NCBI GenBank assembly: GCA_000004985.1
Contig: GG738848.1
Direction: 5' to 3' (one strand)
Length of the DNA stretch: 64,000 nucleotides
DNA from: Naegleria gruberi
Taxonomy: Eukaryota
In this document: positions 1 to 64,000 of the stretch, piece after piece
Layout of the letters: each line of letters starts with the position of its first letter
Position numbering within the stretch: position 1 is the first letter of the stretch
The notes under the pieces: model-generated
Seen by the model: only the letters and a program-made list of their open reading frames with translations
Told to the model about the DNA's origin: nothing
The model's database searches: none
Made by a program: the position numbers and the translations under genes

Positions 1-138
1 GAAAATCATGCACTTGATGTGCTCTATCAAGCTTCCAAACAATTGAATGATTCCAGTAAGAATTAACATTCTAATAACAAAAATCTAATAAATTTCAATA
101 ATTTACAAAAATATTTATTTCACAATTTTTCAAATAAT

Positions 139-2097
139 TTAAGGAAGTGAACGAATCAATTCTTCTCTATTTACATTATATTGAGGGAATTCCTTATTTT
201 CCTCTCTGACGAATTGATCAGTAGCAGTTGAACTTGCATACAAATTTGGAGTTGGTTCATTAATTGCACTTTCCATTCTATTCGATTCTTCTTCAATCAA
301 ATCTGAAACATTTTCAGAAATTCCTTCAACTCTCTCAACAAATTCCAACTTTAATTCCTCACCCAAACTAGACAATGGTCCAGCACCTATCATCAAGTGT
401 GCAAATTCTCCCAAACCAACCTTTTCTTTCATTTGATATTCTTCTGGCAATTTAACTAAATATTTCGAAAGTAAATGAACAATGAAAACTTTCTGTTCGA
501 GAATGGAAAATTTGGAACCGAGACAACTTCTAGCTCCCAAACCGAATGGAAGGAAGGAGCATATTGGATGGTGACTTGAAACGTTTTCTTCTTCATGTCT
601 TTCAGTACTGCTATAATTGGCAAATCTTTCAGGATAGAATTCGTCTGATTTCTCACCCCAAAGTTCAGTATTGTAATGAATGGATTTGATAGAGAGGGCA
701 ATAGATTGGTCCTTTGAGATCTTTACTCCATCAATAATGTGAGACTTTTTGGAAACTCTATTTAACACGCCAACTGGAGGTGAAATTCTCAAATTTTCAT
801 TAATGACACAATCTAAATATGGAAGTTTGTGAAGAGTTGCCAAATCATCTAATTGTTGAATGATAAATTCACAATATTTTCCTTCTCTAATCTTGAATCG
901 ATCTGGATAGGCCTCTTTCAATTCCTTATATAGAGTGTCTTGAACTCTTTCATTCAATGCCAAATTAAGTAAAAGGAATGAAAGTGCATCTGCTGTGGTA
1001 GCATGTCCAGCAAGGAATAAAAGTAAAGTATTGTCTTTCAAGTTCTTGTCAGAGATTTTCAATGGTTCAACTTGTTCTTCTTCCTCTTCGTGAGCTGGCT
1101 CAAAGTTTGATGGGATGGCAGGTTTAGTTTCGCTTGGTTTAGGTTCATGGAATGCTTGGTTAGCTTCAATCATTAAATCCATGGCACTTTCCATGCTAGG
1201 ATGGACTACATCAATGACTCTTCTATCAACATGTTCGATTCTCTTCTTTTCAATGATGGAAGAAACAAATTCGTGCATAATTCGAATAGATTTTTCCATT
1301 CTGTGATTGTCAATAATTGGCAAGCTGGAATAAAGTTTACCACCGAGCATTCTTTCCCAACTATTGATATTCTTAAATACGAATCTGAATGCTTGAAGAA
1401 CTTTCTCATTTTGGGACGAATCTTGTGATTGACTTGTATCTGAAAGACGGAAATTTGGATCAAGATAATTAAAATCACAATCAAGAGCTGATTCACCAAT
1501 TACATCGAGTGCCATTCTACTGATAACATCTTTAATCTTGAGAGGAAACTTATTCTCAGATTGACCTTCTTTCGAATACTGTTGCAAATTAGAAACACAA
1601 TAATTGACCTTTTCTGAAAAGATATTCCAATACTTGTCTACATGTTGGAATGGAGGATTCAAAACACTTCTATTCACTTTCCATTCAGTGCCATTCATGA
1701 AAACTAAACTCTTTCCAATAAATTCTTCTTGCTGTGGAGTCCTTAATTTGCCATCCTTTGGAAAATCTTTCCAATTATCAATGAGAATGGATTTGGCAGC
1801 ATGTGCACTCGAGAATACAACAATTGGCATGTATCCTCTATAGAAAAAGACGAAAGGTTCATTATTAAACTTGTTTCTACTCAATTCGAATAGTTTTTCA
1901 CCAAGTGGTTTCTTACTCTCATAGAAAATTAATTTGATAGATTGCCAGATGGATAAATGATTCTTGAGTGCTTTTCTCGTTCTTACATCTCTAACGTAGG
2001 CATAGCAAATAGCTTCATAGAATTTTACTAAAAATAGTACTGCTATTGGGAAGACCACAAACACATTAAATACTGTTGACCAATTGATAATCATCAT
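139..2097 (-). CDS. Cytochrome P450 monooxygenase (652 aa)
   Basis: Uninterrupted ORF with ATG at 2097 (verified) and TAA stop. N-terminal membrane anchor, I-helix AGHATTA, K-helix ENLR, heme-binding FLPFGLGARSCLG (FxxGxRxCxG). There is an acidic insert before the I-helix and a ~60-aa acidic C-terminal tail. Confidence 0.85.
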   Translation of the reverse strand: MMIINWSTVFNVFVVFPIAVLFLVKFYEAICYAYVRDVRTRKALKNHLSIWQSIKLIFYESKKPLGEKLFELSRNKFNNEPFVFFYRGYMPIVVFSSAHAAKSILIDNWKDFPKDGKLRTPQQEEFIGKSLVFMNGTEWKVNRSVLNPPFQHVDKYWNIFSEKVNYCVSNLQQYSKEGQSENKFPLKIKDVISRMALDVIGESALDCDFNYLDPNFRLSDTSQSQDSSQNEKVLQAFRFVFKNINSWERMLGGKLYSSLPIIDNHRMEKSIRIMHEFVSSIIEKKRIEHVDRRVIDVVHPSMESAMDLMIEANQAFHEPKPSETKPAIPSNFEPAHEEEEEQVEPLKISDKNLKDNTLLLFLAGHATTADALSFLLLNLALNERVQDTLYKELKEAYPDRFKIREGKYCEFIIQQLDDLATLHKLPYLDCVINENLRISPPVGVLNRVSKKSHIIDGVKISKDQSIALSIKSIHYNTELWGEKSDEFYPERFANYSSTERHEEENVSSHHPICSFLPFGLGARSCLGSKFSILEQKVFIVHLLSKYLVKLPEEYQMKEKVGLGEFAHLMIGAGPLSSLGEELKLEFVERVEGISENVSDLIEEESNRMESAINEPTPNLYASSTATDQFVREENKEFPQYNVNREELIRSLP

Positions 2098-2243
2098 TCC
2101 CTTTGCTTTTTTTATGTGGAAATTTTTAGAAATCCATCAATAAAACTTTTTCATTTAAACACATCATGTTTCAAATTTGGAAAATATTCAAAAATGGAAA
2201 TTATAAAAATAGGTAAATTGGTTCTAGTAATTTTCCAAATATT

Positions 2244-2855
2244 TTAATATTTCAAAAATACTCCGAAAGGGAACGCTAATAGGGATAATAATGCAACATG
2301 TCTTTTAGCATTATCCCTTCCAATCACACTCAAATATAAAATTACAATACAAATCAACTCTATCGATGCAATAAACCATCCAAACATGCAAAACCAAACA
2401 AAATTACTCAAAATCATTAATAAACTCGTCTTTTCTCTCATAAACATTTGATCTTTGATAAATCCAATCGATCGTTCCTCAATTGACTTGTATTTTCTGT
2501 AGGGTTTCGATTTCTTTACGTTGAATAGAAGAAACTTGGCAATTTTCATCAATTGTAACGAACAAGGTAAACAAATCAATAGACAAGATAATATCCAACA
2601 CACAGAACACAAACCAAAAAAGATGAATGTAATAAATCCTAATCCTAAACTCAACCATCGACAATCCACTTGTGCATCTTGTTTTTGATGTTCTTCTTGT
2701 TGTTGTTGTTCTTTTTCTGACGATGGTTGAGGATCTTTTGTGTGATATTCAATGGTGGTGGACATTTCCTGCAATTCAATCTTGTCTTCATCAACATCCA
2801 TCTCCGAAGAAGAGGCATGTTGATCAACGTGAGCTGTATCTGATGATGCGGCCAT
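2244..2855 (-). CDS. Hypothetical polytopic membrane protein (203 aa)
   Basis: ATG at 2855 verified. Acidic/Q-rich N-terminus followed by about four hydrophobic, Cys-rich segments. No recognisable catalytic motif. Confidence 0.4.
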   Translation of the reverse strand: MAASSDTAHVDQHASSSEMDVDEDKIELQEMSTTIEYHTKDPQPSSEKEQQQQEEHQKQDAQVDCRWLSLGLGFITFIFFGLCSVCWILSCLLICLPCSLQLMKIAKFLLFNVKKSKPYRKYKSIEERSIGFIKDQMFMREKTSLLMILSNFVWFCMFGWFIASIELICIVILYLSVIGRDNAKRHVALLSLLAFPFGVFLKY

Positions 2856-2973
2856 TTTTTTATTCTACTTGTTACAATCATATCCATTATCATCCACAGT
2901 TTCATTGTTCGATTCTAATTGATGTGGGAGGGTTTATGACAATATGTTGGAGACTGTAAAGAGGGAATGTGAA

Positions 2974-5900
2974 CTAGAGTCGTAATGAATCTTCATCATC
3001 GACTCGTTCTGCATTTTCAGAATGTTCTGAGGGTTCTGATTCGAGCATTCCCATTTCCATTCTCATGTTTTTCACGAGCATTGTTTCATCTTCTTCATTG
3101 AGGCGTGCTCTCAAGTGGTACATGTCATTGAGTAGGTAACCAAGCATGGATCCTTTTCCTTTAACTTCAAGCTTTCGTTCCTCAAATTCCATTTGTAAAT
3201 GTTTAACTCTTTCGTAGGTTGATTGTGATACTTGAATTCTTCCCTCCTCTGAATTTGATTCCATTCTTGAAGCAACATTGATGGTATCTCCCCATAGATC
3301 GAATGCAAACTTTTTGAAACCAATTACACCACCAACAACTTGACCAGTATTGATACCAATTCTGATTCATAATTGAAATTAATGAACAGTAATAAGAAAA
3401 CTAATAATTATTAACAAACTACTTACCTAACATTCAATTGTTGAGTAGAAATTGGTTTTGGATCATCTCTGCAAAATATTTGAAGAGCTTCTTTGTATCG
3501 ATTTGTGTTAATGTCTCTCACCACTGAGAAAGTTTCCATAGCAAATTGGAGAACAACTTCTGGGTGAGTCACTCCTCCATCCAATCCACCACAACAAAAG
3601 TAAGAATCACCTATAGTTTTGATCTTTTCTATATTGTACTTTTCAGTCAACTTATCAAATCCGTTCACAACATTTCCAAGTAACAAGACAACGTCTTGAG
3701 GGTTGAGAATAGAAGAAATTTCTGTAAATCCAATCATGTCCGTAAATAAACAAGTAATGTCAGGAAGCTTCTCTGCAATAAATGTTTCTCCCTAGTATTA
3801 TTATTATTATTATTAAATATTGAAAAACTAGTATAACAACTTACATTCATCAATCTTTGGGCAATCTTGGTTGGGAGAATATTTCTCAATAAATTTTCAG
3901 AAGTCTTTTTTTCTTCAGCAAGTGCAATTGCTTGCTTTCTCTCAAGTGTTATATCCTTAATGATAAATAAAAAAAAAACTTTCGAATCAATCATGGCCCA
4001 CGATATATTCACTTTGGCTGGAAAACATGATCCATTCTTCTTCACACAATCCAATTCTAAAGTTTCTCCTCTGATTGTAGTACTGGCTGTTATAGAAGTC
4101 ATGGCTTCAAAGATATTGCCAAGCTTTTCCTGACTTGCCGTATCAAATAAATTGAAAACAGACAAACCAACAACGTCATTGACATTTCTCAAGAATAAAA
4201 GTCTTGCTGCAGGGTTGTAAATCTCAATATCAAAATCACTGTTGCAGTACAACACTCCATCTACTGCAGTGTTGAAAATACTCTTTACCTTATCCTTTTC
4301 TTCTTCTTTTTGTTGTTGACTGCTCTTATTCTTCTTACTCTTATTTATCTGATTGTAGAGAACGAAGTCACGAATTTCATCTTTGGCATCCAAATATTCA
4401 ACTTTAACATAGTTCAACATCATTCTCAAAGTTTGAAATTCATTAAAGTGAGCATCAAGTGATAGGAACAATAAATATGCAGTGAATGGAATTGTTAGTA
4501 AACCAAGAACTCCAAATATAATGCTAACCAGAGACGACGTATTGTTTTGAAGTGCCTCAATATAAATATTCAAAAATATTTCAATATCATCAGTAAGCTG
4601 GCTACAAATTGAGTATATTCCTGTGTAAAATTCACTAAATGTTTTGAGAGGGTCTACTGTAGTTGTTCCAAATACTTGATTAACTATTGACAACTCAACC
4701 AAGAACAAATTCACCATATCATTCAAACTGGAACAGGCTGCATGAGAAGTTGAGGTTCTATTGGAGCAGTTTCCAGTACCGCTTATAATTTCATCAACCT
4801 CAGAAAACATGCCTATGAGTGGTTTTTCACCATTTTCCTTGTCTCCATATATCAGCTTGTTCCACAACACATTCAAATTCAACCCAATCTCACCAATGCC
4901 ATCGTGCAGTTTTACAAGATCTGCATTGGAAAGTAGTGCAGGGTTGTTTGCAGTGGTATTCGGAAGTAACTTGAATGTTATCAATTCCCCAATACTAAAC
5001 ACTCCTTTCTGTGCATAATTTGAAATTTTTACAGACTTGGCAATACTCTTCATAATTAATTCTGATTCTGAAGAAGTGCTGAAAGCCTCCAGGTAAAAAA
5101 TAGATACACAGAGTGCGGATAAAGCTATCAATAATATAGAGAGGAATGTGAAAGTATAGGATGGATTGCTAAGGTAATCAGATATTGAGCTGCCACTGTC
5201 GACTGATTCTTGATTTTTGGTTGTCAATTGTTGGTAGAGTTTGATAATAACATCTTTTGGAATGTTCCTCTCCACCAGTTTGATTGCTTGTTTAAGTGAA
5301 CGCACAACTACGAAAAACATAACAATAGAAAATGCAAACACCATTAACATTGCAATCAGGCAAGATATGTAGAAATATCTAAATATCAATTCCGTTTCAT
5401 AAACAGTGGCATAATTTCTATCAACAATGTGTAAGCAGTATTGTTGGTAATTTTGAAGAATGGTATCTCTATTGAGCCACAAGTACATGAACTTAAAGTT
5501 GGTAACTGTGGCATTAAACTCTTCAAGACCGTACTTTTTGAATTCTCTTGCTATTTGAATTAGAAGATTAGTGTTGAGGGCAATTGAGGAATTAGATACA
5601 TCTACACCAGTAAATTCGTCATTATTAGTATCTAAAATATGTGGAATGTTAAACGTATGGCTGTCTGAAGAATAATCATGGAAAATATCATTAGTAAAGG
5701 AGCCATCAAGAGCCATTTCCTCTAAAACTTTGAGACCGTGAATAACTTTGTCCAATCTTTCCTTGTGAATATGGTTGTAGCTAGTGTAGTTGTAAATTCC
5801 TTTTGCTTCCAAAGATAAAGTACTAAGTTTTGTGTTGCCATCAATAGTTGCCAAGACTTGAAACATTTGCTCTATTCTATTTTCAATCAATAAATATGAA

Positions 5901-8242
5901 ATATCAACACTAGGAAGACAATTAGCAATAATTGTAGGCATATCTTTTGTGGAAGCCACAAGAGCATAATATCCAAATCCAAAACAAGCAACAAATGTTA
6001 AAAAAGAAACTACTACAAATATCAGTACCACTATATACGTTGCCTTGTTATCCCCTGAGGTAGCCAAGGCCATTCTGAACAGACCCTCCTTCCTTACTTC
6101 TGGATCTTCTGAAGCTTCATTAATCAAGTTCAATATTTCAGGAGTCTCTTCCGTCATTTCTTTTGTGGTAGAGTTTTCTGCAGTAAGTTTGTTAGTGCTC
6201 TCCATGACAGACTTTCTAAATGATATGAGTTTTGATGCTGTTGACATGGAAGACAAGGGGCTTTTGGCATTAGAGGGAACAGTTGATGCTGGGCTTTTCA
6301 CTGGTGATGAGATGGTTCCTATTACTTTTCCTTCCTTCCTTTCTTCTTCATCTTCAATCTCATTGGCTTCTTGATACAACTCTTGAGCTCTGATATTGTT
6401 AAATATTACCAGTTCAAGAAATCGTGCATATAATCTTAGAACTGATTTATCGCCACCAAAATCTTTCATCAAATTCTCAAAGGTTATTTCTGACTCAACA
6501 GTTAGTTGGGTAATTCTTCTGTTGATTGTAATAACAGTACCAAAATTGACCATTTCATTGGTCATTTCCTTCCAAAGCGCTTTGTGCCAAGATAGGATTG
6601 TATGGTGTTGTCTTTCCAAGTTGGCTAAAATATGCTTCACATCCACAAAACTAATACCAGAACCTTCACCTGATTTTTTGTGCAGTAAGGTTTCCATTTC
6701 TTTCAATTTTTCTTTCAAAATAAATTCTGTTATAATATTGAGTTTGTGTCTCTTGATTTTCTTCAATAAAGCGAGAGAATATTCATAACAGTTGGTGCCT
6801 TCATTCCAGAAATAAGCGGTTGTCATTGCTGCAGCAACGATATTTTCAGGATAGGAGAAGGAACGATGTTGAGCCACTCCTTTGATGAATGAGATGCAAA
6901 TCTCATTGTCACTTAGACCCAAAGCATCATTTAAAAGTTTCGTCTTTCTACTTGATAATCTAAAGAAAATGTATAATTGTCTAATTCTTTTTTGATCTTC
7001 CAATTCCTTGAAGAAAGAGTAACTTTCTCTTTCAAATAAATGCCTCAATTCTGATATTTGTTCCTCGCTGGCAGTATATTCGACTCCATTTTCCAAAAGT
7101 TTTACCAATGAATTCTCCAAGCAACCAATGAAACCCCTCCTTATGGAATAATATGATACACCAAGATAAATGGTCATTGCTGCAAAACCAATAAAAAATC
7201 CAATTATTGCCAGTCCAATTGATGTACTAATCATTCCTAGTCCAATTTCTAAATCTTGTTTTTGATTAATGAAAGAGGAAATGAGAGGACCTAAACTTGT
7301 ACCAATTTTAGAAAAGACAATACCACTCATAAAACCATTCTCTGATAGAGAATAGTGAGGTATGAGGAAGAAAATAGATGGAACCAAAGTTGTAGAGAGA
7401 ACAATATGAACTATAGCCCTCACAAATACCATATCATTTGGAATAGCATACATGACAATTACTTGCAACTGAGATGTTGCCATAAAGTGAGCAATAAAGA
7501 ATGGACTCTCTGAAATGAATACAGATTTGCTTTTGAGATGGGTATTTGTAATGATGAGATTATACATTGCAGTTACTGGTACCAGTACAACTGCCATAAC
7601 AATACAAGTAACCAAAAGTGCAATATTAGTTGGTGAGTAGCACATTTTGGTTGGAAATCTAGAAAGAGCATACTGATCTATTGTGTATCCTTCAAAGAAC
7701 TTCTTTCCTGACACTCTATCACAATCCACAAATGATGTCAGCAAGTACGGTATTGTAAGATGACCAAAAAAGCAAGCAAAAGCAACAATCTTCAACAAGG
7801 TTCTAAAGGTTTTCATATTCCTACTAGCTGTCATGGCTGCCTTTGCAGTTGTAATAAACAAAACCAAAGCAGCAAGAATAAACACCATACAAACAACTGT
7901 TATTGCAATCATTGCCTCATACGTAATCAAATCTAAGGAAAAAGTAATTGGATAATTCAAAGCTTTTGAAATCCATAATCCATATTCTCCCCATCCATAA
8001 TCACCCATTACTGATATGCTAACGGCTCCATAACATGAATATAATACAACGAGCAAGTTGAGGATGAAATTCTTCCATGATTTCTGAGGTGCTTTGTCAG
8101 TCATGACAATTATTCTATTCAGCAAGGCATCCTTAACTTTGACAATATTCTGTCTCCTCGATAAATAACCTGAAGATGAGGAGGAGCTACTAGAATTATG
8201 AGAAGAACTCTGATAATCGGAGTGATGCCTAAAGTCAATCAT
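2974..8242 (-). CDS. Polytopic membrane protein with PAS domain and class III adenylyl/guanylyl cyclase catalytic domain (about 1720 aa; 3 exons: 8242..3845, 3791..3427, 3361..2974)
   Basis: ATG at 8242 verified, TAG stop at 2974. Exon 1 encodes roughly 10 TM helices, a long cytoplasmic region and a PAS-like fold just upstream of the cyclase. Two introns with GTAAGT donors and AG acceptors (3792..3844, 53 nt; 3362..3426, 65 nt). The spliced product reads LMN|GETFIAEKLPDITCLFTDMIGFTEI...KTIGDSYFCCGG...NV|R|IGINTGQVVGGVIGFKKFAFDLWGDTINVASRMES, the canonical cyclase metal-binding Asp, transition-state N/R and dimerisation motifs. Confidence 0.8.
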
Positions 8243-8730
8243 GATGTAATGGAGGCTTTTTTAAAGTTTTATGACTCTAGAGCAGATTTAACTAACCACC
8301 AATTAAACAACCAATCACTGGCCATCATCTTGTGAGCTTCTCTGTTTTTTAAGCAAGCTTGACATGAGTTGATGGCTGCTGTAAATTATTATTCCCGCTA
8401 TAAAATAAATATAAAATTAAACATCAAAAGTTGGAGATAATTAACAGCAGTACAATTGGAAGTTTGGTTGGCCAAAATGGTCAGGCACTAATTGTGGCAA
8501 AATTGTTCCGAACTGACTCTGTTTTTATATCGTTTTAACATTTTTTTTAATTATTTAATCATGGTATATTTAATATTTAATATTTTAATTTCAATAGATT
8601 GATTTATATTAAACCTTAAATCAATTAATCAATTACTTGTGTCTAATTACATAATTTAATGTTAAATTGAAAAAGCGAATCAACATCCACCTGTCTTACA
8701 TGTCACTAATCATAAAAACACACAAAAAAA
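8243..8730. promoter_or_regulatory. Shared divergent promoter region between the cyclase (-) and the NLR-like gene (+)
   Basis: 488-bp AT-rich intergenic segment between two head-to-head ATGs. A-rich tract immediately 5' of the + strand ATG (cacaaaaaaaATG). Purely positional inference. Confidence 0.3.
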
Positions 8731-11700
8731 ATGTCATCCTCAAATCTTGCTGAAACTGATGCAGCAGCAAGTGACACATCAAAATCATCGTCATTAACAT
8801 CTAACCTCCTTCCTCTCCTGGACCAACTTTCTCAATATGCCCTCGATCTCTCACAAAACAAAATCTTTACCACCTCACTCTGTGATTACATTCAAAGTGC
8901 CTCACAACAAGTTTTCCTCTATGAAAAACTTGTTCAAACCAATCCAGATAATCCCTTCATTGCAACAATGAATTATTCCGATGTTCAACGTGTAGCCGAT
9001 GCCCTTCATGAGGCTTGCATCTACTTGATGGAAGTTCTCGGCAAGGATCCACAATTCTCTCGAAAGGAAGACGCTCAAAACGATTACATGTTTGAGCGGG
9101 AAGATCGTGAACAAGTGGGAATGATGAAGGTGCGTACCTTAAATATCATTGAAACGACGCGAAAAGCCAATACCAACTCGCTCAACGAGGTGCAAAAGAG
9201 AAAAAATTTACAGGCGCAACAAGTCTTTCAATTCGATTTGCACGCTCGTTTGTATAACTCAAAGAATGGTGTTGTTCAACCTGAGGAATTGACCAATGAT
9301 TCGAGAACATTCCACACCATCGGAAATGAAAATAGTGGAGGAAGAGATTCATTGATGAAAAAATTGTTTCACGTCTTGAATAATCAAATTGCTCAACAGA
9401 AGGAACATCAGGCTCAACAACAAGCTTTGGCTGAGAAGGGAAAGGCTGTTATTAGTGCAGCTGATAGTTTGGCTAGAAATTCTGCTCAGAGATTAAAGGT
9501 TATTCTTGTGAATGGTGTTACTGGTGTTGGTAAAAGTAATTTCTGTAATACCATTTGTAGAGAATTATGTGATCAAAATCCTGATACCATTCAAAGAAAA
9601 TTCCATTTGAGATTGAGAGCAAATACTAAATTTTCTCTCACTGTAAGTTTTCAAAGATATTCACAAGTTTTAAATTTATTCTATTTCTAATAACTATTGT
9701 ACTTAACTGATAATGAACTGATTGGATAATTTATTGAATTGTAATAATACTATTTTGGAATTTTTCAAAAATTAGACAACAGAAGCCATGCAATATGTTG
9801 TTCAAACATGGCACGTTGGACCATTGCCAATTCATGAAAAACAACTTCGTGAATTGTATCAACAATCTTTTATTGGTGTGACAACAATTCTCTATTTGGA
9901 AGATCCAAGTAATATCCATCAAATTTTGGCTCTCTTACCAAATATTAAATATTCTCCATCCAGTCGTGCATTTGTTGTCATTAGTTCTAGATCACAATTG
10001 AAATTGGAATTTGATAGATTCTCAAAGGGTTATATTGACCTTGTAACTGACTCTGGTGTCAAACAAATTAGAGATAGAATTGTTGAGCTCGATACTGCCA
10101 ATACTGAAGGTAGTATTGCTGCTGATCAACATGATTTGGATAATTTTTCTGATCACGAATCTGACTTTGAAAGTGATGATGAAAGTAGTGGAGAAAGTGA
10201 TGAGGAAGAAAAGCCAACCAAAGCAGGTAAAAATGACAAGTATCACATTAAAAAGACTCCACAACAGAAAAAGATGGAAAAGGAACTCAAATCAATCTTT
10301 GGTAGTACCAAGAAGAAGACATTTGCCATTCACATTGGTATCAAGGATGACGATGAAAAAATTCCAGTCTTCCAAAGACACTTTGATGTTATTTATTGTA
10401 CATTGGAACCACTAAGTTTTGATGGAGGTGCTGAAATGATGCAACACCTCAACCCACAACTCCAAAGTGACGAGACAAGATCTGTCTCTGCTTTGGCTGA
10501 AAATTTACCAATATTTATCAAAGTTCTCACCAGATCTCAAATGCTCTATGGGGGTGACCTGTCTGATTACTCATTTGCTATTGGTTCATTCATGGATAAG
10601 TATGGCAACACTGATTTCCCACAATTGAGAAAACTTTGTCAAGGTTTCTTTATTGGTATCTGTGAAAAGTGGGACAAACAACTCAGAAATTTTGCACTCA
10701 AACTCTCAATCTTCCCATTCTCTTTTGATGCTGTCAGTGTTGGACTCGTATTGGAAACTCCTCTCAATGAAACATTACGCTACCTCCAATATTTGATCTT
10801 CTTTGGTTTGATTGTTCAGTGTGAACCTGGTAGATTTAGTATGCATGACTTGGTCAGAGATACCTTCCAAATTTACAAGGATGAAGAAATGAGCGATAGA
10901 GATCCACTTAAGAATGATATTGCCGAATGTGAGGAAAGATATGTCCAACACTATTTCAACTTGTTGAGATTATACAATATGCAACATGAATACTCTGGTA
11001 TTATTTACATGCCTGGTCCTGAAAGGTATGACATGGATATTGAAAATATGAAATATGTTGTTGAATTTTTGAAAGATTTGGGCAATACTGACTATGTTGA
11101 TGCTCTTAACACTGGTAGATATATTTTCAGAAATTCAATCTATGCTATTGATAGAGGTCGTCTCTACACATTCCTTGAGAGCAGTGCCGCAGTCGATAAA
11201 CTCCCTGATGATTTTGGAAAGGCCAACTTTTTCGAAGGTTTTGCCATGATTTACTTTGATTTGATGGATCACAAGAATGCCTACATTAAGGCAAAGAAGG
11301 CCCTCGATTTATTAGAGAATGCTTGTATTTTGAGTGATGTACCAAGTGACGAACTCAAACAATTACCAGTACTTCTTCTTGCTGGTGAAATTGCCTTTAG
11401 ACAAAATCAACAAGATATTGCTCTCAGATTCTTTGAAAAGATGGTTACTCTTGCCAATAAGTATGCTCACGACTGGCAAAAGATTACAGTGGAAAAGAGT
11501 AGTGATCCGTTTGCTATCGTACAAGGTTTTGAGGAAAATGAAGTAATTGTCAAGGATATTTTTATTGGAAAGTCTTATATTTGCCAAGCCAAGATTTACA
11601 TGCAAAGAGGTGATGTCAAGAATGGTAAAAAGTTCTTTGAAAGAGGTCTCACCATTATGCAACGTATTTACCATCGTTACCATCCATTTATCAGTGATGC

Positions 11701-13093
11701 TTTTGCTTCCTATGCTCAACTTCTTCGTGATTTCAAATCAAGTCAGTACTATGAAGACATTTGCAAGTACTATAAGGATGCTATTGAAATTGATACCAAG
11801 ATTTTTGGTGAAGATTCATTCTCTGTTTGTGAAAAGTTGGATGGCTATGCTGTTGCTCTCTTGATGCAAAACAATTACGAAGCTGCCGAACCAATTTTCC
11901 AAAAGACCCTCATTACTAGAAAGAGGTTCTTTGGTGAGAATGACATTACTGTCAGTTCAACCCATAACAACTTGGCTGTCTGTTTAAAGCACTTGAGAAA
12001 GGCCGATGAAGCCAAGATTCATTATGAAGCCTCTCTCAATATTTTGACTGACTTGTTTGGTCCAAATGACTCTAGAGTTGCTACTATCAAGACCAATGTT
12101 GCCAAACTAAAGTTGGAATTCTCAGAATCATATGAAGACGCTGAAAAGACTTTCCAAGAAGCTCTTGAAACATTGAAAGATGAGAATATCCATGAAAAGG
12201 GACGTCAAATGGCCAGTACATTGAACAGTTTGGGTGATGCTTCTCGTCAAAGGCAAGACTATACAAAGGCTCTCGAATACTATGAACAAGCTATGGCTAT
12301 ATTGGAAGAAGTTAAAAAGAAGGCCAATACTGAGAGTACTGAATATTCTGAAGTTATTTCTGAGAGTGTGAAAATTCTCCTCAGTATGTCCAACTTGCAC
12401 TACGACAAACAAGAGTACAAACAAGCTGAAGAATTATTGGAACGTGGTTTGGAAATTATTCAGAAACATCTTGGTGGCGAGAACCATCCTCTCTATCCAA
12501 ACTATCTCAGTTTGGCAGCCAATACCAAACTTAACAAGAAGGATTATTCAGGCGCTGAAGAATACTATCATAAGGTTATTGAAATGAAGATTAAGCAAAA
12601 GTTACCTCCAACAGGTATTATGCCAACAAATCAATCTTTGGCTGTCTGTTTGGATCGTCAAGGTAAATATGCTGAAGCTATTGAACAATACCAAAAGGTC
12701 TTGAACATTCTCAATGAAAGCTTTAAGGATGATTTGGATAAGCAAATCTCAGTCATTAGAGCTATTGCAAGTGCCAGTACAAAGAAGGAACCAAAGGATT
12801 TTGCTACTGCTGAAAAGTACTTTGCCGATGTTGAAAAGTTAATTGTTAAAAAGACTGGCTCTGACAATAATATTGAATATGGTGAAATTATGAGTGATTT
12901 GGGAGCTTGTAGAATTCAATTACAAAAGTATGAAGATGCCATTCTGAACTTTGCAACCTGTGAAAGAATCTTTTCTGAATTCTTTGGAGACAATCATGAC
13001 AAGACCATTACTGCCAGAGAAAATGTTCAAAACTTGAGAACTCTTATGCAACAACAAAACATCAAGCAAGGATGCCCATGTACATTAATGTAA
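8731..13093 (+). CDS. NB-ARC/STAND P-loop NTPase with C-terminal TPR array (NLR-like; about 1409 aa; exons 8731..9642 and 9776..13093)
   Basis: ATG at 8731 verified. Exon 1 ends in phase 0 at ...FSLT|gtaagt. A 133-nt intron leads to acceptor attag|ACAACAGAAGCC, in frame with ORF 9788. Motifs: P-loop KVILVNGVTGVGKSNF, Walker-B-like TTILYLEDP, TTR-like FVVISSRS, MHD motif GRFSMHDLVRD, then repeated kinesin-light-chain-type TPRs (e.g. NLAVCLKHLRKADEAKIHYEASLNI). The ~250-aa N-terminal domain is of unknown type. C-terminus is ...QGCPCTLM, a CaaX-like box. Confidence 0.8.
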
Positions 13094-13397
13094 ACATTAT
13101 TAATAATAATAAAATGACAATATTTTGAGATCCAAAAAAACTGTAGATGATTATGGAGGTGAAATATTTCACATTCATATCGCCGTTGATCTATTTCTTA
13201 CTACTCTCCAATGACGGCTACACGAGTAGTGAAAGCTTCAAAATAAACTGTTTTTTGTAATCTCTATCTCCTCAGCATCCAACAACAGTAACGACCAACA
13301 AGAGTGAAGATCCATATAGACAACGCGGAGTAGCTGTTAATACAGCGTTTTGATGTGAATGAACCAAACCCATTAGAAAAAACAACTTGAAAAAAAA

Positions 13398-15426
13398 ATG
13401 TTCAAGAAGATCAACACTCCACAACTCATCAACAAGACCGCTTCCACTGGTGCTCGTTTGTTCTCTACCAAGATGAACAAGCAAAGTGTCAAGAAGGTAC
13501 CAATGATCATCAATGGTGAAAAGAGAATTTCCCAATCCAAGGAATGGTACGAAATTCACAATCCAGCCACCAATGAAGTCATTGCTATGGTCCCACAATC
13601 AACTGATGCTGAAATGGCTGAAGCTGTTCAAAACTCAAAGCAAGCCTTTGGTGAATGGAGAGATTGGAGTGTTTCTCGTAGAGTTAGAGTCTTGTACAAA
13701 CTCAGACAAATGCTCGAAGATAATACTCAAGAATTGGCTCAAATGATCACTGAAGAACAAGGTAAAACTTTGAAGGATGCTGAAGGAGACATTTTCCGTG
13801 GTATTGAAGTTGTTGAACATGCCTGCAATATGTCTGTTCTCCAAATGGGTGATACTACTGAAAACATTGCCAAGCACATTGATATTTACAGTTATAAGCA
13901 ACCTTTGGGTGTTACTGCTGGTATTTGTCCATTCAACTTCCCGTAAGTGTTTTTATTCACCATGTGTTTTAATTCTTATTCTAATATCCAATGATGATGA
14001 TGATTTGTAAATTTTAAATTATTATAATTTAACGAATTGATGATGATCAAATATGCATTATGCAAACAATTAAAATGCATTATCAAATAATGATCTATCT
14101 GATGATGATCCTATTTCTATTTGGCTTGTTTGGTGATTCTTTCCCTTCATCATCATGACCAAATATATTTTCATCATGATGCTAACCGACAAAATATTGG
14201 ACCGATAATATTATCTCCTTGATGATTCACACTATTATCTATATTTGTGTATAATTATTATCCATCCAACAAACAATTATTTGTTGTTAAATAATAATAA
14301 TTTTAACACACACTTGTTGATCAACAACAAATTCACACAACAATCAATATCATCATCATCCTGCTTGTGAATACATAATAATAGAGCCATGATTCCATTG
14401 TGGATGTTCCCAATGGCTGTTGCTACTGGTAATACTATGGTTTTGAAGCCATCTGAACGTGACCCAACTACTGGTGTCAGAATTGTTGAAATGGCTTTGG
14501 AAGCTGGTTTGCCAAAGGGTGTTGTCAACGTTATTCATGGTAAGAAGCAAACTGTTGACTTTATCTGTGATGCTCCAGATATCAAGGCCATCTCATTCGT
14601 TGGTGGTAACACTGCTGGTGAATACATTTATGCTCGTGGTACTGGTAATGGTAAACGTGTCCAAGCTAACTTGGGTGCCAAGAATCATGCTGTCGTTTTG
14701 CCAGATGCTAGAAAGGAAGATACTATTAATGCCTTGTGTGGTGCTGCTTTTGGCGCTGCTGGTCAAAGATGTATGGCTTTAACTACTGCCATTTTGGTTG
14801 GTGAAGCTAAGGCATGGCTTCCAGAAATTGTTGCCAAGGCCAAGACTTATAAGGTTAATGTTGGTTCTGATCCAACTGCTGATGTTGGTCCATTGATTTC
14901 ACCTCAATCCAAGACTCGTGTTGAAAGCTTGATTGCTTCTGCTCAAAAGGAAGGTGCCAAGATTGATTTGGATGGTCGTGGTGTCGTTGTTAAGGGTTAT
15001 GAAACTGGTAACTTTGTTGGTCCAACCATCATTTCAGGTGTTAAGAATGTTCACACTTGTTATAAGGAAGAAATCTTTGGTCCAGTTATGCTCATCATGA
15101 CTGCTGAAAATTTGGATGAAGCTATTCAAATTATCAACTCTAATCCATACGGTAATGGTACTGCCATCTTTACTAGATCTGGTCCAGCTGCTCGTAAATT
15201 CCAATTCGAAGTTGATGCTGGTCAAATTGGTATTAACTTGCCAATTCCAGTTCCTCCACCATTCTTCTCATTCACTGGTTCAAGAGCTTCAATTAGAGGT
15301 GATTTGAACTTCTATGGTAAGGGTGCTGTTCAATTCTACACTCAAACTAAGACTATCATGTCTAACTGGAGAGAAGATGAAAGTGGTATGAGCTTTGGTA
15401 CTGTCATGCCAACTTATAAGAAGTAA
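13398..15426 (+). CDS. Methylmalonate-semialdehyde dehydrogenase (ALDH6 family), mitochondrial; exons 13398..13942 and 14385..15426
   Basis: ATG verified. mTP-like N-terminus. Exon 1 ends ...GICPFNFP with donor gtaagtg (phase 2); acceptor aataatag|AGCCATGATTCC restores ...[15 protein letters not shown] motifs throughout; C-terminus [20 protein letters not shown] is typical of MMSDH. TAA stop. Confidence 0.9.
13943..14384 (+). other. Unusually long (442-nt) intron of the MMSDH gene, rich in TGATGA/TCATCA motifs in both orientations
   Basis: GT...AG bounded. Repeated aatgatgatgatgat / ttgatgatgatc / ctgatgatgatcc / cttcatcatcatgacc / atcatcatcatcc units. Every other intron in the window is 43-176 nt. 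Confidence 0.6.
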
Positions 15427-15517
15427 ATTAATGTAAATTAGAAAGAATGCGGATTATTTATTAAATTATATCAATTTCATTGTAATTATATTTTCAATTA
15501 TTTTGTTGGTCATCAAT

Positions 15518-15534
15518 GAGCCTTGTCCGAAAAC
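15518..15534 (+). repeat. Left terminal inverted repeat of the Harbinger element
   Basis: GAGCCTTGTCCGAAAAC is the exact reverse complement of 17685..17701. Confidence 0.7.
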
Positions 15535-15598
15535 ACTATTTTCTCTAATTTTTTCGAAATAAACAACTTGCGATTCTTTTTGACTTTCGAAAAGTTTT

Positions 15599-16615
15599 TT
15601 ATTTAAATAACACTGTTGGAAGTTCCTTTCGCACAGGTTGGAAATCGAGTGACAAGTTTGCGAATTTAGCACACACTCTTACAATTCGTTGATGTTTCCA
15701 AAGCGCGCCTCTGTATGTTTGCTTTAAAATTGCGAACTTTTTGATTCTTCCAATAATCTGTTCAACAACAACTCTTCCTTTACCTAAGACTTTGTTGTAA
15801 ATTTCGCTTTTTGCCGAAAGTTGTTCACCTTTTGGTGCTTTGTCAGGAGAAATACAAAATTCTGCGTTTTGATAAGCTTTGTCGCCTAATACTCTTTCAT
15901 TTTCAGAGAAATGCTCTTTGTTCGTTTGTAACCATTCATCCCACATCTTCTTATCGTGCTTTCTTCCTGGGAACGCATGCGAAATGTTTGCAATTTTTCC
16001 TGTTACTAAAGTAGTCACAACTTGATATTTGAGTGCATGCATTCTCTTTTTGTAAGAATAATACATTTTTTGCTTTTTCCACAAACCTCTTTTTTGCTCA
16101 CGTGACAACCCTTTCTTTTTTCTTCCTGAAGGGTTTTGAATCCTACATTCCATTCCATCAACAACAGCACGAACACGTTGAAAAACACCACTTGCGCCTT
16201 GATTTTCTTCTTTCAACCGTTCCTCTAACTTTAACTCAGGTAATTTTTCATCAACAATTTCTAAAGTTTTGTCAATATTTTCGAAATAACTTGATCTTGA
16301 TACATTCCAGTAAACATTATGAACCAAACTTTTAGGATAACAATTTAAATATTCCATAAAAATAAGAAACCACATTGGTTTAATATCATCAACTAAGTAA
16401 TCATCGTACACACGTTGTAGAATCCATGGCTTGAAGCCAAATGATGCAATAAATGACTTCACGTTGCCAACACGAAAACGAGCTTTGTACTCTTGAAATA
16501 AAGATCGCATTTTTTCGAAAGTACTTTCGAAATTAATTTCGTTCACTTTCTCATTTTCGAAACTAAAAAAAAAATGGCAAAGAAGAAACAAGCTGTAAAG
16601 GAACCATCTTCGCAA
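15599..16615 (-). CDS. Harbinger/PIF DDE transposase (DDE_Tnp_4 family)
   Basis: Conserved blocks ...VVDGMECRIQNPSG..., ...VLGDKAYQNAEFCI... and ...KGRVVVEQIIGRIKKFAILKQ... The tool's start at 16615 is TTG. The first in-frame ATG (MRSLFQEYKARF...) lies about 105 nt downstream, near 16510, and is the likelier start. TAA stop at 15599. Confidence 0.75.
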   Translation of the reverse strand: MRRWFLYSLFLLCHFFFSFENEKVNEINFESTFEKMRSLFQEYKARFRVGNVKSFIASFGFKPWILQRVYDDYLVDDIKPMWFLIFMEYLNCYPKSLVHNVYWNVSRSSYFENIDKTLEIVDEKLPELKLEERLKEENQGASGVFQRVRAVVDGMECRIQNPSGRKKKGLSREQKRGLWKKQKMYYSYKKRMHALKYQVVTTLVTGKIANISHAFPGRKHDKKMWDEWLQTNKEHFSENERVLGDKAYQNAEFCISPDKAPKGEQLSAKSEIYNKVLGKGRVVVEQIIGRIKKFAILKQTYRGALWKHQRIVRVCAKFANLSLDFQPVRKELPTVLFK

Positions 16616-17569
16616 GAAGATGAAGAAGAAAAACCTAAGAAAGCAACCAAAAGATTTAGAGAAGAGGATTATGCTAAATTACAAAAGTATTACTCTGAAC
16701 ATTACGATACTAAAGAGGGAAATCAAGAAGATGTCTTCCGTTCGTTTGGCAAGTTGCATGGTTATTCCGTATCGCAAGTTCAACGTGCACATTACAGAAA
16801 ACAAAAAAAAAGTAATAACAAAAAGAAGAAAAGCAAAACTTCTGATAATGTAGAAAAACAAGAATTTGAGGACAGATTCACAATTTATGCACAAGAAATG
16901 GATGATGAAGAAAATAAGAAGAAGAAAAGAAAAACCGACACCAATCATGAACCGAAAGCAGATGATGAAGATAGCGAACATTCATACGAGACTGAGTCAT
17001 ATGAAACCGATTATTTATCCGATGAAATGATTGTGCGCACACCTTCGAAATTAACAAAAACAGTCAATATCAACGATGAGACAACATCTTTATTTCGTCC
17101 CTACAGATTCGAAAACGCTTCCTATTGTTTTTTTGTCTACAGATACCCAACTTGGACCTCTTTTCTGTTCGATGGTATTGACATGTCAAAGAAAGTGAAG
17201 ACATTTTCCATCATTGTTACAATTCATTCAAGCATTGACAAGAAAGTAATTTCTGATTCTTTCCCGAATTTCGCAAGTGGTTTGGTAGAATTAACTGAAA
17301 GAAAGGATGAAAAATTCACAATTTACGAACCGATTCCGAAAGGTGTTGATGTTAAATCTGTGAAAAGTGGTCTATTCGAATTGCAATTACTAATTGGTGA
17401 TAACAGAGTGTTCATGGTGTTCTTTGAAAAGAAAGTACAAAAGTTCCAACCATCCACAAGTCAAGCTGAGTTTTCGAAATTCTTACTCTCTTCCGGGATG
17501 GCACCAGTTTCTGCCAGAAGTAACACTTTCAGTGCGCCAACACAAGACAAGAAGGATTCTCAAAAGTGA
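16574..17569 (+). CDS. Harbinger second ORF, putative Myb/SANT-like DNA-binding partner protein (331 aa)
   Basis: Divergent to the transposase inside the same TIR-bounded element. Basic/acidic, with N-terminal segment KATKRFREEDYAKLQKYYSEHY...FRSFGKLHGYSVSQVQRAHYRKQKK loosely resembling a Myb-like helix-turn-helix. Harbinger elements canonically encode such a second protein. Confidence 0.5.
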   Translation: MAKKKQAVKEPSSQEDEEEKPKKATKRFREEDYAKLQKYYSEHYDTKEGNQEDVFRSFGKLHGYSVSQVQRAHYRKQKKSNNKKKKSKTSDNVEKQEFEDRFTIYAQEMDDEENKKKKRKTDTNHEPKADDEDSEHSYETESYETDYLSDEMIVRTPSKLTKTVNINDETTSLFRPYRFENASYCFFVYRYPTWTSFLFDGIDMSKKVKTFSIIVTIHSSIDKKVISDSFPNFASGLVELTERKDEKFTIYEPIPKGVDVKSVKSGLFELQLLIGDNRVFMVFFEKKVQKFQPSTSQAEFSKFLLSSGMAPVSARSNTFSAPTQDKKDSQK

Positions 17570-17684
17570 CAGAAAGCGAAAAGAGCGACAAAGAAGAAGA
17601 ACAACAAGATCAACCATAAAGCGGCTTTATTAAATGCGTGTACTTTCGATTTTACATATTTACCACGAAAATTCGAAAAAACAG

Positions 17685-17701
17685 GTTTTCGGACAAGGCT
17701 C
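17685..17701 (-). repeat. Right terminal inverted repeat of the Harbinger element
   Basis: GTTTTCGGACAAGGCTC is the exact reverse complement of the left TIR and is followed by AAT, matching the left flank. Confidence 0.7.
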
Positions 17702-17923
17702 AATATCTAGATATTGAATTATAAAACCAAATGGAATCTAATTATTATTCAGATAGTCTCACAGATAAATGATAAATAATAAATATTATTAAACATTCAG
17801 AATCTTGTTAAATAAGCCATATCCTAATCTATTGAGGATGAAAAGAGCACATGAAAGGAGCAAAAATTCCTCACAAGGATGAACCTTTTACAAATACTGA
17901 TAATTGACACTTAACAAAAATCA

Positions 17924-18328
17924 TTGAAAAAAAAAATGTCAACAACAATAGATAGAAGACAAGAACTCGCTGCCAAGGAATCCAGGGCATCAAAGGAAGA
18001 AATTGATACTCTCAAAACTCTCTTTGACAAGCATGACACTAATCATGATGGTAAACTTGACAAGAATGAATTAAAAATTCTCATGAAAACTTTTAATGAA
18101 GAAATGACAATGGCCGATATTGAAGATATGATCAAACAGGCTGATTGGGATGAAGATGGTCACATTGACTGGGAAGAGGTTTGTGTTTATTTTATTCGAA
18201 TGGTTTATTCTAATTATTGTTTCGAATAATAACAAATAACAATAACAAATAATATTTTAACATTGGATAACTATTAAAACATCATCATCATCATGGAAAT
18301 ATAGTTCAAATATCAAATGTTGGATTAA
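17924..18328 (+). CDS. Small EF-hand calcium-binding protein (about 92 aa, probably 2 exons)
   Basis: Two EF loops (DTNHDGKLDKNE and DWDEDGHIDWEE). Tool ORF ends at 18229. A likelier model splices after ...DWEE (donor gtttgt at about 18179) to acceptor atatag|TTCAAATATCAAATGTTGGATTAA, giving the canonical ...EEFKYQMLD* helix. The alternative is read-through to 18229. Confidence 0.5.
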
Positions 18329-18407
18329 TTGTAAATAAAATTGTAAGATATTGAAAAATATCAAAAATTCATCTCACAAAATTTATTTAAACCTAAAAAA
18401 CACAAAA

Positions 18408-20210
18408 TTAACATAACTGAAGACACTCCTTTTCAATACAATTCAAAATATCATCTTTCCATTGTATAGCTTCTTCCTCATTTTTGAATCGAATGCAAAG
18501 TTTAGTTTGTTTACATTCGAAATCACCTCTAATGAAAACTAATTCACTACTTTTAGGAGATTCTGATCTGATAGAATGCATAGGAAGTCCATGTCTATTA
18601 ATTTCATCTAGATGGAATTTTAACACTTTCATTTTGAACCATCTGTATTTCCTTGGATATTTAATTAGAAACATGTCATGGAAAAGGAATAATTGACATG
18701 GTGTGATATTTCCGCAATCTCTGATACGTTCTGCCATGAAATAGGAATGGATTACTTTACGTTTGTGAGTTACTAGACCATCCAGTGCTAAATTCTTTGA
18801 AATATCTAGTAATTGTCCTAAATCATTCGAAACTTCCAATTTGGATTTGGAATACTTGTTCAAATCTCGAAGAATTATCACTGATTGACCTAATTTCGCA
18901 TAATTCTCCAAACCAATATAGAATTTGTCAGAAGATTTCAATACCTTTTCACAGAGAGCTGAAATCTTTTCAACAAATTGATTTGGAATTGAGAGAAAGG
19001 ATTCGAATTTCCAAAATATTGTCTTTCTTTCGACTAGTTCCTTTTCTACCTTTCTAATGGCTTGTTTCAACTCTGAAGATTTTCTCTTTTCACTCTTGAA
19101 CACTTGAATGATAGAGAAATATTGATCAAAATAGGAAATGTAATTGGATTGAGTCAATTCGAATAATTGGTGAACTAATTGAATGAAAAATTGTTCCTCT
19201 CCCACCAGAATAATTCCATTCCTTGATAATAACGTCGAAAGCTCACTAATCACCTTTGCATTCTGCTCTGAAATTACCTTTAAATGATCAAATGCCACAT
19301 GTCTTTTCAAACTCACTTCATCACTCACATTTTCAATAACCTTAATGTAATTTTCTTGGAAAATCTGAAGTAATAACTGATACTCTTTCAAGGAACATAG
19401 AAACTGTTTGTAAAGATACTGTCTCTTGTCAAGTAGAACTAGAGAATCCTTGGATGATTTTTGTAAAGTCAACTCGACAGGTTTTGGAGGTGGAATTGGA
19501 ATTGCATTTCGATCCAGAATTTGAGATCTGGAAGAATCTAGTTTGATTTCGGATAATTCTTCAGAAGAAGATCTGATAGTGTCCAATGAAGTGGAAATTT
19601 CACTCACTTCGTCCAATGTTGAGCTTCGAATAGATGAATTTTTGGAACTCAAAGATTGAGAGGAAAGTGGACTAATTATTGATGATGAGGAAGATGCATG
19701 TTTGAGAGATGATGAACTTCCGGTAGAATCTTCATTAATTGGAAAGGAAGAAAGCTTTCTCACTAGATTCGAATCAAGTTTTGGAATTGAATTATTCGAA
19801 TTTTCTTGAATTCCTGCAACTCGAACAATGGAAGATTGATTATTCGAAAGCAAACCTTGCATACTTGATAATAGACTTTCGGAATGTTTCTCAAACAATA
19901 CCTTGTTAAGCAAATTTTCCTTCATTTCCCAAACTTGCTTTTCTAATAACAATATTCGATTCTTTTCCTTCTCAATTTCTAATAACTTTTCAAAGTTATT
20001 ATTTGATTTATCCATTCCATAGTTATGATTCTGGTAATACTTGAACGAATCAAACTGACTTGAAGACGAATTAGATTTGACTAGTGTAATTTTAGGAGAA
20101 TCTATTCGATAGTCACTTGTCTTTCCTTCTCCCTTTCCGAAATCCTGTTGTTTATTCTCCATTCTTCTAAGATCTACTCCCGAGAGCACTCTTTTGTTTT
20201 GAAAATTCAT
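18408..20210 (-). CDS. RhoGEF-like protein (DH domain followed by PH-like domain), Ser-rich/coiled-coil N-terminus
   Basis: Tool start at 20225 is TTG, preceded in frame by TAG. First ATG (MNFQNKRVLSG...) is at about 20210. Central helical bundle consistent with a Dbl-homology domain, followed by ...CQLFLFHDMFLIKYPRK...LVFIRGDFECKQTKLCIRFKNEEEAIQWKDDI, a typical PH-domain C-terminal strand/helix pattern. TAA stop at 18408. Confidence 0.55.
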   Translation of the reverse strand: MNFQNKRVLSGVDLRRMENKQQDFGKGEGKTSDYRIDSPKITLVKSNSSSSQFDSFKYYQNHNYGMDKSNNNFEKLLEIEKEKNRILLLEKQVWEMKENLLNKVLFEKHSESLLSSMQGLLSNNQSSIVRVAGIQENSNNSIPKLDSNLVRKLSSFPINEDSTGSSSSLKHASSSSSIISPLSSQSLSSKNSSIRSSTLDEVSEISTSLDTIRSSSEELSEIKLDSSRSQILDRNAIPIPPPKPVELTLQKSSKDSLVLLDKRQYLYKQFLCSLKEYQLLLQIFQENYIKVIENVSDEVSLKRHVAFDHLKVISEQNAKVISELSTLLSRNGIILVGEEQFFIQLVHQLFELTQSNYISYFDQYFSIIQVFKSEKRKSSELKQAIRKVEKELVERKTIFWKFESFLSIPNQFVEKISALCEKVLKSSDKFYIGLENYAKLGQSVIILRDLNKYSKSKLEVSNDLGQLLDISKNLALDGLVTHKRKVIHSYFMAERIRDCGNITPCQLFLFHDMFLIKYPRKYRWFKMKVLKFHLDEINRHGLPMHSIRSESPKSSELVFIRGDFECKQTKLCIRFKNEEEAIQWKDDILNCIEKECLQLC

Positions 20211-20849
20211 TCTTCCTTTCCACAATGAAAACTAAACCTATTCGAAAAGATATCCTAATTTGAATATTGTTTCAAATAAAATCATTTACAATAATTAATC
20301 TAAAACCTTACTAGTAATATCAGCGTTTCGTTCAGTCGTTCATAAGGAAAAATTTATGTAAATTTTATCAACTTTCGAACCAAATGTCTGAAATTTCTTT
20401 TTATGAAAATCACGACGTTTGGTTGTGTAGACTGTTTAGGATAAAAATTAAGGTGATTCGAATGGACAGTGGTTCCAATTCATAGTTTAAATATCCCACT
20501 AAACGTTCGATATTCATGATTAGAACTTTCAAATAGTTTTGTTTCCATTAATAGTTAGGACCAAGTTGCCGTCATGAAACAACATTAACCCGTTATCAGT
20601 TTACTGTAGTTTATAATCCAAACGAAAACAGATTAATAATAAACGAAAACAGTTTAACATTGAAATATTGTTGCTTAGATTCTCCATCATCATTTGCCAC
20701 TTGTCTTTCCTTTTTTAAAGAAACAGAGAGCTGAAAGGAGTGAAACAGCCTTAAAGATTATATTTAATGTATGAGCAAGAATAACACAATAGAACAACAC
20801 ATATCATTTTGATTGTTTTAAGGTAATAGAAATTTATCTTTAATTGAGT

Positions 20850-23800
20850 TTATTCATCTTGAGGCTTTTTCACTTTTGCTTCAGTTTTTGATTTAACATT
20901 AACAACATGCTCACTTTCATCATCCACATTTGGCATATCTGGACGATCCTTCTTCTTCCTATTTACATAAACAGGACGTCCATAGATAATTTCTGATAAT
21001 ACTCTAATGACTCTGTCCAAGGATTTCATGAATGGATGACGGAATAAACTGCCAAGGATTTTAAGGAACTTTTGATATTTGTAGGTTTGGATGAAATAGG
21101 AATCGAATACGGAATTCAAAGTTTCCTTTCTCCAACAATCATATAGAGCTTGATAGTTTTGAGCCCATTGAATTCCAAAGTCATCGAGTAATGTCTTGAT
21201 TGAGGAATCCATATATGGATGATAGAATGTTGATTCCTTAAAACATTTCTCAACTATCAAACTTGAACGGATCTTTTTCAAATCCTTGACAATTTGCTCA
21301 ACTTCACGAGTTGCTGCATGTTTGGTGGAAAATCCATTTTCAGCTTTCAAAAGTTTGATGTTTTTGTGTTTGTACAAGTCAATGAGGAAAGAATTCAATT
21401 TGGAAAATTCCAAATCTTGAAGTGGAATAGTTGTCTTGTTAAGACAAATGTTGTGGTTGAGTGTTTGGAGGAAGTGATCAACACTCTTGTAATGACCATC
21501 CATGTTACCACTGAGAGCAGCGAAGGATGAAATGGAAAGGTTGTTTCTAATACAGTGGGATGATAAGTGCTTGATGAGTGGAATATTGTGTAAATCAGAT
21601 TCGAATTCACTTTCGTCCAAGACGAATTTCTTAGTGACTGGTTCATTCACTTGCTGTTCAGATTCAACTGGTTCAGTTTCTTCAACATCAAAAGATTCCC
21701 AATCGTCATCTCCACCTCCAACATTCTCTTCCTTGGTTTCATTTGAACTGTTAGCATTTGATTTCAATATTCTCAACTTTTTGAAATTTCCATGATTACT
21801 CAAAGGCAAATGAACATCCTCCAATTCATCTTGCTTATCTACAGCATAAACAGATGCAAAATTACTAAAGATAGAAAGTGCCATGTCGTTGTGAGATTTT
21901 ACATGCTCAGCCATTTCTCTGAAAATTGATCCCTCTTCCATATTTTCCTCTCCCAATTGAATGGTATGTTTCTTATTAAAATATGATCCCACAACACTTC
22001 TATACATTAAATAGGTGACTATCTTTAACAATAACAAATCTTGTTCAGTATCACTGTAAACTTGCTTAAACTGTTCAAAGAATTTGAATTTCACTAAATG
22101 TGGAATTGTGAATGCCTTCTCATTGAGATAGAATAAATGAGTTACCAATCCACTCAAACTCAAAGGTTCACAATTTCCATTCAAAAACTCAGTTTGGAAA
22201 AGGTACTCAGAATTGAAAAGGAATAAATGTTTCATCTGCTTGGCAGCTCTATCGACCAAATTCTTATCCAATGAGAAGAGAGGTTTATCTAACAATCTCT
22301 TGATTCCTTCCTCGATTGAGGAATTGTTTCCTTGTTGAGATAAACTGGAGAATAATCTGAGAGTGAAACTTGTTGGGAAACCTTGAGATCCATTGACAAG
22401 GACTGGAGGGGAGAGGAGGTATCTTCTTTGCAATGGAGTATTGAATCCACACAGAATGACTCTTCCCTTATTATCAAATCCTCTTCTACCAGCTCTACCA
22501 CAAGCTTGTTTGAATAAACTATTTGAATAGAAAGGTGAGAAACCACAAATTACTACAGTCTTACAAGGCATGTTAACACCCAAAGCTAAAGTTGAAGTGG
22601 AGAAAATAAGTGGAATATCTCCAATTCTAAACAATCTTTCAACTTCAATTTGATAATTTTCGTCCATAGCTGCATAGTGACATGCCAAACCAACTTTTAA
22701 TGCTCTAAAGTGTAGTTCTTCAACTTCAAAGTCACAGTTTCCCTCTTCAATGGATGAAACAAGTTGTGAGATTGTTTTTGGGATTTTCCCATCTTTCCAC
22801 AAGTTAGTTTGGTTAGTTTCTAAATAATTGACAAGATATTCTAAATAATCATTGATCAGAGTTCTGTTGAATGCAAAGGAAATAGAAGGGAGCATGTTTT
22901 CATTCTTCATTTGCATGACAAGGTTGATAATTTCCTCTTCGTGAAGCTTCTCTGATCTTTCGGTTGTTGAAATAAGCGATAAATGGTAAAAGTGTTGAAT
23001 AATCTTGCAGATATTATCATGATTATTATCGTCTTGTCCCTTTTCAATCAAATATTCATGAACCTTTCTTCTATAATTAATGGAATCTGCCCATTTGAAT
23101 GGTTCTAACAAATCTGATTTCAAACCAATCTGTACAATCTCTGTAAACCATGAAGGTATTTCCTTCTCTAAATATTGAGTCAATTCGAGGCATTCCTTCA
23201 TGGACATACCATTCAACAACTCCAATTCTTGTTTCAAATTATTTACATTTACCAAAGCCAAAGGATGGACATGGATACACTTGCCTTCATTATCGTTATT
23301 AAAATTATAATATTCCAAAGGATTGAAACGTTTGTAATCTTCAAGATGGACAGTTTCAACAATTTGTCTCTTTCCATGTTTCATCCATTCTGCCAATTCA
23401 TTTCTGTTATCCAAAGTTGCAGATAAACCAAGAATTGGGCAATCCAGGAATTGAATAATATGTTCATAGTATTGAGACTGATCACCATCAAAAGCTGAGT
23501 GGATTTCGTCGATAATTAAATACTTGATCCTTGATTTCCAATTATTTTCCTGACTGCTCATCAAATAAATTTCCAACATGGCAGGTGTGATAATTAATAC
23601 TTGAGAAGTGAATTCATTAATTCTCTTGGAAGCTGTTGCCATGCCTACAAGATTATTTCTTTCAAATCGACTGGAAATTTCACAATAAATTTGGTTGACC
23701 AATGCTTTGGTTGGAACAATGAAGCAAATAACATCTGTTGAAGATTCTCTCAATACTTTCTCGATTAAATAGAAGCAAATGAATGTTTTACCTTGTGAGG

Positions 23801-25976
23801 TAGGTACATTACATAAAACTGAGACATTTTCCTTGTTGACATGGTTGATGAGTTCTTCTTGCCACTCATCAGGAATAAAGTCCATATCTTCTCTCATTCT
23901 TTGACGAATCTTGAAAGCTCTGTATTCCTCTGGTGTCATTCTACTTAAATCTGTATCATCTTCAAGTGCATTCAATACTCGTTGCAAGGAAAATTGTTGA
24001 GGATGTGGAATGAAAAAGGAATTCAATTCACAAGTTTCCTTGTACATTTGAATAATGTCAATAGAATCCTTTTCACTTCTTTGTTTCAATTTCAAAGACT
24101 TTCTTTGGATAATTTCATTTCCAGATGAGAAGAGCTTGAATCTGAAGCATTCATTGACAAGCTTTTCAAATAAAATACCAACCTTGACCTTTGGCAAGTT
24201 TAAGGAATATTCTTCAAGGAACGAGTAGATGAATCTAACCCAAATACCAACTTGAATTAAATCGTCCTTGTTGGCTTGAATTAATTCCAATTGAGCAAAT
24301 AAAGTCAAGGAAAGCAACTCAAAAACTTGCTTGATTCCATTATCAACATCTGAAGCTTCAGTCTTAACAATCTTTCTTTCCAATCTCTTCAAATAAACAA
24401 GTTCTTCGAATATGCTACTTGACAAAGCCAACATGGCTTTGGAAGAATTGATCTGTGACATTTCTTCTTTCCATCCATCAATTCTCTTTGGTAGAGTAGC
24501 TTTAAAGTAGTTAGCTTTCTTTTGAACTGTTTTGATTTCTTCCTTGATATCCTTAGATGTGTATTGCTCAGCAACAACAACTCTCTTCTTTGGTCTATCA
24601 AAAGATGCAATTAATTTGGCAAGTGAAGTTGATGTTTCATCAGATTTTCTAGGTTCTGGAACTGATGAAATCTTTTCAGTGTTGTGGTAATGATATTCAT
24701 CTTTGAAAACTTTCTTGTTGGAGTTTCTTTCAATAATAGATTCTGGAATGTCAAATAACTCGCTCATGAAACGATTGCTGATTGGTAAAACTTGATGATC
24801 GTTCTCGAATTCATATTGGAATGAGGAAGAGGTTGGAATTTGTTGCATGGTTTCTAATAAATTGGCCTGGCTTTCACCTAATCCTAATCTAGAAACAATT
24901 TCCTTATATTGGCTTTGAAGATGCTCTGGAAGAGTAAATTCATTTTGCTTTGTTTGAATCATCCAAAGCAAGATTGAGTGTGCCAATCTACCATCCAACA
25001 AATCATCACTTCCTTCAATATAATCTTCATGATGATAAGCAATTTCGAACAACTTTCCATAAAATCTTTGAATAAACTCATTCAATTCAGCAACTGCAAA
25101 GTCAACTTTTTGATATCTATAATTGAGTGGCAAGTATCCTTGCAATAATTTAGTAATCACTATAACCTTGGCAAGTAAATGATCCAAATTACTGGACAAG
25201 CTATCAGTAATTGCTTTTTCGAACAGTTGGATGACTGACATTTTACCAATTTCCATAGGAGTAGAATTAATTACAAGACCGTCAATATCAAAAGTGATTC
25301 TTCTTCTTTCTTTAGTTCTTAAGTAAAACATTCTTCCATTAATTGCTGAACCTTCTCCTGTAATACCAGAAACCAATGGAATTGAACAATAATTCAACAG
25401 TAAGGCCAACAAGTCTCTATTGTAAGATGATATTACAATAGAATTAACATTCACACTTTCGCTTAACTTTCTAAACTCTTCAAAATTTTCATAAATATTT
25501 TCATGCATTACAAAACAGGAATGTCTCTTTTTAAGTTCTGGATTTTCATCAATGGACTTTTTCAAGTGGTAGAATAACAAGTGACGAAGCAATCTCTTGG
25601 AATTCAATTCTTCCTTTCCTCTGGCAATTGGATCATTACCTTTCAGATAAAGTAATTGAAAACCAACTCCACTCTTTCTCCATTCTCTCAATTTAGCTTC
25701 ACAATAAAAGAACATATGAAGCCATTGACCACCATGATCATTCCAATCAATACCACTTATTTCGCTTTCATAAATTGCTTGATCAATTAAACTATCAATA
25801 TCGACCAATACAAAGCTCGAACCACACTCATCCAAGAATCGAACATTTCTCTCGCCAATGACGCCAAAAACATCCTTTCTATCTTGATTATTGCCATTTC
25901 CTTCATAATCATGATCCTTAATTTTCTGAGCATCTTCCGAAGGTTGTTGTTGATTATTATTATGATTGGGTAACAT
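20850..25976 (-). CDS. DDX60-like Ski2-type DExH-box RNA helicase (1708 aa, intronless)
   Basis: ATG at 25976 verified. Helicase core begins about 715 aa in: motif I VPTSQGKTF, Ia FIVPTKALVNQ, Ib TPAML, II LIIDEIHS, III LGLSATL, V STSTLALGVNMP, VI QACGRAGRRG. The long N- and C-terminal extensions and overall length match the DDX60 family (human DDX60 about 1712 aa). Confidence 0.8.
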   Translation of the reverse strand: MLPNHNNNQQQPSEDAQKIKDHDYEGNGNNQDRKDVFGVIGERNVRFLDECGSSFVLVDIDSLIDQAIYESEISGIDWNDHGGQWLHMFFYCEAKLREWRKSGVGFQLLYLKGNDPIARGKEELNSKRLLRHLLFYHLKKSIDENPELKKRHSCFVMHENIYENFEEFRKLSESVNVNSIVISSYNRDLLALLLNYCSIPLVSGITGEGSAINGRMFYLRTKERRRITFDIDGLVINSTPMEIGKMSVIQLFEKAITDSLSSNLDHLLAKVIVITKLLQGYLPLNYRYQKVDFAVAELNEFIQRFYGKLFEIAYHHEDYIEGSDDLLDGRLAHSILLWMIQTKQNEFTLPEHLQSQYKEIVSRLGLGESQANLLETMQQIPTSSSFQYEFENDHQVLPISNRFMSELFDIPESIIERNSNKKVFKDEYHYHNTEKISSVPEPRKSDETSTSLAKLIASFDRPKKRVVVAEQYTSKDIKEEIKTVQKKANYFKATLPKRIDGWKEEMSQINSSKAMLALSSSIFEELVYLKRLERKIVKTEASDVDNGIKQVFELLSLTLFAQLELIQANKDDLIQVGIWVRFIYSFLEEYSLNLPKVKVGILFEKLVNECFRFKLFSSGNEIIQRKSLKLKQRSEKDSIDIIQMYKETCELNSFFIPHPQQFSLQRVLNALEDDTDLSRMTPEEYRAFKIRQRMREDMDFIPDEWQEELINHVNKENVSVLCNVPTSQGKTFICFYLIEKVLRESSTDVICFIVPTKALVNQIYCEISSRFERNNLVGMATASKRINEFTSQVLIITPAMLEIYLMSSQENNWKSRIKYLIIDEIHSAFDGDQSQYYEHIIQFLDCPILGLSATLDNRNELAEWMKHGKRQIVETVHLEDYKRFNPLEYYNFNNDNEGKCIHVHPLALVNVNNLKQELELLNGMSMKECLELTQYLEKEIPSWFTEIVQIGLKSDLLEPFKWADSINYRRKVHEYLIEKGQDDNNHDNICKIIQHFYHLSLISTTERSEKLHEEEIINLVMQMKNENMLPSISFAFNRTLINDYLEYLVNYLETNQTNLWKDGKIPKTISQLVSSIEEGNCDFEVEELHFRALKVGLACHYAAMDENYQIEVERLFRIGDIPLIFSTSTLALGVNMPCKTVVICGFSPFYSNSLFKQACGRAGRRGFDNKGRVILCGFNTPLQRRYLLSPPVLVNGSQGFPTSFTLRLFSSLSQQGNNSSIEEGIKRLLDKPLFSLDKNLVDRAAKQMKHLFLFNSEYLFQTEFLNGNCEPLSLSGLVTHLFYLNEKAFTIPHLVKFKFFEQFKQVYSDTEQDLLLLKIVTYLMYRSVVGSYFNKKHTIQLGEENMEEGSIFREMAEHVKSHNDMALSIFSNFASVYAVDKQDELEDVHLPLSNHGNFKKLRILKSNANSSNETKEENVGGGDDDWESFDVEETEPVESEQQVNEPVTKKFVLDESEFESDLHNIPLIKHLSSHCIRNNLSISSFAALSGNMDGHYKSVDHFLQTLNHNICLNKTTIPLQDLEFSKLNSFLIDLYKHKNIKLLKAENGFSTKHAATREVEQIVKDLKKIRSSLIVEKCFKESTFYHPYMDSSIKTLLDDFGIQWAQNYQALYDCWRKETLNSVFDSYFIQTYKYQKFLKILGSLFRHPFMKSLDRVIRVLSEIIYGRPVYVNRKKKDRPDMPNVDDESEHVVNVKSKTEAKVKKPQDE

Positions 25977-26315
25977 TTTCAGTACTATTCTTTTTGAATA
26001 TTTTATAATTTGTATTATTAATTATTTAATTTGTTGTTGTTGTTGTTGTATTTTTTTTAAAGTGAATAAATCGAGTGTTTGCTTTTTTTTGAATATTCAG
26101 AGATATTTTTAGCTTAGGAATTCATTTCAATGAAGAGTTTGAATCAAAAATAAAAAATTCGGATCATTGATGGATTGGATGAATTTTGAGATTGAAAAAC
26201 GAGGTCCCTCTAACATGGTGGCATCTATTTATGTTGTAGCTGGAATTACTTGAATATTTACACTCACAATTCAAATGGTTTATTTCAAAATCGAATGGAT
26301 ATTAATATCATAATA

Positions 26316-27776
26316 TTATTCAGAATTATTCTCACTATCATCTCTGATATCATACTTAGTTGGCTGTTCAATGTTTGGATAAAGTGCAGCAATTTTCTTG
26401 TTTAATTTTGGATTATCCTCGAGCCAATCAAAACGTTTCAAGTTGGGAGCAACAATTTTCAAAGATTGAGCTAATTTGTCCATTTGTTCTTCATTTTCAA
26501 ATTCATACGAGTTACCAATTCCAACAAATTCCAATCTTTCATTTGAATTTCCGCCAAAATACAAATCTTCATGTTGCGCTGTAACACCAACATAGATATT
26601 GTTTCGTCCAACATTGAAATATCTCAAATTGGGGAAATTTCCAAGTTTTTGAAGGCAAGATCCTGAAATTTCACACGCAGCTGGAATATCTATATATTCC
26701 AAATTTGGTAGTTTCTCTAAAAAATTGATTATTCCACTATCTGAAATAGATGCTTCAAAAGATGAACCAGAATCTGAACATTTCAAAGAAAATTTCTTCA
26801 ATTTTGGACAAGTTTCTGCCAAAACCTCTAAATGTCTATCAGTGAAATCATCTTCATAAATAAAATGAAATTCTTCCAAGTTGGGACAAAGTAAAAGAAA
26901 GCTCAATAAGTAATCTGCATAGTCATAATCTAAAACAAGACTAATACTTTTCAAATTGTTTAGAATTGGAACTTTGGCAATCTTTTCATCAAAACTTTCG
27001 CCCTTTTCAATTTCAAGCGTTTTTTGATGCATGTCATTAACATGATAATTTTGTGGAATTTCCAAACTTTGTAAATCTCTAAAATTCGTCAATATTTTCA
27101 ACATTGATTTTGGATTTAAACACCAATGAAGCACAATGCTTTTCACATTGAAACCATTTGCTGGACCACTGAGAGAAATTCTCTCTTTCTTCACATTGGA
27201 AAGAGATTTAAAATCTTTAAATGAAACTCTATTCGAAAATTCGATTGGAATACTTTCTATTTCAATGGGTGTGAGTTTTCCATCAGAATTTAACATTCTT
27301 GTATTGGTAATTTTGAATAGCGTTTCCCAATCTTCAGTTGAATCGATCAAATCAGATAATTCACCCAAAGAAACATTATTAGAAATACAATATTCCTTCA
27401 CTTGTTCAGAATTTTCCGAATTTAACACCAATTTGTTTTTTTGTCTATTAATTTAACATCCAGTCAAGCAAATGTAAACAGTGTTAATCCATTGTATATC
27501 CATTGATTGAACTTACTTGAGAGCATTCACCAAAGAGAAAGGTTTCGTTTTAGTTTCAATAAAATGTTTACAAACAACTTCCTTCACATAACTAATCATC
27601 CAATCAAAATTTTGCTTGGAAGTCAAAGCCCACATTAAAATACTTTCCGTTGGTAAATATTCAATAATAACAGACCATTCATCCATTGAAAGATTAGTGT
27701 TGAAAGTTGATGGTAAAGTTTTGACTTTTTTCGCTGAGTGAAAGCTTTCGTCCAGTTTATCTTGTGATCTTTTCAT
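26316..27776 (-). CDS. F-box/LRR-repeat protein (exons 27776..27517 and 27444..26316)
   Basis: ATG at 27776 verified. Exon 1 encodes an F-box (MDEWSVIIEYLPTESILMWALTSK). Donor CTCAA|gtaagt (phase 2), 72-nt intron, acceptor taatag|ACAAAAAAACAAATTGGTG. Exon 2 encodes leucine-rich repeats (LPNLEYIDIPAACEISGSCLQKLGNFPNLRYFNV...). The tool's 'M' at 27431 is a TTG inside this exon. Confidence 0.7.
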
Positions 27777-28016
27777 TTTTTTTAAATATCAAATCCTTGT
27801 TTACGTGGAAATTAGTAAAACATTGTTTTTTTCGTTTGTGAAAGTTGGAAGATTATAATAGCGCACAACACACTATGGTTTTTGTAAAGTTTAAAAGGCC
27901 AATTTTGGAACACCTCAGTCCCTTCTTCAAAAAGTTGTAAATCTTTCCCCCTTTGATTGAGTTGATTTGTTAACAATGAAAATCCAAAAAAAAATACTCC
28001 AACATTTGTTTTTAAC

Positions 28017-29231
28017 ATGGGTCAATCACAGAAACCAATAGCAGCTCCACAATCTGCAGAAACCACCCATCACCACAACTCCAAGGATCCTCCTAAATAT
28101 TCATTGTGCACTCGGAAAGAACATGAAAATTTCATCAAATTAATTGCAATTAAATCTTCCACTACTACCACCATAGAAAACAATTCCTTCAAGTTAAATG
28201 ATGAAGAAAATTCGCAATTTTACCTCCGAACAGTGCTGATCAGAGAGGAAAATAAATCGTGGTTGGAGAGGGAGCTACCCATTGAAATAATATTCGAAAT
28301 ATTGAGATATTTGCTACCTGATGATTTGATAATCTTGTCGGGAGTGAGTTGGAATTTCAGAGAGGTGTGGACAGAGCATCCATTCTTGTGGTTCTCTCCA
28401 TTGGAAAGTGGTGAGAATTATGGGAAATCACTCATGTCCAGAAAGTTAGTGGAAGATTTCATCAATAATTCAAATAATCTTGTTGCAAATTGGAAACAAA
28501 TATATCTTCAGATTGGAAATGTAATGATGTATCCGAAAAGTTTCTCAAATTTTGCAGATCAATGTGTCTATGGAAGAATCTATGGAGAATATAACACCAT
28601 TCAAAAAATTGGATTTATTGGAATGAAAGGATGTGGAAAATCAACTTTTTGTAAATTACTGGCCACTAACAAGTTGGATTTGCAAATGAAATCGACAATT
28701 GGTTGTGATTTTTACATTCAATATTTGAATCTGGACTTGGAGGAGAATAATCAACTTATCAAGTATTGCTTCAAGCTCGAAATTTGGGATGTAAGCGAAA
28801 TGTTCAGATCAGTTTACAGAGGTTTGCATGTAATATATTTTTGTTTTGATCTTTCGAATGAGGAGAGCTTATATCATATGATAAACATGTTCAAGGATTG
28901 CTGTACCAATGATTTGTACATTAATGACCTATCCAATCTTGAGAATGAATTGGATACAGATATTGTATTTCTAGGACTGAAGAAGGATAGCAAAACAATA
29001 TCGAATCATACCATTAACAATTGTATATATCCTTTCATTGACAGGAATGTGCCTTATCATCAAAGACGAGTTTCATATTTTGAGGTTAGTGCCAAAGAAC
29101 AGGATAGGACAACTTTCTATCCAGTATCTCACATTGGATTTTTACCATCAAAGAGAGAACATTGTTTCCCACTCACTCCACTCACAAAGGATAATGAAGA
29201 AAGATTTAGGAATTATGGAGCTTTGGATTAG
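28017..29231 (+). CDS. F-box protein fused to a degenerate Rab-like small-GTPase domain, N-myristoylation motif (404 aa)
   Basis: ATG verified. Begins MGQSQK (Gly2). F-box ELPIEIIFEILRYLLPDDLIILSGVSW. GTPase motifs: G1 GMKGCGKST, switch-I TIGCDF, G3 degenerate EIWDVSE (no Gly/Gln), G4-like LGLKKD, G5 EVSAKE. Confidence 0.65.
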   Translation: MGQSQKPIAAPQSAETTHHHNSKDPPKYSLCTRKEHENFIKLIAIKSSTTTTIENNSFKLNDEENSQFYLRTVLIREENKSWLERELPIEIIFEILRYLLPDDLIILSGVSWNFREVWTEHPFLWFSPLESGENYGKSLMSRKLVEDFINNSNNLVANWKQIYLQIGNVMMYPKSFSNFADQCVYGRIYGEYNTIQKIGFIGMKGCGKSTFCKLLATNKLDLQMKSTIGCDFYIQYLNLDLEENNQLIKYCFKLEIWDVSEMFRSVYRGLHVIYFCFDLSNEESLYHMINMFKDCCTNDLYINDLSNLENELDTDIVFLGLKKDSKTISNHTINNCIYPFIDRNVPYHQRRVSYFEVSAKEQDRTTFYPVSHIGFLPSKREHCFPLTPLTKDNEERFRNYGALD

Positions 29232-29975
29232 TTCCAAATATTTGGAAAATTTAAATATCCTATGGAATTCTATCAGACTATTCCAGAAATTTTGGCACAA
29301 GGAAAAGAGCTATCAGACAAAGAAATAACATCAATTTAATTTTTATTTAATTATTGATGTATCTTAAAGAATTTTCCTTGAAATTTACAATTGGTGGAAA
29401 ACTCATTCGTATATTTGATGATAAAAAGCTGTGATGAAGTGAAAGATCCACAACTCTATAGACAGTTGTAGGTAGATAAAATTTTGTCCCCAAAAATTTT
29501 TTGGCCAAGTCGAAACTCCAGCCATTTTTCGCTTGCGATTTTAAAAAATGTTACAAGTCGAGAATAAACCGTTACATTAGTTGGCGCCACGAAAGAAGAC
29601 GTTACACTTCATCAAAATAAACTTTAGTTTCATCAAACAAAAAAAACCAAACTACTTCAACAATGAAGTACCTCTCTTCACTTTTTGGTTGTTTTCCAAC
29701 ACAGGATTTCACTATTGGTGCAACAACAACATCTTGAGAAATAACATTGTCCTCCAACAATTTTCTTCATGTCCCGTTTTGTTGTCCCCAAGCCAAGCCT
29801 TTTAGACTTGTAAAAATTTTTGGTCAGAGCAACAAATGTCCATTACCTACAACTGTCTACAACTCTATGGAAGTGTTTGCATTTGTGTTTGATTGTGGTA
29901 GAACATTCAGTCAACATGATTCAATCATTCTTGATACATTTCTCTTTTGAGGTTCAAATTTCCAATTTTGAATAT

Positions 29976-30520
29976 TTACATAATAGCACATGTTTTTCTT
30001 TGCTTTTTCTTTTCTTGTTTTGGTTCTGGTTTAGTTTTTCTAATTTCTCTAATTAATGTTCCAAATGCTTCATCCACATTCAATCTCTGTCTTGCTGAAG
30101 ATTCCAATAGTGGAATACCAAGCTCTTTGGCATACATTTTGGCCTTCTCCACTTTTACTGACCTTTCGGATTCCAAATCACATTTGTTTCCAACTAATAC
30201 CATTGGACACTTTTCACAATCTTTCACTCTGAGAATTTGTTCGTAGAATTCGTGAATTTCCTCAAACGACATTTTATCAATGATAGAATAAACCATGAGG
30301 AAACCATCTGCAGATCTCATATATTGATCTCTCAATGCTTGTATNNNNNNNNNNNNNNNNNNNNNNNNNNNNNNNNNNNNNNNNNNNNNNNNNNNNNNNN
30401 NNNNNNNNNNNNNNNNNNNNNNNNNNNNNNNNNNNNNNNNNNNNNNNNNNNNNNNNNNNNNNNNNNNNNNNNNNNNNNNNNNNNNNNNNNNNNNNNNNNN
30501 NNNNNNNNNNNNNNNNNACA
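29976..30520 (-). CDS. Ras-family small GTPase (Ras/Rap-like) with CaaX box CAIM; N-terminal about 58 codons lost in assembly gap
   Basis: Read after the gap: ...IQALRDQYMRSADGFLMVYSIIDK...VLVGNKCDL...ESSARQ...KTCAIM*. An ATG (aaaaaaaATG) sits immediately 3' of the N-run on the minus strand at about 30518-30520, consistent with G1-G3 lying inside the gap. Confidence 0.75.
30345..30517. other. Assembly gap (173 N)
   Basis: Run of N characters in the sequence. Confidence 0.98.
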
Positions 30521-30987
30521 TTTTTTTTGTATTGTTGTTTCGAATAAATTTTGCCTAGTTCCGCACTTAAATAGGTACAAGGAACTTGGAAGTGAGTTGC
30601 TACCATGTTCAGATAGTTCTTAAACAATAAGAGAAATTTGTTCAACAGTTCTTTTGTTATTATTCAGAGTTCCCGAACCAAGACCCTAATATATTTTCCA
30701 ATGACAACTAGCACATTCATATTATTGTCAGTGGTGGAATCTAACAAACGAATGAGAATGTGAACAACTCTGAAATGATTCGTTCAACACTACAATCTAT
30801 TCGCACCCAAAGCAAGGATTAGGAAACGATTCTTTTTGACTTGCTTTTCTCGTCGCACATGTTTTTTGTTTCACACTAATTTTTTGTTTTAGCTTATTTC
30901 TTGCTTTAGTATCTTTCTGGGGTGTGTAGTTTGTAGTGCAATTGAAAATCAATAAATTAACAATTAATTACAACTCAATTTATCCAA

Positions 30988-31503
30988 TTAAAGCAAATCA
31001 GGACACTTTTCCTTCAAACATTTAACCGAAGTAACAGCTCCAACAATATAATTAATCACCAAAAACACCCAAAATACCAAACTCAATGAAGGATTCAAAA
31101 AAGACATCATACTCTTATCAGCCATTAAAGATAACAATTGTACATAAATAACAGTTAAGGAATATTGATGAGCCCATCCAATCAAGTGAGAGAAGACAAC
31201 AGCCAAAACTCCGAATACTGAAGCCAAACAATGGAAATATTGCAATTGTTTTTGTCTCTTCTCATTGATACATTTAGGTGAGGCAAATACAAGAATTCCA
31301 ATCATTCCGACCACCATCAGTAAGCAATCAGGGAAGATGAGAAATAAATCGGAAATTGCATACGATCTAACATTTTGATAACTAGAATCGCTATATCTAA
31401 TAAACCATGCGACCATCATTGCAATATGAGCAGTCAAATAAATTAAACTCATCAGGATGAGACAAACATTGGAGGTGAGTAAGAGTCCACGCATTAACCC
31501 CAT
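30988..31503 (-). CDS. Small 4-TM membrane protein, paralog A (171 aa)
   Basis: ATG verified. Four hydrophobic helices. Shares blocks with the divergent neighbour (LIYLTAHIAMMVAWFI vs MALYHLATIIPWYM; SLTVIYVQLL vs SLTVLYSKVL). Confidence 0.5.
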   Translation of the reverse strand: MGLMRGLLLTSNVCLILMSLIYLTAHIAMMVAWFIRYSDSSYQNVRSYAISDLFLIFPDCLLMVVGMIGILVFASPKCINEKRQKQLQYFHCLASVFGVLAVVFSHLIGWAHQYSLTVIYVQLLSLMADKSMMSFLNPSLSLVFWVFLVINYIVGAVTSVKCLKEKCPDLL

Positions 31504-31995
31504 TTTTTCCTTTCCCTTAATAATGAAGATATGATGATGAAGATATCTGGCGACTTTTTTAATAAAAATAAATTAAAATTTGTTGATGATGATCATCTTC
31601 CAAGGAAAATTGTGATCTTTTAATTGTGTTGGAGGTTGAACAAGGAAGAAGCATTCATTTTCCTATTTAGAAGCAAGGATAATTTCCTCACATAAGATGA
31701 TTTTCGAATATGATGTATGTGAAATTAATCTTAATGTATTAAGGGAACGAAAGAAATCTACACCATTTCAAATAGATCACCCAATACAGCCATTTCTATT
31801 GAATTGTATCTGTATTTTCCAACACACCAATTCCTTATTGTGAGATTTGAATTTCCCTATCAAAAAAATAGGAAAAAAAACGGCAGAATTGTTCATTGCG
31901 AAGATTGTGAGCCTTATTGAATTATCTTCTTAATCACAATACCTATTTTAATATATTACATTTTACATCAATTGGATTATTAGAAAAGCAACATC

Positions 31996-32571
31996 ATGTT
32001 ACTCTTAACTAAAATTACTAGTATTTTCCAAATCATTCTCGGACTCTTCATGGCCTTGTATCATTTGGCCACAATTATTCCTTGGTATATGAATTCATTG
32101 AGTGTTTATGGTACTCATAGTTTGTTCTTAGTGGCGGGAGATTTGTTCATTCTTGGGTTGGGAATATTAGGTGTCTTGATCGGATTCCAAGTTGGAAAGA
32201 TTAAGAATGATGAGAGAACAGCAACTTTCATGTACACTGGTGGATGTCTATTTGTCATTCCAACCATTGCTTGGATTTTAGCTGCTCAAGGTGCTGTTGA
32301 ATTTTCCTTGACAGTTCTCTATTCAAAAGTTTTAATATTCCCAAAGACCATGACAGCACAAACAAAACTTGCTCTCCTCTATTTGGATCCTGCTTTTTCT
32401 TTTGCTTTCATGCTCTTGACAGCTATTGTTGCAATTATTTCACTTGTGGCTGCTGTCAAGAATGTTAAGAGAGCTGTTCCACAACTTTTTGACGGATCAG
32501 GTGTATCAAAGAATGTGGAAACATCTGAAGAACATCAAACATCCTATGTTGCCTTTAACAATAAGCAATAA
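31996..32571 (+). CDS. Small 4-TM membrane protein, paralog B (191 aa)
   Basis: ATG verified. Paralogous to 30988..31503, arranged head-to-head with about 490 bp between starts. Confidence 0.5.
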   Translation: MLLLTKITSIFQIILGLFMALYHLATIIPWYMNSLSVYGTHSLFLVAGDLFILGLGILGVLIGFQVGKIKNDERTATFMYTGGCLFVIPTIAWILAAQGAVEFSLTVLYSKVLIFPKTMTAQTKLALLYLDPAFSFAFMLLTAIVAIISLVAAVKNVKRAVPQLFDGSGVSKNVETSEEHQTSYVAFNNKQ

Positions 32572-32742
32572 ATTAGATTTTAAATTATTGTATTCAACAC
32601 TGATGAGTAATTGTGAATTTGACATTTAAAATAAAAATTTGGAGTGATGACATTCCATCAGAAAATTAATGAAATTTGGAATTAAACCAAATGGACAATA
32701 AAATGTTATTAAATTGAATTGAATTTATCAAACTGGCCTAAT

Positions 32743-33785
32743 TTATTTGAAATTATTTTCAAAATCAGCAGCAACCAAATCAGCCAAAGTTCTGGCAGAG
32801 GTTGAGCCCAACTTGGCACGAGTTTGAAGCTTCAATTCAATTGGATAGTGATCACTAACTTCAGCAGCTTGAGCTCCAGTGAGAGAAAGAGCAGTATCGA
32901 ATCTATAAACACTAACAGAGTTGATTTCAAATGCAGCACCATCGGCAATCTTCTTATCAGCCATACCCTTTGAAACAATAAATCTATCGTATGGACAAGA
33001 AGAAGAAGCAACAGTGGTATCCATATCATCAGTAATCAACCAAGTATACTTTCCATTTCTAAATTTGAGAGCAGCAAGTTGTTTACCAGAAACATATCCA
33101 CATCCAGCATTAAAGTCTCCCATCATGATTGTGTTTTCATAGAACTTTTCATTCTTGAGTTGTTCATAAACTTCTTGCATGTGATTGAGTTCGTTAACAG
33201 CATCAGATGGTTTGATGTGACAGCCCATAATTGCAAATTGGACATTCTTCAACTTGGCATCTGATGTGACCAATTGATAAACAAAAGTGAAAGGAGCACG
33301 TTCAAACCAATTGTTACGTCCTTATATTGCACAGTCTTGCCCATCTTGATAAGATTACTATTGAAAATGACACCATATTGTTCCTTTTGAGTTGGTTCCT
33401 ATCTTTCGCTCAAAACATAACTATAACGTTTATCACCTTCACCCAACAATCTAGCCAAAATGTGGAATGCTTGATCAGAGGAATCTCTCACTTCTTGAAC
33501 GAGAATCAAGTCGTATTGAGATAGAATTTTGGTGAGAGCAGAGGCAACATTTTGCTTTTGCATCTTTTTAGTTCCCAATACTTGAATATTGAAAGAACAA
33601 ATACGAATGCCATTGGAAGTTTTACTCTCCAACACTGCAGTATCTTGTAAGGAACTAACTGAAGTCAATGAATAACCATGATAGTGTCTTTGATAGAGAG
33701 CTTCAGTTGATCCGAACATGAATGAGATCATCAAGGAAGCAATTAAACATGCAACAACTACCAATAAAATGTTTCTTCTCATCAT
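32743..33785 (-). pseudogene. DNase I-family secreted nuclease homologue, apparently disabled
   Basis: Signal peptide MMRRNILLVVVACLIASLMISFMFGSTEA (ATG about 33785). Strong DNase I similarity: ICSFNIQVLGTKKMQKQNVASALTKILSQYDLILVQEVRD..., ...MMGDFNAGCGYV..., ...SDHYPIELKL. However, an in-frame TAG (33399..33401) interrupts ...YVLSER*EPTQKEQYGVIF, where homologues read ...SEPLGRNSYKERYLFVY. About 80 nt downstream the homology switches reading frame (...TVQYKD / GRNNWFERAPFTFVYQL) with no plausible intron. Confidence 0.55.
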
Positions 33786-34786
33786 CTTGATGTATGGAGT
33801 ATGAATCACCTATTAAAAATATATAATAATATTGTATGATGCGTGATGATAATCCGTTTACAGAAAAGACGATAAAGACTTGTCTGTGTCGCTGTTTTTT
33901 TACTATGATGAAATTAAGCGTTGTTGTTTTTGCCTTCCAATAATAAAAAGATTGTAATCGAAAGGCATGTAACAAAGATTCGGAACATATTGCGAGTTGT
34001 TTCTAGTTTAAAACTGAACAAAGATGACTCACCTAATATTATTGCAACTGTGGTTGAAAGATAATGGTGTAAATAAATATGAGAAGATGATTGTGCTTTC
34101 CGAAGGTGAGCTTTGCAATGAGGAAAAACTTTAACTGAGATTTTTTAAATCTGGACTGTAGATGGATTGTCGGTTTTTTCAAAATATTATATTGAGGCTC
34201 AAGTTGTGGTAATAATTCATTTTATGCAGGTTGGGCAAATGTGATGATTATAAACCCCGACTGAGCTTACTGTGTTTTCCCTCCAAGTAAGGTTCATGGA
34301 AACTTGAAGGTGAATACGACCTAGAAATTAGTTGCCTCATCAAATGGGTTGCACTCTATAATCCAAATCTCAAAATACAATTGAATAGATTAGATTATTA
34401 TCCAATTTTCTCTCAGGCCTGTTTCTACTTCTTACTGCTTGACAAAGAGATTCTTTGCTGCCTTGTCATCATTATTATCCTCACTCAAATTTTTAATACC
34501 CAACATTCCGAGCAGTGTAAGGAACAAGAAATCTTAAAATAGATCAAGAATAAACGTTTACTATCGATATTATCAATTAAAAAACAAAAAAAATCTATTC
34601 ACCACCACTCTTTTGTTGGATTGTGTGATTGACAAATTTTCTCTCAAACGTTCAAGTTGGATAATTCGTGTTTTTGGAAACAATTTATAGTAATATTACG
34701 AGACTATTTGTACGTTTTTTAATTCGACAACACTTGATATTGATTATCGGATTGTATTATTGGATTATAGTTGATTATAAATTACA

Positions 34787-36388
34787 ATGAAAGTAAATAT
34801 TAGATGCTCTAATGGTGATACTTTTGCCGTTAATGATGTTGATCTTAACCAAACTGTTGCTGAATTCAAACAAGTTGTTGCTGACCAATCACAAATTCCT
34901 GCCAGTGACCAACGTTTGATTTATAGAGGTAAGGTGTTGAAGGATCAAGCTACCCTGAAGAGTTATGGAGTTGAAGATGGTCTAACTGTTCACTTGGTGA
35001 GAGGAACACCAAAACCAGCAACAGCCACACCATCAACTACTACTACTAGTACAACAGCCACCACCACTCCTACAACCACCACAACTACAACACCAACTCC
35101 TACAACCACAACACCAACCACAAATACAACTACCTCTACACCAACCTCCACTCCATCAAATAATACTACAAACCAACAACAACAACAAAATCCATTTAAT
35201 ATGTTTGGAGGTATGGGAGGTATGGGTAATATGTTCGGAAATATGGGAAGTGGTGGAATGCCAAATATGGATCCAAATACAATGCAACAAATGATGAATA
35301 ATCCTATGGTTCAAAGCTTAATGAATAATCCTGATTTTATTCGTGAAATTATGGGCACTAATCCACAAATTCAAGAAATTATGAGAAATAATCCTGAAGT
35401 TGGAAGAATGCTCCAAGATCCTGAAATGATCAGAAGAGCTATGGAAATGTCAAGAAATCCTGAACTCATGAGAGAAATGATGAGAAATACTGATTTGGCA
35501 CTCAGCAATATTGAAAATCTTCCTGGTGGATTTGATGCTCTCAGAAGAATGTACAGTGATGTTCAAGAACCTCTTCATGAAGCCACTAGTGAAATGTTGA
35601 GACAACCAAATCAACCAAACACTACTCCAAATCAACCAACAAATAATGTTCCAAGTGGACAACCATTCAACATGTGGGGAAATAACCCACCACCAACAAC
35701 TGGAACTACTACTACCAACACAAATACAACTAGTAATAATAACACTACCACTGGTACTAATCAAAATACTAATCCATTCTCAATGTTTGGAAATATGGGA
35801 GGAATGGGAGGTATGGGAGGAATGGGTGGAATGCCAAATATAAACCCACAACAAGCCCAACAAATGATGAATAATCCATTCATGCAACAAATGATGCAAC
35901 AAATGCTCTCAGATCCTAACACATTGGATCAATTGATTGGTTCTAATCCAATGCTTCAACAAATGTCACAACAAAATCCAATGCTGAGAACCATGTTGGG
36001 TAATCCACAATTTATTCAACAAGTCATGCAATTGCAAGGGTTATTAAATCAAAATCAACCTCCAAATACAACCACTAATACTGGTACAACGCCAACTGGT
36101 ACACCTAATCCATTTGAAAATTTGCAACAAATGATGCAAGGAATGAATTTGGGAGGAAATACAGGAGGTCAAAATCCATTTGCCATGTTTGGTAATCCAT
36201 TTATGGCACCTCAACAACAAACAAACCAACAACCACCTAGAGAACGTTTTGCTACTCAACTGACTCAACTTCAAGAAATGGGCTTTTTCGATGAACAATC
36301 AAACATTGAAGCTTTACTTGTGGCTAATGGTAATGTAAATGCAGCAATTGAATATCTCCTTTCCAATCCTCCTCCAAGCAGAAACTAA
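34787..36388 (+). CDS. Ubiquilin (Dsk2-like): N-terminal UBL, STI1-like Met/Asn-rich repeats, C-terminal UBA (533 aa)
   Basis: ATG verified. UBL MKVNIRCSNGDTFAVNDVDL...LIYRGKVLKDQATLKSYGVEDGLTVHLV. Long Thr/Pro/Asn linker. Repeated NPxxMQxMMxNP and GGMGGMG motifs. UBA FATQLTQLQEMGFFDEQSNIEALLVANGNVNAAIEYLL. TAA stop. Confidence 0.85.
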   Translation: MKVNIRCSNGDTFAVNDVDLNQTVAEFKQVVADQSQIPASDQRLIYRGKVLKDQATLKSYGVEDGLTVHLVRGTPKPATATPSTTTTSTTATTTPTTTTTTTPTPTTTTPTTNTTTSTPTSTPSNNTTNQQQQQNPFNMFGGMGGMGNMFGNMGSGGMPNMDPNTMQQMMNNPMVQSLMNNPDFIREIMGTNPQIQEIMRNNPEVGRMLQDPEMIRRAMEMSRNPELMREMMRNTDLALSNIENLPGGFDALRRMYSDVQEPLHEATSEMLRQPNQPNTTPNQPTNNVPSGQPFNMWGNNPPPTTGTTTTNTNTTSNNNTTTGTNQNTNPFSMFGNMGGMGGMGGMGGMPNINPQQAQQMMNNPFMQQMMQQMLSDPNTLDQLIGSNPMLQQMSQQNPMLRTMLGNPQFIQQVMQLQGLLNQNQPPNTTTNTGTTPTGTPNPFENLQQMMQGMNLGGNTGGQNPFAMFGNPFMAPQQQTNQQPPRERFATQLTQLQEMGFFDEQSNIEALLVANGNVNAAIEYLLSNPPPSRN

Positions 36389-36977
36389 TTGTAAACTTAT
36401 CTTGTTCAATAATAAAATTAAAAATATTTGTAAAATAAGATGTGAATAAATGAAAGATTTAGTGAAGACATCAAATTGTAATATTTATTAAAGTTCTTGT
36501 ATCGTAAAGACTTAGAGACGAAATGAACTAATAAACATATATGTTAAATAGAATGAAAAAAAACATTGTTTCAAATAATTAGAAACTCATTCAGTGATTT
36601 TGAAAACACTTCAACATATTCACCAAATAAGGAAGCTTTCAAATTAATTAACAGTTATTTTATTAAGATATTAAGGGATATTCAATATGAATACTAATCA
36701 CTGAATTTTACAATGATCATGATGGAAGTTGTGAACATTATTGTTGGGATGATTGTTTGTTAGAAGGATATGGTTCATGGTCAGCATATTGGCTTTCTGG
36801 TGCAGAGTGGTGGGGATGCTATTCACTAACTTCATACGATTTCATTAAGGAGAGATTTGTTGTGGCCATTGCTTCTACTAGTGATTAAAAGTTTTTTAAA
36901 AGTTTGCATGGAAGAGAATGAAGGGTGTATAAAATTGGGATGCTTAGTAATAAATCTTGTCTGTCCATTATTAAAAA

Positions 36978-37098
36978 GACTACAGCACCACAGGTTCCCA
37001 AGTTGTCTCCAACCTCAGTACTGATGTGGCTCGAAGATGCTTAACTTCTCAAATCGGACGGGATGAGGTGCATTCATCGTGATATGGCCGTAGCCAAC
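36978..37098 (-). rRNA. 5S ribosomal RNA gene (dispersed, single copy in window)
   Basis: Minus-strand sequence GTTGGCTACGGCCATATCACGATGAATGCACCTCATCCCGTCCGATTTGAGAAGTTAAGCATCTTCGAGCCACATCAGTACTGAGGTTGGAGACAACTTGGGAACCTGTGGTGCTGTAGTC matches conserved 5S blocks (GCGGCCATA..GCACC..CCCGTCCGAT..AGTTAAGC..GAGCC..AGTACT..GGAGAC..GGGAA.C..GGTGCTGTAG). It is followed by a TTTTT Pol III terminator. End coordinates are +/-3. Confidence 0.85.
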
Positions 37099-37183
37099 AA
37101 TATTCCTTTAATCTTTAATATTAAGGTAACATTAGCCTAATCATGATTAGATAAAGGTTTAGTATTCTGAATAAATAATTTAA

Positions 37184-38213
37184 TTAAAACTTTCTATTGA
37201 TAATCCAATTCTTATACATGTGACCTGCCACAACCTTAATTTGATGATAGAATGAATAAAAATCCAATGTTGTAAAAAGTGCAGAAACGAAAGGATACAT
37301 GGCTCCACCAATAACACCAGGGAAACCTCGTCCATATTCCATCATGTAAGTATGAGGTTGAGATCTGTATGTACAAGCTTCAAATCTTGGCAAGAATGTC
37401 ATATCACCTGGTGTATAATGCAATCCTCTAATATTACCTGGTGTATAAGTTTCGTGATGTCCTGAAATTATATAATCATAAACATCCATCATGTATCTTC
37501 CTGAAAATCCTCCAGCTCCAACAGGTGATCCATAAAGCTGTTTCGAATAAAAAATTATTAAAATTTTGGTTTGGTTAACATACCAAAATATATTCAGTAA
37601 AGGAAAAGTGGAAAATTGCAATTTGTCCAAGAGCTCCCTGTTAATATTATTCACAATAAATAGATTAAATTTGATAATAAAATTACAATAAATTATCCTA
37701 AATCAATTTAAAACTTACTCCACACATATTAAACATCCATTGTTCCTTCATCTTTTTCGAATCAAAAAAGTCCATACTCTTCATGTCTGCACAATATTTT
37801 GGATACTTTTCATGTAATTGTCTCAAAATTTCCTCACATCTCAACTCGAAAATTGCATTTGGATTCTCAGCAGGCTCATTAAACTTTCCATCCATATCAG
37901 GAGTTTCTCGTGTCCATTTTCTTTCTTTGCAACCATCATATTTCAATGTACAAACTGTTGTTTCATCAGAGTGATTTATCTTCATTTCTCCAACTTGGTC
38001 AACTTTGAAATTATCTGGGTACTTTTTGACAGCACTTTTCACAATCTTGTCCAATTCCTTCGGATCAAACACAAATTGTGAAGCAAACAATTTTTCAAAG
38101 AACTTATTCTTGGCAGCCACGTAAAAGAAGAGGAATGTGGCCACGCAAGTGGTGAGGATAAGTGTGAGTGACATTTTTTTGTTGTGAAAAAGATTCTTGA
38201 TGTGGTTGGGCAT
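37184..38213 (-). CDS. Hypothetical secreted/type-II membrane protein, Cys- and His-containing (2 exons: 38213..37719 and about 37537..37184)
   Basis: ATG at 38213 verified. Signal-anchor MSLTLILTTCVATFLFFYVAAK. Exon 1 ends ...WMFNMCG|gtaagt. About 180-nt intron to aaacag|CTTTATGGATCACCTGTTGGAGCTGG, which continues ORF 37184..37654 (...HHETYTPGNIRGLHYTPGD...). No family recognised. Confidence 0.5.
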
Positions 38214-38793
38214 GCAGCAATCATTGATTTACAGTTTCGATAGGATTCGTATTCCGATGAGTACTTCCTGTAGTTAAGTGCTCGGTATTAACATTGTTAA
38301 GGTATGATGTCAAGTTACTTTCGACTAATTTTGTTTTCCTACTATTACAAAGCTGTATTCAATAGGAATCATGAAGTAGATTATAAGCTTTTTTCATCAT
38401 CCAGACGATGAATATTAAATTTCACATCAAATAGTCACTCGCTAATTCATCTAGCTTCCTTATCCATCTAATCTCCAACTTCTTGCAATGATCATTTCTT
38501 CCTTCGCTATGTGTTATCAATTCTCCATTTTTTTTGTAAATTTGAAAACAAATATTGGCGGCAAAGTCATCAAGGCACCAATTTAGAAATTAAGTAATGG
38601 CTAAAAAAGTTCCCGTTCAACATCCAAATAATAATAATAATTTTTTAATATATTCAGAAAAAAAAAGACAAGACACAGACTTGCAATTTTTTGTAAAGTA
38701 CGTCTCTGATAATTCGTAGGACTTGTTTTTTAACATTTATACAATATTTCTTATCTACTATTGAAAACAGATAACAACAACAATACATTTAAA

Positions 38794-39492
38794 ATGATTA
38801 GAAGAGGATTAAATTTATTGATTAGTCATCAATCATCATCATCTTTAATACAACAACAACAATACATTAAAAGATTTGCTAGTGTAGCTGCCTCTAAACT
38901 TGCAAATTCATTCTATGAATTAAAGGCTCAAGATATCAAAGGAAAAGTAACAGAATTTAAATCATTTGAAGGAAAAGTTTGTTTAATTGTCAATGTTGAT
39001 GAAGATGAATTGATCAGAATGAAGGTCAAGCATCAAATTACACATCCAGAAGAATTTAAACAATTGATGGAACTCAGAGAATTAATTCACAAGTTTGAAA
39101 ATAAGGAATTTTCTATTATTGCCTTCCCAACAAGGGAAGCTGAAGTTACCCATGAACATGTTGCTCCAGAATATACTCTTGATGATGTTTTATTGGATAA
39201 TGACAAAAAAGCTTCAAAAATTATCGGAAAGGATGTTTTCACAGTAATGAGACCTGTTCACTTGAACACAATGAAGGAACACCAAGTTTATGCCTATTTG
39301 AAGTATCAAGCTGAAGAATTAGAAAAGAAGATTGTTAAACATCCAGAAGAATTGAAGGGTGAAGATATTTCAATCAATGAAATGTTTACCAAGTTTTTGA
39401 TTAATAGAAAGGGAGAAGTTGTTGCAAGATTCGGAAAGAATGTTGAACCACAACAATTGGCCTTCTTGATTGAACAATTATTAAAGGAATAA
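38794..39492 (+). CDS. Glutathione-peroxidase-family protein lacking the catalytic Cys/Sec, with mitochondrial-type presequence (pseudo-peroxidase)
   Basis: Tool start at 38761 is TTG; first ATG (MIRRGLNLLISHQ...) is at about 38794. GPx fold signatures: SFYELKAQDIKGKVTEFKSFEGKVCLIVNV..., ...FSIIAFP..., C-terminal KFLINRKGEVVARFGKNVEPQQL. The VASxCG active-site stretch is replaced by VDEDELIRMKVKHQ, and the conserved Q (NQF) and W (WNFEKF) positions are TREA and NEMFTKF. Confidence 0.65.
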   Translation: MIRRGLNLLISHQSSSSLIQQQQYIKRFASVAASKLANSFYELKAQDIKGKVTEFKSFEGKVCLIVNVDEDELIRMKVKHQITHPEEFKQLMELRELIHKFENKEFSIIAFPTREAEVTHEHVAPEYTLDDVLLDNDKKASKIIGKDVFTVMRPVHLNTMKEHQVYAYLKYQAEELEKKIVKHPEELKGEDISINEMFTKFLINRKGEVVARFGKNVEPQQLAFLIEQLLKE

Positions 39493-39581
39493 ATTTATTA
39501 TTATTTATTTAATTATTAAACAATTACTACTCATTAAAATGTGAAATAGGTTTCAATTTTGATGGGTGAAATTTAATGTTG

Positions 39582-40479
39582 TTACAATTCAAAGACAGTA
39601 TCTTCTTTGTACATGTTATCTGGATCAGTACCTTCAAAAGCAGCTGAAATATAACCCAATTGATTACTCGATATTGGAATTCCATTAAAATTTTGATTTG
39701 AACTATAGTGGGTATGTCCAAAAATCCAATACTTTACAGGATCTTTACATAATTGACTCAAATCTGAGGAGAATGCATGGTTACACAACTTGGTATATTC
39801 ATCCAAATCATCTTTTTCATAAGTTGGTGAACTAACCCCTTTCAATAATGGAGCATGATGAGTGACAATGACAACATTTTTTCCTTGATGCTTTTCCAAT
39901 TCTTCAGTAAGCCATTTCACTGATTGTTCATAAATATTGGCAGTATCATCCACAACTAACTTTCTCTTCTTTTCATTTTCCATAATACTTATCATTTCAT
40001 AATCATTCATGGACTTTCGAATATTTTCATTCAACAATTTCATAATCTCTGTAAAAACTCACCTCTTGAACGACCACTCTAGCCCCCAATGGTACATGAC
40101 TCCACAACAAACATCCAATAAACACAACCTTAACTCCATCAATTTCCACCTCAACCGATCTCTGTTCCAGAAAATGCACATTCTCAAACTCTGCACTCAC
40201 ACTCTCCATTTGCTTCATCACTGTCCAATATTCATTATTATAACACTCATGATTACCAGCCACTACAATTACAATTCTATACTTTTCCGAACACTTCTTT
40301 AGAAAATCCCGATAACTATCCTTCATTGGATTTCCAATATCTCCCGCCAAAACTAAAACTTCTCGTGATGAAGATTTTTCTAGAATGGAGTTTCCGAATT
40401 TGCTCTTGTACTGACTCTCAAAATCATCCAGGTTTCGAAAGTGCTCAATGTGAAGATCACTCATGTATTGAATTTTCAT
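39582..40479 (-). CDS. Calcineurin-like metallophosphoesterase (about 282 aa; exons 40479..40063 and 40013..39582)
   Basis: ATG verified. MPP motifs SDLH (DxH), AGDIGN (GDxxD/N), AGNHE (GNHE), VTHH, GHTH. The two tool ORFs overlap in different frames. Donor ...VVQE|gtgagt and acceptor cgaaag|TCCATGAATG (49-nt intron) join them in frame. An alternative 14-nt 'intron' was rejected as too short. Confidence 0.7.
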
Positions 40480-40680
40480 TTTTTTTATTTTAAAAATCTT
40501 TGCAATATTTGGAAGTTTGAACTTGGTTTACAACACTTTTGTGAGAAACCATAAATGCAAATACGAAACTGAATCCATTATCCTTACAAATTGAAAGACA
40601 ATTTTAACAAGTTAACCATTATTTTTCAAATAATATATCATTATATTTCCATTTTAAGAATAATAAATTTATTAAAAAAA

Positions 40681-42171
40681 ATGAAAAGATCTCTAACAGA
40701 AGAAGTCACTTCCTCACCCACAACTTCCAAGCAAGCAAAATACAATCACGATGAAAAAATTGGAAAATACAAAAATGTTTTTTGCCCTGATGTGTTGAGT
40801 GTCATATTTTCATTCATTCCGGTCATGGATGAAACCTTACTTTCCATAAAATTAGTCTGCCATCTGTGGTATGATAGTTTGAAAGGAGAATTCAGACACA
40901 ATTTGATTCATTCGATTACTGATTATTTGCAAAGTCAATTTGAACTTGATGATGATAGAGAAACCATGACAAGATTGTTGGTTTTGGTAAAGCAGTGGTT
41001 GGGAGCAAGACAATACACAATTAATTTGTTGCAAGAAACTGGTGTGGAAATGGATAAATGTGTACAGAAATTATACAAGAAGAAGAGTTTTCCAAATATT
41101 CAAGTCTTGGCATATGATTCAATAGAGGAATATGAGGATTTTGTGGTGTTGCTTGTTCATTTAGACGCGGACGTTTATATGAAAATGACAATTCTTTACT
41201 CAACTGCTGAGGATTGTTTTACATATGTTGATGTTTTTGGAAATTATGATTGGAAAACTAAATTGAATATTGATCCTTCAATTAAGAGGAATACAGTATT
41301 CAAAATGAATCCTAGTGATGACATGTTTATTACATCTTATGAAATGAATAGAGAGTTTTTCACTTCGCTATGTGAATTACTGGAAATTACTGGAATATCA
41401 GAAAAAGACCTACTGTTCAATATCTTGTGGGGTCCAAGAACTGAATATAGAAGTGTTGAAGGAGGTGATATACCAATCAAAGATGTAGAATTTGAAAAGA
41501 ATGTTGAGATTTCAGACGAAAGAATGAACTATTTATATGAACGATTCAACTTGAAATTATTGAACGAGCCTGAGGTTATTAAAATGGCTTGGAGAAATGC
41601 CACAAAGGCATTTACATCTGTCATGGAGAAGAAACTAACTAGTAGAGAAACTATTCCAGAAATACTAGTCTCGAACGTTACAGGAAGTTTCTGTTCATTC
41701 GATTTGACAGCTAATCCCAGAAGATGTGTGGAATCAACATTTGATTTGCTATATAAGGGTCATGAATTTGAAGTTACCTTTTTCCTTGTTCAAAGCTTCT
41801 TCTATGGTCATGATTCTATGGATGAACCTCCAAGGTTTGAGTGCAAATCCAAAACGAATGGTTCCATCTTTGAGTTTATGTGCTATGTAGACGATTCTTA
41901 TCTTCATTTTGATGAAATGCCTTTTCATCAAATGGTGCCACCAGATATTCCAAAAACATACCACACCTTTAAGGAATACAAACCAGATCTACTCTGTATT
42001 TTTTCTCAGTGGTTAGAGTTGGTTCCTAGATATCATTTATTGAGTGGCAGTGCTACTCTATTTATTGAGGATGATAACTCTCTGAAATTCCTAATTGATC
42101 ACAATAATAATAGATGGCATCAAGGAGAAGTAGATAGGATTGAGGAAACTAAATGTGATGATGAGTATTAA
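40681..42171 (+). CDS. F-box-like domain protein, otherwise uncharacterised (about 496 aa)
   Basis: Tool start at 40591 is TTG; first ATG (aaaaaaaATGaaaagatct) is at 40681. F-box-like YKNVFCPDVLSVIFSFIPVMDETLLSIKLVCHLWYDSLK. Remainder has no recognised domain. Confidence 0.5.
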   Translation: MKRSLTEEVTSSPTTSKQAKYNHDEKIGKYKNVFCPDVLSVIFSFIPVMDETLLSIKLVCHLWYDSLKGEFRHNLIHSITDYLQSQFELDDDRETMTRLLVLVKQWLGARQYTINLLQETGVEMDKCVQKLYKKKSFPNIQVLAYDSIEEYEDFVVLLVHLDADVYMKMTILYSTAEDCFTYVDVFGNYDWKTKLNIDPSIKRNTVFKMNPSDDMFITSYEMNREFFTSLCELLEITGISEKDLLFNILWGPRTEYRSVEGGDIPIKDVEFEKNVEISDERMNYLYERFNLKLLNEPEVIKMAWRNATKAFTSVMEKKLTSRETIPEILVSNVTGSFCSFDLTANPRRCVESTFDLLYKGHEFEVTFFLVQSFFYGHDSMDEPPRFECKSKTNGSIFEFMCYVDDSYLHFDEMPFHQMVPPDIPKTYHTFKEYKPDLLCIFSQWLELVPRYHLLSGSATLFIEDDNSLKFLIDHNNNRWHQGEVDRIEETKCDDEY

Positions 42172-42367
42172 CATTGATTCCCATTTCGAAAACAACTATG
42201 TACAACTATGTGAGTTTCTGTTTGGTTGAAAGAACCAGAATTGAGGAATAATTTGCTGTAAACGATTAACATTTGTGCGCGCAAGGATTAAATTACAAAT
42301 GCACATTTTTTTGACTTGATAAAATTGGCGCCAAAATAGCAAGTTCATTTTTCAAAATTGAAAAAAA

Positions 42368-43951
42368 ATGTTCCACTTGCTGGCAAATCTCGTCTTGTTG
42401 AATCGGATCATTCCCTCATTGATTTTCTTATCGGAATCAGTGTTGGGAATTTTAATCCCTCACCTCTATTATAAATATGTAAAGAAGGAAGAGTTGTCTA
42501 GGTTTTTCTATGCAGTGTTTATTATTCAGATCATATTTTCGAATGTTTATTGTAATTTTGTGGGGAATTTTCCAATATTTCCGTTTATTGTACATTGTTA
42601 TTTCAATTTGACTTGTATTGTGCATAATTGTGTGTTAATTCGTTGGCAAGAGTTGAAACCAAAGTGGTATTTGTACTTGATTAGTTTGCCTTCTGCTTGG
42701 TATTTGGGATATTCTGCTATTGGAACAGTTGTAGCAAGTCCAATTCTTATTATAACAACAAGTACATGGAGCGCAGGATTGCAAGATTATGTTCTTTCTT
42801 GGGCAAGGATGGATATTTTGGGATTGAATTTAATAGTATTGATTGTTTCAATTCATTCGTTTTATATTTCTTTGAAGAGTCCTACTTTTTGTAAGGAAGT
42901 TGTGCATTTGGATTTGACAGCCAATAGAGAGGATTGTGGCGATCAAGTTAAGGAGTTGGAATCAAAAATTGAGATACATCAAGATGAAAGCAAAATTTTA
43001 AGAGTTTTCCAATTGACTGGTAGGTTGATTTTTCAATGTAAAACTGAACTCAAACAATTCAGATGTACATTTGGGACCATTCATGTCCAAACAAAAACTC
43101 TTTACCTTATGTGAAAAAATTGCCAAGGATCCAAGAATTGATCTTGTACTGATTACTGGAGATATGGAAACGTGAGTATTTATTCTTTATTGGAATAATT
43201 AATTGTTTTTCATAGATTTGACTGTGCAGAAGATATGAATGGATTGAAGGAAGCTCTTACACCTCTAAAGGAAATTTCAAATAGAGTTGTGGCATGTTTG
43301 GGAAAGTATGTACATTTTATTCTTGATGAATGAATTAAAAAAACAAAATTAGTCACGATTATGAGGTTTATGAAAAGGTTAAGGAAGCATACAGAGAGAA
43401 TAACATTCCTTTACTGGAAGATGAGGAAATGCTTGTCACCATTCCTCGTTGGTCAAAACTATTGAACAAGACAGTTCAGGTTCAAGTGGTTGGTTCTCTC
43501 TTCTCTTACAATCACGATCAGGCAGCCAACATGACAGATGCTTTATTCAAAAAGTATCCAAGAAAGGCAGCCGATGTAAAGAGAATATTCCTCATTCACA
43601 ACCCAGCCATGTTATCTTGCATTCCTTTGGCTGATTCTTGTGATATTGTATTTTCTGGACATCTTCATGGAGGTCAGATCAGAGTGGGTTGGAAGAGAAG
43701 ATGGACAATTGTAAAGTTTGCTCAAAAATTGCTTAAATTACTGGGAAGAGAAAAGAGATTCTTCAGAGTGCCATTCCCAGATCAAGGCCTTTATGGAAGA
43801 GGTATGATACGGTTGTATAGTCATAGAGGAACTGGTCATTATGGTTTTCCATGTAAGTAGTGAGATTTGTGAAACTTGAAACATTGAATTTAATTAATCA
43901 GTGCGGATTGGAATTCCATCAGAACATTCTTTAATTCAATTATATTTTTAA
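42368..43951 (+). CDS. TMPPE-like transmembrane metallophosphoesterase (YkuE/YaeI family); 5 exons: 42368..43019, 43063..43171, 43216..43293, 43353..43852, 43902..43951
   Basis: ATG verified. Exon 1 encodes about five TM helices and ends ...KILRVFQLT(G/). Four tiny GT-AG introns (43, 44, 59, 49 nt). The spliced product gives motif I ...QLTDVHLGPF, motif II RIDLVLITGDMET, motif III VVACLGNHDY, then ...VFSGHLHGGQIRV...GTGHYGFP|LRIGIPSEHSLIQLYF* (YkuE-like C-terminus). Confidence 0.7.
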
Positions 43952-44378
43952 AAACATTGGCTTTCATATTGCAATTGGAGAGATTTATGAAGAATGGGAT
44001 TTTGACAACGGTTTATTATCAAGTTATGACCTAGAATATTCAACTAATGGATTATTATTTAGTGTTCAAATAAGTGTAATTCAATAGGTATTCCTTCGCT
44101 TTTTGATTTAGTGTTGATTGGTTTTTTTCGAAAAAAGATCAGAAACGCAACAACACTGGACTTTAGCGAGTTCTATATACTCCAACACCTTATTTTGGAA
44201 TGCCTATATTAGTATCAAGTTAAACGCACAGTAATGTTCACAGATGGAACAAGGTTACGACCACCCAAATAGTGCCACACAACCACCACTTCTACAGTAT
44301 TGCTTGTTTAACAAGGGCGTTAAAAGTACACACAACATTGTCTTAGTAACTGTAGTGCATTAATTTGAAAGAAAAAAT

Positions 44379-45034
44379 ATGACCAGTACAAAAGCTAAAG
44401 CTTCCTTAATTATTCTCAGGTAGGTTTGTGAATTTTTCACATTTCAATTCACCACCAAGGTTCATAGCTCTATCGGAATTGTTTCAGCTGCCACATTCTT
44501 GTTCAATCTCGGAATGGGAATTTGGGGATGTAAGTTTTCATATTATTAAAATATACTTAAATTTTAATAACATCAGTTGTTGTCCAAAGTGAAATTAAAT
44601 CTGAGAAGAATGATGAAAAGTGCTCAGCCTCTCTTGTGTCTGATTTGATGCTCACCTATTCAATTCTATTGATTATTTCTGCTGTTGGTGCAGTTTGTCA
44701 TTTCCTTGCTGCCAGTACTGACCAATGCTTATTCCACTTGAGTGAATCTTCTACTCCAAACAAAGCAAAACCATGCTATTCCCTCTCACAGTGTTGCTTC
44801 TCTGTTATTGGAGTTGCTGCTATTGGAGTTTTGATTGCCATGACTGTCTATCTCTATAAGGATTCATGTAAGGATTTGAGAGGGACAATGTATCAACTTG
44901 CAAGTCCCTATGTGATTACTCAATATGTTGCATTTTTCATTTTCAATTTGTGTTCTGTCTGTATCATGTCATGCATTCAATGTTGTGGTATTTTTGGAGT
45001 TACAATGTCTGACAGTAGATTTGAAAAGGTTTAA
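44379..45034 (+). CDS. Small Cys-rich multi-TM protein (about 186 aa; 3 exons: 44379..44419, 44468..44529, 44577..45034)
   Basis: aaaaaatATG start. Donors gtaggt and gtaagt, 48- and 47-nt introns, frames consistent with tool ORF 44636..45034 (whose 'M' is GTG). Three hydrophobic helices. CC, CCG and CxxC clusters. Family unknown. Confidence 0.4.
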
Positions 45035-45424
45035 TAAATTTCCAATACTCTAAAAACTCTGAGCAACATGAAATAGCTACATGTAACAAGTGAGCATAAG
45101 GGAATCCCAAGGTTCACATGCCAACATTAACATATCAACATGCACATGGTGATGAGTAATTGTGGTGAGTGGGGTTGATATGCGCCTTGCCAATGTGTCA
45201 TATACAAGATTTCTTGCGTGGTGCATTAGAAAATGGCTTCCAAAGTTTTTAAATTGGAGCTTAATGACTGTTTGAAATTCTTATTAATCTATTGCAGGTT
45301 TCAAGGACTAGAGTTTGAATTTGATGAGATTTGAATCATACTCATTCGTTATAAAGAGGAATATTGTTGTCAATTGTAATTTATTAAGAATATCGTTATT
45401 GTTACATAATCAGAAAGGTATTAT

Positions 45425-46885
45425 TTACAATCTTTCAGACCAAACACCACCAGAAAATTTAAAGCTGTCTCTTTGAACCTTTTTAGAAAAGTAAGTTCCA
45501 TAATCTTCTTCAGTTAATTCTTCACATTCACTGATTTTAGTGCACTCATTCAATAATGTTAAGGACATGAATGGAAGATCGTCCAAAAACAATGCTTCTA
45601 CTTCTTGATATTTATCAATTCTCCAATTTCCAGAGCTCTTCTTGTATGAAACTCTTGGATAACCAGCATCATAATCTTCACTTATATCACATTTCAAATA
45701 TTTGAAAGAATTATTTTCTCTCAAAACCAAATCGTACAATTCTGTATCATGATTGTATTTTGAATGCTCACCAACATCCAATGCTAATCTATAAGTACCA
45801 ACCAATTTACTTTCTGCGCCCAATTTTGAGAGAACCACGAATGCTTCTTGATCATTCAATAGAGCTGCCTCAATAACTTGTTCGTCGTGTCTCAATAACT
45901 TTGAAGCATATCTAATTGATTTACCAGTATGGGACACAGCTTTCATTACTACTTGCTTATCATCTCTCAACTCTTCACTTAACAATGACAAGTTATTACC
46001 GTCCTTCATTGCTGCCAATGCAATTTCTTTTTCCTTTCTTTGTTCGACAGGTAATAACCTGAACAAAGATGGCACAAGCTCCAACATCTTACCAATAAAG
46101 TCCACATTATTCTTTAAGGAATCATCGATAAATTGATACTTTTCACAGTCTCTACACAAAACTTGGGTTACAATTTCTTCATCAGCTGTGAAACTCTTAT
46201 CGACAAGATTAAACACATTATATCCAGAATAGTAAGTCAAATGAGCTTTCACAATATCTCTATCCATTTTCAAATATTCTGGAAAAGAGTAGCCACTACT
46301 CTTTTGAGTATGAATGATCTCTAAACATAATTCCTTCGATAAAATTCTTGGAGCTGTGTGGGCAAATAAATAGATATCTGAAGCAGCTGCTAACATTAAT
46401 AATTCATCATCCATTTTCAATCTTTCTGAAATAAATTGAAATTGTGATCCATCAGAAGAGAGAATTCTCTTTACAATTTCCTTATCATCCCTCAATTCAA
46501 GTGGAAAATGTTCAAGACTTGGACGAAGTGGAATTATTCCTTCTATAAATTCCTTATCTTCCCAAAGTTCCTTTGCTACCAAACGAAGCATGGAAATTCT
46601 CTTCTTACAAACAGCCAAAACAAATTCCTTATCATTCTTTCGTAAGGTGATCAATTTTTCTTCCGGACAATGCTTGGAGAGTGCAAGTAAGGCCAAATCA
46701 CGATCCCTCTCAAACACAACGGAAGGAATCTTATTAAAGATGTAACTTCCCATCACATTGAGGGCCATTCTAACAATATCGGCATCTTCCTTCAATTCAT
46801 CAGAAATGTTGGAAAAGACAGCATAGTTGGACTTTTGTATCGCTGCGAGAGCTGTTTCCTTATCCATTGTTGGTGTTGCTTGCAT
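45425..46885 (-). CDS. DUF4116-repeat protein (about 486 aa)
   Basis: Tool start at 46978 is GTG; first ATG (MQATPTMDKE...) is at about 46885. Tandem about 35-aa repeats: ALAAIQKSNYAVFSNISDELKEDADIVRMAL, VLAVCKKRISMLRLVAKELWEDKEFI, IALAAMKDGNNLSLLSEELRDDKQVVMKAV, ...RYASKLLRHDEQVIEAAL. Confidence 0.55.
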   Translation of the reverse strand: MQATPTMDKETALAAIQKSNYAVFSNISDELKEDADIVRMALNVMGSYIFNKIPSVVFERDRDLALLALSKHCPEEKLITLRKNDKEFVLAVCKKRISMLRLVAKELWEDKEFIEGIIPLRPSLEHFPLELRDDKEIVKRILSSDGSQFQFISERLKMDDELLMLAAASDIYLFAHTAPRILSKELCLEIIHTQKSSGYSFPEYLKMDRDIVKAHLTYYSGYNVFNLVDKSFTADEEIVTQVLCRDCEKYQFIDDSLKNNVDFIGKMLELVPSLFRLLPVEQRKEKEIALAAMKDGNNLSLLSEELRDDKQVVMKAVSHTGKSIRYASKLLRHDEQVIEAALLNDQEAFVVLSKLGAESKLVGTYRLALDVGEHSKYNHDTELYDLVLRENNSFKYLKCDISEDYDAGYPRVSYKKSSGNWRIDKYQEVEALFLDDLPFMSLTLLNECTKISECEELTEEDYGTYFSKKVQRDSFKFSGGVWSERL

Positions 46886-47315
46886 TATGGTTGGGTGCAG
46901 TGGTGTTGTTGGATTTTTTTCTAGTTTAAATAAGGGTTGTTTGGAGTTGGAGTGTACTTGTGTACTTGTGATGTGCACAGCTGTGGTTTGCGCCCTTAGT
47001 AAAAGAGTTCTCTACCAAGAACCACAGTTAATTCTTGCTCTCTCTTTTTATTTCTATTCTTGGATAGATAAAGTTGGGATGATGTTGCGCTTGTGTAGAT
47101 TAATGAACACCATTTTCTTTCAATACCATCGTTCAAGAAAGACATTTCTAACTCAATTCTGAACTTTTAGGTCAGGTTATTCAGTTGTGGTGATGATTTG
47201 AATATCGGTCAATAATTCCCTCAGATATATGTTATACAGAGTTGTTGCCATCCTATTTATAATAGGAATTAAACAAGGAGAAATAAAAGGAGTGGTAATC
47301 TTATCAAATATTAGT

Positions 47316-47480
47316 TCAACAACTGATCTTACTTCCTCTTCTGAAGTTTCTGGTTGTAATTCTTTGAACAGATCGTAAAAATGTTGATTTAGCAGAATGG
47401 GACGATCCTAGTATTAGAATCTTGTTGAGAGTTGCATCATGATGTTGTCCTCGCTTGTAAATCGATTGGAATAAACCCAT
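47316..47480 (-). pseudogene. Orphan first exon of an Arf/G-alpha-like P-loop GTPase (N-myristoylation motif + Walker A); no downstream GTPase body found
   Basis: ATG at about 47480: MGLFQSIYKRGQHHDATLNKILILGSSHSAKSTFLRSVQRI... (Gly2, beta-strand + GxxxxGKST). None of the three frames between this exon and the next gene (about 46980) contains switch, DxxG or NKxD motifs. Confidence 0.3.
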
Positions 47481-47600
47481 TTTTATGATTAATATTTTGA
47501 TTAGTAGGTGGTTTATCATAAACTTTAGTTCTACCTGGAAAATGCTATCATATTGAAAAATAGTTTAGAATATTGATTTTATAAGATCTATCTTGTTTTA

Positions 47601-48836
47601 TCAGAGTGTTGAAAGGAAAATATCAGACAACCTCTCTGAATTAATCATTGTCAAAAGTTTAGTTTGACTCTCGCTCAAATGATACAAATCATTGAAATGT
47701 TTACATTGAAACCTTTCATTTCCTACATTCAATTTGAATGTCAGAGTTGAGTTTCCATTAACTAGTCCACTCATTGCAATCATAAATTCATTAGAATTCG
47801 AAACTCTACAATTCGTCTTGTAATCTATAAATTGTCCATTCTTTGTAAAGTATACCATTCCACTTTTTGTTGAATTCAAATCCCAATAAACTCCAATCGT
47901 ATCTCCCTTCTTAATTTGTGGACCTCCAACTCTATACGAAGAGTTTCGTTGTGAGTTTCGTAATCTTTGGTCGTCCGTATGGAATGCAACACTCTCACAG
48001 AACCATCCAATATGATTTTGCAAGTCATTGTCAGCTTTACCAAATCCTAAACAAATGGTAGGATTCGAATTGTTTTCAGTTTCTAATAGTGTCACTTCAT
48101 AATAACAGGCATGATTCATTGCAGAGATTGGTAGGGAACTGTAGAGATGGAAATTTGAGGAGTCATTGTCTTGATTCTTCAGTGTGAACAAATTGCTGGA
48201 ATAGTTTGCATTCCCAATTAGTTGTGTTTCCAATAAAATCGATTGCATACATCGGACCATTGTCGACGATTCGTCCACAATATAAGTATTTACATGATGA
48301 GGATTGAGGCTTCCAAATTCTTTACTATTTAGCAAGGAAAAATTCCTCTTGGAAAATTGTTTTCTTTTTTTTAATACAAAACTAGTAATATCCCTGTTTG
48401 GTTGCATACTATTTATGGAAGAATGGTCAACCTTGTAGGTCCTCCACTGTGGAACCATTTCACTACTTGAAGAAACTTGTTGGTGTGTTGAATGATGATC
48501 AAATGTAGTTATCACATCTTCAATGGAGGAAACAAGTTGTAGATTATTTCTTGGTGAAGTTGATGATTGATTATTAGAAAGGTTTCCAATAGTATTTTCT
48601 ATGGATTGTGTTTTTAGTTGAGGCAGTTGCTGTTGCTGCTGCTGTTGTTTTGTACTGTCTGTCATGGATTCATTTAAGTTATTTTTGTCTCCACCAGCAA
48701 TCCAAAAGGCAAAGAGTGAGCTTACTATCGAGTTCATATTATTAGTGTGATGTTGTTTTTTTTGTTTCGAATAAGAGCTTGCCTCTTCGTTTTGTCTCTT
48801 GAAAAGGAAAAGACAGTCTTCATGTAGGAAATACAT
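47601..48836 (-). CDS. SPRY (B30.2-like) domain protein with N-terminal hydrophobic anchor and poly-Q tract (411 aa)
   Basis: ATG verified. C-terminal about 170 aa: YYEVTLLETENN...ICLGFGKADNDLQNHIGWFCESVAFHTDD...GPQIKKGDTIGVYWDLNSTKSGMVYFTKNGQFI...FMIAMSGLVNGNSTLTFKLN matches SPRY beta-sandwich consensus. Confidence 0.65.
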   Translation of the reverse strand: MYFLHEDCLFLFKRQNEEASSYSKQKKQHHTNNMNSIVSSLFAFWIAGGDKNNLNESMTDSTKQQQQQQQLPQLKTQSIENTIGNLSNNQSSTSPRNNLQLVSSIEDVITTFDHHSTHQQVSSSSEMVPQWRTYKVDHSSINSMQPNRDITSFVLKKRKQFSKRNFSLLNSKEFGSLNPHHVNTYIVDESSTMVRCMQSILLETQLIGNANYSSNLFTLKNQDNDSSNFHLYSSLPISAMNHACYYEVTLLETENNSNPTICLGFGKADNDLQNHIGWFCESVAFHTDDQRLRNSQRNSSYRVGGPQIKKGDTIGVYWDLNSTKSGMVYFTKNGQFIDYKTNCRVSNSNEFMIAMSGLVNGNSTLTFKLNVGNERFQCKHFNDLYHLSESQTKLLTMINSERLSDIFLSTL

Positions 48837-48923
48837 TTATTGGACGAATTGTAAACAGTGCGCTCAAACAAGACTAAAAATACACAAACAGAAGTAAACA
48901 TTACATTTGGAAAGCACATTAAT

Positions 48924-50195
48924 TTAATGATTATTTTCTGTAGATGATGGAGCAATGGTCGAAATAGTTTCCTTCTCATTCAGTCCGACATGGAGTTCTG
49001 TAGAATCACGATTGTTATTCGAATCAACTACAGTTGCAGCATTTTGTAACTTTTCCACCTTATCCTTATATTGCTTTCTGTGTGAATAGTAAATAATTTG
49101 ACAGAAAATAAAAGTATCCAAGCAAACATTCAAATGAGTTTCGGCTAACCAAGGTAATCTAGTTAATAAATATTCACCATCACTAGAAAAAAGCCAAATT
49201 GAAATAAGGTAGAATAAATTACCAAAGATTGCCAAAATGAAAAAGACCTTTGAGAGACCTTCTGTGGATTGTCTCTTAAAGTTTTTGTAAATTTGAGGCC
49301 ACCTAGAGAACATGTACATGACTGAACAAATGCAACCAATAATGAAACCAACCATGGAAATGGTAGTGTTTGGAGGAAAGACAAAATCATTATGTTTTGG
49401 AACACCTTCTTGACCCTTAACAATCATCATGTGTTCTGGTTTGAGTGATTGTAATTTTCTACCAGTATTTTGATGAACAATTTGATTGTTGAGCTCATTT
49501 CTATTGGAAAGAACAAGGAATGAAATAACAAATATAACACTTGCCAGAATGGTAATGGTTGCAACTTTCAGCTTGGACTTGCTTTGACTATTGGGTAATA
49601 GGGAAACTTGATGAGAGGCATGTGAATCCTCATGATGTTGTTCATCATCGGAAAATATGATATGTTCCTCATCAGCAGCAGCATGGGTATCATTCAATTC
49701 AATAGTATTCACAAGATTTTCATCCTTCTTCTTCTTTGAAAACCACTTCTTCCAAAATCCCATATGCAACAGTGAGTAAAAGATGTATTGTCCAATAATT
49801 ACAACATCAACCATGACAAAATAAGTAGCCACAAATATCTGTGTCATTAATTGTCCAGACAATATACAAGCAATCATATTACAAGTATCTCCTATCGTTG
49901 ATGGTATCAAAAATCCAATAGAAAGCGAACTGGCATCCTTGTTTTTAAAATTGGCTATTATTTGTGGTAAAAGTGCTAAAATCCAACAAAATAACGATAA
50001 CATTCCAATGTAGAATGAAGCCTGTTCACGAGCACTATGTACACACTCTCCAAAAACAATGTAAATCCACTTGATGTATTGTATTCCTTCGGGATCAAAT
50101 TCTAAACATGATGCTGTTTCATTCAGCACGGATGATGAATTTTCGGCTATTGTTTGTTGGAGCCATGTTAGTATTGGTTCTTCAAGATGATTCAT
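48924..50195 (-). CDS. PQ-loop repeat (cystinosin/LCT family) lysosomal-type transporter (423 aa)
   Basis: ATG verified. Two PQ-loop repeats: ...LSLFCWILALLPQIIANFKNKDASSLSIGFL... and ...YMFSRWPQIYKNFKRQSTEGLSKVFFILAIFGNLFYLISI... Seven predicted TM helices. Confidence 0.75.
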   Translation of the reverse strand: MNHLEEPILTWLQQTIAENSSSVLNETASCLEFDPEGIQYIKWIYIVFGECVHSAREQASFYIGMLSLFCWILALLPQIIANFKNKDASSLSIGFLIPSTIGDTCNMIACILSGQLMTQIFVATYFVMVDVVIIGQYIFYSLLHMGFWKKWFSKKKKDENLVNTIELNDTHAAADEEHIIFSDDEQHHEDSHASHQVSLLPNSQSKSKLKVATITILASVIFVISFLVLSNRNELNNQIVHQNTGRKLQSLKPEHMMIVKGQEGVPKHNDFVFPPNTTISMVGFIIGCICSVMYMFSRWPQIYKNFKRQSTEGLSKVFFILAIFGNLFYLISIWLFSSDGEYLLTRLPWLAETHLNVCLDTFIFCQIIYYSHRKQYKDKVEKLQNAATVVDSNNNRDSTELHVGLNEKETISTIAPSSTENNH

Positions 50196-50423
50196 TTCTT
50201 TTCAGCTACTATTAATGAAAATTTTGGGTATTGAAAATATCAGCAAATGCTCAAAGATATTTTTTTTAAAGAATTTAATGAATTGTCTCATTTTGGAAAG
50301 GTAAAAAATCAATACGGGAATTGTTGAGAGGACCTTTTTTGGAGAATGGGTTTATTTTCGTTAGCCAATTGCTTTTTTGTTAATAATTAAATAGATTTTA
50401 TATACAGATAAAAATGATTGGAT

Positions 50424-53400
50424 TTATTTATTACTACTAATTTGCATACTTAAATGTCGATAAACTTCAAATAGATGGCATGTTTTGAATTCATCTGATA
50501 ATTGTAGTAACCATTCATAATCGCCTAATTTGTTTCCTTCTTGTGATTTGGCTCCTATGGCAGGAGTGATTTCAAGCATTTGTTTGAGAGGAATTTCAGA
50601 ATCGAGAGTTTCACTTGTAAAGTAGGAGAGAAGTAATTCTTTCATGGATGAAACTAGCATTGAACAATCGTCTGGAGAGAGGATATTCTTGAATTCATCG
50701 AGTTTTTGAACTAGCTCAGCAGGTAGAACCTTCTTGTACTTGTTGGCAATGGAGGAAGATTCAATAGAAGCACCTGGTGAGAGTTCATTCTCTAAGAGGG
50801 ACCACAAGGATACCAAATGGCATAACTTGACATGGACAATGATAGTATAACTCTTGGCAAGTGTTTGCTTTGTTACTTTTGGATCTACTAGAAGAATATT
50901 TTGAAGGTAGTCAATAATTGACATCTTTTCAACTTCCTCCAAATTGTTGGAACCAGAGATTGCTTGTAAGAATGAAATACACTCTTCAATTTGTCTAATG
51001 CAAGATTGGAACAAATCGAGTGAAGTCTCTCCACCTCTTAACTCTGAAACTATAGCTTGTTTCATATCTGTTGGTAATTCAACTTGTTTAATCTTGGACT
51101 TGAGCTCAGAAACTGGTCCTCCTACTTGGCCAAATCCACTTGAATATCTAGTTTCGTTAAGGAAGGTGAAATTCTCCAATTCCAATTTGATTTTCGGTTT
51201 TCCAGAAAGGTACTTGTTAACAATAAATTGTTCCACTCTTTGATAGTCAAACTTGTAAGAATTTTGCTTGTTGGTATCTTGGTCGAGTTCTGAATCAGTA
51301 ATGACAGGCATCACCTCTTCTTCAATATTAAAACTCACAAGATGATGTTTGCTAATGAAACGGCTAGAAATTTCAATTGGAGAAGATTCAGTGGACGTCT
51401 TGTTCAATAACTTGCCAGCTCTATCAATAATATCATTGTGCTTATCGACTAGGAATTGAATGAGAGCCAATGCACAAATTCCTTCATCTTGCTCATCTGG
51501 AATAGAGAAGGAAAGAGGTGTATCCTTACTCATACTAACATTCTTACACCATGCAGGCAGAGGTAAACATTGGTATCTTTCAATATATTTCCAACTGTGA
51601 TTGAATGATTTAGCCCAACCATCAAAGATCTTTTCAATAGATGCCTTCTCAGCTCCAAGTTGGAAGTGAATTGGTGACAAGGAAAGTGATGACATGAATT
51701 CTGAAAAGACATCTCTAACAGTTCTTGTTCTAGCATAGTGACGATCGATTCTTCTCGAGAAGGTATTGGTTACCAATTTTTGCCATTTCACAACATGAGG
51801 AATATATCTTGTTGGATAGAGTAAATGTTCATTTCTAATAAAGAGGCTCAAAATTGGATACTTTCTTTCTGCCTTATCTGCAATAAAGTATGATTTGAAT
51901 TGATCATAGGTAATTGGTGGCTTGATATTCCAAATTTGACTAATTGGATCAGAAAGTGGGAGAATAGGTTGTTTCAATTCTTGAGGTGCACCAGCTGAGG
52001 AAAAGAGTAGAATATTGGTTATTACATCATTGCCCTTCTTTTGGATGGAATCAAGTTGTTTGTAGTAGAGTTGATATTTCTTTGCAGCATTTTCTGTTAT
52101 CATTGTTACACATCCATTGAAGTGAGTTTCCCATCCAGATCTTCCTGCCTTTGTAGAAATGTCACGACTTGTGTATGGAAGTTTTGGATTGGTTCGTTTC
52201 TTTGTCTCCAACTGCTTGGAAGAGTAACTAAAGAATTCCAAAATATTAAACAAGAGAACACTGGCTTTCTCTTCATTTTGTCCTCCCAACAATTCACACA
52301 GAATACTCCAATCGTTCTTGATATGCCCGAGTAAGAATTCATTGAGATTGTCAACACTTGACATGGTCTTGTGGAAAACTTGTCTGTATTCCTCTTCTCT
52401 TTCTGGGAAGATTGAATTACCAACCAGTAAGAGGGAATGAATAATAAGTCTGATAATTCTGAACGATACTGGAGAAATTTCTCTTACTGTTGCAGCCAAG
52501 TCTCTTTCCTTAAAATGCTCATAAACAGCATAGCCCGTAGGTGCAATATCCTCATCCTGTTTAATCTTGTCGTTGGAGAAGTGAGGAACATGGTCAAATC
52601 CACCAATAGGTAATCCACACTCTGGACACATTGCAAATTCAGTTGGATATCCACAAGAATCGACTACATAAACATGGTTATTTGCACACTTGTACCAGGA
52701 GACAGTGCCATTATCAATTGTATTGATGACTTGTGTTCTGGCATCATCGGTAACACTTGGTAAGTATTTGTCTTTCAATGAAGATGGGTCGAACAATAAG
52801 AGCCACCAAAATTGATCTGTTACATAATTAGATAAGGCAACAGAACAAATGTGGTGAATAACGTGGACGAGTGTCAGATTTTCCAAAGTAGTATTCTCAT
52901 TAAGGAAGAAGAAACTATCCTCATTGAATGCATTGGAGGCAAACTTGATGGTCATGTGTACTTCCTTATCATCCCTCAAGACATGTTTGAGAAGGAAATT
53001 CTTGAGTTTGGTAATATCGATTGGACATGACTGAGTATTGACTTCATCCTCGGAGGTTAAAATCTTGGTGAATTTGTCCTTGTTAGAATTTTCAGAACAA
53101 TAGGACAAGTAGCACTTATCAACTACAGCAAGATAGCACAACTTCTTCAACGAATGAATATCTATTTGTTGTCCAGTATTGATGATTGCTTCTAGGGAGG
53201 CCTTGAGTTTGATAATAGACTCAGTCTTACTGTTGTAATCTCCTTGTTGTCTGAGACTCATAATCATGTCTACACAAGAGGCTAATTCTTCCAATCCATT
53301 CAACACGTGCATGAGTACATTTTGTGGAATATTGTCAGTGTACTTGAAACCTTGCAAGAGTGAAGAGACCCAAGGGAATTGTGGAGAAGCTCTAGAACGG

Positions 53401-56400
53401 AAAGTCTTGAGCAGGAATACTCTACCCTTTCTCTCAACAACTAATCTCAAAAGAACCATTTTGAGGAAGGAAAAGTTTGGTCTCTCAAATAAAGATAATA
53501 ATTGACGAGCTATTGGGCTAGATGAAATAAAATCCCTAATGGAATCACCTCTCTCCACTACTAGAATCAGTCTCTTTGAGAAGGTAGACATGGCACATCG
53601 TATTGCTGCTAGTAAATGGACATCCTTGATAATGTCTTTCCAAGAGGCAACGTCAACAAAATTGTCAGAGACAGATTCTAAAAGTTTAGATAATTGTTCT
53701 TCTGGTATGTTTTGAAGCACGGACTCATAAATAGACAAGTAGCTGATGAGTGTGCTTTGATCCAGAGATTCTGTCTTTGGACTGAGTTCTACTTTGAAAA
53801 TTTCCTTCAACTCTTCATTAACAAGTGGCTTGGTATTCTTATTGAGTAGGAGCTTTTTGAGAATGCTAACTTTGAGGTTTTGTGTTGCCTGCTTCATTAA
53901 TTGATTGAATTTTTCATTCTCTCCCTTGATAAGACCCATCAGTGCTCCAACAAGAGGTTTTTCAATGTCATCCTCTTTTCCAATTCTCCTCACAAGGAAT
54001 TTAGCTGTGAACATTTCAAAGAATCTAGTAATGTTGGTCTTTTTTCTACTTTCATCTGATTGGTTGGTTTTGTCGTTTTGAATATTATCTCCAATCTTGT
54101 TAACCAAATCTAAAAAGTATAATATCAAATCCAAACTACTTTGAGATGACAAACTCTTGGTTTTCATATTTTGCCATAAAATCATGGATATTTCCCTTAC
54201 AATACCGAGAGGAATTGCAATTTCTTGGAGGTACTCCTTGTAGAATTGAAGTTTTTGCCATTTTTCATGAATGTATCCAATATTCTTCAACATTGAACTT
54301 CTTGGGCCACCTGTCAAGTTTATAGTAGTACTGTGAATGAGAGTGATGAGTACTTCTACTGGGCTCTTAATATCTGTCAGTGTTTTGACCCAAATATTTC
54401 TTCTCTGGTTTGCAACAGTAATATCATGAGAGGTTTCAATATTTCTTGGATCCAAGTTATGATAAATAACACTAAAGAGCAGCATGTCAATCTCTTCAAT
54501 GGAAGATATTCTCAATGAAGGAACAAGAAGTTTTTGAAGGAACTTTCTCTGAAGAACAGACTTTGGGAAGGTTTCAAACAAGACATAATATGATTGAAGT
54601 CTTCTCTCCTGTCTCCAATAGAATGAAAGTATTTTAGCAATATTTGATCCTTCAGAAGGGTCTGCATCTAACATCTTTTTGATAATCTCATATTGTACCT
54701 CATTAGTTAACACTGTACACTGAACACCACAGATACACATGTAATCATAGAGGAAAAATTCAGAATATTCTCTTGGCAAGTTGTTCATGAAAGGATAGAT
54801 CATGTCAATATGCTTTTGTAAGGCCTCATAAACTCCCAATCTAGAACTTTCACATACACTTCTCCAGCTATGTAGATTTCTACAAACTTCGTAACTGAAA
54901 GGATATCTTGCTTGGAAAATTCTATTGTTATTACCATCACTCTTGACTTCTATTGGTTTCCATCTGAGTAGCTCAGCCATCGAAGATATTGTCTGTTCAT
55001 TTCGTGTTAACATGTGATTCACTGAAGGTCTCTTCAGGTCATCCAAAAGTTTAATCCACAAGTTTGTGCCTTCAGTTCTGTTGGTACTCTTGTATTCAAA
55101 GAAGAGTCTCAAATTGTCGTTTCTATCAATTTCAGCCAAAAGGAATGTAAATGATTTGATTAATATTCTCTCGACACAGTATTGAATAGCTGAGTGGTAT
55201 GTATTCACAACAAGGAAGTATTCGTTAATGTGGTTGGCTACATAGGTTGAGTAGAAGTTAATTTGATTTTGAGAAAAGTAGTCATGACAAATCTCCAAAA
55301 CCTTCTTGTTAATAACTTTCCAACATTCATCAGAATCAATGAGTTCGTTTGTTCTTGAAATTAAAAGAGTAATGTCATTAATTTTGGTATTGAATTTTCT
55401 TAGCATTGCCAGAGAGGTACGGAAGTTACTCTTAATAACTTGTCTCACATTAGTAGTTTGAATTTGTTCGGTGAATGGTCTGTTCAAAATTTCATAAATT
55501 GTAGTTTCTGTTGGTCTTATTTCATCAATAAATGCAAACTTCCATGGAATGTCAAATTCAATCAAGTGCTGACTGTTAATTGATTTTCCTGGAACAACAT
55601 TGATTAAGAGTAAAATGTTCTTTCCGACACTCTCACTAGGTGAGATACACTTTCTGTGCTTTTGGATTATAAACTTGGTTTGGTTCAAAAGGTCCAAATT
55701 CATATTTTCACATTGCAAAACAAGCAAGTGTTGTCCATTTGCTGAGGTAATTTTCTTTCCAAAGAATTGTTTTACAAGCTCTATTAATTCCATCTCTGAT
55801 TTGAGCTCAGCCATAGAAACAACAGAATGGTATTCTATGCTTGCTCCAATCTCTCTGGATGCCTGAATCAAGTTATCAATATTAATAGATACAGATGAAT
55901 AGGTAAGTAAACAAAGTTGGAAATATCCATAATAAATTAAGGAATTTGAAGACAGACCATTTTGAGATTGCTCTTGCAAAGAACCGAGCAAGAAATGAAG
56001 TAAATGAGGAAGGTCTCTGTGCTCTTGCTTTTCAAAATATGTTTTCAGATATTCCCTTGTTCTACTATTGTTGATAGAGGACATTCTAACCACAGCATCT
56101 GCAGTTGTAATCCACAATAGAGCATTCTTACAAATATCCAACAAGTAGTCATGGAGAGAAGGATCCTCAATTTGCTTGGTATCTAGTGATAAAACAAGCG
56201 ATTGAAGGAGTGATTTGTGAGTATTAACAAATGGTTTTTCATCATCACCAAAGGTTGTCTTGACCCACGATTGCAATCTACTGCACAAGTTCTTTACATT
56301 AACAGAGGCAGATTTGTCAAAGAGATCATCTCTGTGAAGTGTTTGCTTCTCAAATCTGTTGAGGAGTGGCTTGGCAAGTCGTGAGTAGGCATCGTCCTGA

Positions 56401-59400
56401 TCCACAATAACAATAACTCTAAAGTTCTTGTGAACAGAACAAATTCTACTGTATGTACCAAGTGAAATACCAACCACTCTATTCTCATCATACTCTATGT
56501 ATTGCAAATTGAACAAGTCGTAGAGACTTTCATATAATTGTTCACAATTTACCAAGACTACTGTTTTACCAGTTGACATGGCATTCTTAATTCTTTGAAT
56601 ATCCATACAAACCTGAAGTTCTTTAGTACTGTTAGGGAAGTTTGGACCAAAGACAACTTCTGCTTTATCATATGCAAGTAATTGTTTAAATTCTGAGAAG
56701 AGAATAGAGAGGGCAGCATTATTCTTTGTGAGTAGCATTAAATGTCTTGCCTTGGTATCGTTCAAATTTTCAGAAATATAATCCAACTTTGACTTCCTAT
56801 TGCTGATAATATTCATACCAACACAGGAGAAGAAGATATTCAAAACTCGAAGGAACTCTTCATTATTTGATCCTCCAAAGTTTCTGGCAAGAGCATCTGT
56901 GAGTAGCTCTGGTGAGAGTGTACCGTCAAAGTTTCTGTTAATAAACTTGACAGTGTGGTAAAAATCTCTCAATCCGAAAAAGTCCTTTCTTTGTTGACCA
57001 TTATATACATCATGGTAAGCCTTGGCCAAAGAATAGAGAGTACTGTCTAAATGCACAGAATTTACAATACCAGACAAGGTAGTTTTGAGTTCAAATGTTG
57101 AAGGTGAAGGTCTGGTCAAATAGACTGCTCTATTGATAAGGTTAGGATCCAATGTCCAGTTAGAAAGACCAATCACAGAGACAGAGCAATCCTCTTCCAA
57201 TTCCTTATTGACAACTTTGAGTGGATGGGAAGAACTATGTTCTAACAAGCCAACCTCGTTCAATAAAACTATGGCAATAGAATTTGGAGAATTCTTCTGA
57301 TATCTCTTGGCAGATTCAAAGCAACTCTTGACGCTCTCAGGTGTGGAAATTTGTGAACATTGATAAGTGAATATTTCAAGAGAAGGCAATGAGCGTAAAA
57401 AACTATTGACACTGGCTGTTCCATTGAGATTAGTGCTCAAAATCTCTAAACTCAATGACTTGGAAGAGCCACTCTTGCCATTGATGAATATTGGAATCCT
57501 ATTCAGTACACAAACAAGGGTCATGAAAATATTTTCTCGCAGAGCATGATTAAGTGCCACTCCCTTTGGAATGTTCAAGTGCATCGTGTAGTATCTTTGT
57601 TCTTCTGTGAGAGTATTGATAAAGTCACCCTTTTGATAGGAAAAGTAGGAAGCAATTTTGCTTCTTGAAGAGGTGAATAAATCTTCCAACTCCTTCACAA
57701 ATTCATCACGCTTGGAACTCAATCTGTGGTAATAACAATGTCCAAGAGAAAGTATGATAGAGTTCTTGATAATAAAGTTTGATTCCTCTAGGAAAAAGGT
57801 AGGATCAATACCATTTCTCTTTGAGAGTGATTGATAAAAGCTCTTGAATAAGTTAATGCAACGTTTAACATCTCTCAGATTCACAGCACTTCTTTCCATA
57901 TAAACCTTTCTAATGAATGATTGAGAGGCAAATATGAGCTCTGTAAAGCAATCAAAGAAGAGTCCAGACTTTCCGATATCCTCAACATTGATTTCCATGA
58001 GTAGAATGGCTCTAATGTATAACTGTTCAATAATAGGATTCAAAGAGCCAAAGTTAAATACATGATCCAAAATAGAGACAGGCATTGGATATACCTTATA
58101 GATAAGACATTGTGAAAAAACTTGAATATCCAAACCTGTGGTTCTTTGGAGGGCTCTAATATTGTCTTTCAAAATATCAGATTTTTGACCAGAGGAACCA
58201 TATTCAATGTCTGTTCCAGCATATCTTCTCAGTCTGTATGGATTACAGGAGGCAACAATCTTCAAATTTCTAGGTAGCACCTTATTATGAACACAATTGT
58301 CACAAATTAATTCTTTAAATAATCCTAAATTATTAGAGGTGTTTACCTTGTCAAAGAAGGCTATAATCTCCTTCTTTGGATTGAGTCTGGCTTCTGCAAT
58401 GAGCGGATTCAACCAATTCAAAATATCATTAGATGTGTGACCTTCATTCACAGCAAATCTCTTCAACTTTATACCAAGAACAGAGCACAAGTATTTGGTT
58501 AGTTCTGATTTACCAACACCACTATCACCACAAAGAATTGTAGGTAAATTGTATTTCATCTTGTGATAAATCATCAATACCTTGCTCAAATTATCTACAG
58601 TGAGAACGTAATTATTGCTGATTTTCTTTTCATTGGTTTCATCCTGTTTCAAGCCAGCAACATTTCTAATAATTTCTTGAGCCCTATCATGAGATAAATC
58701 TCTTGGGGTCTCCAAGTCTATACCATTACATGAAAGAGAGTATTTTAACTCTTCATTAAGTTCGAGCTTGTCAGTATTGATACCAATAAGATCAATTCCT
58801 GTTATTTCATTAATGTTACTTCTATAGAAAACAACTAGAGGATGTTGAGATGCTTGCTCCTCCCACTTGCTTAATCTATGTTCAAACATTTCGACATATT
58901 GGAGAAGTAAAATCTCAGTGTATGGTTTTCCTTCATACTTCTTAGCAAGCGAAATAATAAAGTCCTTTTCAACAGAAATAGCTGTTAAATCCCTTGCTGA
59001 CTTGATCATTAAATCAATCATGGCGTGTTTGAATAATTGCATGCTTCCTTCCATAACACAATTTTTAAAGCAAACATATCTAGAAGTGCTCAAAAATTGC
59101 CCATACAAGAATCGTACAAAATTGTTCACCACAGAGAAGGAGGCATTGTCAGGTTTGAATCCAGTGTACTTGCACAACAGCTTGAAGCAAGCTTTCAGAC
59201 TCAAGTCTGGTGCCTTTACAGGATCAAAATCTGGTACGCTAGGAGCTGCATTCTTGAATACATTCTCCTCGAAGGCTTTCAAAAATTTACAAACATATTG
59301 TACCTTATTATCATCTGTGCACATAATATCAATACTATCATCTTCCATGTTAATAAGTTCATAGTTTACCAATTCCAGACTTGATTCATCTGTAGTTATT

Positions 59401-62400
59401 TCTTCAATTGGCAAAGCAGTGCAAAAGTAAACAAATTCACTCAAAATTGGCACACAAAGACTATTTGGAATCTCGATATAGAATTGGATATTTGGAACAA
59501 TATGGAAAACACTTGCAGTTTCTCTGTCTCTAACACAACCAAGATAGAACAATTCAAATAACAAGGAATTCATGTGCTTTGGTATTATGTTACAGAGAGC
59601 AAGATGGAAAGCAATTTCTTTTCCTTGATTTTGATTTGTTGTTTTCCAGAGTAGGCCAACTATTTCTTTCACTGTTGAATCTTCTAATACAGTTACTCTA
59701 CTGTATTTCTTCTTATTCAAATAGATATCCTTCAGGATAAATCTAGACTTTCCTGCACCAGTTCTATTGGAGGTAACACATTTGACATTGGATCCTTGGT
59801 ATGATTTCATTATATTTACAATATACTTCTTTGGAAGAGTTTTGAAGGACTTGTCAACATAGTTTGAAAATTCCAACAAGAGACGAGCATTGTTGTTATC
59901 TGAACCACCAATAAGAACTAGTTTTCCAGTATTTTCCTTTTTAGAGAGGGATGAAAGAATTTCCTGTATCTTGAGAAGCATTTTAGATTGAACAATGTAT
60001 GGAAGTTCTTGAATATTGGCAATGCAATACATGTTATCACGCTTTTCTTTCACCTTGGAGTTTAACCATCTATTCAAAATCAACTCGATATCCTCCATAT
60101 CAGTGCTAAAAGAGTTGCACAGCAAAACTTCCTCACTCAAAGGAAGTCTTCCACGTAGTGAGTATAAGGAAATGATAGCATCCATAACTTCCTTCTCCTT
60201 TTGAAGTTTGATAATCTTGAAAACTCCATCAAATGTATTTAACGAATATTTAGATTGGACATTGGTTGGCAATTCATACTGCGATTTTCTATAAGAATTT
60301 TCTCTTCTAGAAAAGATGCTTTCAATAAAGGAGCATAACTTTCTCATCTTCTCTTCAGCTGCACAATCGGTAACAAAGTCCAAATTGAGAACGGTAATGC
60401 AGTTTTCAATGTCAGACAGCTCTAGGTTATGATCACCAAGTTTAAGAATGGATAACAAATCATAGATGGATGATCTCTCAGAATCTTGTTGATATTTCTT
60501 AAGTAATTCGTAGACTCTCAAAGATTCCTTTGCTCTAAAAAGATTCATATAGTAATTTCCATTCCTCGAGTTCTCTGTTATCTTCTTCCATTTTTCTAAT
60601 TTTTCTAGTAATTCAGCATGATACTTTTGAATATATTCAGGAGAACACTCTGAAGCTCTTATGGCCTTGAAGTAGTTTTCTTGGAATTCAAAGTGAGCTT
60701 GTTTGCATAAATCCAGCAAGGATGCCTTGATATCCAACATTAGAGTAATACATCTTACAAAAAGATTAATCCTAGAATTAACATCATCCAACGTTTTGAT
60801 ATTGTCTGGTATTTCGCTCAACATTAACTTATTTCTCAACTCTACAAGTCCATCAATAGTCATAACCTGTTGTTGTAAACTTAATCTTCTTATTTGGGAG
60901 GTATTCATAATTGGATGTGATGGCATAATCTTACATAGAATGACACTAGGATCAGCCAAATTAAATTCATACTGTCCTCTTTCTGTAATAGCTGCAAGAT
61001 CGTAGAGAGCCTGAACACCTCCACTTCTTGTTTTCTCTTCAAACATGCTGAGGAGAAGTGTGAAATTCTTCTTCAAGTTACTCAACTGAGACAAGTCATC
61101 ATTACTAATTTCCAACTTGGTCATTGAATTCTTAAAATTTTCCAAGCTAATAAAATTAATATTTGCATGGTCAACTTGATTCGAATAGATAAAGTCAGAA
61201 ATACAATCCCTGACAACCACCAAACTTTTCAAGGATTGTAAAATCTTTACCGAGTCAGTATAACTCTTACAAATCTCTACAAGGTTATCAAATTCAGAAT
61301 TGGATTTGTAATTTAATAGCCAGTCTATAATAGAAAATCCTGTACTATCACATAGTAATTTCATGAAGGAAAGTTGATTATCGTTAAATCCTTTAAAAAA
61401 TCTAGTAAACAAGAGTAGGTTAAAGTTACTCTTTTGGTCTTCAAACATTGCCAATGTTTGGCTTTCAAGCATACTTTGTTGATTGAGAGTGTTGGACTCT
61501 TTCTTTAATTGAATATAATCAGTGTCTTTCTTTAAATCAATAGTAAAGTACGGCTCAAAATGTTCAACTAATAAGAGAAGAGAAGGTAAATAGGATCTAT
61601 AGAGATTAATCTTTTCGAAGCTATTGATAATATTCAACCTCTTGGATACCCATTCAAGATCTTCCTTGTTAGGAGTTCTATCTGACGATTTTCCATTAAA
61701 GGTCATTCTCACACTCAGCAACTCTTCTTGATATTGGACATTAGTGCTGGATAGTAAACTGTCAACTCTATTCTCATATCTACACTTTCTCAGGATTGAA
61801 TAAAACTCGTTCAATTTGATTGAGAGAGAATCGATTGACTTGTAAAATCCCAGCCACTTATTCTTTACATCTGGAACCAACTTATTCTTGATAGAATCGA
61901 TGGTGTGTTTTTCATTATTGGAAGCTTTTGTGTAGAGATCCCTCCACAAAACAAGGAAAAACTCTGAGGTTCTCAACTCGTAGAAGAAAGCCAACTCTTC
62001 AAATCCAAATGGAATGAGCTCGGATACTTGCTTTTGAATCTTTTTAAATACCATTTCTCCCATATTTCTTCTAATTTTGATGATGGTATCTAACACTAGA
62101 CTAGTATCAAAAAAGTTTGGATCATCAGCAAACATGGTCAAGAAATTCTGGGCTGCATCAAGAGTAGTCTTGAAAGAAAGCAACTCTTGTCTCAATTGTT
62201 TTACATGAGATTCATTGAATCCAACATCTCCCATCAAGTATACCAATTTCATGAACTGAGCTTCGTGTTTCAAGACCATGTGAAGAGTTGATATGGTGCA
62301 TGTCTTGTCCAATAATTGGAACACAAGTTTGAAGTAAATGTCCATCAGGGCGGAAACTTCTGTTTGGATCTTGGTAAAGTTCTCATTGCCCGAATTCTTT

Positions 62401-63965
62401 TCAGTATTCTTGATAAACTTGAAAAAGTGGTAGCACAGAGGATTTTTAACGATGGTCTCATAGCTTTGTTGTAAGTTAGAAGACAATAGCAATGTCTTTA
62501 GGAAAACCAAACTAATGTCCTCATCTACAACATGAGTAATAATCTCGAACAGTAGGACGGCCTCCTTGCTGGTTGCACTCTGAGTGATGAATTGGCAACA
62601 CTTATCAATAATGTAACTCTTCAGAGTGTTGGAAAACATGCTTCCCTTGAATCTTCCCATAAATTCTATATATTCAAAAGCAGAGAGGGAAACAAAGAAT
62701 GGTGTCAACATTAATTCGTCAAGCAAGACATGTACATATTCCTTCAAAAAGTTTAACTTGACCAATCTATCAATAAAGAGTAGGAAATTCTCTAACTTCA
62801 TTGTGTTCTGTTGACTTTGAAGAAGGAACAAGAGTGAGGTGGAATTTCTTTTTGATTGGCTGCTGGTGACTTCTTTAGAATCACTTGACTCCACAATTCT
62901 GATGTTGTGGGTAAAGATGTGAATGAGCCAACGTTTTGTTCCATCAAATAATCTGAAGTATCCTTGGATTGAATTGGCTTGATTGATGTTCATTTGAATA
63001 TTTTCTAATAGATTGGCAATCTCATTCAAATCATTTTCGGTATTGATTTCTGCAACCACTGGAGATTGAATCATACAATAAATAATCTCTTCATTTGGGA
63101 GCAAGTTACACATTTGAAATATGGTATCCAAGTCTCTTCTAGTGTTAACCAAATCTGAATTAAAGCTCTGAAGTTGATACCTGTTATTGAGTTCCTTGAT
63201 CTTTTTCTTTAAACATTGAAAAACTGTTGATCTGATCTTTTGTGAATTGTCATGATAAATTAATGAATGGTCCTTCATCTTCTTTATCAATGCCAAGAGA
63301 GATTGGAAGCTTGGAGCATTTGAAATTAATCTTTGAATATCTAGAGAAATTTTCTTTTCCTTCTCTGAATTAAAAATTTCCTTCTCAAAAACTTCATTCA
63401 TTTGCTCAATATTTTCACAACTTGTATAGTCAATCATGTTTTCAGAGGAATTCTTTTCAGAGCTGAATAATTCTTCGTCAGATGAAGAGTTTGAATCAGA
63501 TGTTACAACATCTTCCTCTAGAATAGGTTTTGATTTGACTTTTGGAAGTTGTTTTGGAGAAGCTGTAATCATTCTATCCCTTGAACGAGCATCCTTCTCA
63601 GAGGGAGAACTTGGTGGAGTATTTGGCGATTGATATCCAGTCGTGTTATTATTGTTATTGGAAGGAAATGGATGAAATTGATTTCCAGCCACTGTAGTTG
63701 GTGTATTAGATCCAAAATATCCACTATAATCCTCCATAGATGTACTAGTTGTGTTGGTAGAGATGGATCCAGTTGTGGAAATTTCAATTTCCTCCTCACT
63801 TGTTGTGTAAATAAATGGAATATTCATATCTAGGTTATGAGTGAAAGAACCCTTAAATGATCCACTACTACTCGTTGATGAGAACATTTTGATTGGAAGT
63901 GTCGATTGTTGATGGCCACTGTGCAATAAGCTGTCTCCAAAAATACCCTCTCCACTGTGTTGCAT
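50424..63965 (-). CDS. RNF213-like giant AAA+ ATPase with C-terminal RZ-type zinc finger (at least 4513 aa, single exon, 5' end probably beyond window)
   Basis: 13.5-kb uninterrupted ORF, TAA stop at 50424. ATG at 63965, but the frame stays open upstream to the window edge. S/T/N-rich disordered N-terminus. At least three Walker-A modules (SNRTGAGKSRF, CGDSGVGKSELT, INGKSGSSKSLS) in a dynein-like AAA core. About 600 aa from the C-terminus: YKCANNHVYVVDSCGYPTEFAMCPECGLPIGGFDHVPHF, the RZ-finger signature shared by RNF213/ZNFX1. No RING finger found by eye. Confidence 0.8.
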   Translation of the reverse strand: MQHSGEGIFGDSLLHSGHQQSTLPIKMFSSTSSSGSFKGSFTHNLDMNIPFIYTTSEEEIEISTTGSISTNTTSTSMEDYSGYFGSNTPTTVAGNQFHPFPSNNNNNTTGYQSPNTPPSSPSEKDARSRDRMITASPKQLPKVKSKPILEEDVVTSDSNSSSDEELFSSEKNSSENMIDYTSCENIEQMNEVFEKEIFNSEKEKKISLDIQRLISNAPSFQSLLALIKKMKDHSLIYHDNSQKIRSTVFQCLKKKIKELNNRYQLQSFNSDLVNTRRDLDTIFQMCNLLPNEEIIYCMIQSPVVAEINTENDLNEIANLLENIQMNINQANSIQGYFRLFDGTKRWLIHIFTHNIRIVESSDSKEVTSSQSKRNSTSLLFLLQSQQNTMKLENFLLFIDRLVKLNFLKEYVHVLLDELMLTPFFVSLSAFEYIEFMGRFKGSMFSNTLKSYIIDKCCQFITQSATSKEAVLLFEIITHVVDEDISLVFLKTLLLSSNLQQSYETIVKNPLCYHFFKFIKNTEKNSGNENFTKIQTEVSALMDIYFKLVFQLLDKTCTISTLHMVLKHEAQFMKLVYLMGDVGFNESHVKQLRQELLSFKTTLDAAQNFLTMFADDPNFFDTSLVLDTIIKIRRNMGEMVFKKIQKQVSELIPFGFEELAFFYELRTSEFFLVLWRDLYTKASNNEKHTIDSIKNKLVPDVKNKWLGFYKSIDSLSIKLNEFYSILRKCRYENRVDSLLSSTNVQYQEELLSVRMTFNGKSSDRTPNKEDLEWVSKRLNIINSFEKINLYRSYLPSLLLLVEHFEPYFTIDLKKDTDYIQLKKESNTLNQQSMLESQTLAMFEDQKSNFNLLLFTRFFKGFNDNQLSFMKLLCDSTGFSIIDWLLNYKSNSEFDNLVEICKSYTDSVKILQSLKSLVVVRDCISDFIYSNQVDHANINFISLENFKNSMTKLEISNDDLSQLSNLKKNFTLLLSMFEEKTRSGGVQALYDLAAITERGQYEFNLADPSVILCKIMPSHPIMNTSQIRRLSLQQQVMTIDGLVELRNKLMLSEIPDNIKTLDDVNSRINLFVRCITLMLDIKASLLDLCKQAHFEFQENYFKAIRASECSPEYIQKYHAELLEKLEKWKKITENSRNGNYYMNLFRAKESLRVYELLKKYQQDSERSSIYDLLSILKLGDHNLELSDIENCITVLNLDFVTDCAAEEKMRKLCSFIESIFSRRENSYRKSQYELPTNVQSKYSLNTFDGVFKIIKLQKEKEVMDAIISLYSLRGRLPLSEEVLLCNSFSTDMEDIELILNRWLNSKVKEKRDNMYCIANIQELPYIVQSKMLLKIQEILSSLSKKENTGKLVLIGGSDNNNARLLLEFSNYVDKSFKTLPKKYIVNIMKSYQGSNVKCVTSNRTGAGKSRFILKDIYLNKKKYSRVTVLEDSTVKEIVGLLWKTTNQNQGKEIAFHLALCNIIPKHMNSLLFELFYLGCVRDRETASVFHIVPNIQFYIEIPNSLCVPILSEFVYFCTALPIEEITTDESSLELVNYELINMEDDSIDIMCTDDNKVQYVCKFLKAFEENVFKNAAPSVPDFDPVKAPDLSLKACFKLLCKYTGFKPDNASFSVVNNFVRFLYGQFLSTSRYVCFKNCVMEGSMQLFKHAMIDLMIKSARDLTAISVEKDFIISLAKKYEGKPYTEILLLQYVEMFEHRLSKWEEQASQHPLVVFYRSNINEITGIDLIGINTDKLELNEELKYSLSCNGIDLETPRDLSHDRAQEIIRNVAGLKQDETNEKKISNNYVLTVDNLSKVLMIYHKMKYNLPTILCGDSGVGKSELTKYLCSVLGIKLKRFAVNEGHTSNDILNWLNPLIAEARLNPKKEIIAFFDKVNTSNNLGLFKELICDNCVHNKVLPRNLKIVASCNPYRLRRYAGTDIEYGSSGQKSDILKDNIRALQRTTGLDIQVFSQCLIYKVYPMPVSILDHVFNFGSLNPIIEQLYIRAILLMEINVEDIGKSGLFFDCFTELIFASQSFIRKVYMERSAVNLRDVKRCINLFKSFYQSLSKRNGIDPTFFLEESNFIIKNSIILSLGHCYYHRLSSKRDEFVKELEDLFTSSRSKIASYFSYQKGDFINTLTEEQRYYTMHLNIPKGVALNHALRENIFMTLVCVLNRIPIFINGKSGSSKSLSLEILSTNLNGTASVNSFLRSLPSLEIFTYQCSQISTPESVKSCFESAKRYQKNSPNSIAIVLLNEVGLLEHSSSHPLKVVNKELEEDCSVSVIGLSNWTLDPNLINRAVYLTRPSPSTFELKTTLSGIVNSVHLDSTLYSLAKAYHDVYNGQQRKDFFGLRDFYHTVKFINRNFDGTLSPELLTDALARNFGGSNNEEFLRVLNIFFSCVGMNIISNRKSKLDYISENLNDTKARHLMLLTKNNAALSILFSEFKQLLAYDKAEVVFGPNFPNSTKELQVCMDIQRIKNAMSTGKTVVLVNCEQLYESLYDLFNLQYIEYDENRVVGISLGTYSRICSVHKNFRVIVIVDQDDAYSRLAKPLLNRFEKQTLHRDDLFDKSASVNVKNLCSRLQSWVKTTFGDDEKPFVNTHKSLLQSLVLSLDTKQIEDPSLHDYLLDICKNALLWITTADAVVRMSSINNSRTREYLKTYFEKQEHRDLPHLLHFLLGSLQEQSQNGLSSNSLIYYGYFQLCLLTYSSVSINIDNLIQASREIGASIEYHSVVSMAELKSEMELIELVKQFFGKKITSANGQHLLVLQCENMNLDLLNQTKFIIQKHRKCISPSESVGKNILLLINVVPGKSINSQHLIEFDIPWKFAFIDEIRPTETTIYEILNRPFTEQIQTTNVRQVIKSNFRTSLAMLRKFNTKINDITLLISRTNELIDSDECWKVINKKVLEICHDYFSQNQINFYSTYVANHINEYFLVVNTYHSAIQYCVERILIKSFTFLLAEIDRNDNLRLFFEYKSTNRTEGTNLWIKLLDDLKRPSVNHMLTRNEQTISSMAELLRWKPIEVKSDGNNNRIFQARYPFSYEVCRNLHSWRSVCESSRLGVYEALQKHIDMIYPFMNNLPREYSEFFLYDYMCICGVQCTVLTNEVQYEIIKKMLDADPSEGSNIAKILSFYWRQERRLQSYYVLFETFPKSVLQRKFLQKLLVPSLRISSIEEIDMLLFSVIYHNLDPRNIETSHDITVANQRRNIWVKTLTDIKSPVEVLITLIHSTTINLTGGPRSSMLKNIGYIHEKWQKLQFYKEYLQEIAIPLGIVREISMILWQNMKTKSLSSQSSLDLILYFLDLVNKIGDNIQNDKTNQSDESRKKTNITRFFEMFTAKFLVRRIGKEDDIEKPLVGALMGLIKGENEKFNQLMKQATQNLKVSILKKLLLNKNTKPLVNEELKEIFKVELSPKTESLDQSTLISYLSIYESVLQNIPEEQLSKLLESVSDNFVDVASWKDIIKDVHLLAAIRCAMSTFSKRLILVVERGDSIRDFISSSPIARQLLSLFERPNFSFLKMVLLRLVVERKGRVFLLKTFRSRASPQFPWVSSLLQGFKYTDNIPQNVLMHVLNGLEELASCVDMIMSLRQQGDYNSKTESIIKLKASLEAIINTGQQIDIHSLKKLCYLAVVDKCYLSYCSENSNKDKFTKILTSEDEVNTQSCPIDITKLKNFLLKHVLRDDKEVHMTIKFASNAFNEDSFFFLNENTTLENLTLVHVIHHICSVALSNYVTDQFWWLLLFDPSSLKDKYLPSVTDDARTQVINTIDNGTVSWYKCANNHVYVVDSCGYPTEFAMCPECGLPIGGFDHVPHFSNDKIKQDEDIAPTGYAVYEHFKERDLAATVREISPVSFRIIRLIIHSLLLVGNSIFPEREEEYRQVFHKTMSSVDNLNEFLLGHIKNDWSILCELLGGQNEEKASVLLFNILEFFSYSSKQLETKKRTNPKLPYTSRDISTKAGRSGWETHFNGCVTMITENAAKKYQLYYKQLDSIQKKGNDVITNILLFSSAGAPQELKQPILPLSDPISQIWNIKPPITYDQFKSYFIADKAERKYPILSLFIRNEHLLYPTRYIPHVVKWQKLVTNTFSRRIDRHYARTRTVRDVFSEFMSSLSLSPIHFQLGAEKASIEKIFDGWAKSFNHSWKYIERYQCLPLPAWCKNVSMSKDTPLSFSIPDEQDEGICALALIQFLVDKHNDIIDRAGKLLNKTSTESSPIEISSRFISKHHLVSFNIEEEVMPVITDSELDQDTNKQNSYKFDYQRVEQFIVNKYLSGKPKIKLELENFTFLNETRYSSGFGQVGGPVSELKSKIKQVELPTDMKQAIVSELRGGETSLDLFQSCIRQIEECISFLQAISGSNNLEEVEKMSIIDYLQNILLVDPKVTKQTLAKSYTIIVHVKLCHLVSLWSLLENELSPGASIESSSIANKYKKVLPAELVQKLDEFKNILSPDDCSMLVSSMKELLLSYFTSETLDSEIPLKQMLEITPAIGAKSQEGNKLGDYEWLLQLSDEFKTCHLFEVYRHLSMQISSNK

Positions 63966-64000
63966 TCCCTGTGATGATGTTGGGAATATAAATCCACTAT

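Follow-up and report, generated by a model that had tools for sequence, protein, structure and literature searches.

Do three genes that lie within approximately 55 kb of one another in the amoeba Naegleria gruberi, and whose animal relatives are all infection associated, make up a defence island, or are they neighbours by chance? Naegleria, an amoeba of the Discoba, is a host of Legionella, chlamydiae, and giant viruses. A sequence-only reading of the locus had described the three genes as an NLR-like STAND NTPase, a DDX60-like helicase, and an RNF213-like giant protein and had proposed that their linkage could mark a eukaryotic analogue of the defence islands of bacteria. Such an island, if real, would be without precedent among free-living protists and would allow guilt-by-association gene discovery in eukaryotes, but it was unsupported here. 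The data instead favour an ordinary gene-dense stretch in which three large, intact, independently acting genes form no functional or evolutionary unit (probability of about 0.8). The value that remains is at the level of the single genes.

Host and gene content of the window

The window, by which we mean the whole 64-kb stretch of DNA that was analysed, is part of a 712,659-bp contig. Its 1708-aa open reading frame (ORF) is identical to XP_002682041.1, and an F-box/Rab ORF is identical to XP_002681903.1. These exact protein matches identify the host as N. gruberi NEG-M, a heterolobosean protist, in agreement with the earlier suggestion that the DNA is not metazoan. A giant-virus or bacterial origin of the window was rejected on the basis of the exact matches, the spliceosomal introns, and the eukaryotic housekeeping genes. 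No mention of the XP accessions of the window proteins was found in the literature searched.

The window is gene dense, with approximately 26 genes in 64 kb, 3 of which are immunity-like. These three, referred to here as the STAND-TPR, helicase, and RNF213-like genes, are all intact, with catalytic motifs preserved. Between them lie approximately 20 unrelated genes, many with housekeeping roles; interspersed are P450, MMSDH, ubiquilin, ERG2, glutathione peroxidase (GPx), metallophosphoesterase, PQ-loop, SPRY, DUF4116, and Ras genes, along with 5S rRNA and one transposon. The transposon (positions 15517 to 17702, no strand assigned) is an intact DNA element of the PIF/Harbinger type, with perfect 18-nt terminal inverted repeats and an ORF that matches DDE_Tnp_4 (E=3.7e-29).

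The window further contains F-box, LRR, and SPRY genes. The F-box gene that had been noted nearby (28017 to 29231, plus strand; XP_002681903.1) was recovered by Pfam (F-box, E=3e-7) and also encodes a Rab/Roc-like GTPase (Ras, E=3e-11). A DNase I/EEP-like gene with a signal-peptide-like N terminus (32743 to 33809, minus strand; weak Exo_endo_phos match, E=2e-4) had been called decayed, and the sequence as read indeed carries an in-frame TAG and a frameshift that break it.

The DDX60-family helicase and the RNF213-like protein

The helicase gene (20850 to 25976, minus strand) encodes a Ski2-like DExH protein of 1708 aa, which was characterized by Pfam, PDB, and profile comparisons. Its core (approximately positions 22407 to 23879) matched Pfam DEAD (E=3e-23) and Helicase_C (E=1e-9), and the helicase motifs are intact: motif I (PTSQGKT, residue 725), motif II (DEIH, residue 823), motif III (SAT, residue 852), and motif VI (QACGRAGRRG, residue 1157). 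The best relative in the PDB was kDDX60 (E=2e-49), followed by MTR4 (E=8e-30) and SKI2 (E=5e-27). When the protein was compared with a DDX60-family profile using hhalign, residues 679 to 1551 aligned with a probability of 100 (E=2.7e-69) and were collinear with the profile across 795 columns, a span that takes in the long region after the helicase core. Relatives were retrieved with a trimmed helicase query; among the best 120 of 199 matches, nearly all carry WHD_DDX60 (PF26076), some are named DDX60, and the closest is 33% identical. A metagenome scan with the whole helicase did not find a close relative. Together, these comparisons provide good support for placing the protein in the DDX60 family, with other Ski2-like helicases more distant.

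The family assignment made in the sequence-only reading therefore stood, but the DDX60-specific Pfam domains were not matched directly. WHD_DDX60 gave no direct Pfam match at E<=10, and the corresponding region is collinear with WHD_DDX60-bearing relatives. The N-terminal PIN-like_DDX60 domain (PF23002) gave no Pfam match, and neither BLASTP nor hhalign aligned residues 1 to 678 with P0006 or the A6 profile, both of which bear PIN-like_DDX60. The Naegleria protein has in common with DDX60, DDX60L, and kDDX60 a Ski2-like DExH core with all of its motifs, but the two DDX60-specific domains were not directly recovered in it, and its N-terminal ~680 aa align to nothing.

DDX60 and DDX60L are interferon-stimulated helicases of vertebrates. 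Kinetoplastids are a sister lineage to Naegleria within the Discoba, and kDDX60 (PDB 7ASE) is the helicase of the kinetoplastid 43S pre-initiation complex. kDDX60 binds the 43S complex, and DDX60 homologues have been reported in every eukaryotic kingdom (PMC9724679). The precedent from the Discoba is translation initiation, not immunity. The Naegleria protein would be an active Ski2-like 3′-5′ RNA helicase of the DDX60 family, and by analogy with kDDX60 it is most likely associated with ribosomes or translation. The helicase also matched the Hachiman HamB defence models of PADLOC (E=6e-34); this match was discounted as evidence of a defence function and is best read as general Ski2-like similarity.

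Mammalian RNF213 (mysterin) is a giant AAA+/E3 ligase with a RING and an RZ finger that ubiquitylates LPS and coats cytosolic pathogens. Unlike the mammalian hosts of RNF213, Naegleria has, to our knowledge, no interferon system. The RNF213-like gene (50424 to 63965, minus strand) encodes a protein of 4513 aa, similar in size to human RNF213 (5207 aa). In a phmmer search of the PDB, it matched human and mouse RNF213 structures (9g08_A; E=6e-166) in two collinear stretches, the dynein-like AAA core and the C-terminal domain. The AAA core (residues 1259 to 2657; positions 55995 to 60191, minus strand) aligns to residues 1879 to 3341 of human RNF213, with an E value of 1e-72 for the AAA4 region. 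The C-terminal domain (residues 3722 to 4430; positions 50676 to 52802, minus strand) includes the RZ finger (positions 52590 to 52688, minus strand; Pfam ZnF_RZ-type PF20173, E=3.2e-15). All six Cys and His residues of the RZ active site (C3760, H3764, C3771, C3780, C3783, and H3792), four zinc ligands together with the catalytic Cys and His, are present, with spacing identical to that of the human residues C4505, H4509, C4516, C4525, C4528, and H4537 (listed in PMC11549300). The comparison strongly supports identification of the gene as an RNF213 homologue, and the description of a >4500-aa RNF213-like protein with an RZ finger proved correct.

The N-terminal 1258 aa (where RNF213 has its stalk/CBM20 region) and the middle ~1100 aa (1101 aa; E3-module region) showed no sequence similarity in PDB or Pfam searches. 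A RING was not found: there was no pattern match anywhere in the protein, no Pfam RING match at E<=1 in residues 2650 to 3750, and no part of the protein that aligned with the RING of L011. This homologue is a 4865-aa ORF without introns, from a metagenome contig, in which AAA+, RING, and RZ are all present. Since L011 keeps all three elements, the RING-less Naegleria form looks derived. If the L011 contig comes from a microbial eukaryote, as we assume, the RNF213 architecture would be much older than animals.

The nucleotide-binding motifs of the AAA core are partly changed. Human RNF213 has Walker A lysines K2426 and K2775 and Walker B glutamates E2488 and E2845 (PMC11549300). Both Walker A lysines are kept in the Naegleria protein, as K1819 (GDSGVGKS, compared with human GETGCGKT) and K2169 (GKSGSSKS, compared with human GKPGSSKS), while both Walker B motifs are altered. 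The AAA3 motif reads FFDK instead of the human FFDE (Glu to Lys1873), and the AAA4 motif reads LLNE instead of VLDE (Asp to Asn2236, with the Glu kept as E2237). With the Walker A lysines kept and the Walker B motifs altered, the protein probably binds ATP and hydrolyses it differently or poorly. We infer a nucleotide-gated AAA+ machine whose RZ finger probably uses Cys3771 to accept ubiquitin from an E2, His3792 serving as the general base, and then passes the ubiquitin on to substrates. Ubiquitin transfer by the RZ finger without a RING would fit human RNF213, in which the RING is dispensable and the RZ finger is essential (PMC11549300). That the homologue in this discoban amoeba retains every residue of the RZ active site but lacks a RING also suggests that what is conserved as the catalytic element of RNF213 is the RZ finger and not the RING. 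A literature search found no link between RNF213 and Naegleria and nothing relevant on RNF213 in protists.

The STAND-TPR protein

The STAND-TPR gene (8731 to 13093, plus strand) has one intron and a spliced product of 1409 aa. Exon 1 (8731 to 9642, plus strand) is an ORF encoding the N-terminal helical domain (residues 1 to ~240) and the P-loop. It is joined in phase 0, across a 133-nt intron (GTAAGT...AG; 9643 to 9775, plus strand), to exon 2 (9776 to 13093, plus strand), which encodes the rest of the NOD, the MHD motif, the TPR array, and the CaaX box. A short intron is found at the same codon in the relative L002. The P-loop (GVTGVGKS, residues 262 to 269; positions 9514 to 9537) is followed by a Walker B-like motif (ILYLED, residue 342), an RNBS-B-like motif (VVISSRS, residue 371), a GLPL-like motif (NLPIFIK, residue 547), and the MHD motif (residues 660 to 662; positions 10841 to 10849). 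This order (P-loop, hhhhED, hhhSSR, xLPhxhK, MHD) is that of NB-ARC and is conserved in the family alignment. An acidic/basic insert of ~110 aa lies inside the NOD, between VVISSRS and NLPIFIK. The repeat array (residues ~790 to 1400) matched Pfam TPR_12 (E=2.7e-56, six strong stretches) and TPR_10 (E=3e-30), and the protein ends in the CaaX box CTLM (positions 13079 to 13090), which is conserved in homologues. Of the earlier description of an NB-ARC-TPR protein with an MHD motif, the MHD motif and the TPR array were confirmed; Pfam NB-ARC was silent, and that part of the label depends on weaker evidence.

The gene might instead encode a generic P-loop NTPase with TPRs, either of the KAP/AAA_16 type or a small-GTPase-like scaffold, in which case only two immune-type genes would remain in the window. 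Pfam NB-ARC gave no match even at E<=10, and the P-loop region had only sub-threshold Pfam matches, led by DUF87, KAP, and AAA_16 (AAA_16, E=0.031; NACHT, E=0.037). However, an exhaustive phmmer search with the part of the protein lacking the P-loop reached P0021, P0022, and P0024 (library-wide E values of 6e-5 to 4e-4), which are bona fide NB-ARC proteins (Pfam NB-ARC, E=7e-12, 2e-11, and 3e-5), and P0007, the nearest full-length homologue, matched Pfam NB-ARC at E=0.006. While the best PDB match in a single-sequence search was Rab-like protein 3 (E=0.35), the top PDB match of the family profile was the STAND protein AfsR (E=0.01), collinear over the P-loop/Walker B region and the winged-helix RYxxHDLVR. 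The ~110-aa insert splits the domain, yet the motif order on either side of it is that of NB-ARC. The top three Foldseek matches, Apaf-1 (E=1.4e-3) and the plant NLRs Roq1 and WRR4A, also point to NB-ARC; the AF2 model used was that of P0007, not of STAND-TPR itself, and was poor (pLDDT 52), so these fold matches are only suggestive. The motifs, the weak profile and fold matches, and the transitive homology are weak but consistent evidence that STAND-TPR is a very divergent NB-ARC-like protein, and we regard a generic P-loop NTPase as unlikely.

The N-terminal domain was predicted by AF2, with moderate confidence, to be a helical bundle. MLKL, HeLo, and ZAR1 were among its fold matches, all of which were generic helical bundles, and an MLKL/HeLo/CC-like label was dropped. 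The overall architecture is common to NB-ARC-TPR STAND NTPases: an N-terminal domain precedes a P-loop NOD, which is followed by a winged helix bearing the MHD motif and by the TPR_12/TPR_10 array. In contrast with such proteins (AfsR-type bacterial regulators, Apaf-1/plant NLR), the Naegleria protein falls below the Pfam NB-ARC threshold, has the NOD insert and the conserved C-terminal CaaX prenylation box, and begins with a helical domain that has no specific match. A receptor role has been proposed for the NB-ARC-TPR proteins of Ectocarpus and Acanthamoeba (PMC4053784). As a divergent NB-ARC-like protein, STAND-TPR may act as a membrane-tethered nucleotide switch, prenylated via its CaaX tail, with the TPR array as a putative ligand sensor and the N-terminal helical bundle as a putative output. 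The family is rare (19 phmmer matches among 1.84 billion representatives) and, from the sequences retrieved, appears to be restricted to Heterolobosea-like sequences. Pairwise dN/dS values of ~0.1 indicated ordinary purifying selection, with dS saturated and uninformative for positive selection. This small, lineage-restricted family of CaaX-tailed proteins could serve as a model for a simple membrane-anchored NLR-like switch.

Linkage of the three genes

The gaps between the three genes are 7.7 kb (STAND-TPR to helicase) and 24.4 kb (helicase to RNF213-like). The genes lie on different strands (STAND-TPR on the plus strand, the other two on the minus strand) and have separate upstream regions. 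In a close relative (L001 to L003, 77 to 88% amino acid identity), only the adjacency of the STAND gene and MMSDH is kept. Both flanks there hold genes that are absent from the entire 64-kb window, and no other window gene is present; the contig ends 4.6 kb beyond MMSDH. The Harbinger transposon, which in N. gruberi lies between MMSDH and the helicase side, is missing from the relative's locus and is a marker of the synteny break, not part of any island. A rearrangement breakpoint and the transposon fall between the STAND and helicase sides.

More distant loci gave a similar result. In Acrasis kona (L004) and on a 25-kb metagenome contig (L005), no helicase, RNF213, or MMSDH gene was found within 5 to 10 kb of the STAND homologue, and two DDX60-family loci (L006 and L007) had no STAND or RNF213 neighbour. 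Across 80 RNF213-like loci, the 300 kb outside the RNF213-alignable span held no relative of the other window genes, even at E<=0.01, in contigs that are short and largely taken up by the RNF213-like gene. The comparison is thin, consisting of one close relative and of distant homologues in which synteny would be lost anyway. None of the loci examined conserves the linkage of the three genes. Conserved synteny of orthologues, whose absence the sequence-only reading had named as refuting the island, was not seen within the reach of these data.

A true eukaryotic defence neighbourhood would hold the STAND sensor, the helicase, and the E3 in one chromatin or regulatory domain, co-induced on infection, with selection for their linkage. 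The ties of all three animal relatives to infection argue for such a neighbourhood, but the grouping was made post hoc and draws on a wide class of functions. The window also has F-box, LRR, and SPRY genes, but the unrelated housekeeping genes are interspersed among the three, and the transposon and breakpoint separate STAND from the helicase side. While the three ORFs are intact with their catalytic motifs preserved, and each gene is rare or patchy in databases, the linkage is kept at none of the loci examined, and STAND-TPR is under ordinary purifying selection, as far as saturated dS allows. The HamB match could be read in favour of a defence neighbourhood, though it reflects general Ski2-like similarity. 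The likeness to bacterial defence islands is superficial, consisting of several immunity-associated gene types within tens of kilobases; the Naegleria genes are not adjacent, and their co-localization did not recur across the genomes examined, which offered short contigs and few close relatives. A literature search on eukaryotic defence islands yielded nothing relevant. We consider a defence neighbourhood highly improbable. A further scenario of very low probability is an ancient heterolobosean toolkit for cell-autonomous defence that predates animals. In it, a RING-less, RZ-finger-only RNF213 would mark vacuoles or bacteria inside the cell, the DDX60-type helicase would police how foreign RNA is translated, and the NB-ARC-TPR switch, anchored by prenylation, would carry a membrane-acting helical effector. 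The three would form a co-induced neighbourhood in N. gruberi.

Chance is the most likely explanation for the co-location of the three genes. The N. gruberi genome is ~41 Mb in size. The occurrence of three pre-specified single-copy genes within 55 kb of it would be improbable (~5e-6), so the argument for chance depends on the size of the post hoc "immunity-like" class. By our own estimate, a class of K of ~100 or more such genes would yield one triple of this kind by chance, since C(100,3) x 3 x (55 kb/41 Mb)^2 gives ~0.9.

Gene content of the window

The source of the window, guessed to be a protist in the sequence-only reading, is Naegleria gruberi NEG-M by exact protein matches (XP_002682041.1/D2V1F7 for the 1708-aa helicase ORF, XP_002681903.1 for the F-box/Rab ORF), both proteins being encoded on a 712,659-bp contig. 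No paper among the literature searched gives accessions of the window proteins. GC content is ~34%, ORFs are long and mostly poor in introns, and no tRNA genes were found in the 64 kb. The STAND-TPR, DDX60-family helicase and RNF213-like genes are all real and intact, and that they lie close together appears to be a coincidence within a compact genome.

A gene map was drawn from Pfam domain searches of the window ORFs. Upstream of the STAND-TPR gene (8731-13093, +) lie a cytochrome P450 (139-2097, −), a YccF-domain membrane protein (2244-2855, −) and a TmcB-TPR/PAS protein (3734-8242, −). It is followed by an MMSDH-type Aldedh gene (methylmalonate-semialdehyde dehydrogenase) with one intron (13398-15426, +), a DDE_Tnp_4 transposase (15599-16615, −) with a second ORF beside it (16574-17569, +), a 605-aa ORF given no family (18408-20225, −) and the helicase (20850-25976, −). 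Next come an LRR protein with a weak match (26316-27431, −), the F-box/Rab gene (28017-29231, +), a Ras-family gene (~29976-30521, −) broken by the sole assembly gap (173 N at 30345-30517), and two small membrane proteins (30988-31503, −; 31996-32571, +). The DNase I/EEP-like gene (32743-33809, −), which had been read as apparently decayed, is indeed broken: it has a signal-peptide-like start, an in-frame TAG (SER*EPTQKEQYGVIF) and, near 33300, a frameshift, and is a pseudogene unless the assembly is in error here. One 5S rRNA gene (36977-37095, −; Rfam, 101 bits) sits between ubiquilin (34787-36388, +) and an ERG2/sigma-1-like gene (37184-37654, −). Beyond glutathione peroxidase (38761-39492, +), a metallophosphoesterase (39582-40479, −) occupies two overlapping ORFs that differ in frame (39582-40043 and 40027-40479), as might result from a very short intron or from a frameshift. 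The remainder comprises a sub-threshold F-box protein (40591-42171, +), a DUF4116 gene (45425-46978, −), a SPRY gene (47601-48836, −), a PQ-loop-like membrane protein (48924-50195, −) and the giant RNF213-like ORF (50424-63965, −).

RNF213-like protein and DDX60-family helicase

The best solved-structure match of the RNF213-like protein was human RNF213 (phmmer E=6e-166), in two collinear stretches: the AAA core (aa 1259-2657 versus human 1879-3341) and the C-terminal domain (aa 3722-4430 versus human 4507-5165). The AAA4 segment by itself matched RNF213 at E=1e-72, and Pfam identified the RZ finger (E=3e-15). The Cys/His residues of this finger (C3760, H3764, C3771, C3780, C3783 and H3792) are spaced identically to all six in human RNF213, where C4505, H4509, C4525 and C4528 are Zn ligands, C4516 is the nucleophile and H4537 the base (PMC11549300). 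Homology to RNF213 is unambiguous, and the original assignment is strongly upheld.

The Naegleria protein differs from mammalian RNF213 in lacking a RING, for which there were no regex matches in the ORF and no Pfam matches at E≤1; nor did the ORF align with the RING region of a RING-bearing homologue. Neither the N-terminal 1258 aa nor the ~1100 aa from the AAA core to the RZ finger showed similarity in PDB or Pfam searches. Both Walker A lysines are kept as in human RNF213. The Walker B motifs are altered: human FFDE (E2488) is FFDK in AAA3 (Glu to Lys; 58347-58364, aa 1870-1875), and human VLDE is LLNE in AAA4 (Asp to Asn; 57252-57269, aa 2234-2239). Since the human RZ finger is required for pathogen ubiquitylation while the RING is dispensable (PMC11549300), a RING-less, RZ-intact homologue is mechanistically coherent. 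Its presence in a discoban amoeba is one point of residual interest; no paper in the literature searched links RNF213 with Naegleria.

Pattern scanning picked out 119 RNF213-like stretches from metagenome contigs. One of these contigs encodes an intronless 4865-aa ORF (L011:1435-16029, +) with AAA, a C3HC4 RING (aa 3662-3705) and an RZ finger (aa 4162-4207). If, as assumed, this contig is from a microbial eukaryote, the full AAA-RING-RZ architecture exists outside animals and the Naegleria form would be a derived RING-less variant. The complete architecture may be widespread in microbial eukaryotes.

On the helicase, Pfam found DEAD/ResIII/Helicase_C and nothing else; the DDX60-specific models PF26076 and PF23002 did not match even at E≤10. 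The top solved relative was kDDX60 of the Trypanosoma cruzi 43S complex (7ASE; E=2e-49), with other Ski2-like helicases scoring lower (MTR4, 8e-30; SKI2, 5e-27). A trimmed helicase query retrieved 199 relatives at E<1e-20; PF26076 is present in nearly all of the best 120 of these 199, and several carry the NCBI name DDX60. A DDX60-family profile aligned with residues 679-1551 (probability 100, E=2.7e-69, 795 columns), in agreement with BLASTP collinearity with P0006, a DDX60-family protein with a PIN-like domain. Motifs I, II (DEIH), III and VI are intact, and the N-terminal ~680 aa aligned to nothing searched. The nearest relative is 33% identical, with no close orthologue among the matches listed. 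There are thus good grounds in the alignments for placing the helicase in the DDX60 family, as first proposed. Because DDX60 homologues are present in every eukaryotic kingdom and kDDX60 works at the 43S complex (PMC9724679), a DDX60-family gene in a discoban is expected and need not be immune.

PADLOC models of HamB, the Hachiman helicase, also matched this protein (best E=5.9e-34), most readily as general Ski2-like similarity, and many of its ~720-1040-aa metagenomic relatives bear WHD_DDX60; DDX60 and HamB may be related. In the protein collection clustered at 90%, the Naegleria helicase (1708 aa) falls under a 54-aa "Rex" representative, which probably explains its absence from its own search matches.

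A probable STAND-TPR family with a CaaX tail

The STAND-TPR gene model (exon 8731-9642, intron 9643-9775, exon 9776-13093) is supported by a close relative, whose intron has the same codon position. The protein had been read as an NB-ARC-TPR protein with an MHD motif. Its TPR array is strong (Pfam TPR_12, E=2.7e-56), and an NB-ARC-like motif order is present (GVTGVGKS 262, ILYLED 342, VVISSRS 371, NLPIFIK 547, MHD 660), but Pfam NB-ARC did not match the nucleotide-binding part (NOD), which drew only sub-threshold P-loop families and is very divergent.

Exhaustive phmmer with the P-loop-less part gave 19 matches among 1.84 billion representatives. Family members include P0005 (75% identical), P0007 (37%), Acrasis kona KAL0483714.1 (33%) and fragments. 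Matches beyond the family (P0021, P0022 and P0024; E from 6e-5 to 4e-4) carry Pfam NB-ARC at 7e-12, 2e-11 and 3e-5. The top PDB match of the family profile was the STAND regulator AfsR (E=0.01), collinear across the P-loop/Walker B and a winged helix ending "RYxxHDLVR." For the P0007 NOD, AF2 gave a poor model (pLDDT 52), whose top three Foldseek matches were Apaf-1 (E=1.4e-3) and two plant NLRs, Roq1 and WRR4A. Motifs, phmmer, family profile and Foldseek tentatively identify a probable NB-ARC-like STAND protein.

Every full-length member of this heterolobosean family (the window gene, nt 13079-13090; P0007; P0008; P0009; and the orthologue on L002, a contig of the close relative) ends in a CaaX-like box (CTLM, CLIL, CSLM, CVIC, CIIM), often with extra upstream cysteines. 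The box implies prenyl anchoring to the membrane and suggests a putative membrane-anchored NLR-like switch. This small family is a second point of residual interest. Against the orthologue, pairwise dN/dS is ~0.1 with dS saturated, and divergence is greatest in the N-terminal domain (65% identity).

Clustering and linkage of the three genes

The proposal that the three genes mark a defense island is not supported. They are 3 of ~26 window genes, differ in strand, and have 7.7 kb and 24.4 kb of unrelated genes between them; their linkage is kept at no locus examined. In the ~41-Mb N. gruberi genome, three prespecified genes would fall within 55 kb with a probability of ~3 x (55/41000)^2 = 5e-6. 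The triple was, however, picked post hoc from a wide class of genes (STAND proteins, helicases, giant E3s, nucleases, F-box, SPRY and others). A class of K genes would be expected to yield C(K,3) x 5.4e-6 such triples: ~0.1 at K=50, 0.9 at K=100 and 7 at K=200. With the size of K left free, the significance of the clustering is plausibly nil.

On the short contigs and few close relatives available, nothing favors conserved linkage. Among 80 RNF213-like loci (557 kb in total, 300 kb of it beyond the RNF213-alignable span, with at least 5 kb beyond it in 19), no match to the remaining window genes was found at E≤0.01. Two DDX60-family loci (L006 and L007) had no STAND or RNF213 neighbor. The closest available relative is represented by metagenome and Logan contigs (L001-L003), in which STAND (77% identical) and then MMSDH (88%) occur in the same order. 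This adjacency alone is kept: neither the upstream gene nor the 4.6 kb downstream, with its four ORFs and among them an IF-2-like GTPase, has a match anywhere in the 64-kb window, and 11 other window proteins (P450 through F-box/Rab) had no matches in these contigs. The synteny break in N. gruberi coincides with an apparently intact PIF/Harbinger transposon (15517-17702) with perfect 18-nt terminal inverted repeats (15517-15534 and 17685-17702; TGAGCCTTGTCCGAAAAC), which encloses the DDE_Tnp_4 ORF and the second ORF beside it.

By tblastn, helicase, RNF213 and MMSDH are all missing from the STAND loci of Acrasis kona, where the neighbors are a peptidase, a glycosyltransferase, an RGS protein, a formin and an NIF protein, and of a 25-kb metagenome contig (L005), where they are an ABC transporter, F-box, LRR, RCC1, RabGAP and a kinase-AAA_16 protein. 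On L005, F-box and LRR genes lie on one side of the STAND-TPR homologue. On the other is a >1220-aa protein (L005:17286-20945, +) in which a Ser/Thr-kinase-like region at the N-terminus precedes a P-loop (GTGVGKS) and helical repeats; this is another STAND-like architecture.

Follow-up and report, generated by a model that had tools for sequence, protein, structure and literature searches.

The analysed window is a stretch of 64,000 nucleotides from contig GG738848.1 of Naegleria gruberi, and all positions given here are on its plus strand. At 8731..13093, we find a two-exon gene whose exons join in frame to encode a single protein of 1409 aa. Two ORFs are present in this region (8731..9690 and 9788..13093), and a splice from GTAAGT at 9643 to TAG at 9775 fuses them in frame with the junction ...KFSLT/TTEAMQ.... 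Exon 1 (8731..9642) encodes residues 1-304, comprising the N-terminal domain, a linker and the P-loop, and this part is 69% identical to the N. fowleri protein FDP41_009508. Removal of the intron (9643..9775, 133 nt, GTAAGT...TTAG) restores the frame, and exon 2 (9776..13093) continues without interruption through residues 305-1409 to a TAA stop at 13091-13093. Exon 2 is collinear with three family members (P0001, P0002 and P0003) and shows no gaps that hint at more introns.

The splice had been proposed in an earlier note on this DNA and is borne out by comparison with relatives. The junction peptide is found in the proteins of N. fowleri and Willaertia, and the intron-less bacterial homologues have no break across the exon junction. 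Furthermore, an orthologue on a metagenome contig (L002) carries a 41-nt intron (GTATGT..TATAG) of unrelated sequence at exactly the same codon boundary, and two gene-caller products (P0004 and P0010) leave exon 1 at the same codon and continue into intron sequence. Two separate genes, or a locus that stems from bacterial contamination or was recently transferred, can practically be dismissed: prokaryote-style gene callers do report the orthologue as two products (P0004 and P0003), but one and the same nucleotide-binding domain (NBD) spans both exons, with its P-loop in exon 1 and its remainder in exon 2, the full-length proteins of N. fowleri, Willaertia and Acrasis are as unbroken across the junction as the bacterial homologues, the L002 intron differs in length but not in position, the G+C content of the locus equals that of its flanks, and synteny with the downstream Aldedh gene is kept. 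Bacterial contamination was rejected since intron, composition and synteny are all contrary to it.

The central part of the protein carries the motifs of an NB-ARC nucleotide-binding/oligomerisation domain (NOD). The P-loop, Walker-B, TTR-like and MHD motifs listed in the earlier note could all be read in the sequence and aligned to bacterial NB-ARC counterparts. The Walker A motif or P-loop GVTGVGKS (residues 262-269, 9514..9537) aligns with GMGGVGKT, and the Walker B motif TILYLEDP (341-348, 9884..9907) aligns with LLLLDNA/LLLLDDA; its pattern hhhh(E/D)D, here ILYLED at 342-347, is retained across the family. The RNBS-B or sensor-1 strand FVVISSRS (370-377, 9971..9994) aligns with lllvTSRq, and strand 5 with an RNBS-C-like segment, VIYCTLEPLSFDGGAEMM (509-526, 10388..10441), aligns with idLdtLseeeArkLl of bacterial NODs. 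The GLPL-like motif ENLPIFIKV (546-554, 10499..10525) aligns with CGyLPLALrl, but it is degenerate, with L-P alone kept. The winged-helix part (10703..10861) aligns with LsvFPasFd and rYrLHDLvr; it contains LSIFPFSFD (10703-10729) and the MHD motif RFSMHDLVRD (657-666, 10832-10861), in which His and Asp do not vary across the family. SSR (374-376), NLPIF (547-551) and MHD (660-662) occur in the same order as TSR, LPLAL and LHD in the relatives. The Walker A Lys, the Walker B acidic pair, the sensor-1 Arg and the MHD His and Asp are thus all retained.

When searching with single-domain models, this homology is not detected. Pfam NB-ARC matched neither the window protein nor its isolated NOD, be it with or without an internal insertion, and the best score within the family (16.3 bits, P0006) is below the PF00931 gathering threshold of 23.5. 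A search with the family profile across 1.84 billion proteins resulted in 147 matches at E<=1e-3. From P0014 on (an Anaerolineales MAG, E 2.9e-14), about 130 of these are bacterial-type proteins, and each of ten sampled proteins is recognised by Pfam NB-ARC and also has TPR_12 or another domain of the NLR type. Of 136 matches, 125 consist of two collinear stretches, one in the NBD and the other in ARC/WHD. Aligning the family NOD to the bacterial NODs with hhalign gave a probability of 99.7% (E 7.7e-27, 304 aligned columns), and the profile of the bacterial relatives in turn matches the structures of AfsR (1.1e-72) and Apaf-1 (2.3e-20) as well as ZAR1, Sr35, NRC and Roq1. The reverse score, of the bacterial NOD HMM against the window protein, is inflated because the bacterial set was chosen via the family profile.

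Other searches were less informative. The family profile of residues 1-712 had no match in the PDB (the best hit, at 0.65, is an unrelated enzyme), the whole-protein PDB sequence search matched TPR proteins only, and the PADLOC defence models gave nothing beyond a match at the level of the P-loop (15.8 bits). An AlphaFold2 model of the NOD, built from a 5-sequence alignment, reached a mean pLDDT of 35.6, which is too low to support the fold or the place of the insertion. The NB-ARC–TPR assignment of the earlier note thus holds by way of profiles, whereas a direct Pfam NB-ARC match is lacking. On sequence grounds, we assign the NOD, although it has diverged very far, to the NB-ARC (AP-ATPase) lineage, with a real but remote relationship and AfsR-type bacterial NB-ARC–TPR proteins as its nearest relatives.

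The NBD is interrupted by a family-specific insertion at about residues 383-511 (10010..10396). It comprises about 125 aa, which exceeds the acidic run, and the bacterial relatives are without it. The earlier note had correctly placed an acidic insertion inside the NOD, but had not captured this extent. The acidic tract DHESDFESDDESSGESDEEE (430-449, 10151-10210) is followed by a basic segment, KKTPQQKKMEKELKSIFGSTKKKT (10250-10321). In the alignment to the bacterial NOD HMM, about 129 residues of the window protein separate HMM position 153 from 158, and the same single gap recurs in the hhalign alignment and in the two-stretch pattern described above. The insertion is 70% identical to N. fowleri and 62% identical to Willaertia, which indicates that it is coding. 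A retained in-frame intron was considered as the origin of the acidic insertion and rejected, given this protein-level conservation across genera.

Upstream of the NOD lies a family-specific helical domain (residues 25-160, 8803..9210). It comprises about 140 aa and is a predicted helical bundle, with helices predicted at 26-38, 45-70, 82-104 and 126-156; its fold matches are non-specific only, and Pfam found no match in this domain of six family members. Its most conserved motif, DPQFSRKEDAQNDYMFERED (106-125, 9046..9105), is predicted to form the loop between helices 3 and 4, where pLDDT is low, and the core R-x3-QN-x-Y-x-F-E-R-E is retained from Naegleria to Acrasis and in the metagenomic members. 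The following linker or pre-P-loop region (161-250, 9211..9480) is conserved across the family and includes the conserved TFHTIGNENSGGR (193-205, 9307-9345). A few bacterial matches also cover profile positions 145-200, and, beyond about residue 170, the family profile can be aligned to the stretch before the P-loop in a few bacterial relatives. Because of this alignment, most of residues 161-250 probably belongs to the NOD. The region also resembles the F-x-G-R-x-x-E-L element before the bacterial P-loop, to which we infer that it corresponds. The unrecognised N-terminal domain of about 250 aa in the earlier note therefore remains without a Pfam match, but the unexplained part shrinks to about residues 25-160.

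Directly after the NOD follows a TPR array of the kinesin light chain (KLC) type at about residues 791-1395 (11234..13048). Pfam TPR_12 matches with 184.9 bits (2.7e-55) in 8 stretches and TPR_10 with 100.3 bits (3.8e-29) in 5 stretches, an ad hoc self-trained repeat HMM finds 9 TPR units, and the top PDB matches are the TPRs of kinesin light chains (KLC1/2, about 1e-15). The earlier count of at least eight KLC-type repeats agrees with these results.

The protein ends in GCPCTLM (13070..13090), with the CaaX box CTLM at 13079-13090, the stop next to it and a second Cys two residues upstream. The earlier note had read this tail as a CaaX box with a nearby Cys, and the box turns out to be conserved in all seven complete orthologues. 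From Naegleria to Acrasis, these end in CTLM, CLIL, CLIL, CIVM, CVIC, CSLM and CIIM; all have Cys at -4, an aliphatic residue at -2, the stop right after X and an extra upstream Cys. Among about 140 fetched proteins from outside the family, none has a Cys at -4. A hydrophobic TM-like segment is found nowhere in the family. The X residue of a CaaX box specifies FTase or GGTase-I, with X = Met being of the FTase type. One could suppose that the Cys-rich tail is not prenylated but S-acylated only, metal-binding or inert, and that the protein is soluble; several tail Cys could indeed take S-acylation or metal. We consider this quite improbable, as the Cys stays exactly at -4 and the aliphatic residue at -2 in 7/7 although the tail around the box is merely 14-50% identical among family members, X is M, L or C, as expected of a substrate of one of the two transferases, and neither metal binding nor S-acylation alone gives a reason for exact spacing.

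Animal NLRs that are S-acylated and plant NLRs that are N-acylated are known. The expectation of the earlier note that a lipid-anchored STAND NTPase would be unusual is too broad, since NPHP3 is N-myristoylated (PMC8246649), but a C-terminal CaaX box on an NB-ARC–TPR protein appears to be new: our literature search found no paper that combines CaaX with an NB-ARC, NACHT or STAND protein. A protein farnesyltransferase is encoded by N. fowleri, and an FTase inhibitor kills its trophozoites (PMC7560193). As the prenylation signal is kept in every relative found across Heterolobosea, tethering to a membrane is most likely, which would make this a kind of STAND protein undescribed in the searchable literature.

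Family members are annotated just as 'hypothetical' or 'TPR-like' (N. fowleri FDP41_009508, Willaertia ABK040_006712, Acrasis AKO1_013965), and the literature search found no paper that mentions their locus tags. Each of the named genomes contributes one family cluster. Thus, the gene apparently occurs once per genome, in Naegleria and Willaertia as well as in Acrasis, as far as a k-mer-prefiltered search and 50%-identity representatives reveal, which a distant paralogue in the same genome could escape. Compared to N. fowleri, the NBD is 88% identical, the TPRs 83% and the N-terminal domain 65%; neither a lineage-specific expansion nor a fast-evolving sensor is seen. The apparent single copy and the strong conservation of the TPRs speak against a diversifying immune receptor and for a conserved membrane-tethered switch.

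The spliced gene encodes a STAND NTPase with a divergent NB-ARC domain and KLC-type TPRs, and we consider it fairly probable that this protein acts as a lipid-anchored membrane switch. The CaaX Cys would be prenylated, with farnesyl here (X = Met) and geranylgeranyl in N. fowleri (X = Leu), and the neighbouring Cys would be S-acylated in the fashion of Ras/Rho tails. It follows from these two modifications that the lipidated tail would hold the end of the TPR array at the membrane. As in other NB-ARC proteins, the array may keep the ADP-bound NOD shut until a ligand binds. Nucleotide exchange would then allow the NOD to oligomerise on the membrane surface and cluster the N-terminal helical domains as output, which could recruit partners or act directly on the membrane. 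Given strong purifying selection on the TPRs and no sign of an expansion of paralogues, the signal would, in analogy to Apaf-1, more likely be a conserved endogenous or general cue than a pathogen molecule that varies.

Two other functions seem unlikely, one as much as the other. The protein might be a constitutive membrane scaffold or cargo adaptor, similar to NPHP3 or kinesin light chain, with the NTPase as a slow regulatory module only. Here, the lipid anchor would target a membrane domain, for instance the flagellar base in the flagellate stage, and the TPRs would bind conserved partners. The KLC type of the TPRs, the match to Pfam TPR_NPHP3 (60 bits in the window protein and 100.7 bits in P0006) and the role of NPHP3 as a lipidated ciliary binder of UNC119 (PMC8246649) are in line with a scaffold, and strong conservation and a single copy would suit a housekeeping role. 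However, the TPR_NPHP3 score of the window protein is under the cut-off of 100, NPHP3_N has no match, the start MSSS lacks Gly2, and every NB-ARC switch residue is kept, which favours a working switch. The family also occurs in Acrasis kona. Alternatively, the protein might be a classical innate-immune NLR or death executioner whose N-terminal bundle is a permeabiliser resembling CC, HeLo or MLKL-4HB, with a resistosome-like, lipid-anchored oligomer that forms after pathogen sensing and perforates or gates the membrane. The tripartite layout of N-terminal domain, NOD and C-terminal repeats is present; the apparent single copy and the conserved TPRs disfavour a diversifying receptor. 'NLR-like' should hence be read as a label of the architecture and an immune role as a candidate.

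More speculative still is a resistosome- or apoptosome-like switch for death or signalling across Heterolobosea, in which prenyl and acyl groups hold the inactive NB-ARC–TPR monomer at the membrane, a conserved cue triggers two-dimensional oligomerisation and the N-terminal bundle, of a kind new to science, inserts into or remodels this membrane. The NB-ARC–TPR core would, in such a protein, probably have been acquired from bacteria.

Switches of the NB-ARC and NLR type have a central part in the cell death and immunity of animals, plants, fungi and bacteria; for Discoba, to our knowledge, they are almost undescribed. The family described here has an NB-ARC domain that escapes Pfam, and it provides a clean case for the question whether eukaryotic NB-ARC–TPR proteins come from bacterial ones. 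If the CaaX box is used, it would be a STAND protein that is lipid-anchored at its sensor end. The membrane switch that we favour would then offer a simple case in nature for testing what membrane tethering does to NOD oligomerisation, and it would add one more prenylated protein to consider when reading the anti-Naegleria effect of farnesyltransferase inhibitors (PMC7560193).

Among known systems, the AfsR-type bacterial NB-ARC–TPR proteins (Streptomyces AfsR, PDB 8k60/8jke) have a homologous NOD with the TPR array directly after it. They share the order of the motifs: pre-P-loop element, P-loop, LT-x-x-EAM-x-x-VI, Walker B, TSR, GLPL, LSVFP and (M/L)HD. In contrast, the bacterial relatives lack the NBD insertion, the CaaX tail (none has Cys at -4) and the N-terminal domain of the family, and about 17% have TM-like segments instead of a lipid signal. 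In AfsR, a DNA-binding SARP domain takes the place of the N-terminal domain. The helical N-terminal domain of about 140 aa, the NBD insertion and the Cys-Cys/CaaX tail are three additions specific to the heterolobosean family.

Through a chain of profile matches, Apaf-1/CED-4 and the plant CC-NLRs (ZAR1, Sr35 and the NRCs) can be placed in the same NB-ARC superfamily, whereas the family profile has no direct match to their structures in the PDB. They follow a common three-part logic of N-terminal output domain, NOD and repeat sensor, and the window protein shares with Apaf-1 its conservation and apparent single copy. However, its own sensor consists of TPRs instead of WD40 or LRR repeats, its N-terminal domain is not recognisable as a CARD or CC, and its prenylation signal is absent from Apaf-1 and plant NLRs. 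Fungal NB-ARC–TPR NLR-like proteins (Podospora/Aspergillus, TPR_10/TPR_12) combine NB-ARC and KLC-type TPRs with swappable N-terminal domains, and form large variable families of paralogues with highly similar, hypervariable repeats. The window gene differs from these in being conserved and apparently single-copy and in carrying a CaaX tail.

NPHP3 is likewise a lipid-anchored P-loop protein of the STAND type with KLC-type TPRs. It is an N-myristoylated ciliary protein that binds UNC119 (PMC8246649), whereas the signal in the window protein is a predicted C-terminal prenyl and probable acyl site. Pfam found nothing in the window protein besides TPR models and weak P-loop matches, and orthology to NPHP3 was rejected as the defining domains, including the NPHP3_N NTPase domain, are absent. 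The tail itself shares the form ...C-x-C-a-a-X or CC-a-a-X at the extreme C-terminus with Ras/Rho proteins, and its X varies between M/C and L among orthologues as in Ras/Rho-type tails. Unlike in Ras/Rho, it has no polybasic stretch by the CaaX box and ends the TPR solenoid of a 1400-aa STAND protein.

Two ORFs were found on the + strand by the ORF scan (8731..9690, the exon 1 region, and 9788..13093, the exon 2 region), and removal of a 133-nt intron (donor GTAAGT at 9643, acceptor TAG ending at 9775) joins their frames. The spliced product has 1409 aa and reads ...KFSLT/TTEAMQ... at the junction. The whole window, gene included, is AT-rich (G+C about 34%). Reading the two ORFs as separate genes is refuted by four observations. 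The junction peptide SLTTTEAMQ is also found in proteins of N. fowleri and Willaertia; an orthologue on the metagenome contig L002 has an intron at the identical codon boundary (2026..2066 of ENA ERZ27315067 k141_1393206; 41 nt, GTATGT..TATAG); bacterial homologues run contiguously over the splice junction; and the order of the gene and a downstream aldehyde dehydrogenase (Aldedh) gene is kept in L002 and a second metagenome contig, L001. We thus conclude that 8731-13093 is one gene, as the earlier note had proposed. On L002, a prokaryote-style gene caller placed P0004, which comprises exon 1 and intron read-through, directly upstream of P0003, the exon 2 product. The 41-nt and 133-nt introns share no sequence similarity; between these related amoebae, the intron position is conserved whereas its length differs threefold. 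No part of the protein is encoded a second time within the 64 kb of the window.

The upstream neighbour is divergently oriented (3734..8242, - strand); its 1502-aa ORF matches the Pfam models TPR_TmcB and PAS_9 (60 and 61 bits) and passes at its end from 'LLRNILPTKIAQRL' into low-complexity sequence. This end looks like intron read-through at the point where the start of a class III cyclase domain would be expected; the neighbour probably has several exons and encodes a PAS-cyclase-type membrane protein. Downstream on the + strand, the Aldedh gene is split into two ORFs (13398..13946 and 14389..15426; 119 and 306 bits, profile positions 5-139 and 141-461), which implies that an intron (about 440 nt, about 13947..14388) separates them.

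Relatives of the window protein were searched with two approaches. A word-indexed search with residues 1-823 detected three: N. fowleri FDP41_009508 (P0001, 75% identity), Willaertia magna ABK040_006712 (P0002, 60% identity) and the metagenomic P0003 (1100 aa). These relatives place the window in a Naegleria-like heterolobosean distinct from N. fowleri, and a look-up gave no existing record for the window protein itself. An exhaustive profile search covering 1.84 billion representatives added Acrasis kona KAL0483714.1 (P0005), the eukaryotic contig protein P0006 and several fragments. P0006 is a distant member (about 33% identical, tail CCGGCSLM) without an intron at the Naegleria position; since the called product begins within the N-terminal domain, an upstream exon is probably missing. 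Its locus (L003 6001..9927; JGI 3300062347, Ga0606064_0328) lies on a 25-kb protist contig among typical eukaryotic genes, namely F-box, LRR, RCC1 and RabGAP-TBC. Identity to N. fowleri is 65% in the N-terminal domain, 88% in the nucleotide-binding part (NBD), 70% in an insertion within it, 73% in the ARC/winged-helix part (ARC/WHD) and 83% in the TPR array. With both searches, only one cluster was found per named genome, where distant paralogues could have escaped detection. Judged by these regional identities and the single cluster, the pattern is that of a conserved orthologue and not of a diversifying receptor family, with distant paralogues still possible.

The earlier note had assigned the nucleotide-binding/oligomerisation domain (NOD) to NB-ARC. 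Pfam NB-ARC is not matched directly by the whole protein, the NOD alone or the NOD minus its insertion, which gave only P-loop-level matches, and a PDB search with the family profile gave no match. The best direct Pfam NB-ARC score in the family is that of P0006 (16.3 bits), below the cut-off of 23.5. At the level of profiles, homology is found: searching with the family profile yields 147 proteins at E<=1e-3, with bacterial-type proteins beginning at P0014 (from an Anaerolineales MAG, E 2.9e-14). All ten sampled matches pass Pfam NB-ARC and most contain TPR_12, and in 125/136 the match consists of one block in the NBD and a second, collinear one in the ARC/winged-helix part. Aligning the heterolobosean NOD to ten bacterial NODs with hhalign gave a probability of 99.7% (E 7.7e-27, 304 aligned columns, 27% identity). 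The bacterial NOD profile in turn matches Streptomyces AfsR (1.1e-72) and Apaf-1 (2.3e-20), as well as ZAR1, Sr35, NRCs, Roq1 and the archaeal TPR-STAND protein PH0952. In the alignments, the window motifs correspond exactly to bacterial NB-ARC counterparts: GVTGVGKS to GMGGVGKT, LTTTEAMQYVVQTW to LTPAEAMAHVIRAF, ILYLEDP to LLLLDNA, VVISSR to LLVTSR, CTLEPLS to IDLDTLS, NLPIFIKV to YLPLALRL, LSIFPFSFD to LSVFPASFD and RFSMHDLVR to RYRLHDLVR. These profile matches and motif correspondences thus argue that the NOD is a genuine, very divergent NB-ARC domain with all switch residues kept. The structure model of the NOD is of low confidence (pLDDT 35.6) and lends the fold no support. Among the bacterial relatives, P0014 contains two NOD-TPR modules, and the N-terminal half of P0098 is KAP-NTPase-like.

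About 129 residues of the window protein separate the sensor-1 strand from strand 5, compared to 5 positions in the bacterial HMM, and hhalign places the same single gap there. A large acidic insertion had been noted before; the acidic run is indeed present, variable in sequence, preceded by a conserved NFSDHESDF and followed by a conserved basic block, KKTPQQKKMEKELKSIFGSTKKKT. Residues 396-505 (110 residues) include 27 Asp/Glu and 19 Lys/Arg. Since the insertion is conserved in N. fowleri and Willaertia (62% identity to the latter), and distant members also carry acidic-then-basic versions, it is coding and family-defining.

The N-terminal domain has no match in Pfam, PDB sequences or Foldseek, and the exhaustive profile search confines it to the family. 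Following the variable residues 1-24, four long helices are predicted in residues 25-160 (block pLDDT mostly 76-93; N-terminal model mean 67.7). The most conserved element, DP-x3-R-x3-QN-x-Y-x-FERE, lies in the loop after helix 3, and the most conserved stretch, DPQFSRKEDAQNDYMFERED (residues 106-125, 9046..9105), falls in a predicted low-confidence loop (pLDDT 46-71 in 111-130) and not in the helices; it could serve in binding or catalysis, or contact the NOD. From about residue 170, a few bacterial relatives extend the family-profile match into the pre-P-loop region; thus, residues 161-250 are probably for the most part a pre-P-loop extension of the NOD. The earlier description of an uncharacterised domain of about 250 aa therefore stands for the missing match to known domains but probably not for its length.

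At least eight KLC-type TPRs had been proposed, and we found TPR_12 in 8 stretches (2.7e-55), TPR_10 (3.8e-29) and, with a self-trained repeat HMM, 9 units from residue 841 to 1321. The best solved-structure matches of the array are kinesin light chains (about 1e-15).

The proposed CaaX box is kept in all complete family C-termini: ...GCPCTLM in the window protein, ...GCPCLIL in both N. fowleri and P0003, ...GCCCCIVM in Willaertia, ...KCCTGCVIC in Acrasis, ...KCCGGCSLM in P0006 and ...RCCIIM in the further member P0008. In all of them, position -4 is Cys, position -2 is aliphatic and the stop directly follows X; the remaining tail is only 14-50% identical. None of about 140 fetched non-family proteins has Cys at -4. 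By the established CaaX rule, M or C at X would point to farnesylation and L to geranylgeranylation; an extra Cys 1-5 residues upstream resembles Ras/Rho palmitoylation sites. TM-like segments are absent from the family, and 22/128 bacterial relatives carry one to four of them N-terminal of the NBD by Kyte-Doolittle (including P0018, P0026, P0088 and P0135). As this is a sixth of the bacterial relatives, membrane tethering of the NOD-TPR module may be older than the lipid tail of the eukaryotic proteins. N. fowleri has a farnesyltransferase gene, and lonafarnib kills this amoeba (PMC7560193).

For the window protein, the analysis establishes the architecture, the homology of the NOD, the intact switch motifs and the conserved CaaX/Cys tail. 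In the mechanism that we propose, prenylation and S-acylation would tether the TPR end to the membrane, the TPRs would autoinhibit and sense, nucleotide exchange would drive oligomerisation at the membrane, and the clustered N-terminal helical domains would give the output. Given the conservation, a conserved cue is the likelier trigger. As output, the protein might form pores or act on the membrane, as in a membrane-permeabilising immune or death NLR, or it might serve scaffolding and trafficking, as in a membrane scaffold or cargo adaptor.

Among known systems, acylated animal and plant NLRs exist. Our literature search found no paper on a CaaX-bearing NB-ARC, NACHT or STAND protein, and none that mentions the family locus tags. 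NPHP3 is a lipidated STAND protein that is N-myristoylated (PMC8246649); the window protein is not NPHP3, and its TPR_NPHP3 score (60 bits) falls short of the cut-off (100). By profile evidence, the window protein belongs to the NB-ARC lineage, though below the curated Pfam threshold, and it would work like an NB-ARC–TPR STAND switch, and its NB-ARC domain is nearer to that of bacterial NB-ARC–TPR proteins of the AfsR type than to those of Apaf-1 and the NLRs of plants.

Follow-up and report, generated by a model that had tools for sequence, protein, structure and literature searches.

The minus-strand gene at 20850..25976 of the 64,000-nt stretch of Naegleria gruberi DNA analysed here (the window) very probably encodes a DDX60-subfamily Ski2-like DExH RNA helicase, predicted to be catalytically competent and vertically inherited in this heterolobosean amoeboflagellate. 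The coding sequence is intronless and complete according to the ORF list and translation, with a single stop-free frame of 5127 nt leading from the ATG at 25976 to the stop at 20850-20852 and specifying 1708 aa plus stop. The original prediction had named a DDX60-family helicase, an assignment now upheld by sequence ranks, extensions, tree and structure. It had also put the length of the protein close to that of human DDX60; the two are indeed similar (human DDX60 has 1712 aa), but this carries little weight, as the family members recovered span about 1640 to 2180 aa. The extension before the helicase core is ~695 aa long, in line with the ~700 aa predicted. At the other end, ~520 aa follow RecA2 instead of the predicted ~400; of this stretch, ~200 aa form the winged helix and helical bundle of the Ski2-like ring, and the remainder is family-specific (Table 1).

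Table 1. Domain map of the predicted helicase, with window coordinates.
Feature	Residues	Position in window	Strand	Evidence
N-terminal alpha/beta domain (DDX60 PIN-like domain)	~40-220	25317..25859	-	Profile, AF2, motif alignment
Helical part of N-terminal extension	~248-690	23907..25235	-	hmmsearch to distant-homologue profile; Foldseek
RecA1 (FIPDEWQ, PTSQGKT, PTKALVNQ, DEIH, SAT)	~697-900	23277..23888	-	Pfam DEAD, E 3e-23
Helical insertion between RecA1 and RecA2	~905-1010	22947..23264	-	AF2 helices 911-1001; BLASTP to P0001
RecA2	~1013-1190	22407..22940	-	Pfam Helicase_C, E 1e-9
Winged-helix and helical-bundle (ratchet-like) region	~1194-1395	21792..22397	-	C-terminal profile domain 1, 106 bits; Foldseek
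Acidic low-complexity linker, predicted disordered	~1397-1458	21603..21788	-	pLDDT <50 (model 2, residues 758-819)
DDX60-family C-terminal helical domain	~1459-1665	20982..21602	-	Profile domain 2, 52.6 bits, E 6.5e-16
Basic C-terminal tail, predicted disordered	~1666-1708	20853..20981	-	pLDDT <50 (model 2, residues 1027-1069)

The SF2 DExH core is complete and family-typical (F-PD-WQ, APTSxGKT, PTKALVNQ, DE[IV]H, SAT, TLALG[IV]NMP, GRAGRRG). Pfam matches DEAD (residues 705-858), ResIII and Helicase_C (residues 1082-1166), and the prediction that all Ski2-like DExH motifs are present holds both by Pfam and by conserved alignment columns. The motif residues are F700, P702, D703, W705 and Q706, the Walker A motif at 725-731, PTKALVNQ at 755-762, DEIH at 823-826, SAT at 852-854 and QACGRAGRRG (motif VI) at 1157-1166. 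Each of them falls in an invariant or near-invariant family column in alignments of 26 and 40 sequences, with G1160, R1161, G1163, R1164 and R1165 of motif VI invariant. RecA2 additionally carries SISFAFNR as motif IV and FSTSTLALGVNMP as motif V. The motifs for ATP binding, hydrolysis and RNA coupling are all intact. The helical insertion separating RecA1 from RecA2 is found family-wide at variable length, and the winged-helix/helical-bundle region completes the Ski2-like ring.

Both extensions align to DDX60-specific regions, the check that the original prediction had proposed. Profiles of the N- and C-terminal extensions from which the window protein had been left out matched it at 157 and 192 bits, respectively, the homologue fragments for the N-terminal alignment having been anchored on the helicase core. 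When the profiles were restricted to matches from rank 21 downwards, the scores were still 105 bits (E 1e-31) for the N-terminal and 153 bits (E 2e-46) for the C-terminal extension; the best of 400 shuffled controls reached ~10 bits. The distant N-terminal profile, whose source sequences are mostly positive for PF23002 (PIN-like_DDX60), matched residues 51-491, and the distant C-terminal profile matched two segments, residues 1194-1395 and 1446-1573.

PF23002 itself gave no direct match in the helicase even at E<=10, and likewise found nothing in its Naegleria and Willaertia relatives; the N-terminal domain is therefore strongly diverged. Its motif VDIDSLI...HGGQWLH departs from the family consensus IDGDSLL...GGQxLH (DGDS to DIDS), and the AF2 model of residues ~40-220 has alternating strands and helices at a pLDDT of about 75-90. 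In the helical part that follows we found LPLxxR (282-287), DxxDGRL (325-331) and HYHN (431-434; family consensus HWH), with R287 and D328 invariant or nearly so in the family alignments. On the C-terminal side, precomputed annotations place PF26076 (WHD_DDX60) in the family relative P0001, in mammalian fragments and in the N. lovaniensis and W. magna orthologues, and the window protein aligns through this region in the C-terminal family profile. The C-terminal helical domain, which AF2 models as helices, contains SSFAALSGNMD and LNSFLIDLYKH (family SxFxALSGxxD and LNxYxxDFYxHG). The BLASTP alignment with P0001 reaches residue ~1549.

Sequence searches ranked DDX60 proteins first. Against PDB sequences the best match was kDDX60 (171 bits, E 2e-49), followed by MTR4 (107 bits, E 8e-30), SKI2 (97 bits) and Brr2 (~69 bits). 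With the core alone as query, a word-index search in which all 120 matches listed were <1000 aa long recovered Talpa DDX60 (E 2e-54) and Saguinus DDX60 (E 9e-46), with HelY/DSHCT helicases at E 1e-31 or weaker, ~20 orders of magnitude behind the mammalian fragments. These fragments share 28-29% identity with the window protein over 89-98% of the core. The same search with the full-length query or with the 26-sequence alignment scored the 8000 candidates with most words in common and returned 2 matches in each case. We also scanned 1.84 billion proteins with HMMER, using residues 1-1200. The best 150 matches were mostly 1,100-2,400 aa long, with the core match lying well within the sequence; those from Naegleria, Willaertia and Acrasis stood at the top, and Caenorhabditis C28H8.3-type, insect 'probable DDX60', Rhizophagus and Soliformovum proteins were also among them. 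The top named matches were thus kDDX60 and mammalian or insect DDX60 rather than Ski2, Mtr4 or Brr2, the outcome by which the original prediction was to be judged.

That the protein has been mis-assigned and is really an orthologue of Ski2, Mtr4, Brr2 or some other Ski2-like helicase with unrelated extensions is extremely improbable, even though Mtr4 and Ski2 were significant in the sequence search. Pfam detected no DSHCT, arch/KOW or Ski2_N domain (PF08148, PF13234, PF17911) in the helicase at E<=10, and these three models were absent from all 26 aligned relatives. PF23002 was present in 15 of the same 26, and DSHCT or Sec63 in none. Nor does the protein have the tandem cassettes of Brr2/ASCC3/Slh1, having one DEAD/Helicase_C pair and no match to Sec63 (PF02889).

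The AF2 models of residues 1-1200 and 640-1708 (pLDDT 77; pTM 0.72 and 0.75) were compared with solved structures by Foldseek. In structure, the RecA core and ring resembled Mtr4 and Ski2 no less closely than kDDX60: the model of the core and C-terminal part fitted the ring of all three, over ~690 columns for Mtr4 and Ski2 and 828 for kDDX60. For the 1-1200 model, a full-length alignment was obtained with kDDX60 alone (1474 columns, against ~520 for Mtr4/Ski2), and the N-terminal 700 residues aligned to no other structure. Ski2, Mtr4 and HelY have the same four-domain ring as the window protein (RecA1, RecA2, winged helix, helical bundle) and presumably translocate 3'-5' by the same mechanism. 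They lack the ~700-aa N-terminal and ~300-aa C-terminal extensions of DDX60 type and form a separate clade, whereas the window protein lacks the arch/KOW insertion and DSHCT of Ski2/Mtr4. Missing domains, DDX60-type extensions, sequence ranks and tree together effectively refute a Ski2/Mtr4/Brr2 identity.

In a neighbour-joining tree of 501 core columns (200 bootstraps), the DDX60 clade was recovered at 80% and set apart from its outgroups, which were bacterial HelY/DSHCT, one Brr2-like and one archaeal-like sequence, with no eukaryotic Ski2, Mtr4 or Suv3. The window protein grouped with Naegleria at 90.5%, and at 95.5% when the Willaertia 'a' protein was added. We therefore regard the gene as heterolobosean and vertically inherited: the proteins closest to its product, at 41-47% core identity, come from Naegleria and Willaertia, and in the tree it is nested among these. 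A decaying copy, or a recent horizontal or viral acquisition, might be suspected from the diverged N-terminal domain and from a Harbinger-type transposase ~4 kb downstream (15599-16615), but is very unlikely. The 5127-nt frame has no internal stop, every catalytic motif is conserved, the protein nests in Heterolobosea, and the G+C content of the gene (0.33-0.34) is the same as in the remaining window; both pseudogene and horizontal transfer were rejected on these grounds.

Heterolobosea carry at least two DDX60 paralogue groups, and the window protein belongs to the more diverged one. Members of this group ('a'), all uncharacterised DDX60-like proteins, include N. lovaniensis XP_044547272, N. 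gruberi XP_002672714 and W. magna KAL9648214. They resemble the window protein in architecture, in end-to-end homology and in being intronless, the N. lovaniensis and W. magna orthologues being single uninterrupted ORFs; KAL9648214 aligns to residues 53-1191 in one stretch. At 1777-2073 aa they are longer than the 1708 aa of the window protein. No identical copy of the window protein turned up in exact look-ups in public collections, nor did one of the ubiquilin protein encoded in the window.

The genes beside the helicase gave little guidance. The original prediction placed it between a RhoGEF and an F-box gene. For the downstream gene, 18408-20225(-), the full ORF had no Pfam match, and the RhoGEF call stands only as a sub-threshold signal (PF00621, E 0.001, 19.7 bits against a cutoff of 27.6) obtained when the C-terminal 356 aa were scanned alone. 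The F-box call was not sustained: Pfam found a weak LRR match (E 4e-4) in the upstream gene, 26316-27431(-), and no F-box there or in a possible upstream exon at 27513-27776. The sole clear F-box (E 3e-7) is part of a fusion with a Ras-like GTPase that is encoded on the opposite strand, at 28017-29231. Within ±10 kb of the N. lovaniensis and W. magna orthologues this neighbourhood is not conserved, and the genes there are entirely unlike those of the window. The flanking genes are therefore uninformative, and a functional link between them and the helicase was rejected for want of synteny in these relatives. Elsewhere the window encodes an RNF213 homologue of 4513 aa (50424-63965, ~24 kb from the helicase; E 6e-166 to human RNF213), a P-loop/TPR NPHP3-like (STAND-NTPase/TPR) gene at 8731-13093 and a ubiquilin protein.

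We considered whether the gene might be a lineage-specific, fast-evolving DDX60 paralogue acting in antiviral or foreign-RNA defence, maybe with the nearby RNF213 homologue and STAND-NTPase/TPR gene, and judge this unlikely. Consistent with it, core identity to DDX60 from animals, fungi and Amoebozoa averages ~30% in the group of the window protein and ~34% in the other paralogue group; kDDX60 is matched at 171 bits by the window protein, 231 by the second Willaertia paralogue and 282 by insect DDX60; the core is only 62% identical between two Naegleria species; and the window contains a clear RNF213 homologue and the NPHP3-like gene. The rate gap between paralogue groups is nevertheless modest, the co-location with immune-type genes was spotted post hoc, and no shared or immune-type genes lie within the ±10 kb examined around the orthologues. 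The fuller version, in which a heterolobosean-specific, rapidly diverging duplicate was recruited to RNA or virus defence and its proximity to RNF213 and STAND-NTPase/TPR genes reflects an ancient pre-interferon link, we consider slightly less probable still. If true, it would tie 'vertebrate ISG' families together before interferon.

A DDX60 helicase in this organism is best read as an ordinary new member of a family already known across eukaryotes. The original prediction had treated its occurrence outside the vertebrate interferon context as unusual, which does not hold: relatives are pan-eukaryotic and already documented, nematodes, fungi and amoebozoa included, with homologues in every eukaryotic kingdom (PMC9724679), across Discoba (PMC10639054) and in kinetoplastids (PMC7773551). 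We recovered relatives of the same architecture in Heterolobosea, Amoebozoa, fungi, microsporidia, nematodes, rotifers, insects and mammals. Characterised DDX60 proteins are interferon-induced with a role in RLR signalling or IRES translation in vertebrates, and act at the 43S complex in kinetoplastids (PMC9724679, PMC7773551). The interferon-stimulated human DDX60 and DDX60L belong to the same subfamily as the window protein and have a similar domain order and length; core identity is only about 29-32%, and the PIN-like domain of the window protein escapes the Pfam model. We know of no interferon or RIG-I pathway in a protist, and regulation and partners must therefore differ from those of human DDX60.

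The closest relative of solved structure by sequence is kDDX60 (T. cruzi, PDB 7ASE chain f; T. brucei Tb927.3.2600), the sole structure to align with the N-terminal extension plus core, and kinetoplastids and the Naegleria-type host are both in Discoba. This DDX60 orthologue is part of the trypanosomatid 43S pre-initiation complex and has a kinetoplastid-specific A-site insert (PMC7773551). At 2174 aa, it also has a RecA1-RecA2 insertion much longer than that of the window protein. Since the window protein scores below the Willaertia paralogue and insect DDX60 against kDDX60, the ribosomal role of the latter may not be shared.

The window protein most likely functions as an ATP-driven 3'-5' RNA helicase on cytoplasmic RNPs or ribosomes. 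By analogy with Ski2-like helicases and with DDX60 elsewhere, single-stranded RNA would be bound in the RecA1/RecA2 cleft, and ATP hydrolysis would drive 3' to 5' movement through the ring closed by the winged-helix/helical-bundle region, remodelling RNA or RNPs. The N- and C-terminal extensions may serve as docking surfaces. Cytoplasmic mRNA and ribosome-associated RNPs are the most probable setting, in which the helicase would act as a constitutive housekeeping or surveillance factor outside any interferon-type circuit.

The gene adds one more sequence to a pan-eukaryotic, poorly understood helicase family and leaves current understanding of it unchanged. It does identify one heterolobosean DDX60 group whose PIN-like domain has diverged beyond the reach of the Pfam model, and the two heterolobosean paralogue groups could guide comparative study of the role DDX60 had before it came under interferon control in vertebrates.

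The G+C content of the helicase gene is 0.33–0.34, the same as in the remainder of the window. Pfam detected ResIII in addition to DEAD and Helicase_C, and the canonical motif residues all fall in invariant or near-invariant columns of alignments with 25 and 39 relatives (Table). The protein has an intact DDX60-type architecture with complete catalytic motifs; the open reading frame, helicase motifs and long extensions described in the original prediction were correct.

Table. Features of the window, of the helicase protein (residues) and of orthologue loci
Feature	Position	Strand	Details
Protein with TmcB-type TPR and PAS domains	3734-8242	-	1502 aa
P-loop NTPase ORF	8731-9690	+	weak KAP, NACHT, nSTAND matches
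ORF with TPR_12/NPHP3-type repeats	9788-13093	+	1101 aa; E 3e-56
PIF/Harbinger-type DDE_Tnp_4 transposase ORF	15599-16615	-	E 4e-29
Lysine/glutamate-rich ORF	16574-17569	+	331 aa; no Pfam match; divergent to transposase, slight overlap
Gene downstream of helicase	18408-20225	-	sub-threshold RhoGEF, E 0.001, 19.7 bits (cutoff 27.6)
DDX60-family helicase ORF	ATG 25976 to stop 20850-20852	-	single stop-free frame, 1708 aa
Gene upstream of helicase	26316-27431	-	weak LRR similarity only
Unusual fusion of F-box and Ras/Roc-type GTPase	28017-29231	+	F-box residues 86-125, E 3e-7; C-terminal GTPase 198-363, E 3e-11
Ras-like GTPase ORF	29976-30521	-	173-N assembly gap 30345-30517
Eight DUF4116 repeats	45425-46978	-	E 2.5e-47
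SPRY-domain protein	47601-48836	-	
RNF213 (mysterin) homologue	50424-63965	-	single ORF, 4513 aa
Helicase, predicted disorder	1-37		AlphaFold2
Helicase, motif residues	F700, P702, D703, W705, Q706		conserved columns
Helicase, DEAD	705-858		Pfam E 3e-23
Helicase, Walker A	725-731		conserved columns
Helicase, PTKALVNQ	755-762		conserved columns
Helicase, DEIH	823-826		conserved columns
Helicase, SAT	852-854		conserved columns
Helicase, Helicase_C	1082-1166		Pfam E 1e-9
Helicase, GRAGRRG	1160-1166		conserved columns
Helicase, acidic linker	1397-1458		predicted disordered, AlphaFold2
Helicase, basic tail	1666-1708		predicted disordered, AlphaFold2
Helicase orthologue, N. lovaniensis	L001 10001-16222		
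Helicase orthologue, W. magna	L002 10001-15334		

The protein almost certainly belongs to the DDX60 family. Searched against PDB sequences, it scored 171 bits with kinetoplastid DDX60 (kDDX60; Trypanosoma cruzi, 7ASE chain f), 107 with MTR4, 97 with SKI2 and approximately 69 with Brr2. With residues 1–1200 as the query, HMMER was run exhaustively against 1.84 billion representative proteins and gave 8521 matches, the best 150 being mostly 1,100–2,400 aa long with the helicase core aligned well within the protein. Named matches included the heteroloboseans Naegleria lovaniensis, N. gruberi, Willaertia magna (two paralogues) and Acrasis kona, the amoebozoan Soliformovum, the fungus Rhizophagus, a Caenorhabditis protein of C28H8.3 type and an insect "probable ATP-dependent RNA helicase DDX60". 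When the core alone was searched, DDX60 fragments from mammals (Talpa, E 2e-54; Saguinus, E 9e-46, 98% query coverage) had E-values some 20 orders of magnitude better than those of the HelY/DSHCT helicases ranked after them. Pfam's PIN-like_DDX60 domain occurred in 15 of 26 aligned relatives, and DSHCT, arch and Sec63 domains in none of the 26. Ski2, Mtr4 and Brr2 had been set against DDX60 in advance as possible best matches; none of them came out best, and DDX60 was favoured.

Even with the cutoff relaxed to E ≤ 10, the curated PIN-like_DDX60 model (PF23002) gave no match to the window protein, and it recognised none of the four heterolobosean proteins tried (the window protein, one from N. 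gruberi, and the W. magna a and b paralogues). We therefore built extension profiles from homologues, with the window protein excluded. These matched it at the N-terminus (residues 48–604, 157 bits) and the C-terminus (192 bits). Stricter profiles, made only from distant matches of rank 21 or lower, gave 105 bits for residues 51–491 (E 1e-31) and 153 bits for residues 1194–1395 and 1446–1573 (E 2e-46); the top score from shuffled controls (n = 400) was about 10 bits. The N-terminal family motif IDGDSLL...GGQxLH reads VDIDSLI...HGGQWLH in the window protein, and the alignments contain further N-terminal (LPLxxR, DxxDGRL, HWH) and C-terminal (SxFxALSG, LNxYxxDFYxHG) family motifs. Thus both extensions, which the original prediction had proposed to compare with DDX60-specific regions, align to them.

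AlphaFold2 models, for which the input alignment contained 40 sequences, were good enough to use (residues 1–1200, pLDDT 77, pTM 0.72; residues 640–1708, pLDDT 77, pTM 0.75). By Foldseek against PDB, the 1–1200 model aligned with kDDX60 over 1474 columns, versus approximately 520, in the core only, for Mtr4, Ski2 and Brr2. The core plus C-terminal model aligned over 828 columns with kDDX60 and approximately 690 with Mtr4 and Ski2. In its predicted structure the protein therefore has a complete Ski2-like ring, made up of RecA1, RecA2, a winged helix and a helical bundle, after which comes a helical C-terminal domain specific to the family.

In a neighbour-joining tree (501 trimmed core columns, 200 bootstraps), the DDX60 clade (80%) was separate from HelY/DSHCT helicases, one Brr2-like protein and one archaeal-type helicase. 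The window protein grouped with Naegleria (90.5%), then with Willaertia paralogue a (95.5%); in the core it shares 47% of residues with Naegleria, 41.5% with Willaertia-a, 36% with Willaertia-b and 28–32% with animal DDX60. Heterolobosea therefore have at least two DDX60 paralogue groups. Group a, which includes the window protein, is by sequence identity somewhat more diverged (mean identity to animal, fungal and amoebozoan DDX60 approximately 30%, versus approximately 34%). Group b is nearer to both animal DDX60 and kDDX60, against which Willaertia-b scored 231 bits and insect DDX60 282, compared with 171 for the window protein. Group b comprises W. magna KAL9657783, Acrasis kona and several metagenomic proteins. 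The N. lovaniensis and W. magna orthologues of the helicase are likewise intronless, and both carry a precomputed WHD_DDX60 domain.

The original prediction gave the helicase a RhoGEF gene on one side and an F-box gene on the other. The downstream RhoGEF signal stands only below threshold and arose solely when the C-terminal part was scanned separately, Pfam scans of the complete ORF giving no domain. The adjoining upstream gene has no more than weak LRR similarity, and the sole clear F-box lies one gene further, on the opposite strand. Within 10 kb either side of the N. lovaniensis and W. magna orthologues, the gene neighbourhood had nothing in common with the window, so the RhoGEF/F-box position is without functional meaning. 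Elsewhere, the Harbinger-type element may have its DNA-binding partner gene in the 331-aa ORF, and the Ras-like GTPase gene model is incomplete because of the assembly gap within it. The DUF4116, SPRY, PAS/TmcB signalling and F-box/Ras fusion genes, with sparse introns, are compatible with Naegleria-like gene content. No identical copies of the window's DDX60-like and ubiquilin proteins turned up in the public collections searched.

RNF213 is a giant AAA/E3 ligase that, like DDX60, is known chiefly for its induction by interferon in vertebrates. Its clear homologue here is encoded on the helicase strand at a distance of approximately 24 kb and matches human RNF213 over residues 1259–2657 (phmmer E 6e-166); Pfam detected in it an RZ-type zinc finger (residues 3752–3798, E 3e-15) and, weakly, a dynein-type AAA_7 domain. 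The P-loop and TPR ORFs are probably one intron-split STAND-NTPase–TPR gene of NLR-like architecture. In a more novel reading, group a would be a fast-evolving, defence-specialised DDX60 duplicate lying physically near these two genes. The co-location was picked out post hoc and is not seen within 10 kb of the helicase in N. lovaniensis or W. magna, and we regard this reading as unsupported and very improbable.

By analogy with other Ski2-like helicases, the enzyme would thread single-stranded RNA through its ring and travel along it in the 3'-5' direction, powered by ATP that is bound and hydrolysed between RecA1 and RecA2; the extensions would serve as docking modules. Within the 43S complex, kDDX60 binds both head and body of the 40S subunit on the side where mRNA enters, and trypanosomes need it for fitness (PMC7773551, PMC10639054); human DDX60 lowers type II IRES translation (PMC9724679). 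These characterised relatives point to cytoplasmic translation-linked RNPs as the probable cellular setting. Because the window protein is in the diverged paralogue group, a ribosome-associated role is much less certain than family membership. Nor is its occurrence outside the vertebrate interferon context unusual, as first supposed, since non-vertebrate homologues are documented, and C. elegans C28H8.3 is listed as the counterpart of DDX60 (PMC12511879). DDX60 homologues beyond vertebrates were already known, and the window adds one further heterolobosean sequence.

Follow-up and report, generated by a model that had tools for sequence, protein, structure and literature searches.

Fusions of an F-box with a Rab-like GTPase domain have been described in Naegleria by Herman et al. 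2021 (BMC Biol 19:142, PMC8296547), whose reanalysis of the Naegleria Ras superfamily recognized three Naegleria-specific clades of 'divergent lineage-specific Rab paralogues with F-box domain', the F-box corresponding to a conserved N-terminal extension. These clades evolve by birth and death and contain putative pseudogenes (e.g. RabX13e and RabX12), one subgroup carries a CaaX motif, and "GTPase-dependent ubiquitination" was proposed for the proteins, for which a specific functional prediction was at the same time stated not to be possible (PMC8296547). The protein at the centre of the present analysis, XP_002681903.1, is itself among those tabulated: Table S8 and Supplementary Material 4 of that study list it under "Rab + F-box" and give N. 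fowleri RabX13d (NfowleriV212_g4434.t1) as its orthologue (PMC8296547). Outside Naegleria, TbFRP (Adung'a & Field 2013, PMC3593210) carries a FYVE domain together with an F-box and a Ras-like GTPase domain; it is confined to Euglenozoa, and no orthologue in N. gruberi was found by its authors. In the Rab40–Cul5 system of animals, a SOCS box assembles a ligase that ubiquitylates Rab-bound proteins, for example EPLIN, ANKRD28, and DNAJC13 (PMC8129794, PMC9070665, PMC13474656), and RhoBTB is present in Naegleria beside the F-box fusions (PMC8296547).

A preliminary description of the locus, made from its nucleotide sequence without database searches, had supposed that F-box–Rab fusions were not described. 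This was wrong, as XP_002681903.1 is tabulated by Herman et al. (PMC8296547) and both TbFRP (PMC3593210) and comparable Legionella effectors (10.1101/350777) have been published. The literature already covers this gene, its architecture, and the hypothesis of ubiquitylation, none of which constitutes a discovery. What the present analysis adds to Herman et al. is small and comprises the loss of the catalytic Gln throughout the family, the conservation of a Met-Gly start, a switch II deletion peculiar to this member, a homologue in Willaertia, and a C-terminal tail. Neither myristoylation nor Willaertia is mentioned in the main text of that study or in those of its supplements that were searched, and the word 'catalytic' does not occur in its GTPase supplements (PMC8296547). 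These additions refine the published picture without changing it.

The window, that is, the whole stretch of 64,000 nucleotides analysed here (contig GG738848.1 of the N. gruberi assembly GCA_000004985.1), contains at 28017..29231 on the plus strand a single unbroken open reading frame of 404 codons (ORF list), which begins with the first ATG past an in-frame stop, 18 codons upstream. Its product is 100% identical to the N. gruberi NEG-M protein XP_002681903.1 (EFC49159.1, D2V1F9), which is annotated in the databases as "rab family member". The G+C content of the window (~33%) and its ordinary eukaryotic neighbours (P450, PAS/TPR protein, aldehyde dehydrogenase, DEAD-box helicase, ubiquilin) fit an origin from Naegleria gruberi, and 28017..29231 is a real N. 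gruberi gene encoding XP_002681903.1. The features of the gene to which the following paragraphs refer are:

28017..29231, plus strand: whole gene, complete single exon, 404 aa plus stop, N. gruberi XP_002681903.1
28017..28271, plus strand: N-terminal region, aa 1-85, start MGQSQK; low predicted order, Met-Gly start conserved in the family
28272..28391, plus strand: F-box, aa 86-125, LPIEIIFEILRYLLPDDLIILSGVSWNFREVW...; Pfam PF00646 and PF12937, predicted helical, pLDDT 70-81
28392..28607, plus strand: linker from F-box to GTPase domain, aa 126-197; helical prediction of low confidence, poorly conserved
28608..29105, plus strand: Rab-like small-GTPase domain, aa 198-363; Pfam Ras and Roc, PDB and Foldseek matches to Rab/Ypt
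28620..28646, plus strand: G1 (P-loop) GMKGCGKST, aa 202-210; intact, with G202, G207, and K208 invariant in the family alignment
28779-28829, plus strand: shortened switch II, aa 255-271; in-frame loss of ~6-7 residues
28788..28799, plus strand: degenerate G3 DVSE, aa 258-261 (DTAGQ in Rabs), from the alignment with Rab1A and the family
28977..28988, plus strand: G4 LKKD, aa 321-324; Asn of NKxD replaced, Lys and Asp retained
29088..29096, plus strand: G5 SAK, aa 358-360; intact
29181..29228, plus strand: C-terminal tail LTKDNEERFRNYGALD, aa 389-404; without prenylatable Cys, conserved in the closest relatives only

The neighbours include an upstream F-box-like/LRR gene and a downstream Ras gene, both on the opposite strand, the former divergent from and the latter convergent with the gene of interest. 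This arrangement leaves an origin of the gene by local fusion of its neighbours unsupported, and a tblastn search of the window with XP_002681903.1 found no paralogue. That the frame might in fact comprise two genes or hide an intron can be ruled out: it is continuous, and the same fused architecture occurs in N. lovaniensis, in Willaertia magna, and in N. gruberi paralogues, while in a tblastx comparison with the N. lovaniensis gene (which has an intron of ~50 nt between G1 and G2) all segments fell into one frame of the window.

Word-indexed homologue searches returned one protein (with the single sequence, namely the query itself) and three (with a profile), and the family was found only by an exhaustive HMMER search of 1.84 billion representatives, which yielded 158 proteins at E ≤ 1e-3. 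In about 20 of these, the match extended across most of the query and took in both domains; they came from N. gruberi, N. lovaniensis, N. fowleri, Willaertia magna (KAL9645612.1), and metagenomes (several proteins). The best relative is N. lovaniensis XP_044544452.1 (P0002; 40% identity, E 9e-45). The N. gruberi paralogues are XP_002674035, XP_002672750, XP_002672693, XP_002670446, XP_002677172, XP_002672819, and XP_002673544, and longer forms exist in N. fowleri (XP_044565615, 954 aa) and N. gruberi (XP_002676828, 929 aa). Pfam recovered both F-box and Ras in six of the seven relatives scanned (P0002, P0004, P0011, P0016, P0018, and P0126); in the seventh, P0007, only the F-box passed. The search for orthologues with the same fusion, as had been proposed in the preliminary description, thus found the F-box plus Rab-like architecture recurring in ~20 relatives. 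XP_002681903.1 is a member of a rapidly evolving family of F-box–Rab-like proteins that is specific to Heterolobosea and goes by the names RabX13-15 in the N. fowleri nomenclature. The orthology of XP_002681903.1 is based on Herman et al. and on its standing as best hit, since the flanks of the N. lovaniensis locus are not syntenic with the window. For the comparisons given below, 17 aligned family members were set against 50 canonical Rab matches of the same HMMER search.

The F-box predicted in the preliminary description is borne out by two Pfam profiles, PF00646 at aa 86-125 (E 3.2e-7, 30.4 bits, cut-off 20.5) and the F-box-like profile PF12937 (E 2.1e-6, 27.8 bits, cut-off 24.3), both of which lie within aa 86-128 and score above the curated gathering cut-offs. 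The pattern LPxE..I..L...L..L..VS.NF..W is conserved across the 17 aligned family sequences, XP_002681903.1 carries the core positions of the family profile (L-P, I/L, V-S/C...W), and ~20 of 32 F-box residues are identical in the N. lovaniensis protein. No Pfam match lies within the following linker (aa 126-197), for which AlphaFold2 gave pLDDT values of 37-60.

That the second half of the protein adopts a Ras-superfamily fold is supported by profile, sequence, and structure searches alike. Pfam Ras (PF00071) matched at aa 198-363 (E 3.2e-11, 43.5 bits, cut-off 21.6) and Roc (PF08477) also scored above its cut-off (E 4e-9). In a sequence search of all PDB chains, the best 60 matches were all Rab/Ypt, with Rab1A first (1.3e-6), followed by Rab9A, Rab1B, and Ypt1. 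An AlphaFold2 model built from the 17-sequence family alignment had a mean pLDDT of 64 and a pTM of 0.49, the GTPase part mostly reaching 70-96, with low confidence for the linker and for the mutual placement of F-box and GTPase domain. The 50 best Foldseek matches in the PDB were likewise all Rab/Ypt (E ~1e-10, target TM-score 0.57-0.75), and the traffic Rabs Rab1, Ypt1, Rab9, and Rab35 were the closest to the domain among the best PDB and Foldseek matches. Among the RabF motifs, IGCDF and KLEIW are present, RFRSIT and YYRGA have been merged into MFRSVYRGL by the switch II deletion, and the LVYDIT position reads FCFDLS; the corresponding motifs (IGVDF, KLQIW, RFRSIT, YYRGA, LVYDIT) are said to have been defined as Rab-specific by Pereira-Leal and Seabra in 2000.

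The nucleotide-binding motifs are only partly preserved. An intact P-loop and G5, as well as a G3 reading DVSE instead of DTAGQ, had been pointed out in the preliminary description, and all of them are found as listed above; Thr227 of switch I (in STIGCDF) is intact as well. In DVSE (D258-V-S-E261), both the Gly of DxxG that senses the gamma-phosphate and the catalytic Gln are missing, and switch II is ~6-7 residues shorter than in every relative with a recognizable switch II. The closest relative P0002 has DLAGG and a full-length switch II (DLAGGDKFATIRQAYTRGL), while gaps at switch II also occur in two further degenerate relatives, P0007 and P0044. Other deviations are common to the family: DxxGQ was found in none of the 17 members as compared to 41 of the 50 canonical Rabs, and the Asn of G4 is absent from all 17, being replaced by L, T, M, or F. 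Judged by these residues, XP_002681903.1 qualifies as a putative pseudoGTPase in which those for hydrolysis have been lost and the P-loop, the Lys and Asp of G4, and G5 have been kept. The domain should still bind guanine nucleotide, presumably without efficient hydrolysis or a normal switch II transition. To call it 'GTPase-dead or GTP-locked' and to consider the protein a possible 'SCF adaptor', as the preliminary description did, are reasonable inferences at the level of sequence.

At the C-terminus, which ends in ...RFRNYGALD, there is no Cys among the last five residues, the nearest one lying ~20 residues from the end; the protein is therefore better termed 'Rab-like' than a canonical Rab, as it lacks the Cys motif for C-terminal geranylgeranylation. 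A Cys among the last five residues was found in 2 of the 17 family members vs 42 of the 50 canonical Rabs, and the family as a whole has lost both the catalytic Gln and C-terminal prenylation. The closest relatives have in common a distinctive tail of the pattern LT.[DE]N...F..YG.LD, with ...LTKENMAQFSNYGILD in P0002 and ...LTDENRSRFETYGNLD in the fragment P0010. The conservation of both this tail and the F-box with the 40%-identical N. lovaniensis protein argues for selection.

The N-terminal region is of low predicted order (pLDDT <50 at aa 1-32 and 38-73). A Met-Gly start occurs in 14 of the 17 family members vs 1 of the 50 canonical Rabs (Fisher p ~1e-10), and the residue that follows the Gly is Gln or Asn. 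The PROSITE consensus for N-myristoyltransferase (PS00008) reads G-{EDRKHPFYW}-x(2)-[STAGCN]-{P}. Nine of the 13 other MG-starting members conform to it, including the N. lovaniensis protein (GQKQTA). Although Gly2 is present in XP_002681903.1 (MGQSQK), its GQSQKP fails the pattern twice, with Lys at position 5, where [STAGCN] is required, and Pro at position 6. The check by myristoylation prediction that the preliminary description had suggested, carried out here with PS00008, hence gave no match, and its designation of the protein as N-myristoylated is not established. In view of the conserved N-terminal Gly, N-myristoylation or another Gly2-dependent process is plausible for the family, while membrane attachment of XP_002681903.1 itself by this route seems doubtful.

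Taken together, we mildly favor the interpretation that XP_002681903.1 is a member of this family whose F-box docks on the Skp1/SCF core and whose Rab-like domain serves as a target-binding or localizing module. According to this model, docking of the F-box on Skp1 would bring in the ubiquitin-ligase core of Cul1-Rbx1 (SCF). The Rab-like domain would probably be nucleotide-bound but unable to hydrolyse or switch normally; it would bind or localize targets, and proteins that bind to it in the manner of Rab effectors or regulators would become ubiquitylated. Membrane attachment, if there is any, would occur through the conserved N-terminal Gly and not through C-terminal prenylation, and the protein might then be regarded as a Cul1 counterpart of Rab40–Cul5 and RhoBTB–Cul3. 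An SCF-adaptor function is plausible.

The precedent of Rab40–Cul5 (PMC8129794, PMC9070665) and the same inference drawn by Herman et al. (PMC8296547) are consistent with the SCF model. Its membrane step, in turn, has against it that GQSQKP misses the myristoylation consensus. The low confidence with which the linker and the mutual placement of the two domains were modelled also counts against it.

A more far-reaching version, which we put forward tentatively and regard as possible rather than probable, concerns the family as a whole. Its members may be N-terminally lipidated, membrane-anchored SCF (Cul1) substrate receptors that use a Gln-less Rab fold for recognition and in which anchoring via Gly replaces prenylation, individual members such as XP_002681903.1, with DVSE and a short switch II, having become constitutive, nucleotide-locked pseudoGTPase receptors; the family would then be an independent Cul1 counterpart of Rab40–Cul5. 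This refinement would be new, since Herman et al. are silent on the Met-Gly conservation and on the family-wide Gln loss (PMC8296547).

An alternative to the receptor model is that the F-box couples the Rab-like protein to SCF for its own sake, so that the GTPase itself would be ubiquitylated and short-lived and its Rab-like domain would act in signaling or traffic instead of as a substrate receptor. RhoBTB proteins, for instance, are themselves substrates of Cul3, and the domain order and conservation seen here fit such self-regulation equally well. F-box proteins as a class, however, are receptors, and autoubiquitylation usually accompanies this function without replacing it; moreover, truncation of switch II makes the Rab-like domain poorly suited to be a conventional signaling switch. 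Self-regulation is for these reasons considered rather unlikely, even though the F-box of TbFRP has been proposed to underlie the rapid proteolysis of that protein, i.e., to drive turnover of the GTPase itself and not recruitment of substrates, a proposal that also speaks against the SCF model (PMC3593210). Further points against the SCF model are the birth-and-death evolution of a family with pseudogenes and the deletion in switch II that sets this member apart, as they could mean relaxed constraint. On another alternative reading, XP_002681903.1 would be a decaying or functionless paralogue whose intact frame is a recent survivor and in which the degenerate G3 and the short switch II mark early pseudogenisation. 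Such a fate would be in line with the putative pseudogenes reported in the F-box–Rab-like clades (e.g. RabX13e and RabX12; PMC8296547), with the absence of the deletion from the closest relative P0002, and with the lack of synteny between its flanks and those of the N. lovaniensis locus. Yet without selection, an open frame of 404 codons at ~33% G+C would be very improbable, the deletion leaves the reading frame intact, and the F-box, P-loop, Lys and Asp of G4, G5, and C-terminal tail are conserved with an orthologue-like protein of 40% identity. The intact frame in an AT-rich genome and this conservation weaken the idea of decay to the point where it appears quite improbable.

It is also conceivable that the F-box binds Skp1 outside a cullin ligase and that the protein works in membrane traffic rather than as a subunit of an E3. 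In yeast, Rcy1–Skp1 functions in endosome-to-Golgi recycling, and non-SCF complexes of Skp1 with F-box proteins are linked to Rab (Ypt31/32) traffic; the proximity of the GTPase domain to the traffic Rabs Rab1, Ypt1, Rab9, and Rab35 would suit a comparable role. Sequence similarity to Rcy1 was not seen, however, and the lack of a prenylation site together with a doubtful lipidation signal makes membrane association uncertain, so that this possibility is rated as very improbable. In Naegleria, among whose species is the brain-eating pathogen N. fowleri, the family is expanded and subject to fast turnover, and it may have a role where organism and environment meet.

With regard to described systems, there is no difference in kind between XP_002681903.1 and RabX13-15, with which it shares the architecture, the lack of close relatives elsewhere, and the proposed link to ubiquitylation (PMC8296547). 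TbFRP resembles it in having an F-box placed N-terminal to a GTPase domain related to Rabs (closest to Rab18/Ypt6 in TbFRP), in its origin from Discoba, and in the proposed link to ubiquitin, which in TbFRP concerns turnover (PMC3593210). It differs by an N-terminal PI3P-binding FYVE domain of its own, whereas XP_002681903.1 gave no FYVE match in Pfam at E values up to 1. No FYVE-containing relative was present among the multi-domain matches checked from the 150 best HMMER matches either, and the long matches with F-box and Ras were Naegleria or metagenomic proteins. As the long matches checked were devoid of FYVE, homology of the two fusions is unsupported, and the F-box–GTPase fusions of euglenozoan FRP and of Naegleria are likely to have arisen independently.

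The Legionella effectors described by Gomez-Valero et al. (bioRxiv 10.1101/350777) likewise unite a Rab-like domain with an F-box or U-box in one polypeptide; they differ in being bacterial, in their varied architectures, and in their presumed acquisition from protist hosts. The best functional analogy is provided by animal Rab40, in which a Rab fold is also fused to a docking motif for a cullin adaptor. In Rab40, a C-terminal SOCS box (Elongin B/C–Cul5) provides this motif, as opposed to the N-terminal F-box (Skp1–Cul1) of the Naegleria protein, and the sequence relationship of the two is limited to the Rab fold. Rab40 furthermore has canonical G motifs and is prenylated. RhoBTB shares with XP_002681903.1 the fusion of an atypical GTPase domain, which in RhoBTB is impaired in hydrolysis, to a cullin adaptor. 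Here, the differences lie in the use of BTB/Cul3 and not F-box/Cul1, in the Rho-family nature of the GTPase, and in its placement ahead of the adaptor. Pfam found neither a SOCS box nor a BTB domain in XP_002681903.1, and the resemblance to Rab40 and RhoBTB is one of functional analogy only. If the proposed mechanism were demonstrated, the Naegleria family would represent, after Rab40–Cul5 and RhoBTB–Cul3, the third independent small-GTPase fold wired to a cullin-RING ligase, which would support the notion that evolution has arrived repeatedly at GTPase-gated or GTPase-scaffolded ubiquitylation.

The C-terminal tail LT.[DE]N...F..YG.LD-COOH of the window protein (XP_002681903.1; window 29181-29228) is common to this protein, its closest relative P0002 from Naegleria lovaniensis (XP_044544452.1) and the fragment P0010, and is absent from the remaining F-box–Rab-like relatives in the family alignment A1.

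Some genes and ORFs of the window other than the F-box–Rab gene
26316-27776 (-): upstream neighbour of the F-box–Rab gene, divergently transcribed
27513-27776 (-): first ORF of the upstream neighbour, 87 aa, with the F-box-like stretch WSVIIEYLPTESILMWALTSKQNFDWM
26316-27431 (-): next ORF of the upstream neighbour, 371 aa; its LRR_14 match is weak and falls short of the cut-off (4e-4)
29976-30521 (-): downstream neighbour, canonical Ras-family gene, convergent with the F-box–Rab gene
34787-36388 (+): ubiquilin-type gene with ubiquitin, UBQLN1, STI1 and UBA domains
50424-63965 (-): very long ORF, 4513 aa, filling the final 13.5 kb of the window

The upstream neighbour appears to be a gene of two exons and may encode an FBXL-type F-box/LRR protein adjoining the F-box–Rab gene; its 87-aa ORF gave no Pfam match at E ≤ 0.1. 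On the other side, the C-terminal 122 aa of the downstream neighbour match Pfam Ras (1.4e-30) and the protein ends in the CaaX box CAIM; its gene model is incomplete in assembly GCA_000004985.1 because a 173-base assembly gap (N run 30345-30517) breaks the 5' half. When the N. lovaniensis locus of P0002 was compared with the window by tblastx, the only match apart from the F-box–Rab gene lay in the ubiquilin-type gene; it is accounted for by the ubiquitin-like domain of that gene and therefore does not represent synteny.

Among the 50 'canonical' Rab matches used as controls, a Met-Gly start (MGNKKSKS) occurs in a single protein, P0037 (214 aa), which lacks the catalytic Gln (WDIGGD), a C-terminal Cys and an F-box. 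P0037 may be a myristoylated Rab-like protein, kin to the GTPase domain of the F-box–Rab-like family.

A further fusion is P0103 (299 aa; locus L002, a 973-bp Logan contig from SRR7081580), which combines an F-box-like domain (aa 8-45) with a Rab domain close to the canonical form (Pfam Ras 3e-49). By its CaaX-like C-terminal end, CSLQ, it is an F-box–Rab fusion with predicted prenylation kept, and it suggests that such fusions also occur outside the Naegleria RabX13-15 clades.

Follow-up and report, generated by a model that had tools for sequence, protein, structure and literature searches.

An interrupted DNase I-family gene of Naegleria gruberi, broken or mis-sequenced, and its mis-modelled public annotation

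In a 64,000-nt stretch of Naegleria gruberi contig GG738848.1 (the window), the minus strand from 33785 to 32743 encodes a full-length DNase I-family protein, not in one frame (direct reading). We are confident that the gene is intronless, belongs to the DNase I family, and is broken or mis-sequenced, rather than split by an intron or recoded. As assembled, it cannot make the enzyme, because a single 88-nt patch holds an in-frame TAG, the loss of a conserved arginine, and a one-base deletion. A first-pass annotation of the sequence had proposed that this is either a recently decayed gene or a case of base-calling error, and that pair of options is supported: an intron, stop-codon reassignment, and recoding all fail. 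In short, nothing here is out of the ordinary: the gene is disrupted or mis-sequenced, and its public annotation is mis-modelled. The main value of the analysis lies in the correction of that annotation, and it touches no open question.

The gene and its family

The window is nuclear DNA of Naegleria gruberi, with a G+C content of about 34% and standard-code open reading frames (ORFs) of 4524, 1723, and 1508 codons. The best database match to the gene is a "predicted protein" of N. gruberi of 311 amino acids (P0001, which is EFC49301.1 = XP_002682045.1 = NAEGRDRAFT_62569 = UniProt D2V1G3). The parts of the gene are as follows (a slash within letters marks a splice site).

32743..33785, minus strand: whole DNase I-family gene, interrupted (NAEGRDRAFT_62569), from the ATG at 33785 to the TAA at 32745..32743
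33699..33785, minus strand: putative signal peptide or membrane anchor, MMRRNILLVVVACLIASLMISFMFGSTEA, read by eye
33402..33785, minus strand: 5' coding segment of 128 sense codons in frame A, ending in YVLSER (direct reading)
33427..33321, minus strand: 107-nt "intron" of the public model, donor C/GTTATA and acceptor TATAAG/GA, judged spurious
33401..33399, minus strand: in-frame TAG at the conserved Leu of the S-E-R/P-L-G-R motif (TTA or TTG in relatives)
33385..33401, minus strand: dense anomaly, a stop followed by EPTQ in frame as against LGR(S/T)(N/A/S)S in relatives (alignments)
33381..33383, minus strand: GAA, the intact catalytic Glu codon (equivalent to Glu78 of bovine DNase I; kEqy / kEry in alignments)
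33317..33313, minus strand: frameshift site GTAAC (GTAAAC, Val-Asn, in the closest relative; DNA alignment)
32743..33315, minus strand: 3' coding segment in the -1 frame, from NNWFERAPF to DFENNFK and then TAA (direct reading and alignments)

The DNase I-type homology that had been reported in the first pass was borne out by profile and structure searches. The repaired protein matches Pfam PF03372 (Exo_endo_phos) over residues 63-314 (E = 1.1e-11; 45.4 bits versus a curated cut-off of 24.5), with profile positions 1-225 of 225 covered, and each unrepaired fragment falls singly below the cut-off. Against the PDB, the repaired translation matches 7kiu (DNase gamma) and 9fju/1dnk (DNase I) with E = 2.6e-45 over residues 59-322, which span both lesions. 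All five PDB matches (E = 2.6e-45 to 7.4e-38) are to DNase I or DNase gamma, and the named database matches are animal deoxyribonuclease-1 or gamma.

In bovine DNase I numbering, we take Asn7, Glu39, Glu78, His134, Asp168, Asn170, Asp212, and Asp251-His252 to be the catalytic and metal-binding residues and Cys173-Cys209 to be a disulfide. In the family these columns show 95-100% conservation, and the repaired N. gruberi sequence keeps every one of them. The equivalents of Asn7 (in FNIQ) and Glu39 (in QEVRD) lie in the 5' segment, 33402..33785, according to the alignments; the 3' segment carries those of His134, Asp168/Asn170, Asp212, and Asp251-His252, along with the Cys173-Cys209 pair. The column of the Glu78 equivalent (E372) is 97% conserved in the family (60 relatives). 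An open frame able to yield the enzyme is what the gene lacks, given the TAG at 33401..33399 and the -1 shift at 33316.

In a neighbour-joining tree, the gene forms one clade with three orthologues:

L001 3636-4514: closest relative (P0002), on JGI metagenome contig MLSBCLC_10100321, a single uninterrupted ORF
L002 8001-9050: N. lovaniensis C9374_008011 (P0003), a single uninterrupted ORF
L003 8001-8999: N. fowleri (P0004), a single uninterrupted ORF

All three read SERLG(R/K)S..SKEQYG...TIQ(Y/F).D..(N/G)WFER without a break. The gene is the N. gruberi member of this set, a heterolobosean "group A" of DNase I-family nucleases. Group A genes are intronless and appear to encode a secreted or membrane-anchored metal-dependent endonuclease; the activity and the secretion are putative, and the hydrophobic leader was recognized by eye (the N-termini of the N. 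lovaniensis and N. fowleri orthologues are comparably hydrophobic).

The damaged patch and the rest of the gene

Past the TAG, frame A reads on as EPTQKEQYGVIFNSNLIKMGKTVQYKDV, and from 33315 the homology switches to the -1 frame (NNWFERAPFTFVY...) and reaches the TAA at 32745..32743. The frameshift lies 82-86 nt past the TAG, in agreement with the earlier observation that homology continues through the stop and jumps frame about 80 nt later. It amounts to one A missing from an A run (relative to the closest relative), and frameshift-aware protein-to-DNA alignment placed a one-base deletion at 33316 with all six relatives and at all penalties. All of the damage falls within the 88-nt patch, 33401..33314, out of 1043 nt, and the gene has no further stops beyond the TAG. 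We found no local repeats or RNA structure at the patch.

The region around the TAG can be read in two ways. At normal frameshift penalties, the preferred reading is that the TAG is a plain T-to-A substitution accompanied by EPTQ divergence. If 33401..33385 is instead shifted by one base, it reads (L)GTNSK, which is near the closest relative's G-R-S-N-S-K. In that case the patch would hold three indels, and the TAG is perhaps not a point nonsense mutation but the product of a -1/+1 indel pair: TTA would have become TA at 33401, and there would be a surplus base in AAAAGG at 33388..33383 (both relative to the closest relative's DNA). Aligned by hand to that DNA with the -1/+1 pair and a 3-nt deletion, the region has 23 matches, 3 mismatches, and 3 gaps, as against 17 matches, 10 mismatches, and 1 gap when MAFFT keeps it in frame (counted by hand). 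In protein alignments, the three-indel reading is best only at frameshift penalties of at most 12 (with the closest relative) or at most 8 (with most others). As low penalties also create a spurious indel pair with P0006, a member of the second paralogue group (group B), we consider the three-indel reading plausible and no stronger than that. A free 5-mer test of the TAG region gave only 3/5 identities. Neither reading preserves the conserved Arg of the LGR motif, and the in-frame one loses the Gly too (the Gly is 97% and the Arg 90% conserved in the family).

Outside of the patch, the gene looks functional, judging from its sequence. Among the 51 conserved columns (those conserved in at least 85% of 60 relatives), 45 are kept, every catalytic residue included, and where the gene departs outside the patch, the replacement is mostly conservative (F/L, F/Y, L/M, F/Y, N/G). 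With 6 departures, N. gruberi stands towards the upper end, at rank 53 of 61, but within the range of 0-14 (median 3) for relatives that presumably work; N. lovaniensis and N. fowleri each show 5. Since synonymous sites are saturated when proteins share only 47-62% identity, we used relative-rate tests rather than dN/dS. Tests against the closest relative with group-A outgroups gave 34:27 and 30:26, which are not significant, while distant outgroups gave an excess for N. gruberi of 32:17 (p = 0.03) and 32:13 (p = 0.005). Any acceleration of the N. gruberi gene is mild at most, and purifying selection either still acts on the gene or ceased only very recently. We also considered an old, decayed pseudogene and rejected it, as the lesions are confined to 88 nt and the conserved columns are largely kept (45/51); a very recent pseudogene would still fit.

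Error or mutation

Our best single guess, to which we give about even credence, is that the draft assembly has a local consensus (base-calling) defect and that the organism's own gene is intact. We make this guess because the damage is tightly clustered, because it lies partly in mononucleotide runs, and because the other ~960 nt look functional. The probability of clustering within 88 of 1043 nt is about 0.02 for three independent events (3r^2 - 2r^3) and about 0.16 for two. The robust indel and both putative indels are length changes in short mononucleotide runs. It also favours an error that this is a draft assembly with a scaffold gap 2.9 kb off: the sole N run in the window (30345..30517, 173 N) lies ~2.9 kb from the patch. 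Against an error, the rest of the 64 kb is clean, and the patch, at 2.9 kb from the gap, is not at a contig end. The surroundings of the patch are not a generally poor region, since the long ORFs of the window are intact. Nor is the pattern that of a simple read tail: a dense stretch (33401..33385) is followed by 68 clean nt and then by one deletion. If the TAG is a plain T-to-A substitution with EPTQ divergence, then it looks more like mutation than like a Sanger artefact.

The other possibility is that the lesions are real and mark a young unitary pseudogene, or a null allele assembled from a heterozygous or polyploid strain. Taken by itself we hold this to be a serious contender that falls a little short of an even chance; real recent inactivation is nearly as likely as an assembly error, and we lean slightly to error. 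The lesions could have arisen by a local complex mutation around 33401..33385 and a one-base slippage deletion at 33315. Several observations point this way. The stop is accompanied by loss of the conserved Arg in the LGR motif (and of the Gly too, if in frame). N. gruberi-specific substitutions are in consistent, mostly non-significant excess, and N. gruberi ranks high for departures at conserved sites. Sequence quality around the patch is good. Finally, N. fowleri and N. lovaniensis each have both a group-A gene and a gene of the second paralogue group described below (group B), and no group-B paralogue was found among the annotated proteins of N. gruberi. However, neutral decay should scatter its lesions, and here all of them lie within 88 nt, with ~960 nt free of further stops and the catalytic residues kept. 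With the appropriate, group-A outgroups the rate tests show no significant excess, and 2-4 independent hits in one short patch of a constrained gene would be unlikely (P ~0.02-0.16).

Searches for independent N. gruberi sequence, by exact look-ups of the ubiquilin ORF and of the 311-residue annotated protein, returned no match. The homologue search contained no near-identical fragments of the gene, and a metagenome scan yielded no close relative, only a 32%-identical locus. We also asked if a second frameshifted gene in the window was a sign of poor assembly; the candidate, a set of overlapping ORFs at 40527..39582, proved to be a single gene with an ordinary 49-nt GTGAGT intron.

The public gene model deals with the break in another way. 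Its exons, 33785..33428 and 33320..32743, translate exactly to the 311-residue protein, and if the annotation were correct, then 33427..33321 would be a genuine 107-nt spliceosomal intron and that protein would be made. The modelled intron does have GT...AG ends, and its removal restores the frame to give XP_002682045.1 exactly. We nevertheless find this very improbable. The "intron" swallows both the TAG and the frameshift together with 36-37 conserved codons, among them that of the catalytic Glu78 equivalent. Lesions aside, its interior encodes residues that are colinear with the relatives' protein, and its DNA aligns to an exon of the closest relative. At this site the relatives read GKRY.Y.(L/V)SERLG(R/K)S..SKEQYG...(I/V)K..KTIQ(Y/F).D..(N/G)WFER, and the orthologues from N. 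lovaniensis, N. fowleri, and the metagenome relative have no intron at the position of 33427..33321. Also, the donor GTTATA differs from the GTAAGT or GTGAGT of the supported introns in the window, albeit in a small sample of five introns, which includes the following.

3426..3362: GTAAGT intron, across which cyclase profile positions 101->102 run on
3844..3792 and 9643..9775: GTAAGT introns, supported by homology or frame
40069..40021: GTGAGT intron, whose removal restores VVQE/SMNDY as in relatives

The claim in the first pass that no viable intron exists holds for any other choice of splice sites as well. A TAA at 33325..33323 in the target frame (frame B) means that the only usable acceptor is the AG at 33322..33321. 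With this acceptor forced, the frame-restoring GT donors 5' of the TAG give introns of 107, 284, or 305 nt only, and all of these cut the conserved core, so there is no GT-AG intron that removes the TAG, fixes the frame, and spares the core. It is unlikely that the XP_002682045.1 protein exists or functions as a nuclease. XP_002682045.1 / D2V1G3 is mis-modelled and deserves a flag as a disrupted gene or a sequence error.

Last, recoding, in which the TAG would be read as an amino acid and a programmed -1 frameshift (or mRNA editing) would restore the enzyme, has a negligible chance: that homology runs on through both lesions is all that favours it, and against it TAG terminates the cyclase gene, reading TAG as sense scarcely extends the ORFs, and there is no slippery motif, no structure beyond that of shuffled sequence, and no interruption in the orthologues. 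Specifically, the shift site GAC GTA ACA (33320..33312, read directly) contains no slippery heptamer X XXY YYZ, and folding of the RNA around and downstream of the shift is not better than that of shuffled sequence (z = -0.15 and +1.38). The three orthologues have no stop or shift at the lesion sites, so nothing is conserved there.

Stop-codon reassignment, which the first-pass annotation had named as evidence that would overturn its view, was sought: with TAG as sense, the window has 34 ORFs instead of 32 and 18101 codons instead of 17594 (+3%). TAG is a genuine stop in the cyclase gene, just as had been stated, where the last exon ends in DEDSLRL-TAG (2976..2974) past the end of the Guanylate_cyc profile, and the ATG of the following gene is at 2855, 119 nt beyond the TAG. 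The long standard-code ORFs, the negligible gain in ORFs, and the TAG that ends the cyclase gene together speak against reassignment. A ciliate-type code or tiny introns, which the AT-rich sequence and the TAG might suggest, were likewise rejected, on the statistics of standard-code ORFs and the identity of the organism as N. gruberi. The break would then lie outside of normal expression, with no real intron, no reassigned stop, and no programmed frameshift involved.

Relatives, neighbouring genes, and known enzymes

The heterolobosean clade contains two paralogue groups: group A (this gene and its three orthologues) and group B (P0006-P0009), which has a hydrophobic C-terminus. The family is carried by three Naegleria species and Willaertia, and there are relatives in other protists, in Myxococcus, and in spirochaetes. 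The first-pass description of DNase I-type enzymes as characteristic of animals and rare elsewhere was overstated. Given these relatives in Heterolobosea, other protists, and bacteria, the presence of the gene is unremarkable, and DNase I-type nucleases, far from being an animal speciality, form an old family of two paralogue groups in Heterolobosea. We found nothing relevant in the literature on DNase I in Naegleria.

No group-B paralogue of N. gruberi was found among the annotated proteins in the homologue search, and its absence would fit a N. gruberi lineage that is losing the DNase I family. If the break is real, it marks a lineage-specific loss of a secreted nuclease in N. gruberi. The combined reading, in which the break is real and N. 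gruberi has no other DNase I-family gene, seems doubtful to us. If it were true, then N. gruberi, a non-pathogenic laboratory amoeba, would have lost a family of secreted nucleases still present in its pathogenic and thermophilic relatives, with possible consequences for feeding on bacterial DNA or biofilms, or for the degradation of neutrophil DNA traps.

In the closest relative, the DNase gene is followed directly by a cytochrome P450 gene (L001 3636..6439, which corresponds to 33644..32743 and 2064..437 of the window). The P450 counterpart in the window (139..2136; p450 E = 1.5e-65) is on the same strand, ~30 kb from the DNase gene. This suggests residual synteny between the two, interrupted by an insertion or rearrangement of ~30 kb. 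N. lovaniensis and N. fowleri have other genes (GST, DUF547, and tubulin) next to the DNase gene than the window does.

Adjoining the DNase gene in the window are two divergent genes for small multi-pass membrane proteins of 171 and 191 amino acids (30988..31503, minus strand, and 31996..32571, plus strand). Neither has a Pfam match; their similarity (for example, SLTVIYVQLL / SLTVLYSKVL) suggests that one is a paralogue of the other. The N run at 30345..30517 sits inside a Ras-family small GTPase gene (29976..30554, minus strand). Ras profile positions 62-161 were matched downstream of the gap, and with the gap inside the gene, its N-terminal half is missing from the assembly.

Farther away on the minus strand, a large gene (2974..8260) with TPR, PAS, and adenylate/guanylate cyclase domains has the short GTAAGT introns 3844..3792 and 3426..3362, and the gene that starts 119 nt downstream of its TAG (2976..2974) has a YccF domain. 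At 15599..16678 (minus strand), the DDE_Tnp_4 domain of an ORF (PIF/Harbinger-type transposase; E = 4e-29) points to a copy of a DNA transposon. A giant ORF of over 4524 codons (50424..63998, minus strand) runs past the end of the window; with its RZ-type zinc finger and a weak match to dynein-like AAA, it has an RNF213-like architecture. A calcineurin-like metallophosphoesterase gene (39582..40527, minus strand) has a 49-nt intron, GTGAGT...AAAG (40069..40021). We did not find a near-identical annotated protein for it; the best match is a N. gruberi paralogue that is 52% identical (P0092). The public model of that paralogue seems to retain the homologous intron in frame as extra residues. The metallophosphoesterase gene may be unannotated, and its paralogue may be a second mis-modelled gene.

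Three comparisons place the gene among known systems. First, its own public record, XP_002682045.1 / D2V1G3 ("predicted protein"), has the same locus, start, and stop, and both exons are identical to the window, but the record drops 107 nt of coding sequence as an intron and so lacks 36-37 residues of the core, including the catalytic Glu. Second, the group-A orthologues share the architecture and the C-terminal tail of the N. gruberi gene at 47-62% identity; unlike it, they are uninterrupted. Third, vertebrate DNase I and DNase1L3 (1dnk/9fju and 7kiu) have similarity over the full length, and all of the catalytic residues, the Cys173-Cys209 pair, and a hydrophobic leader are common to both sides. 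However, the identity is only ~35-38%, and the N. gruberi gene does not have the Cys101-Cys104 loop of the vertebrate enzymes. Its N-terminal region is longer than theirs, and the C-terminal tail K-L/I-G-S-x-S-x-x-T-L-A/S-D-L-V-x-x-D-F is common only to the heterolobosean group A and is not found in the vertebrate enzymes. Also in contrast to vertebrate DNase I and DNase1L3, the N. gruberi gene has a broken frame and is without the conserved Arg of the LGR motif.
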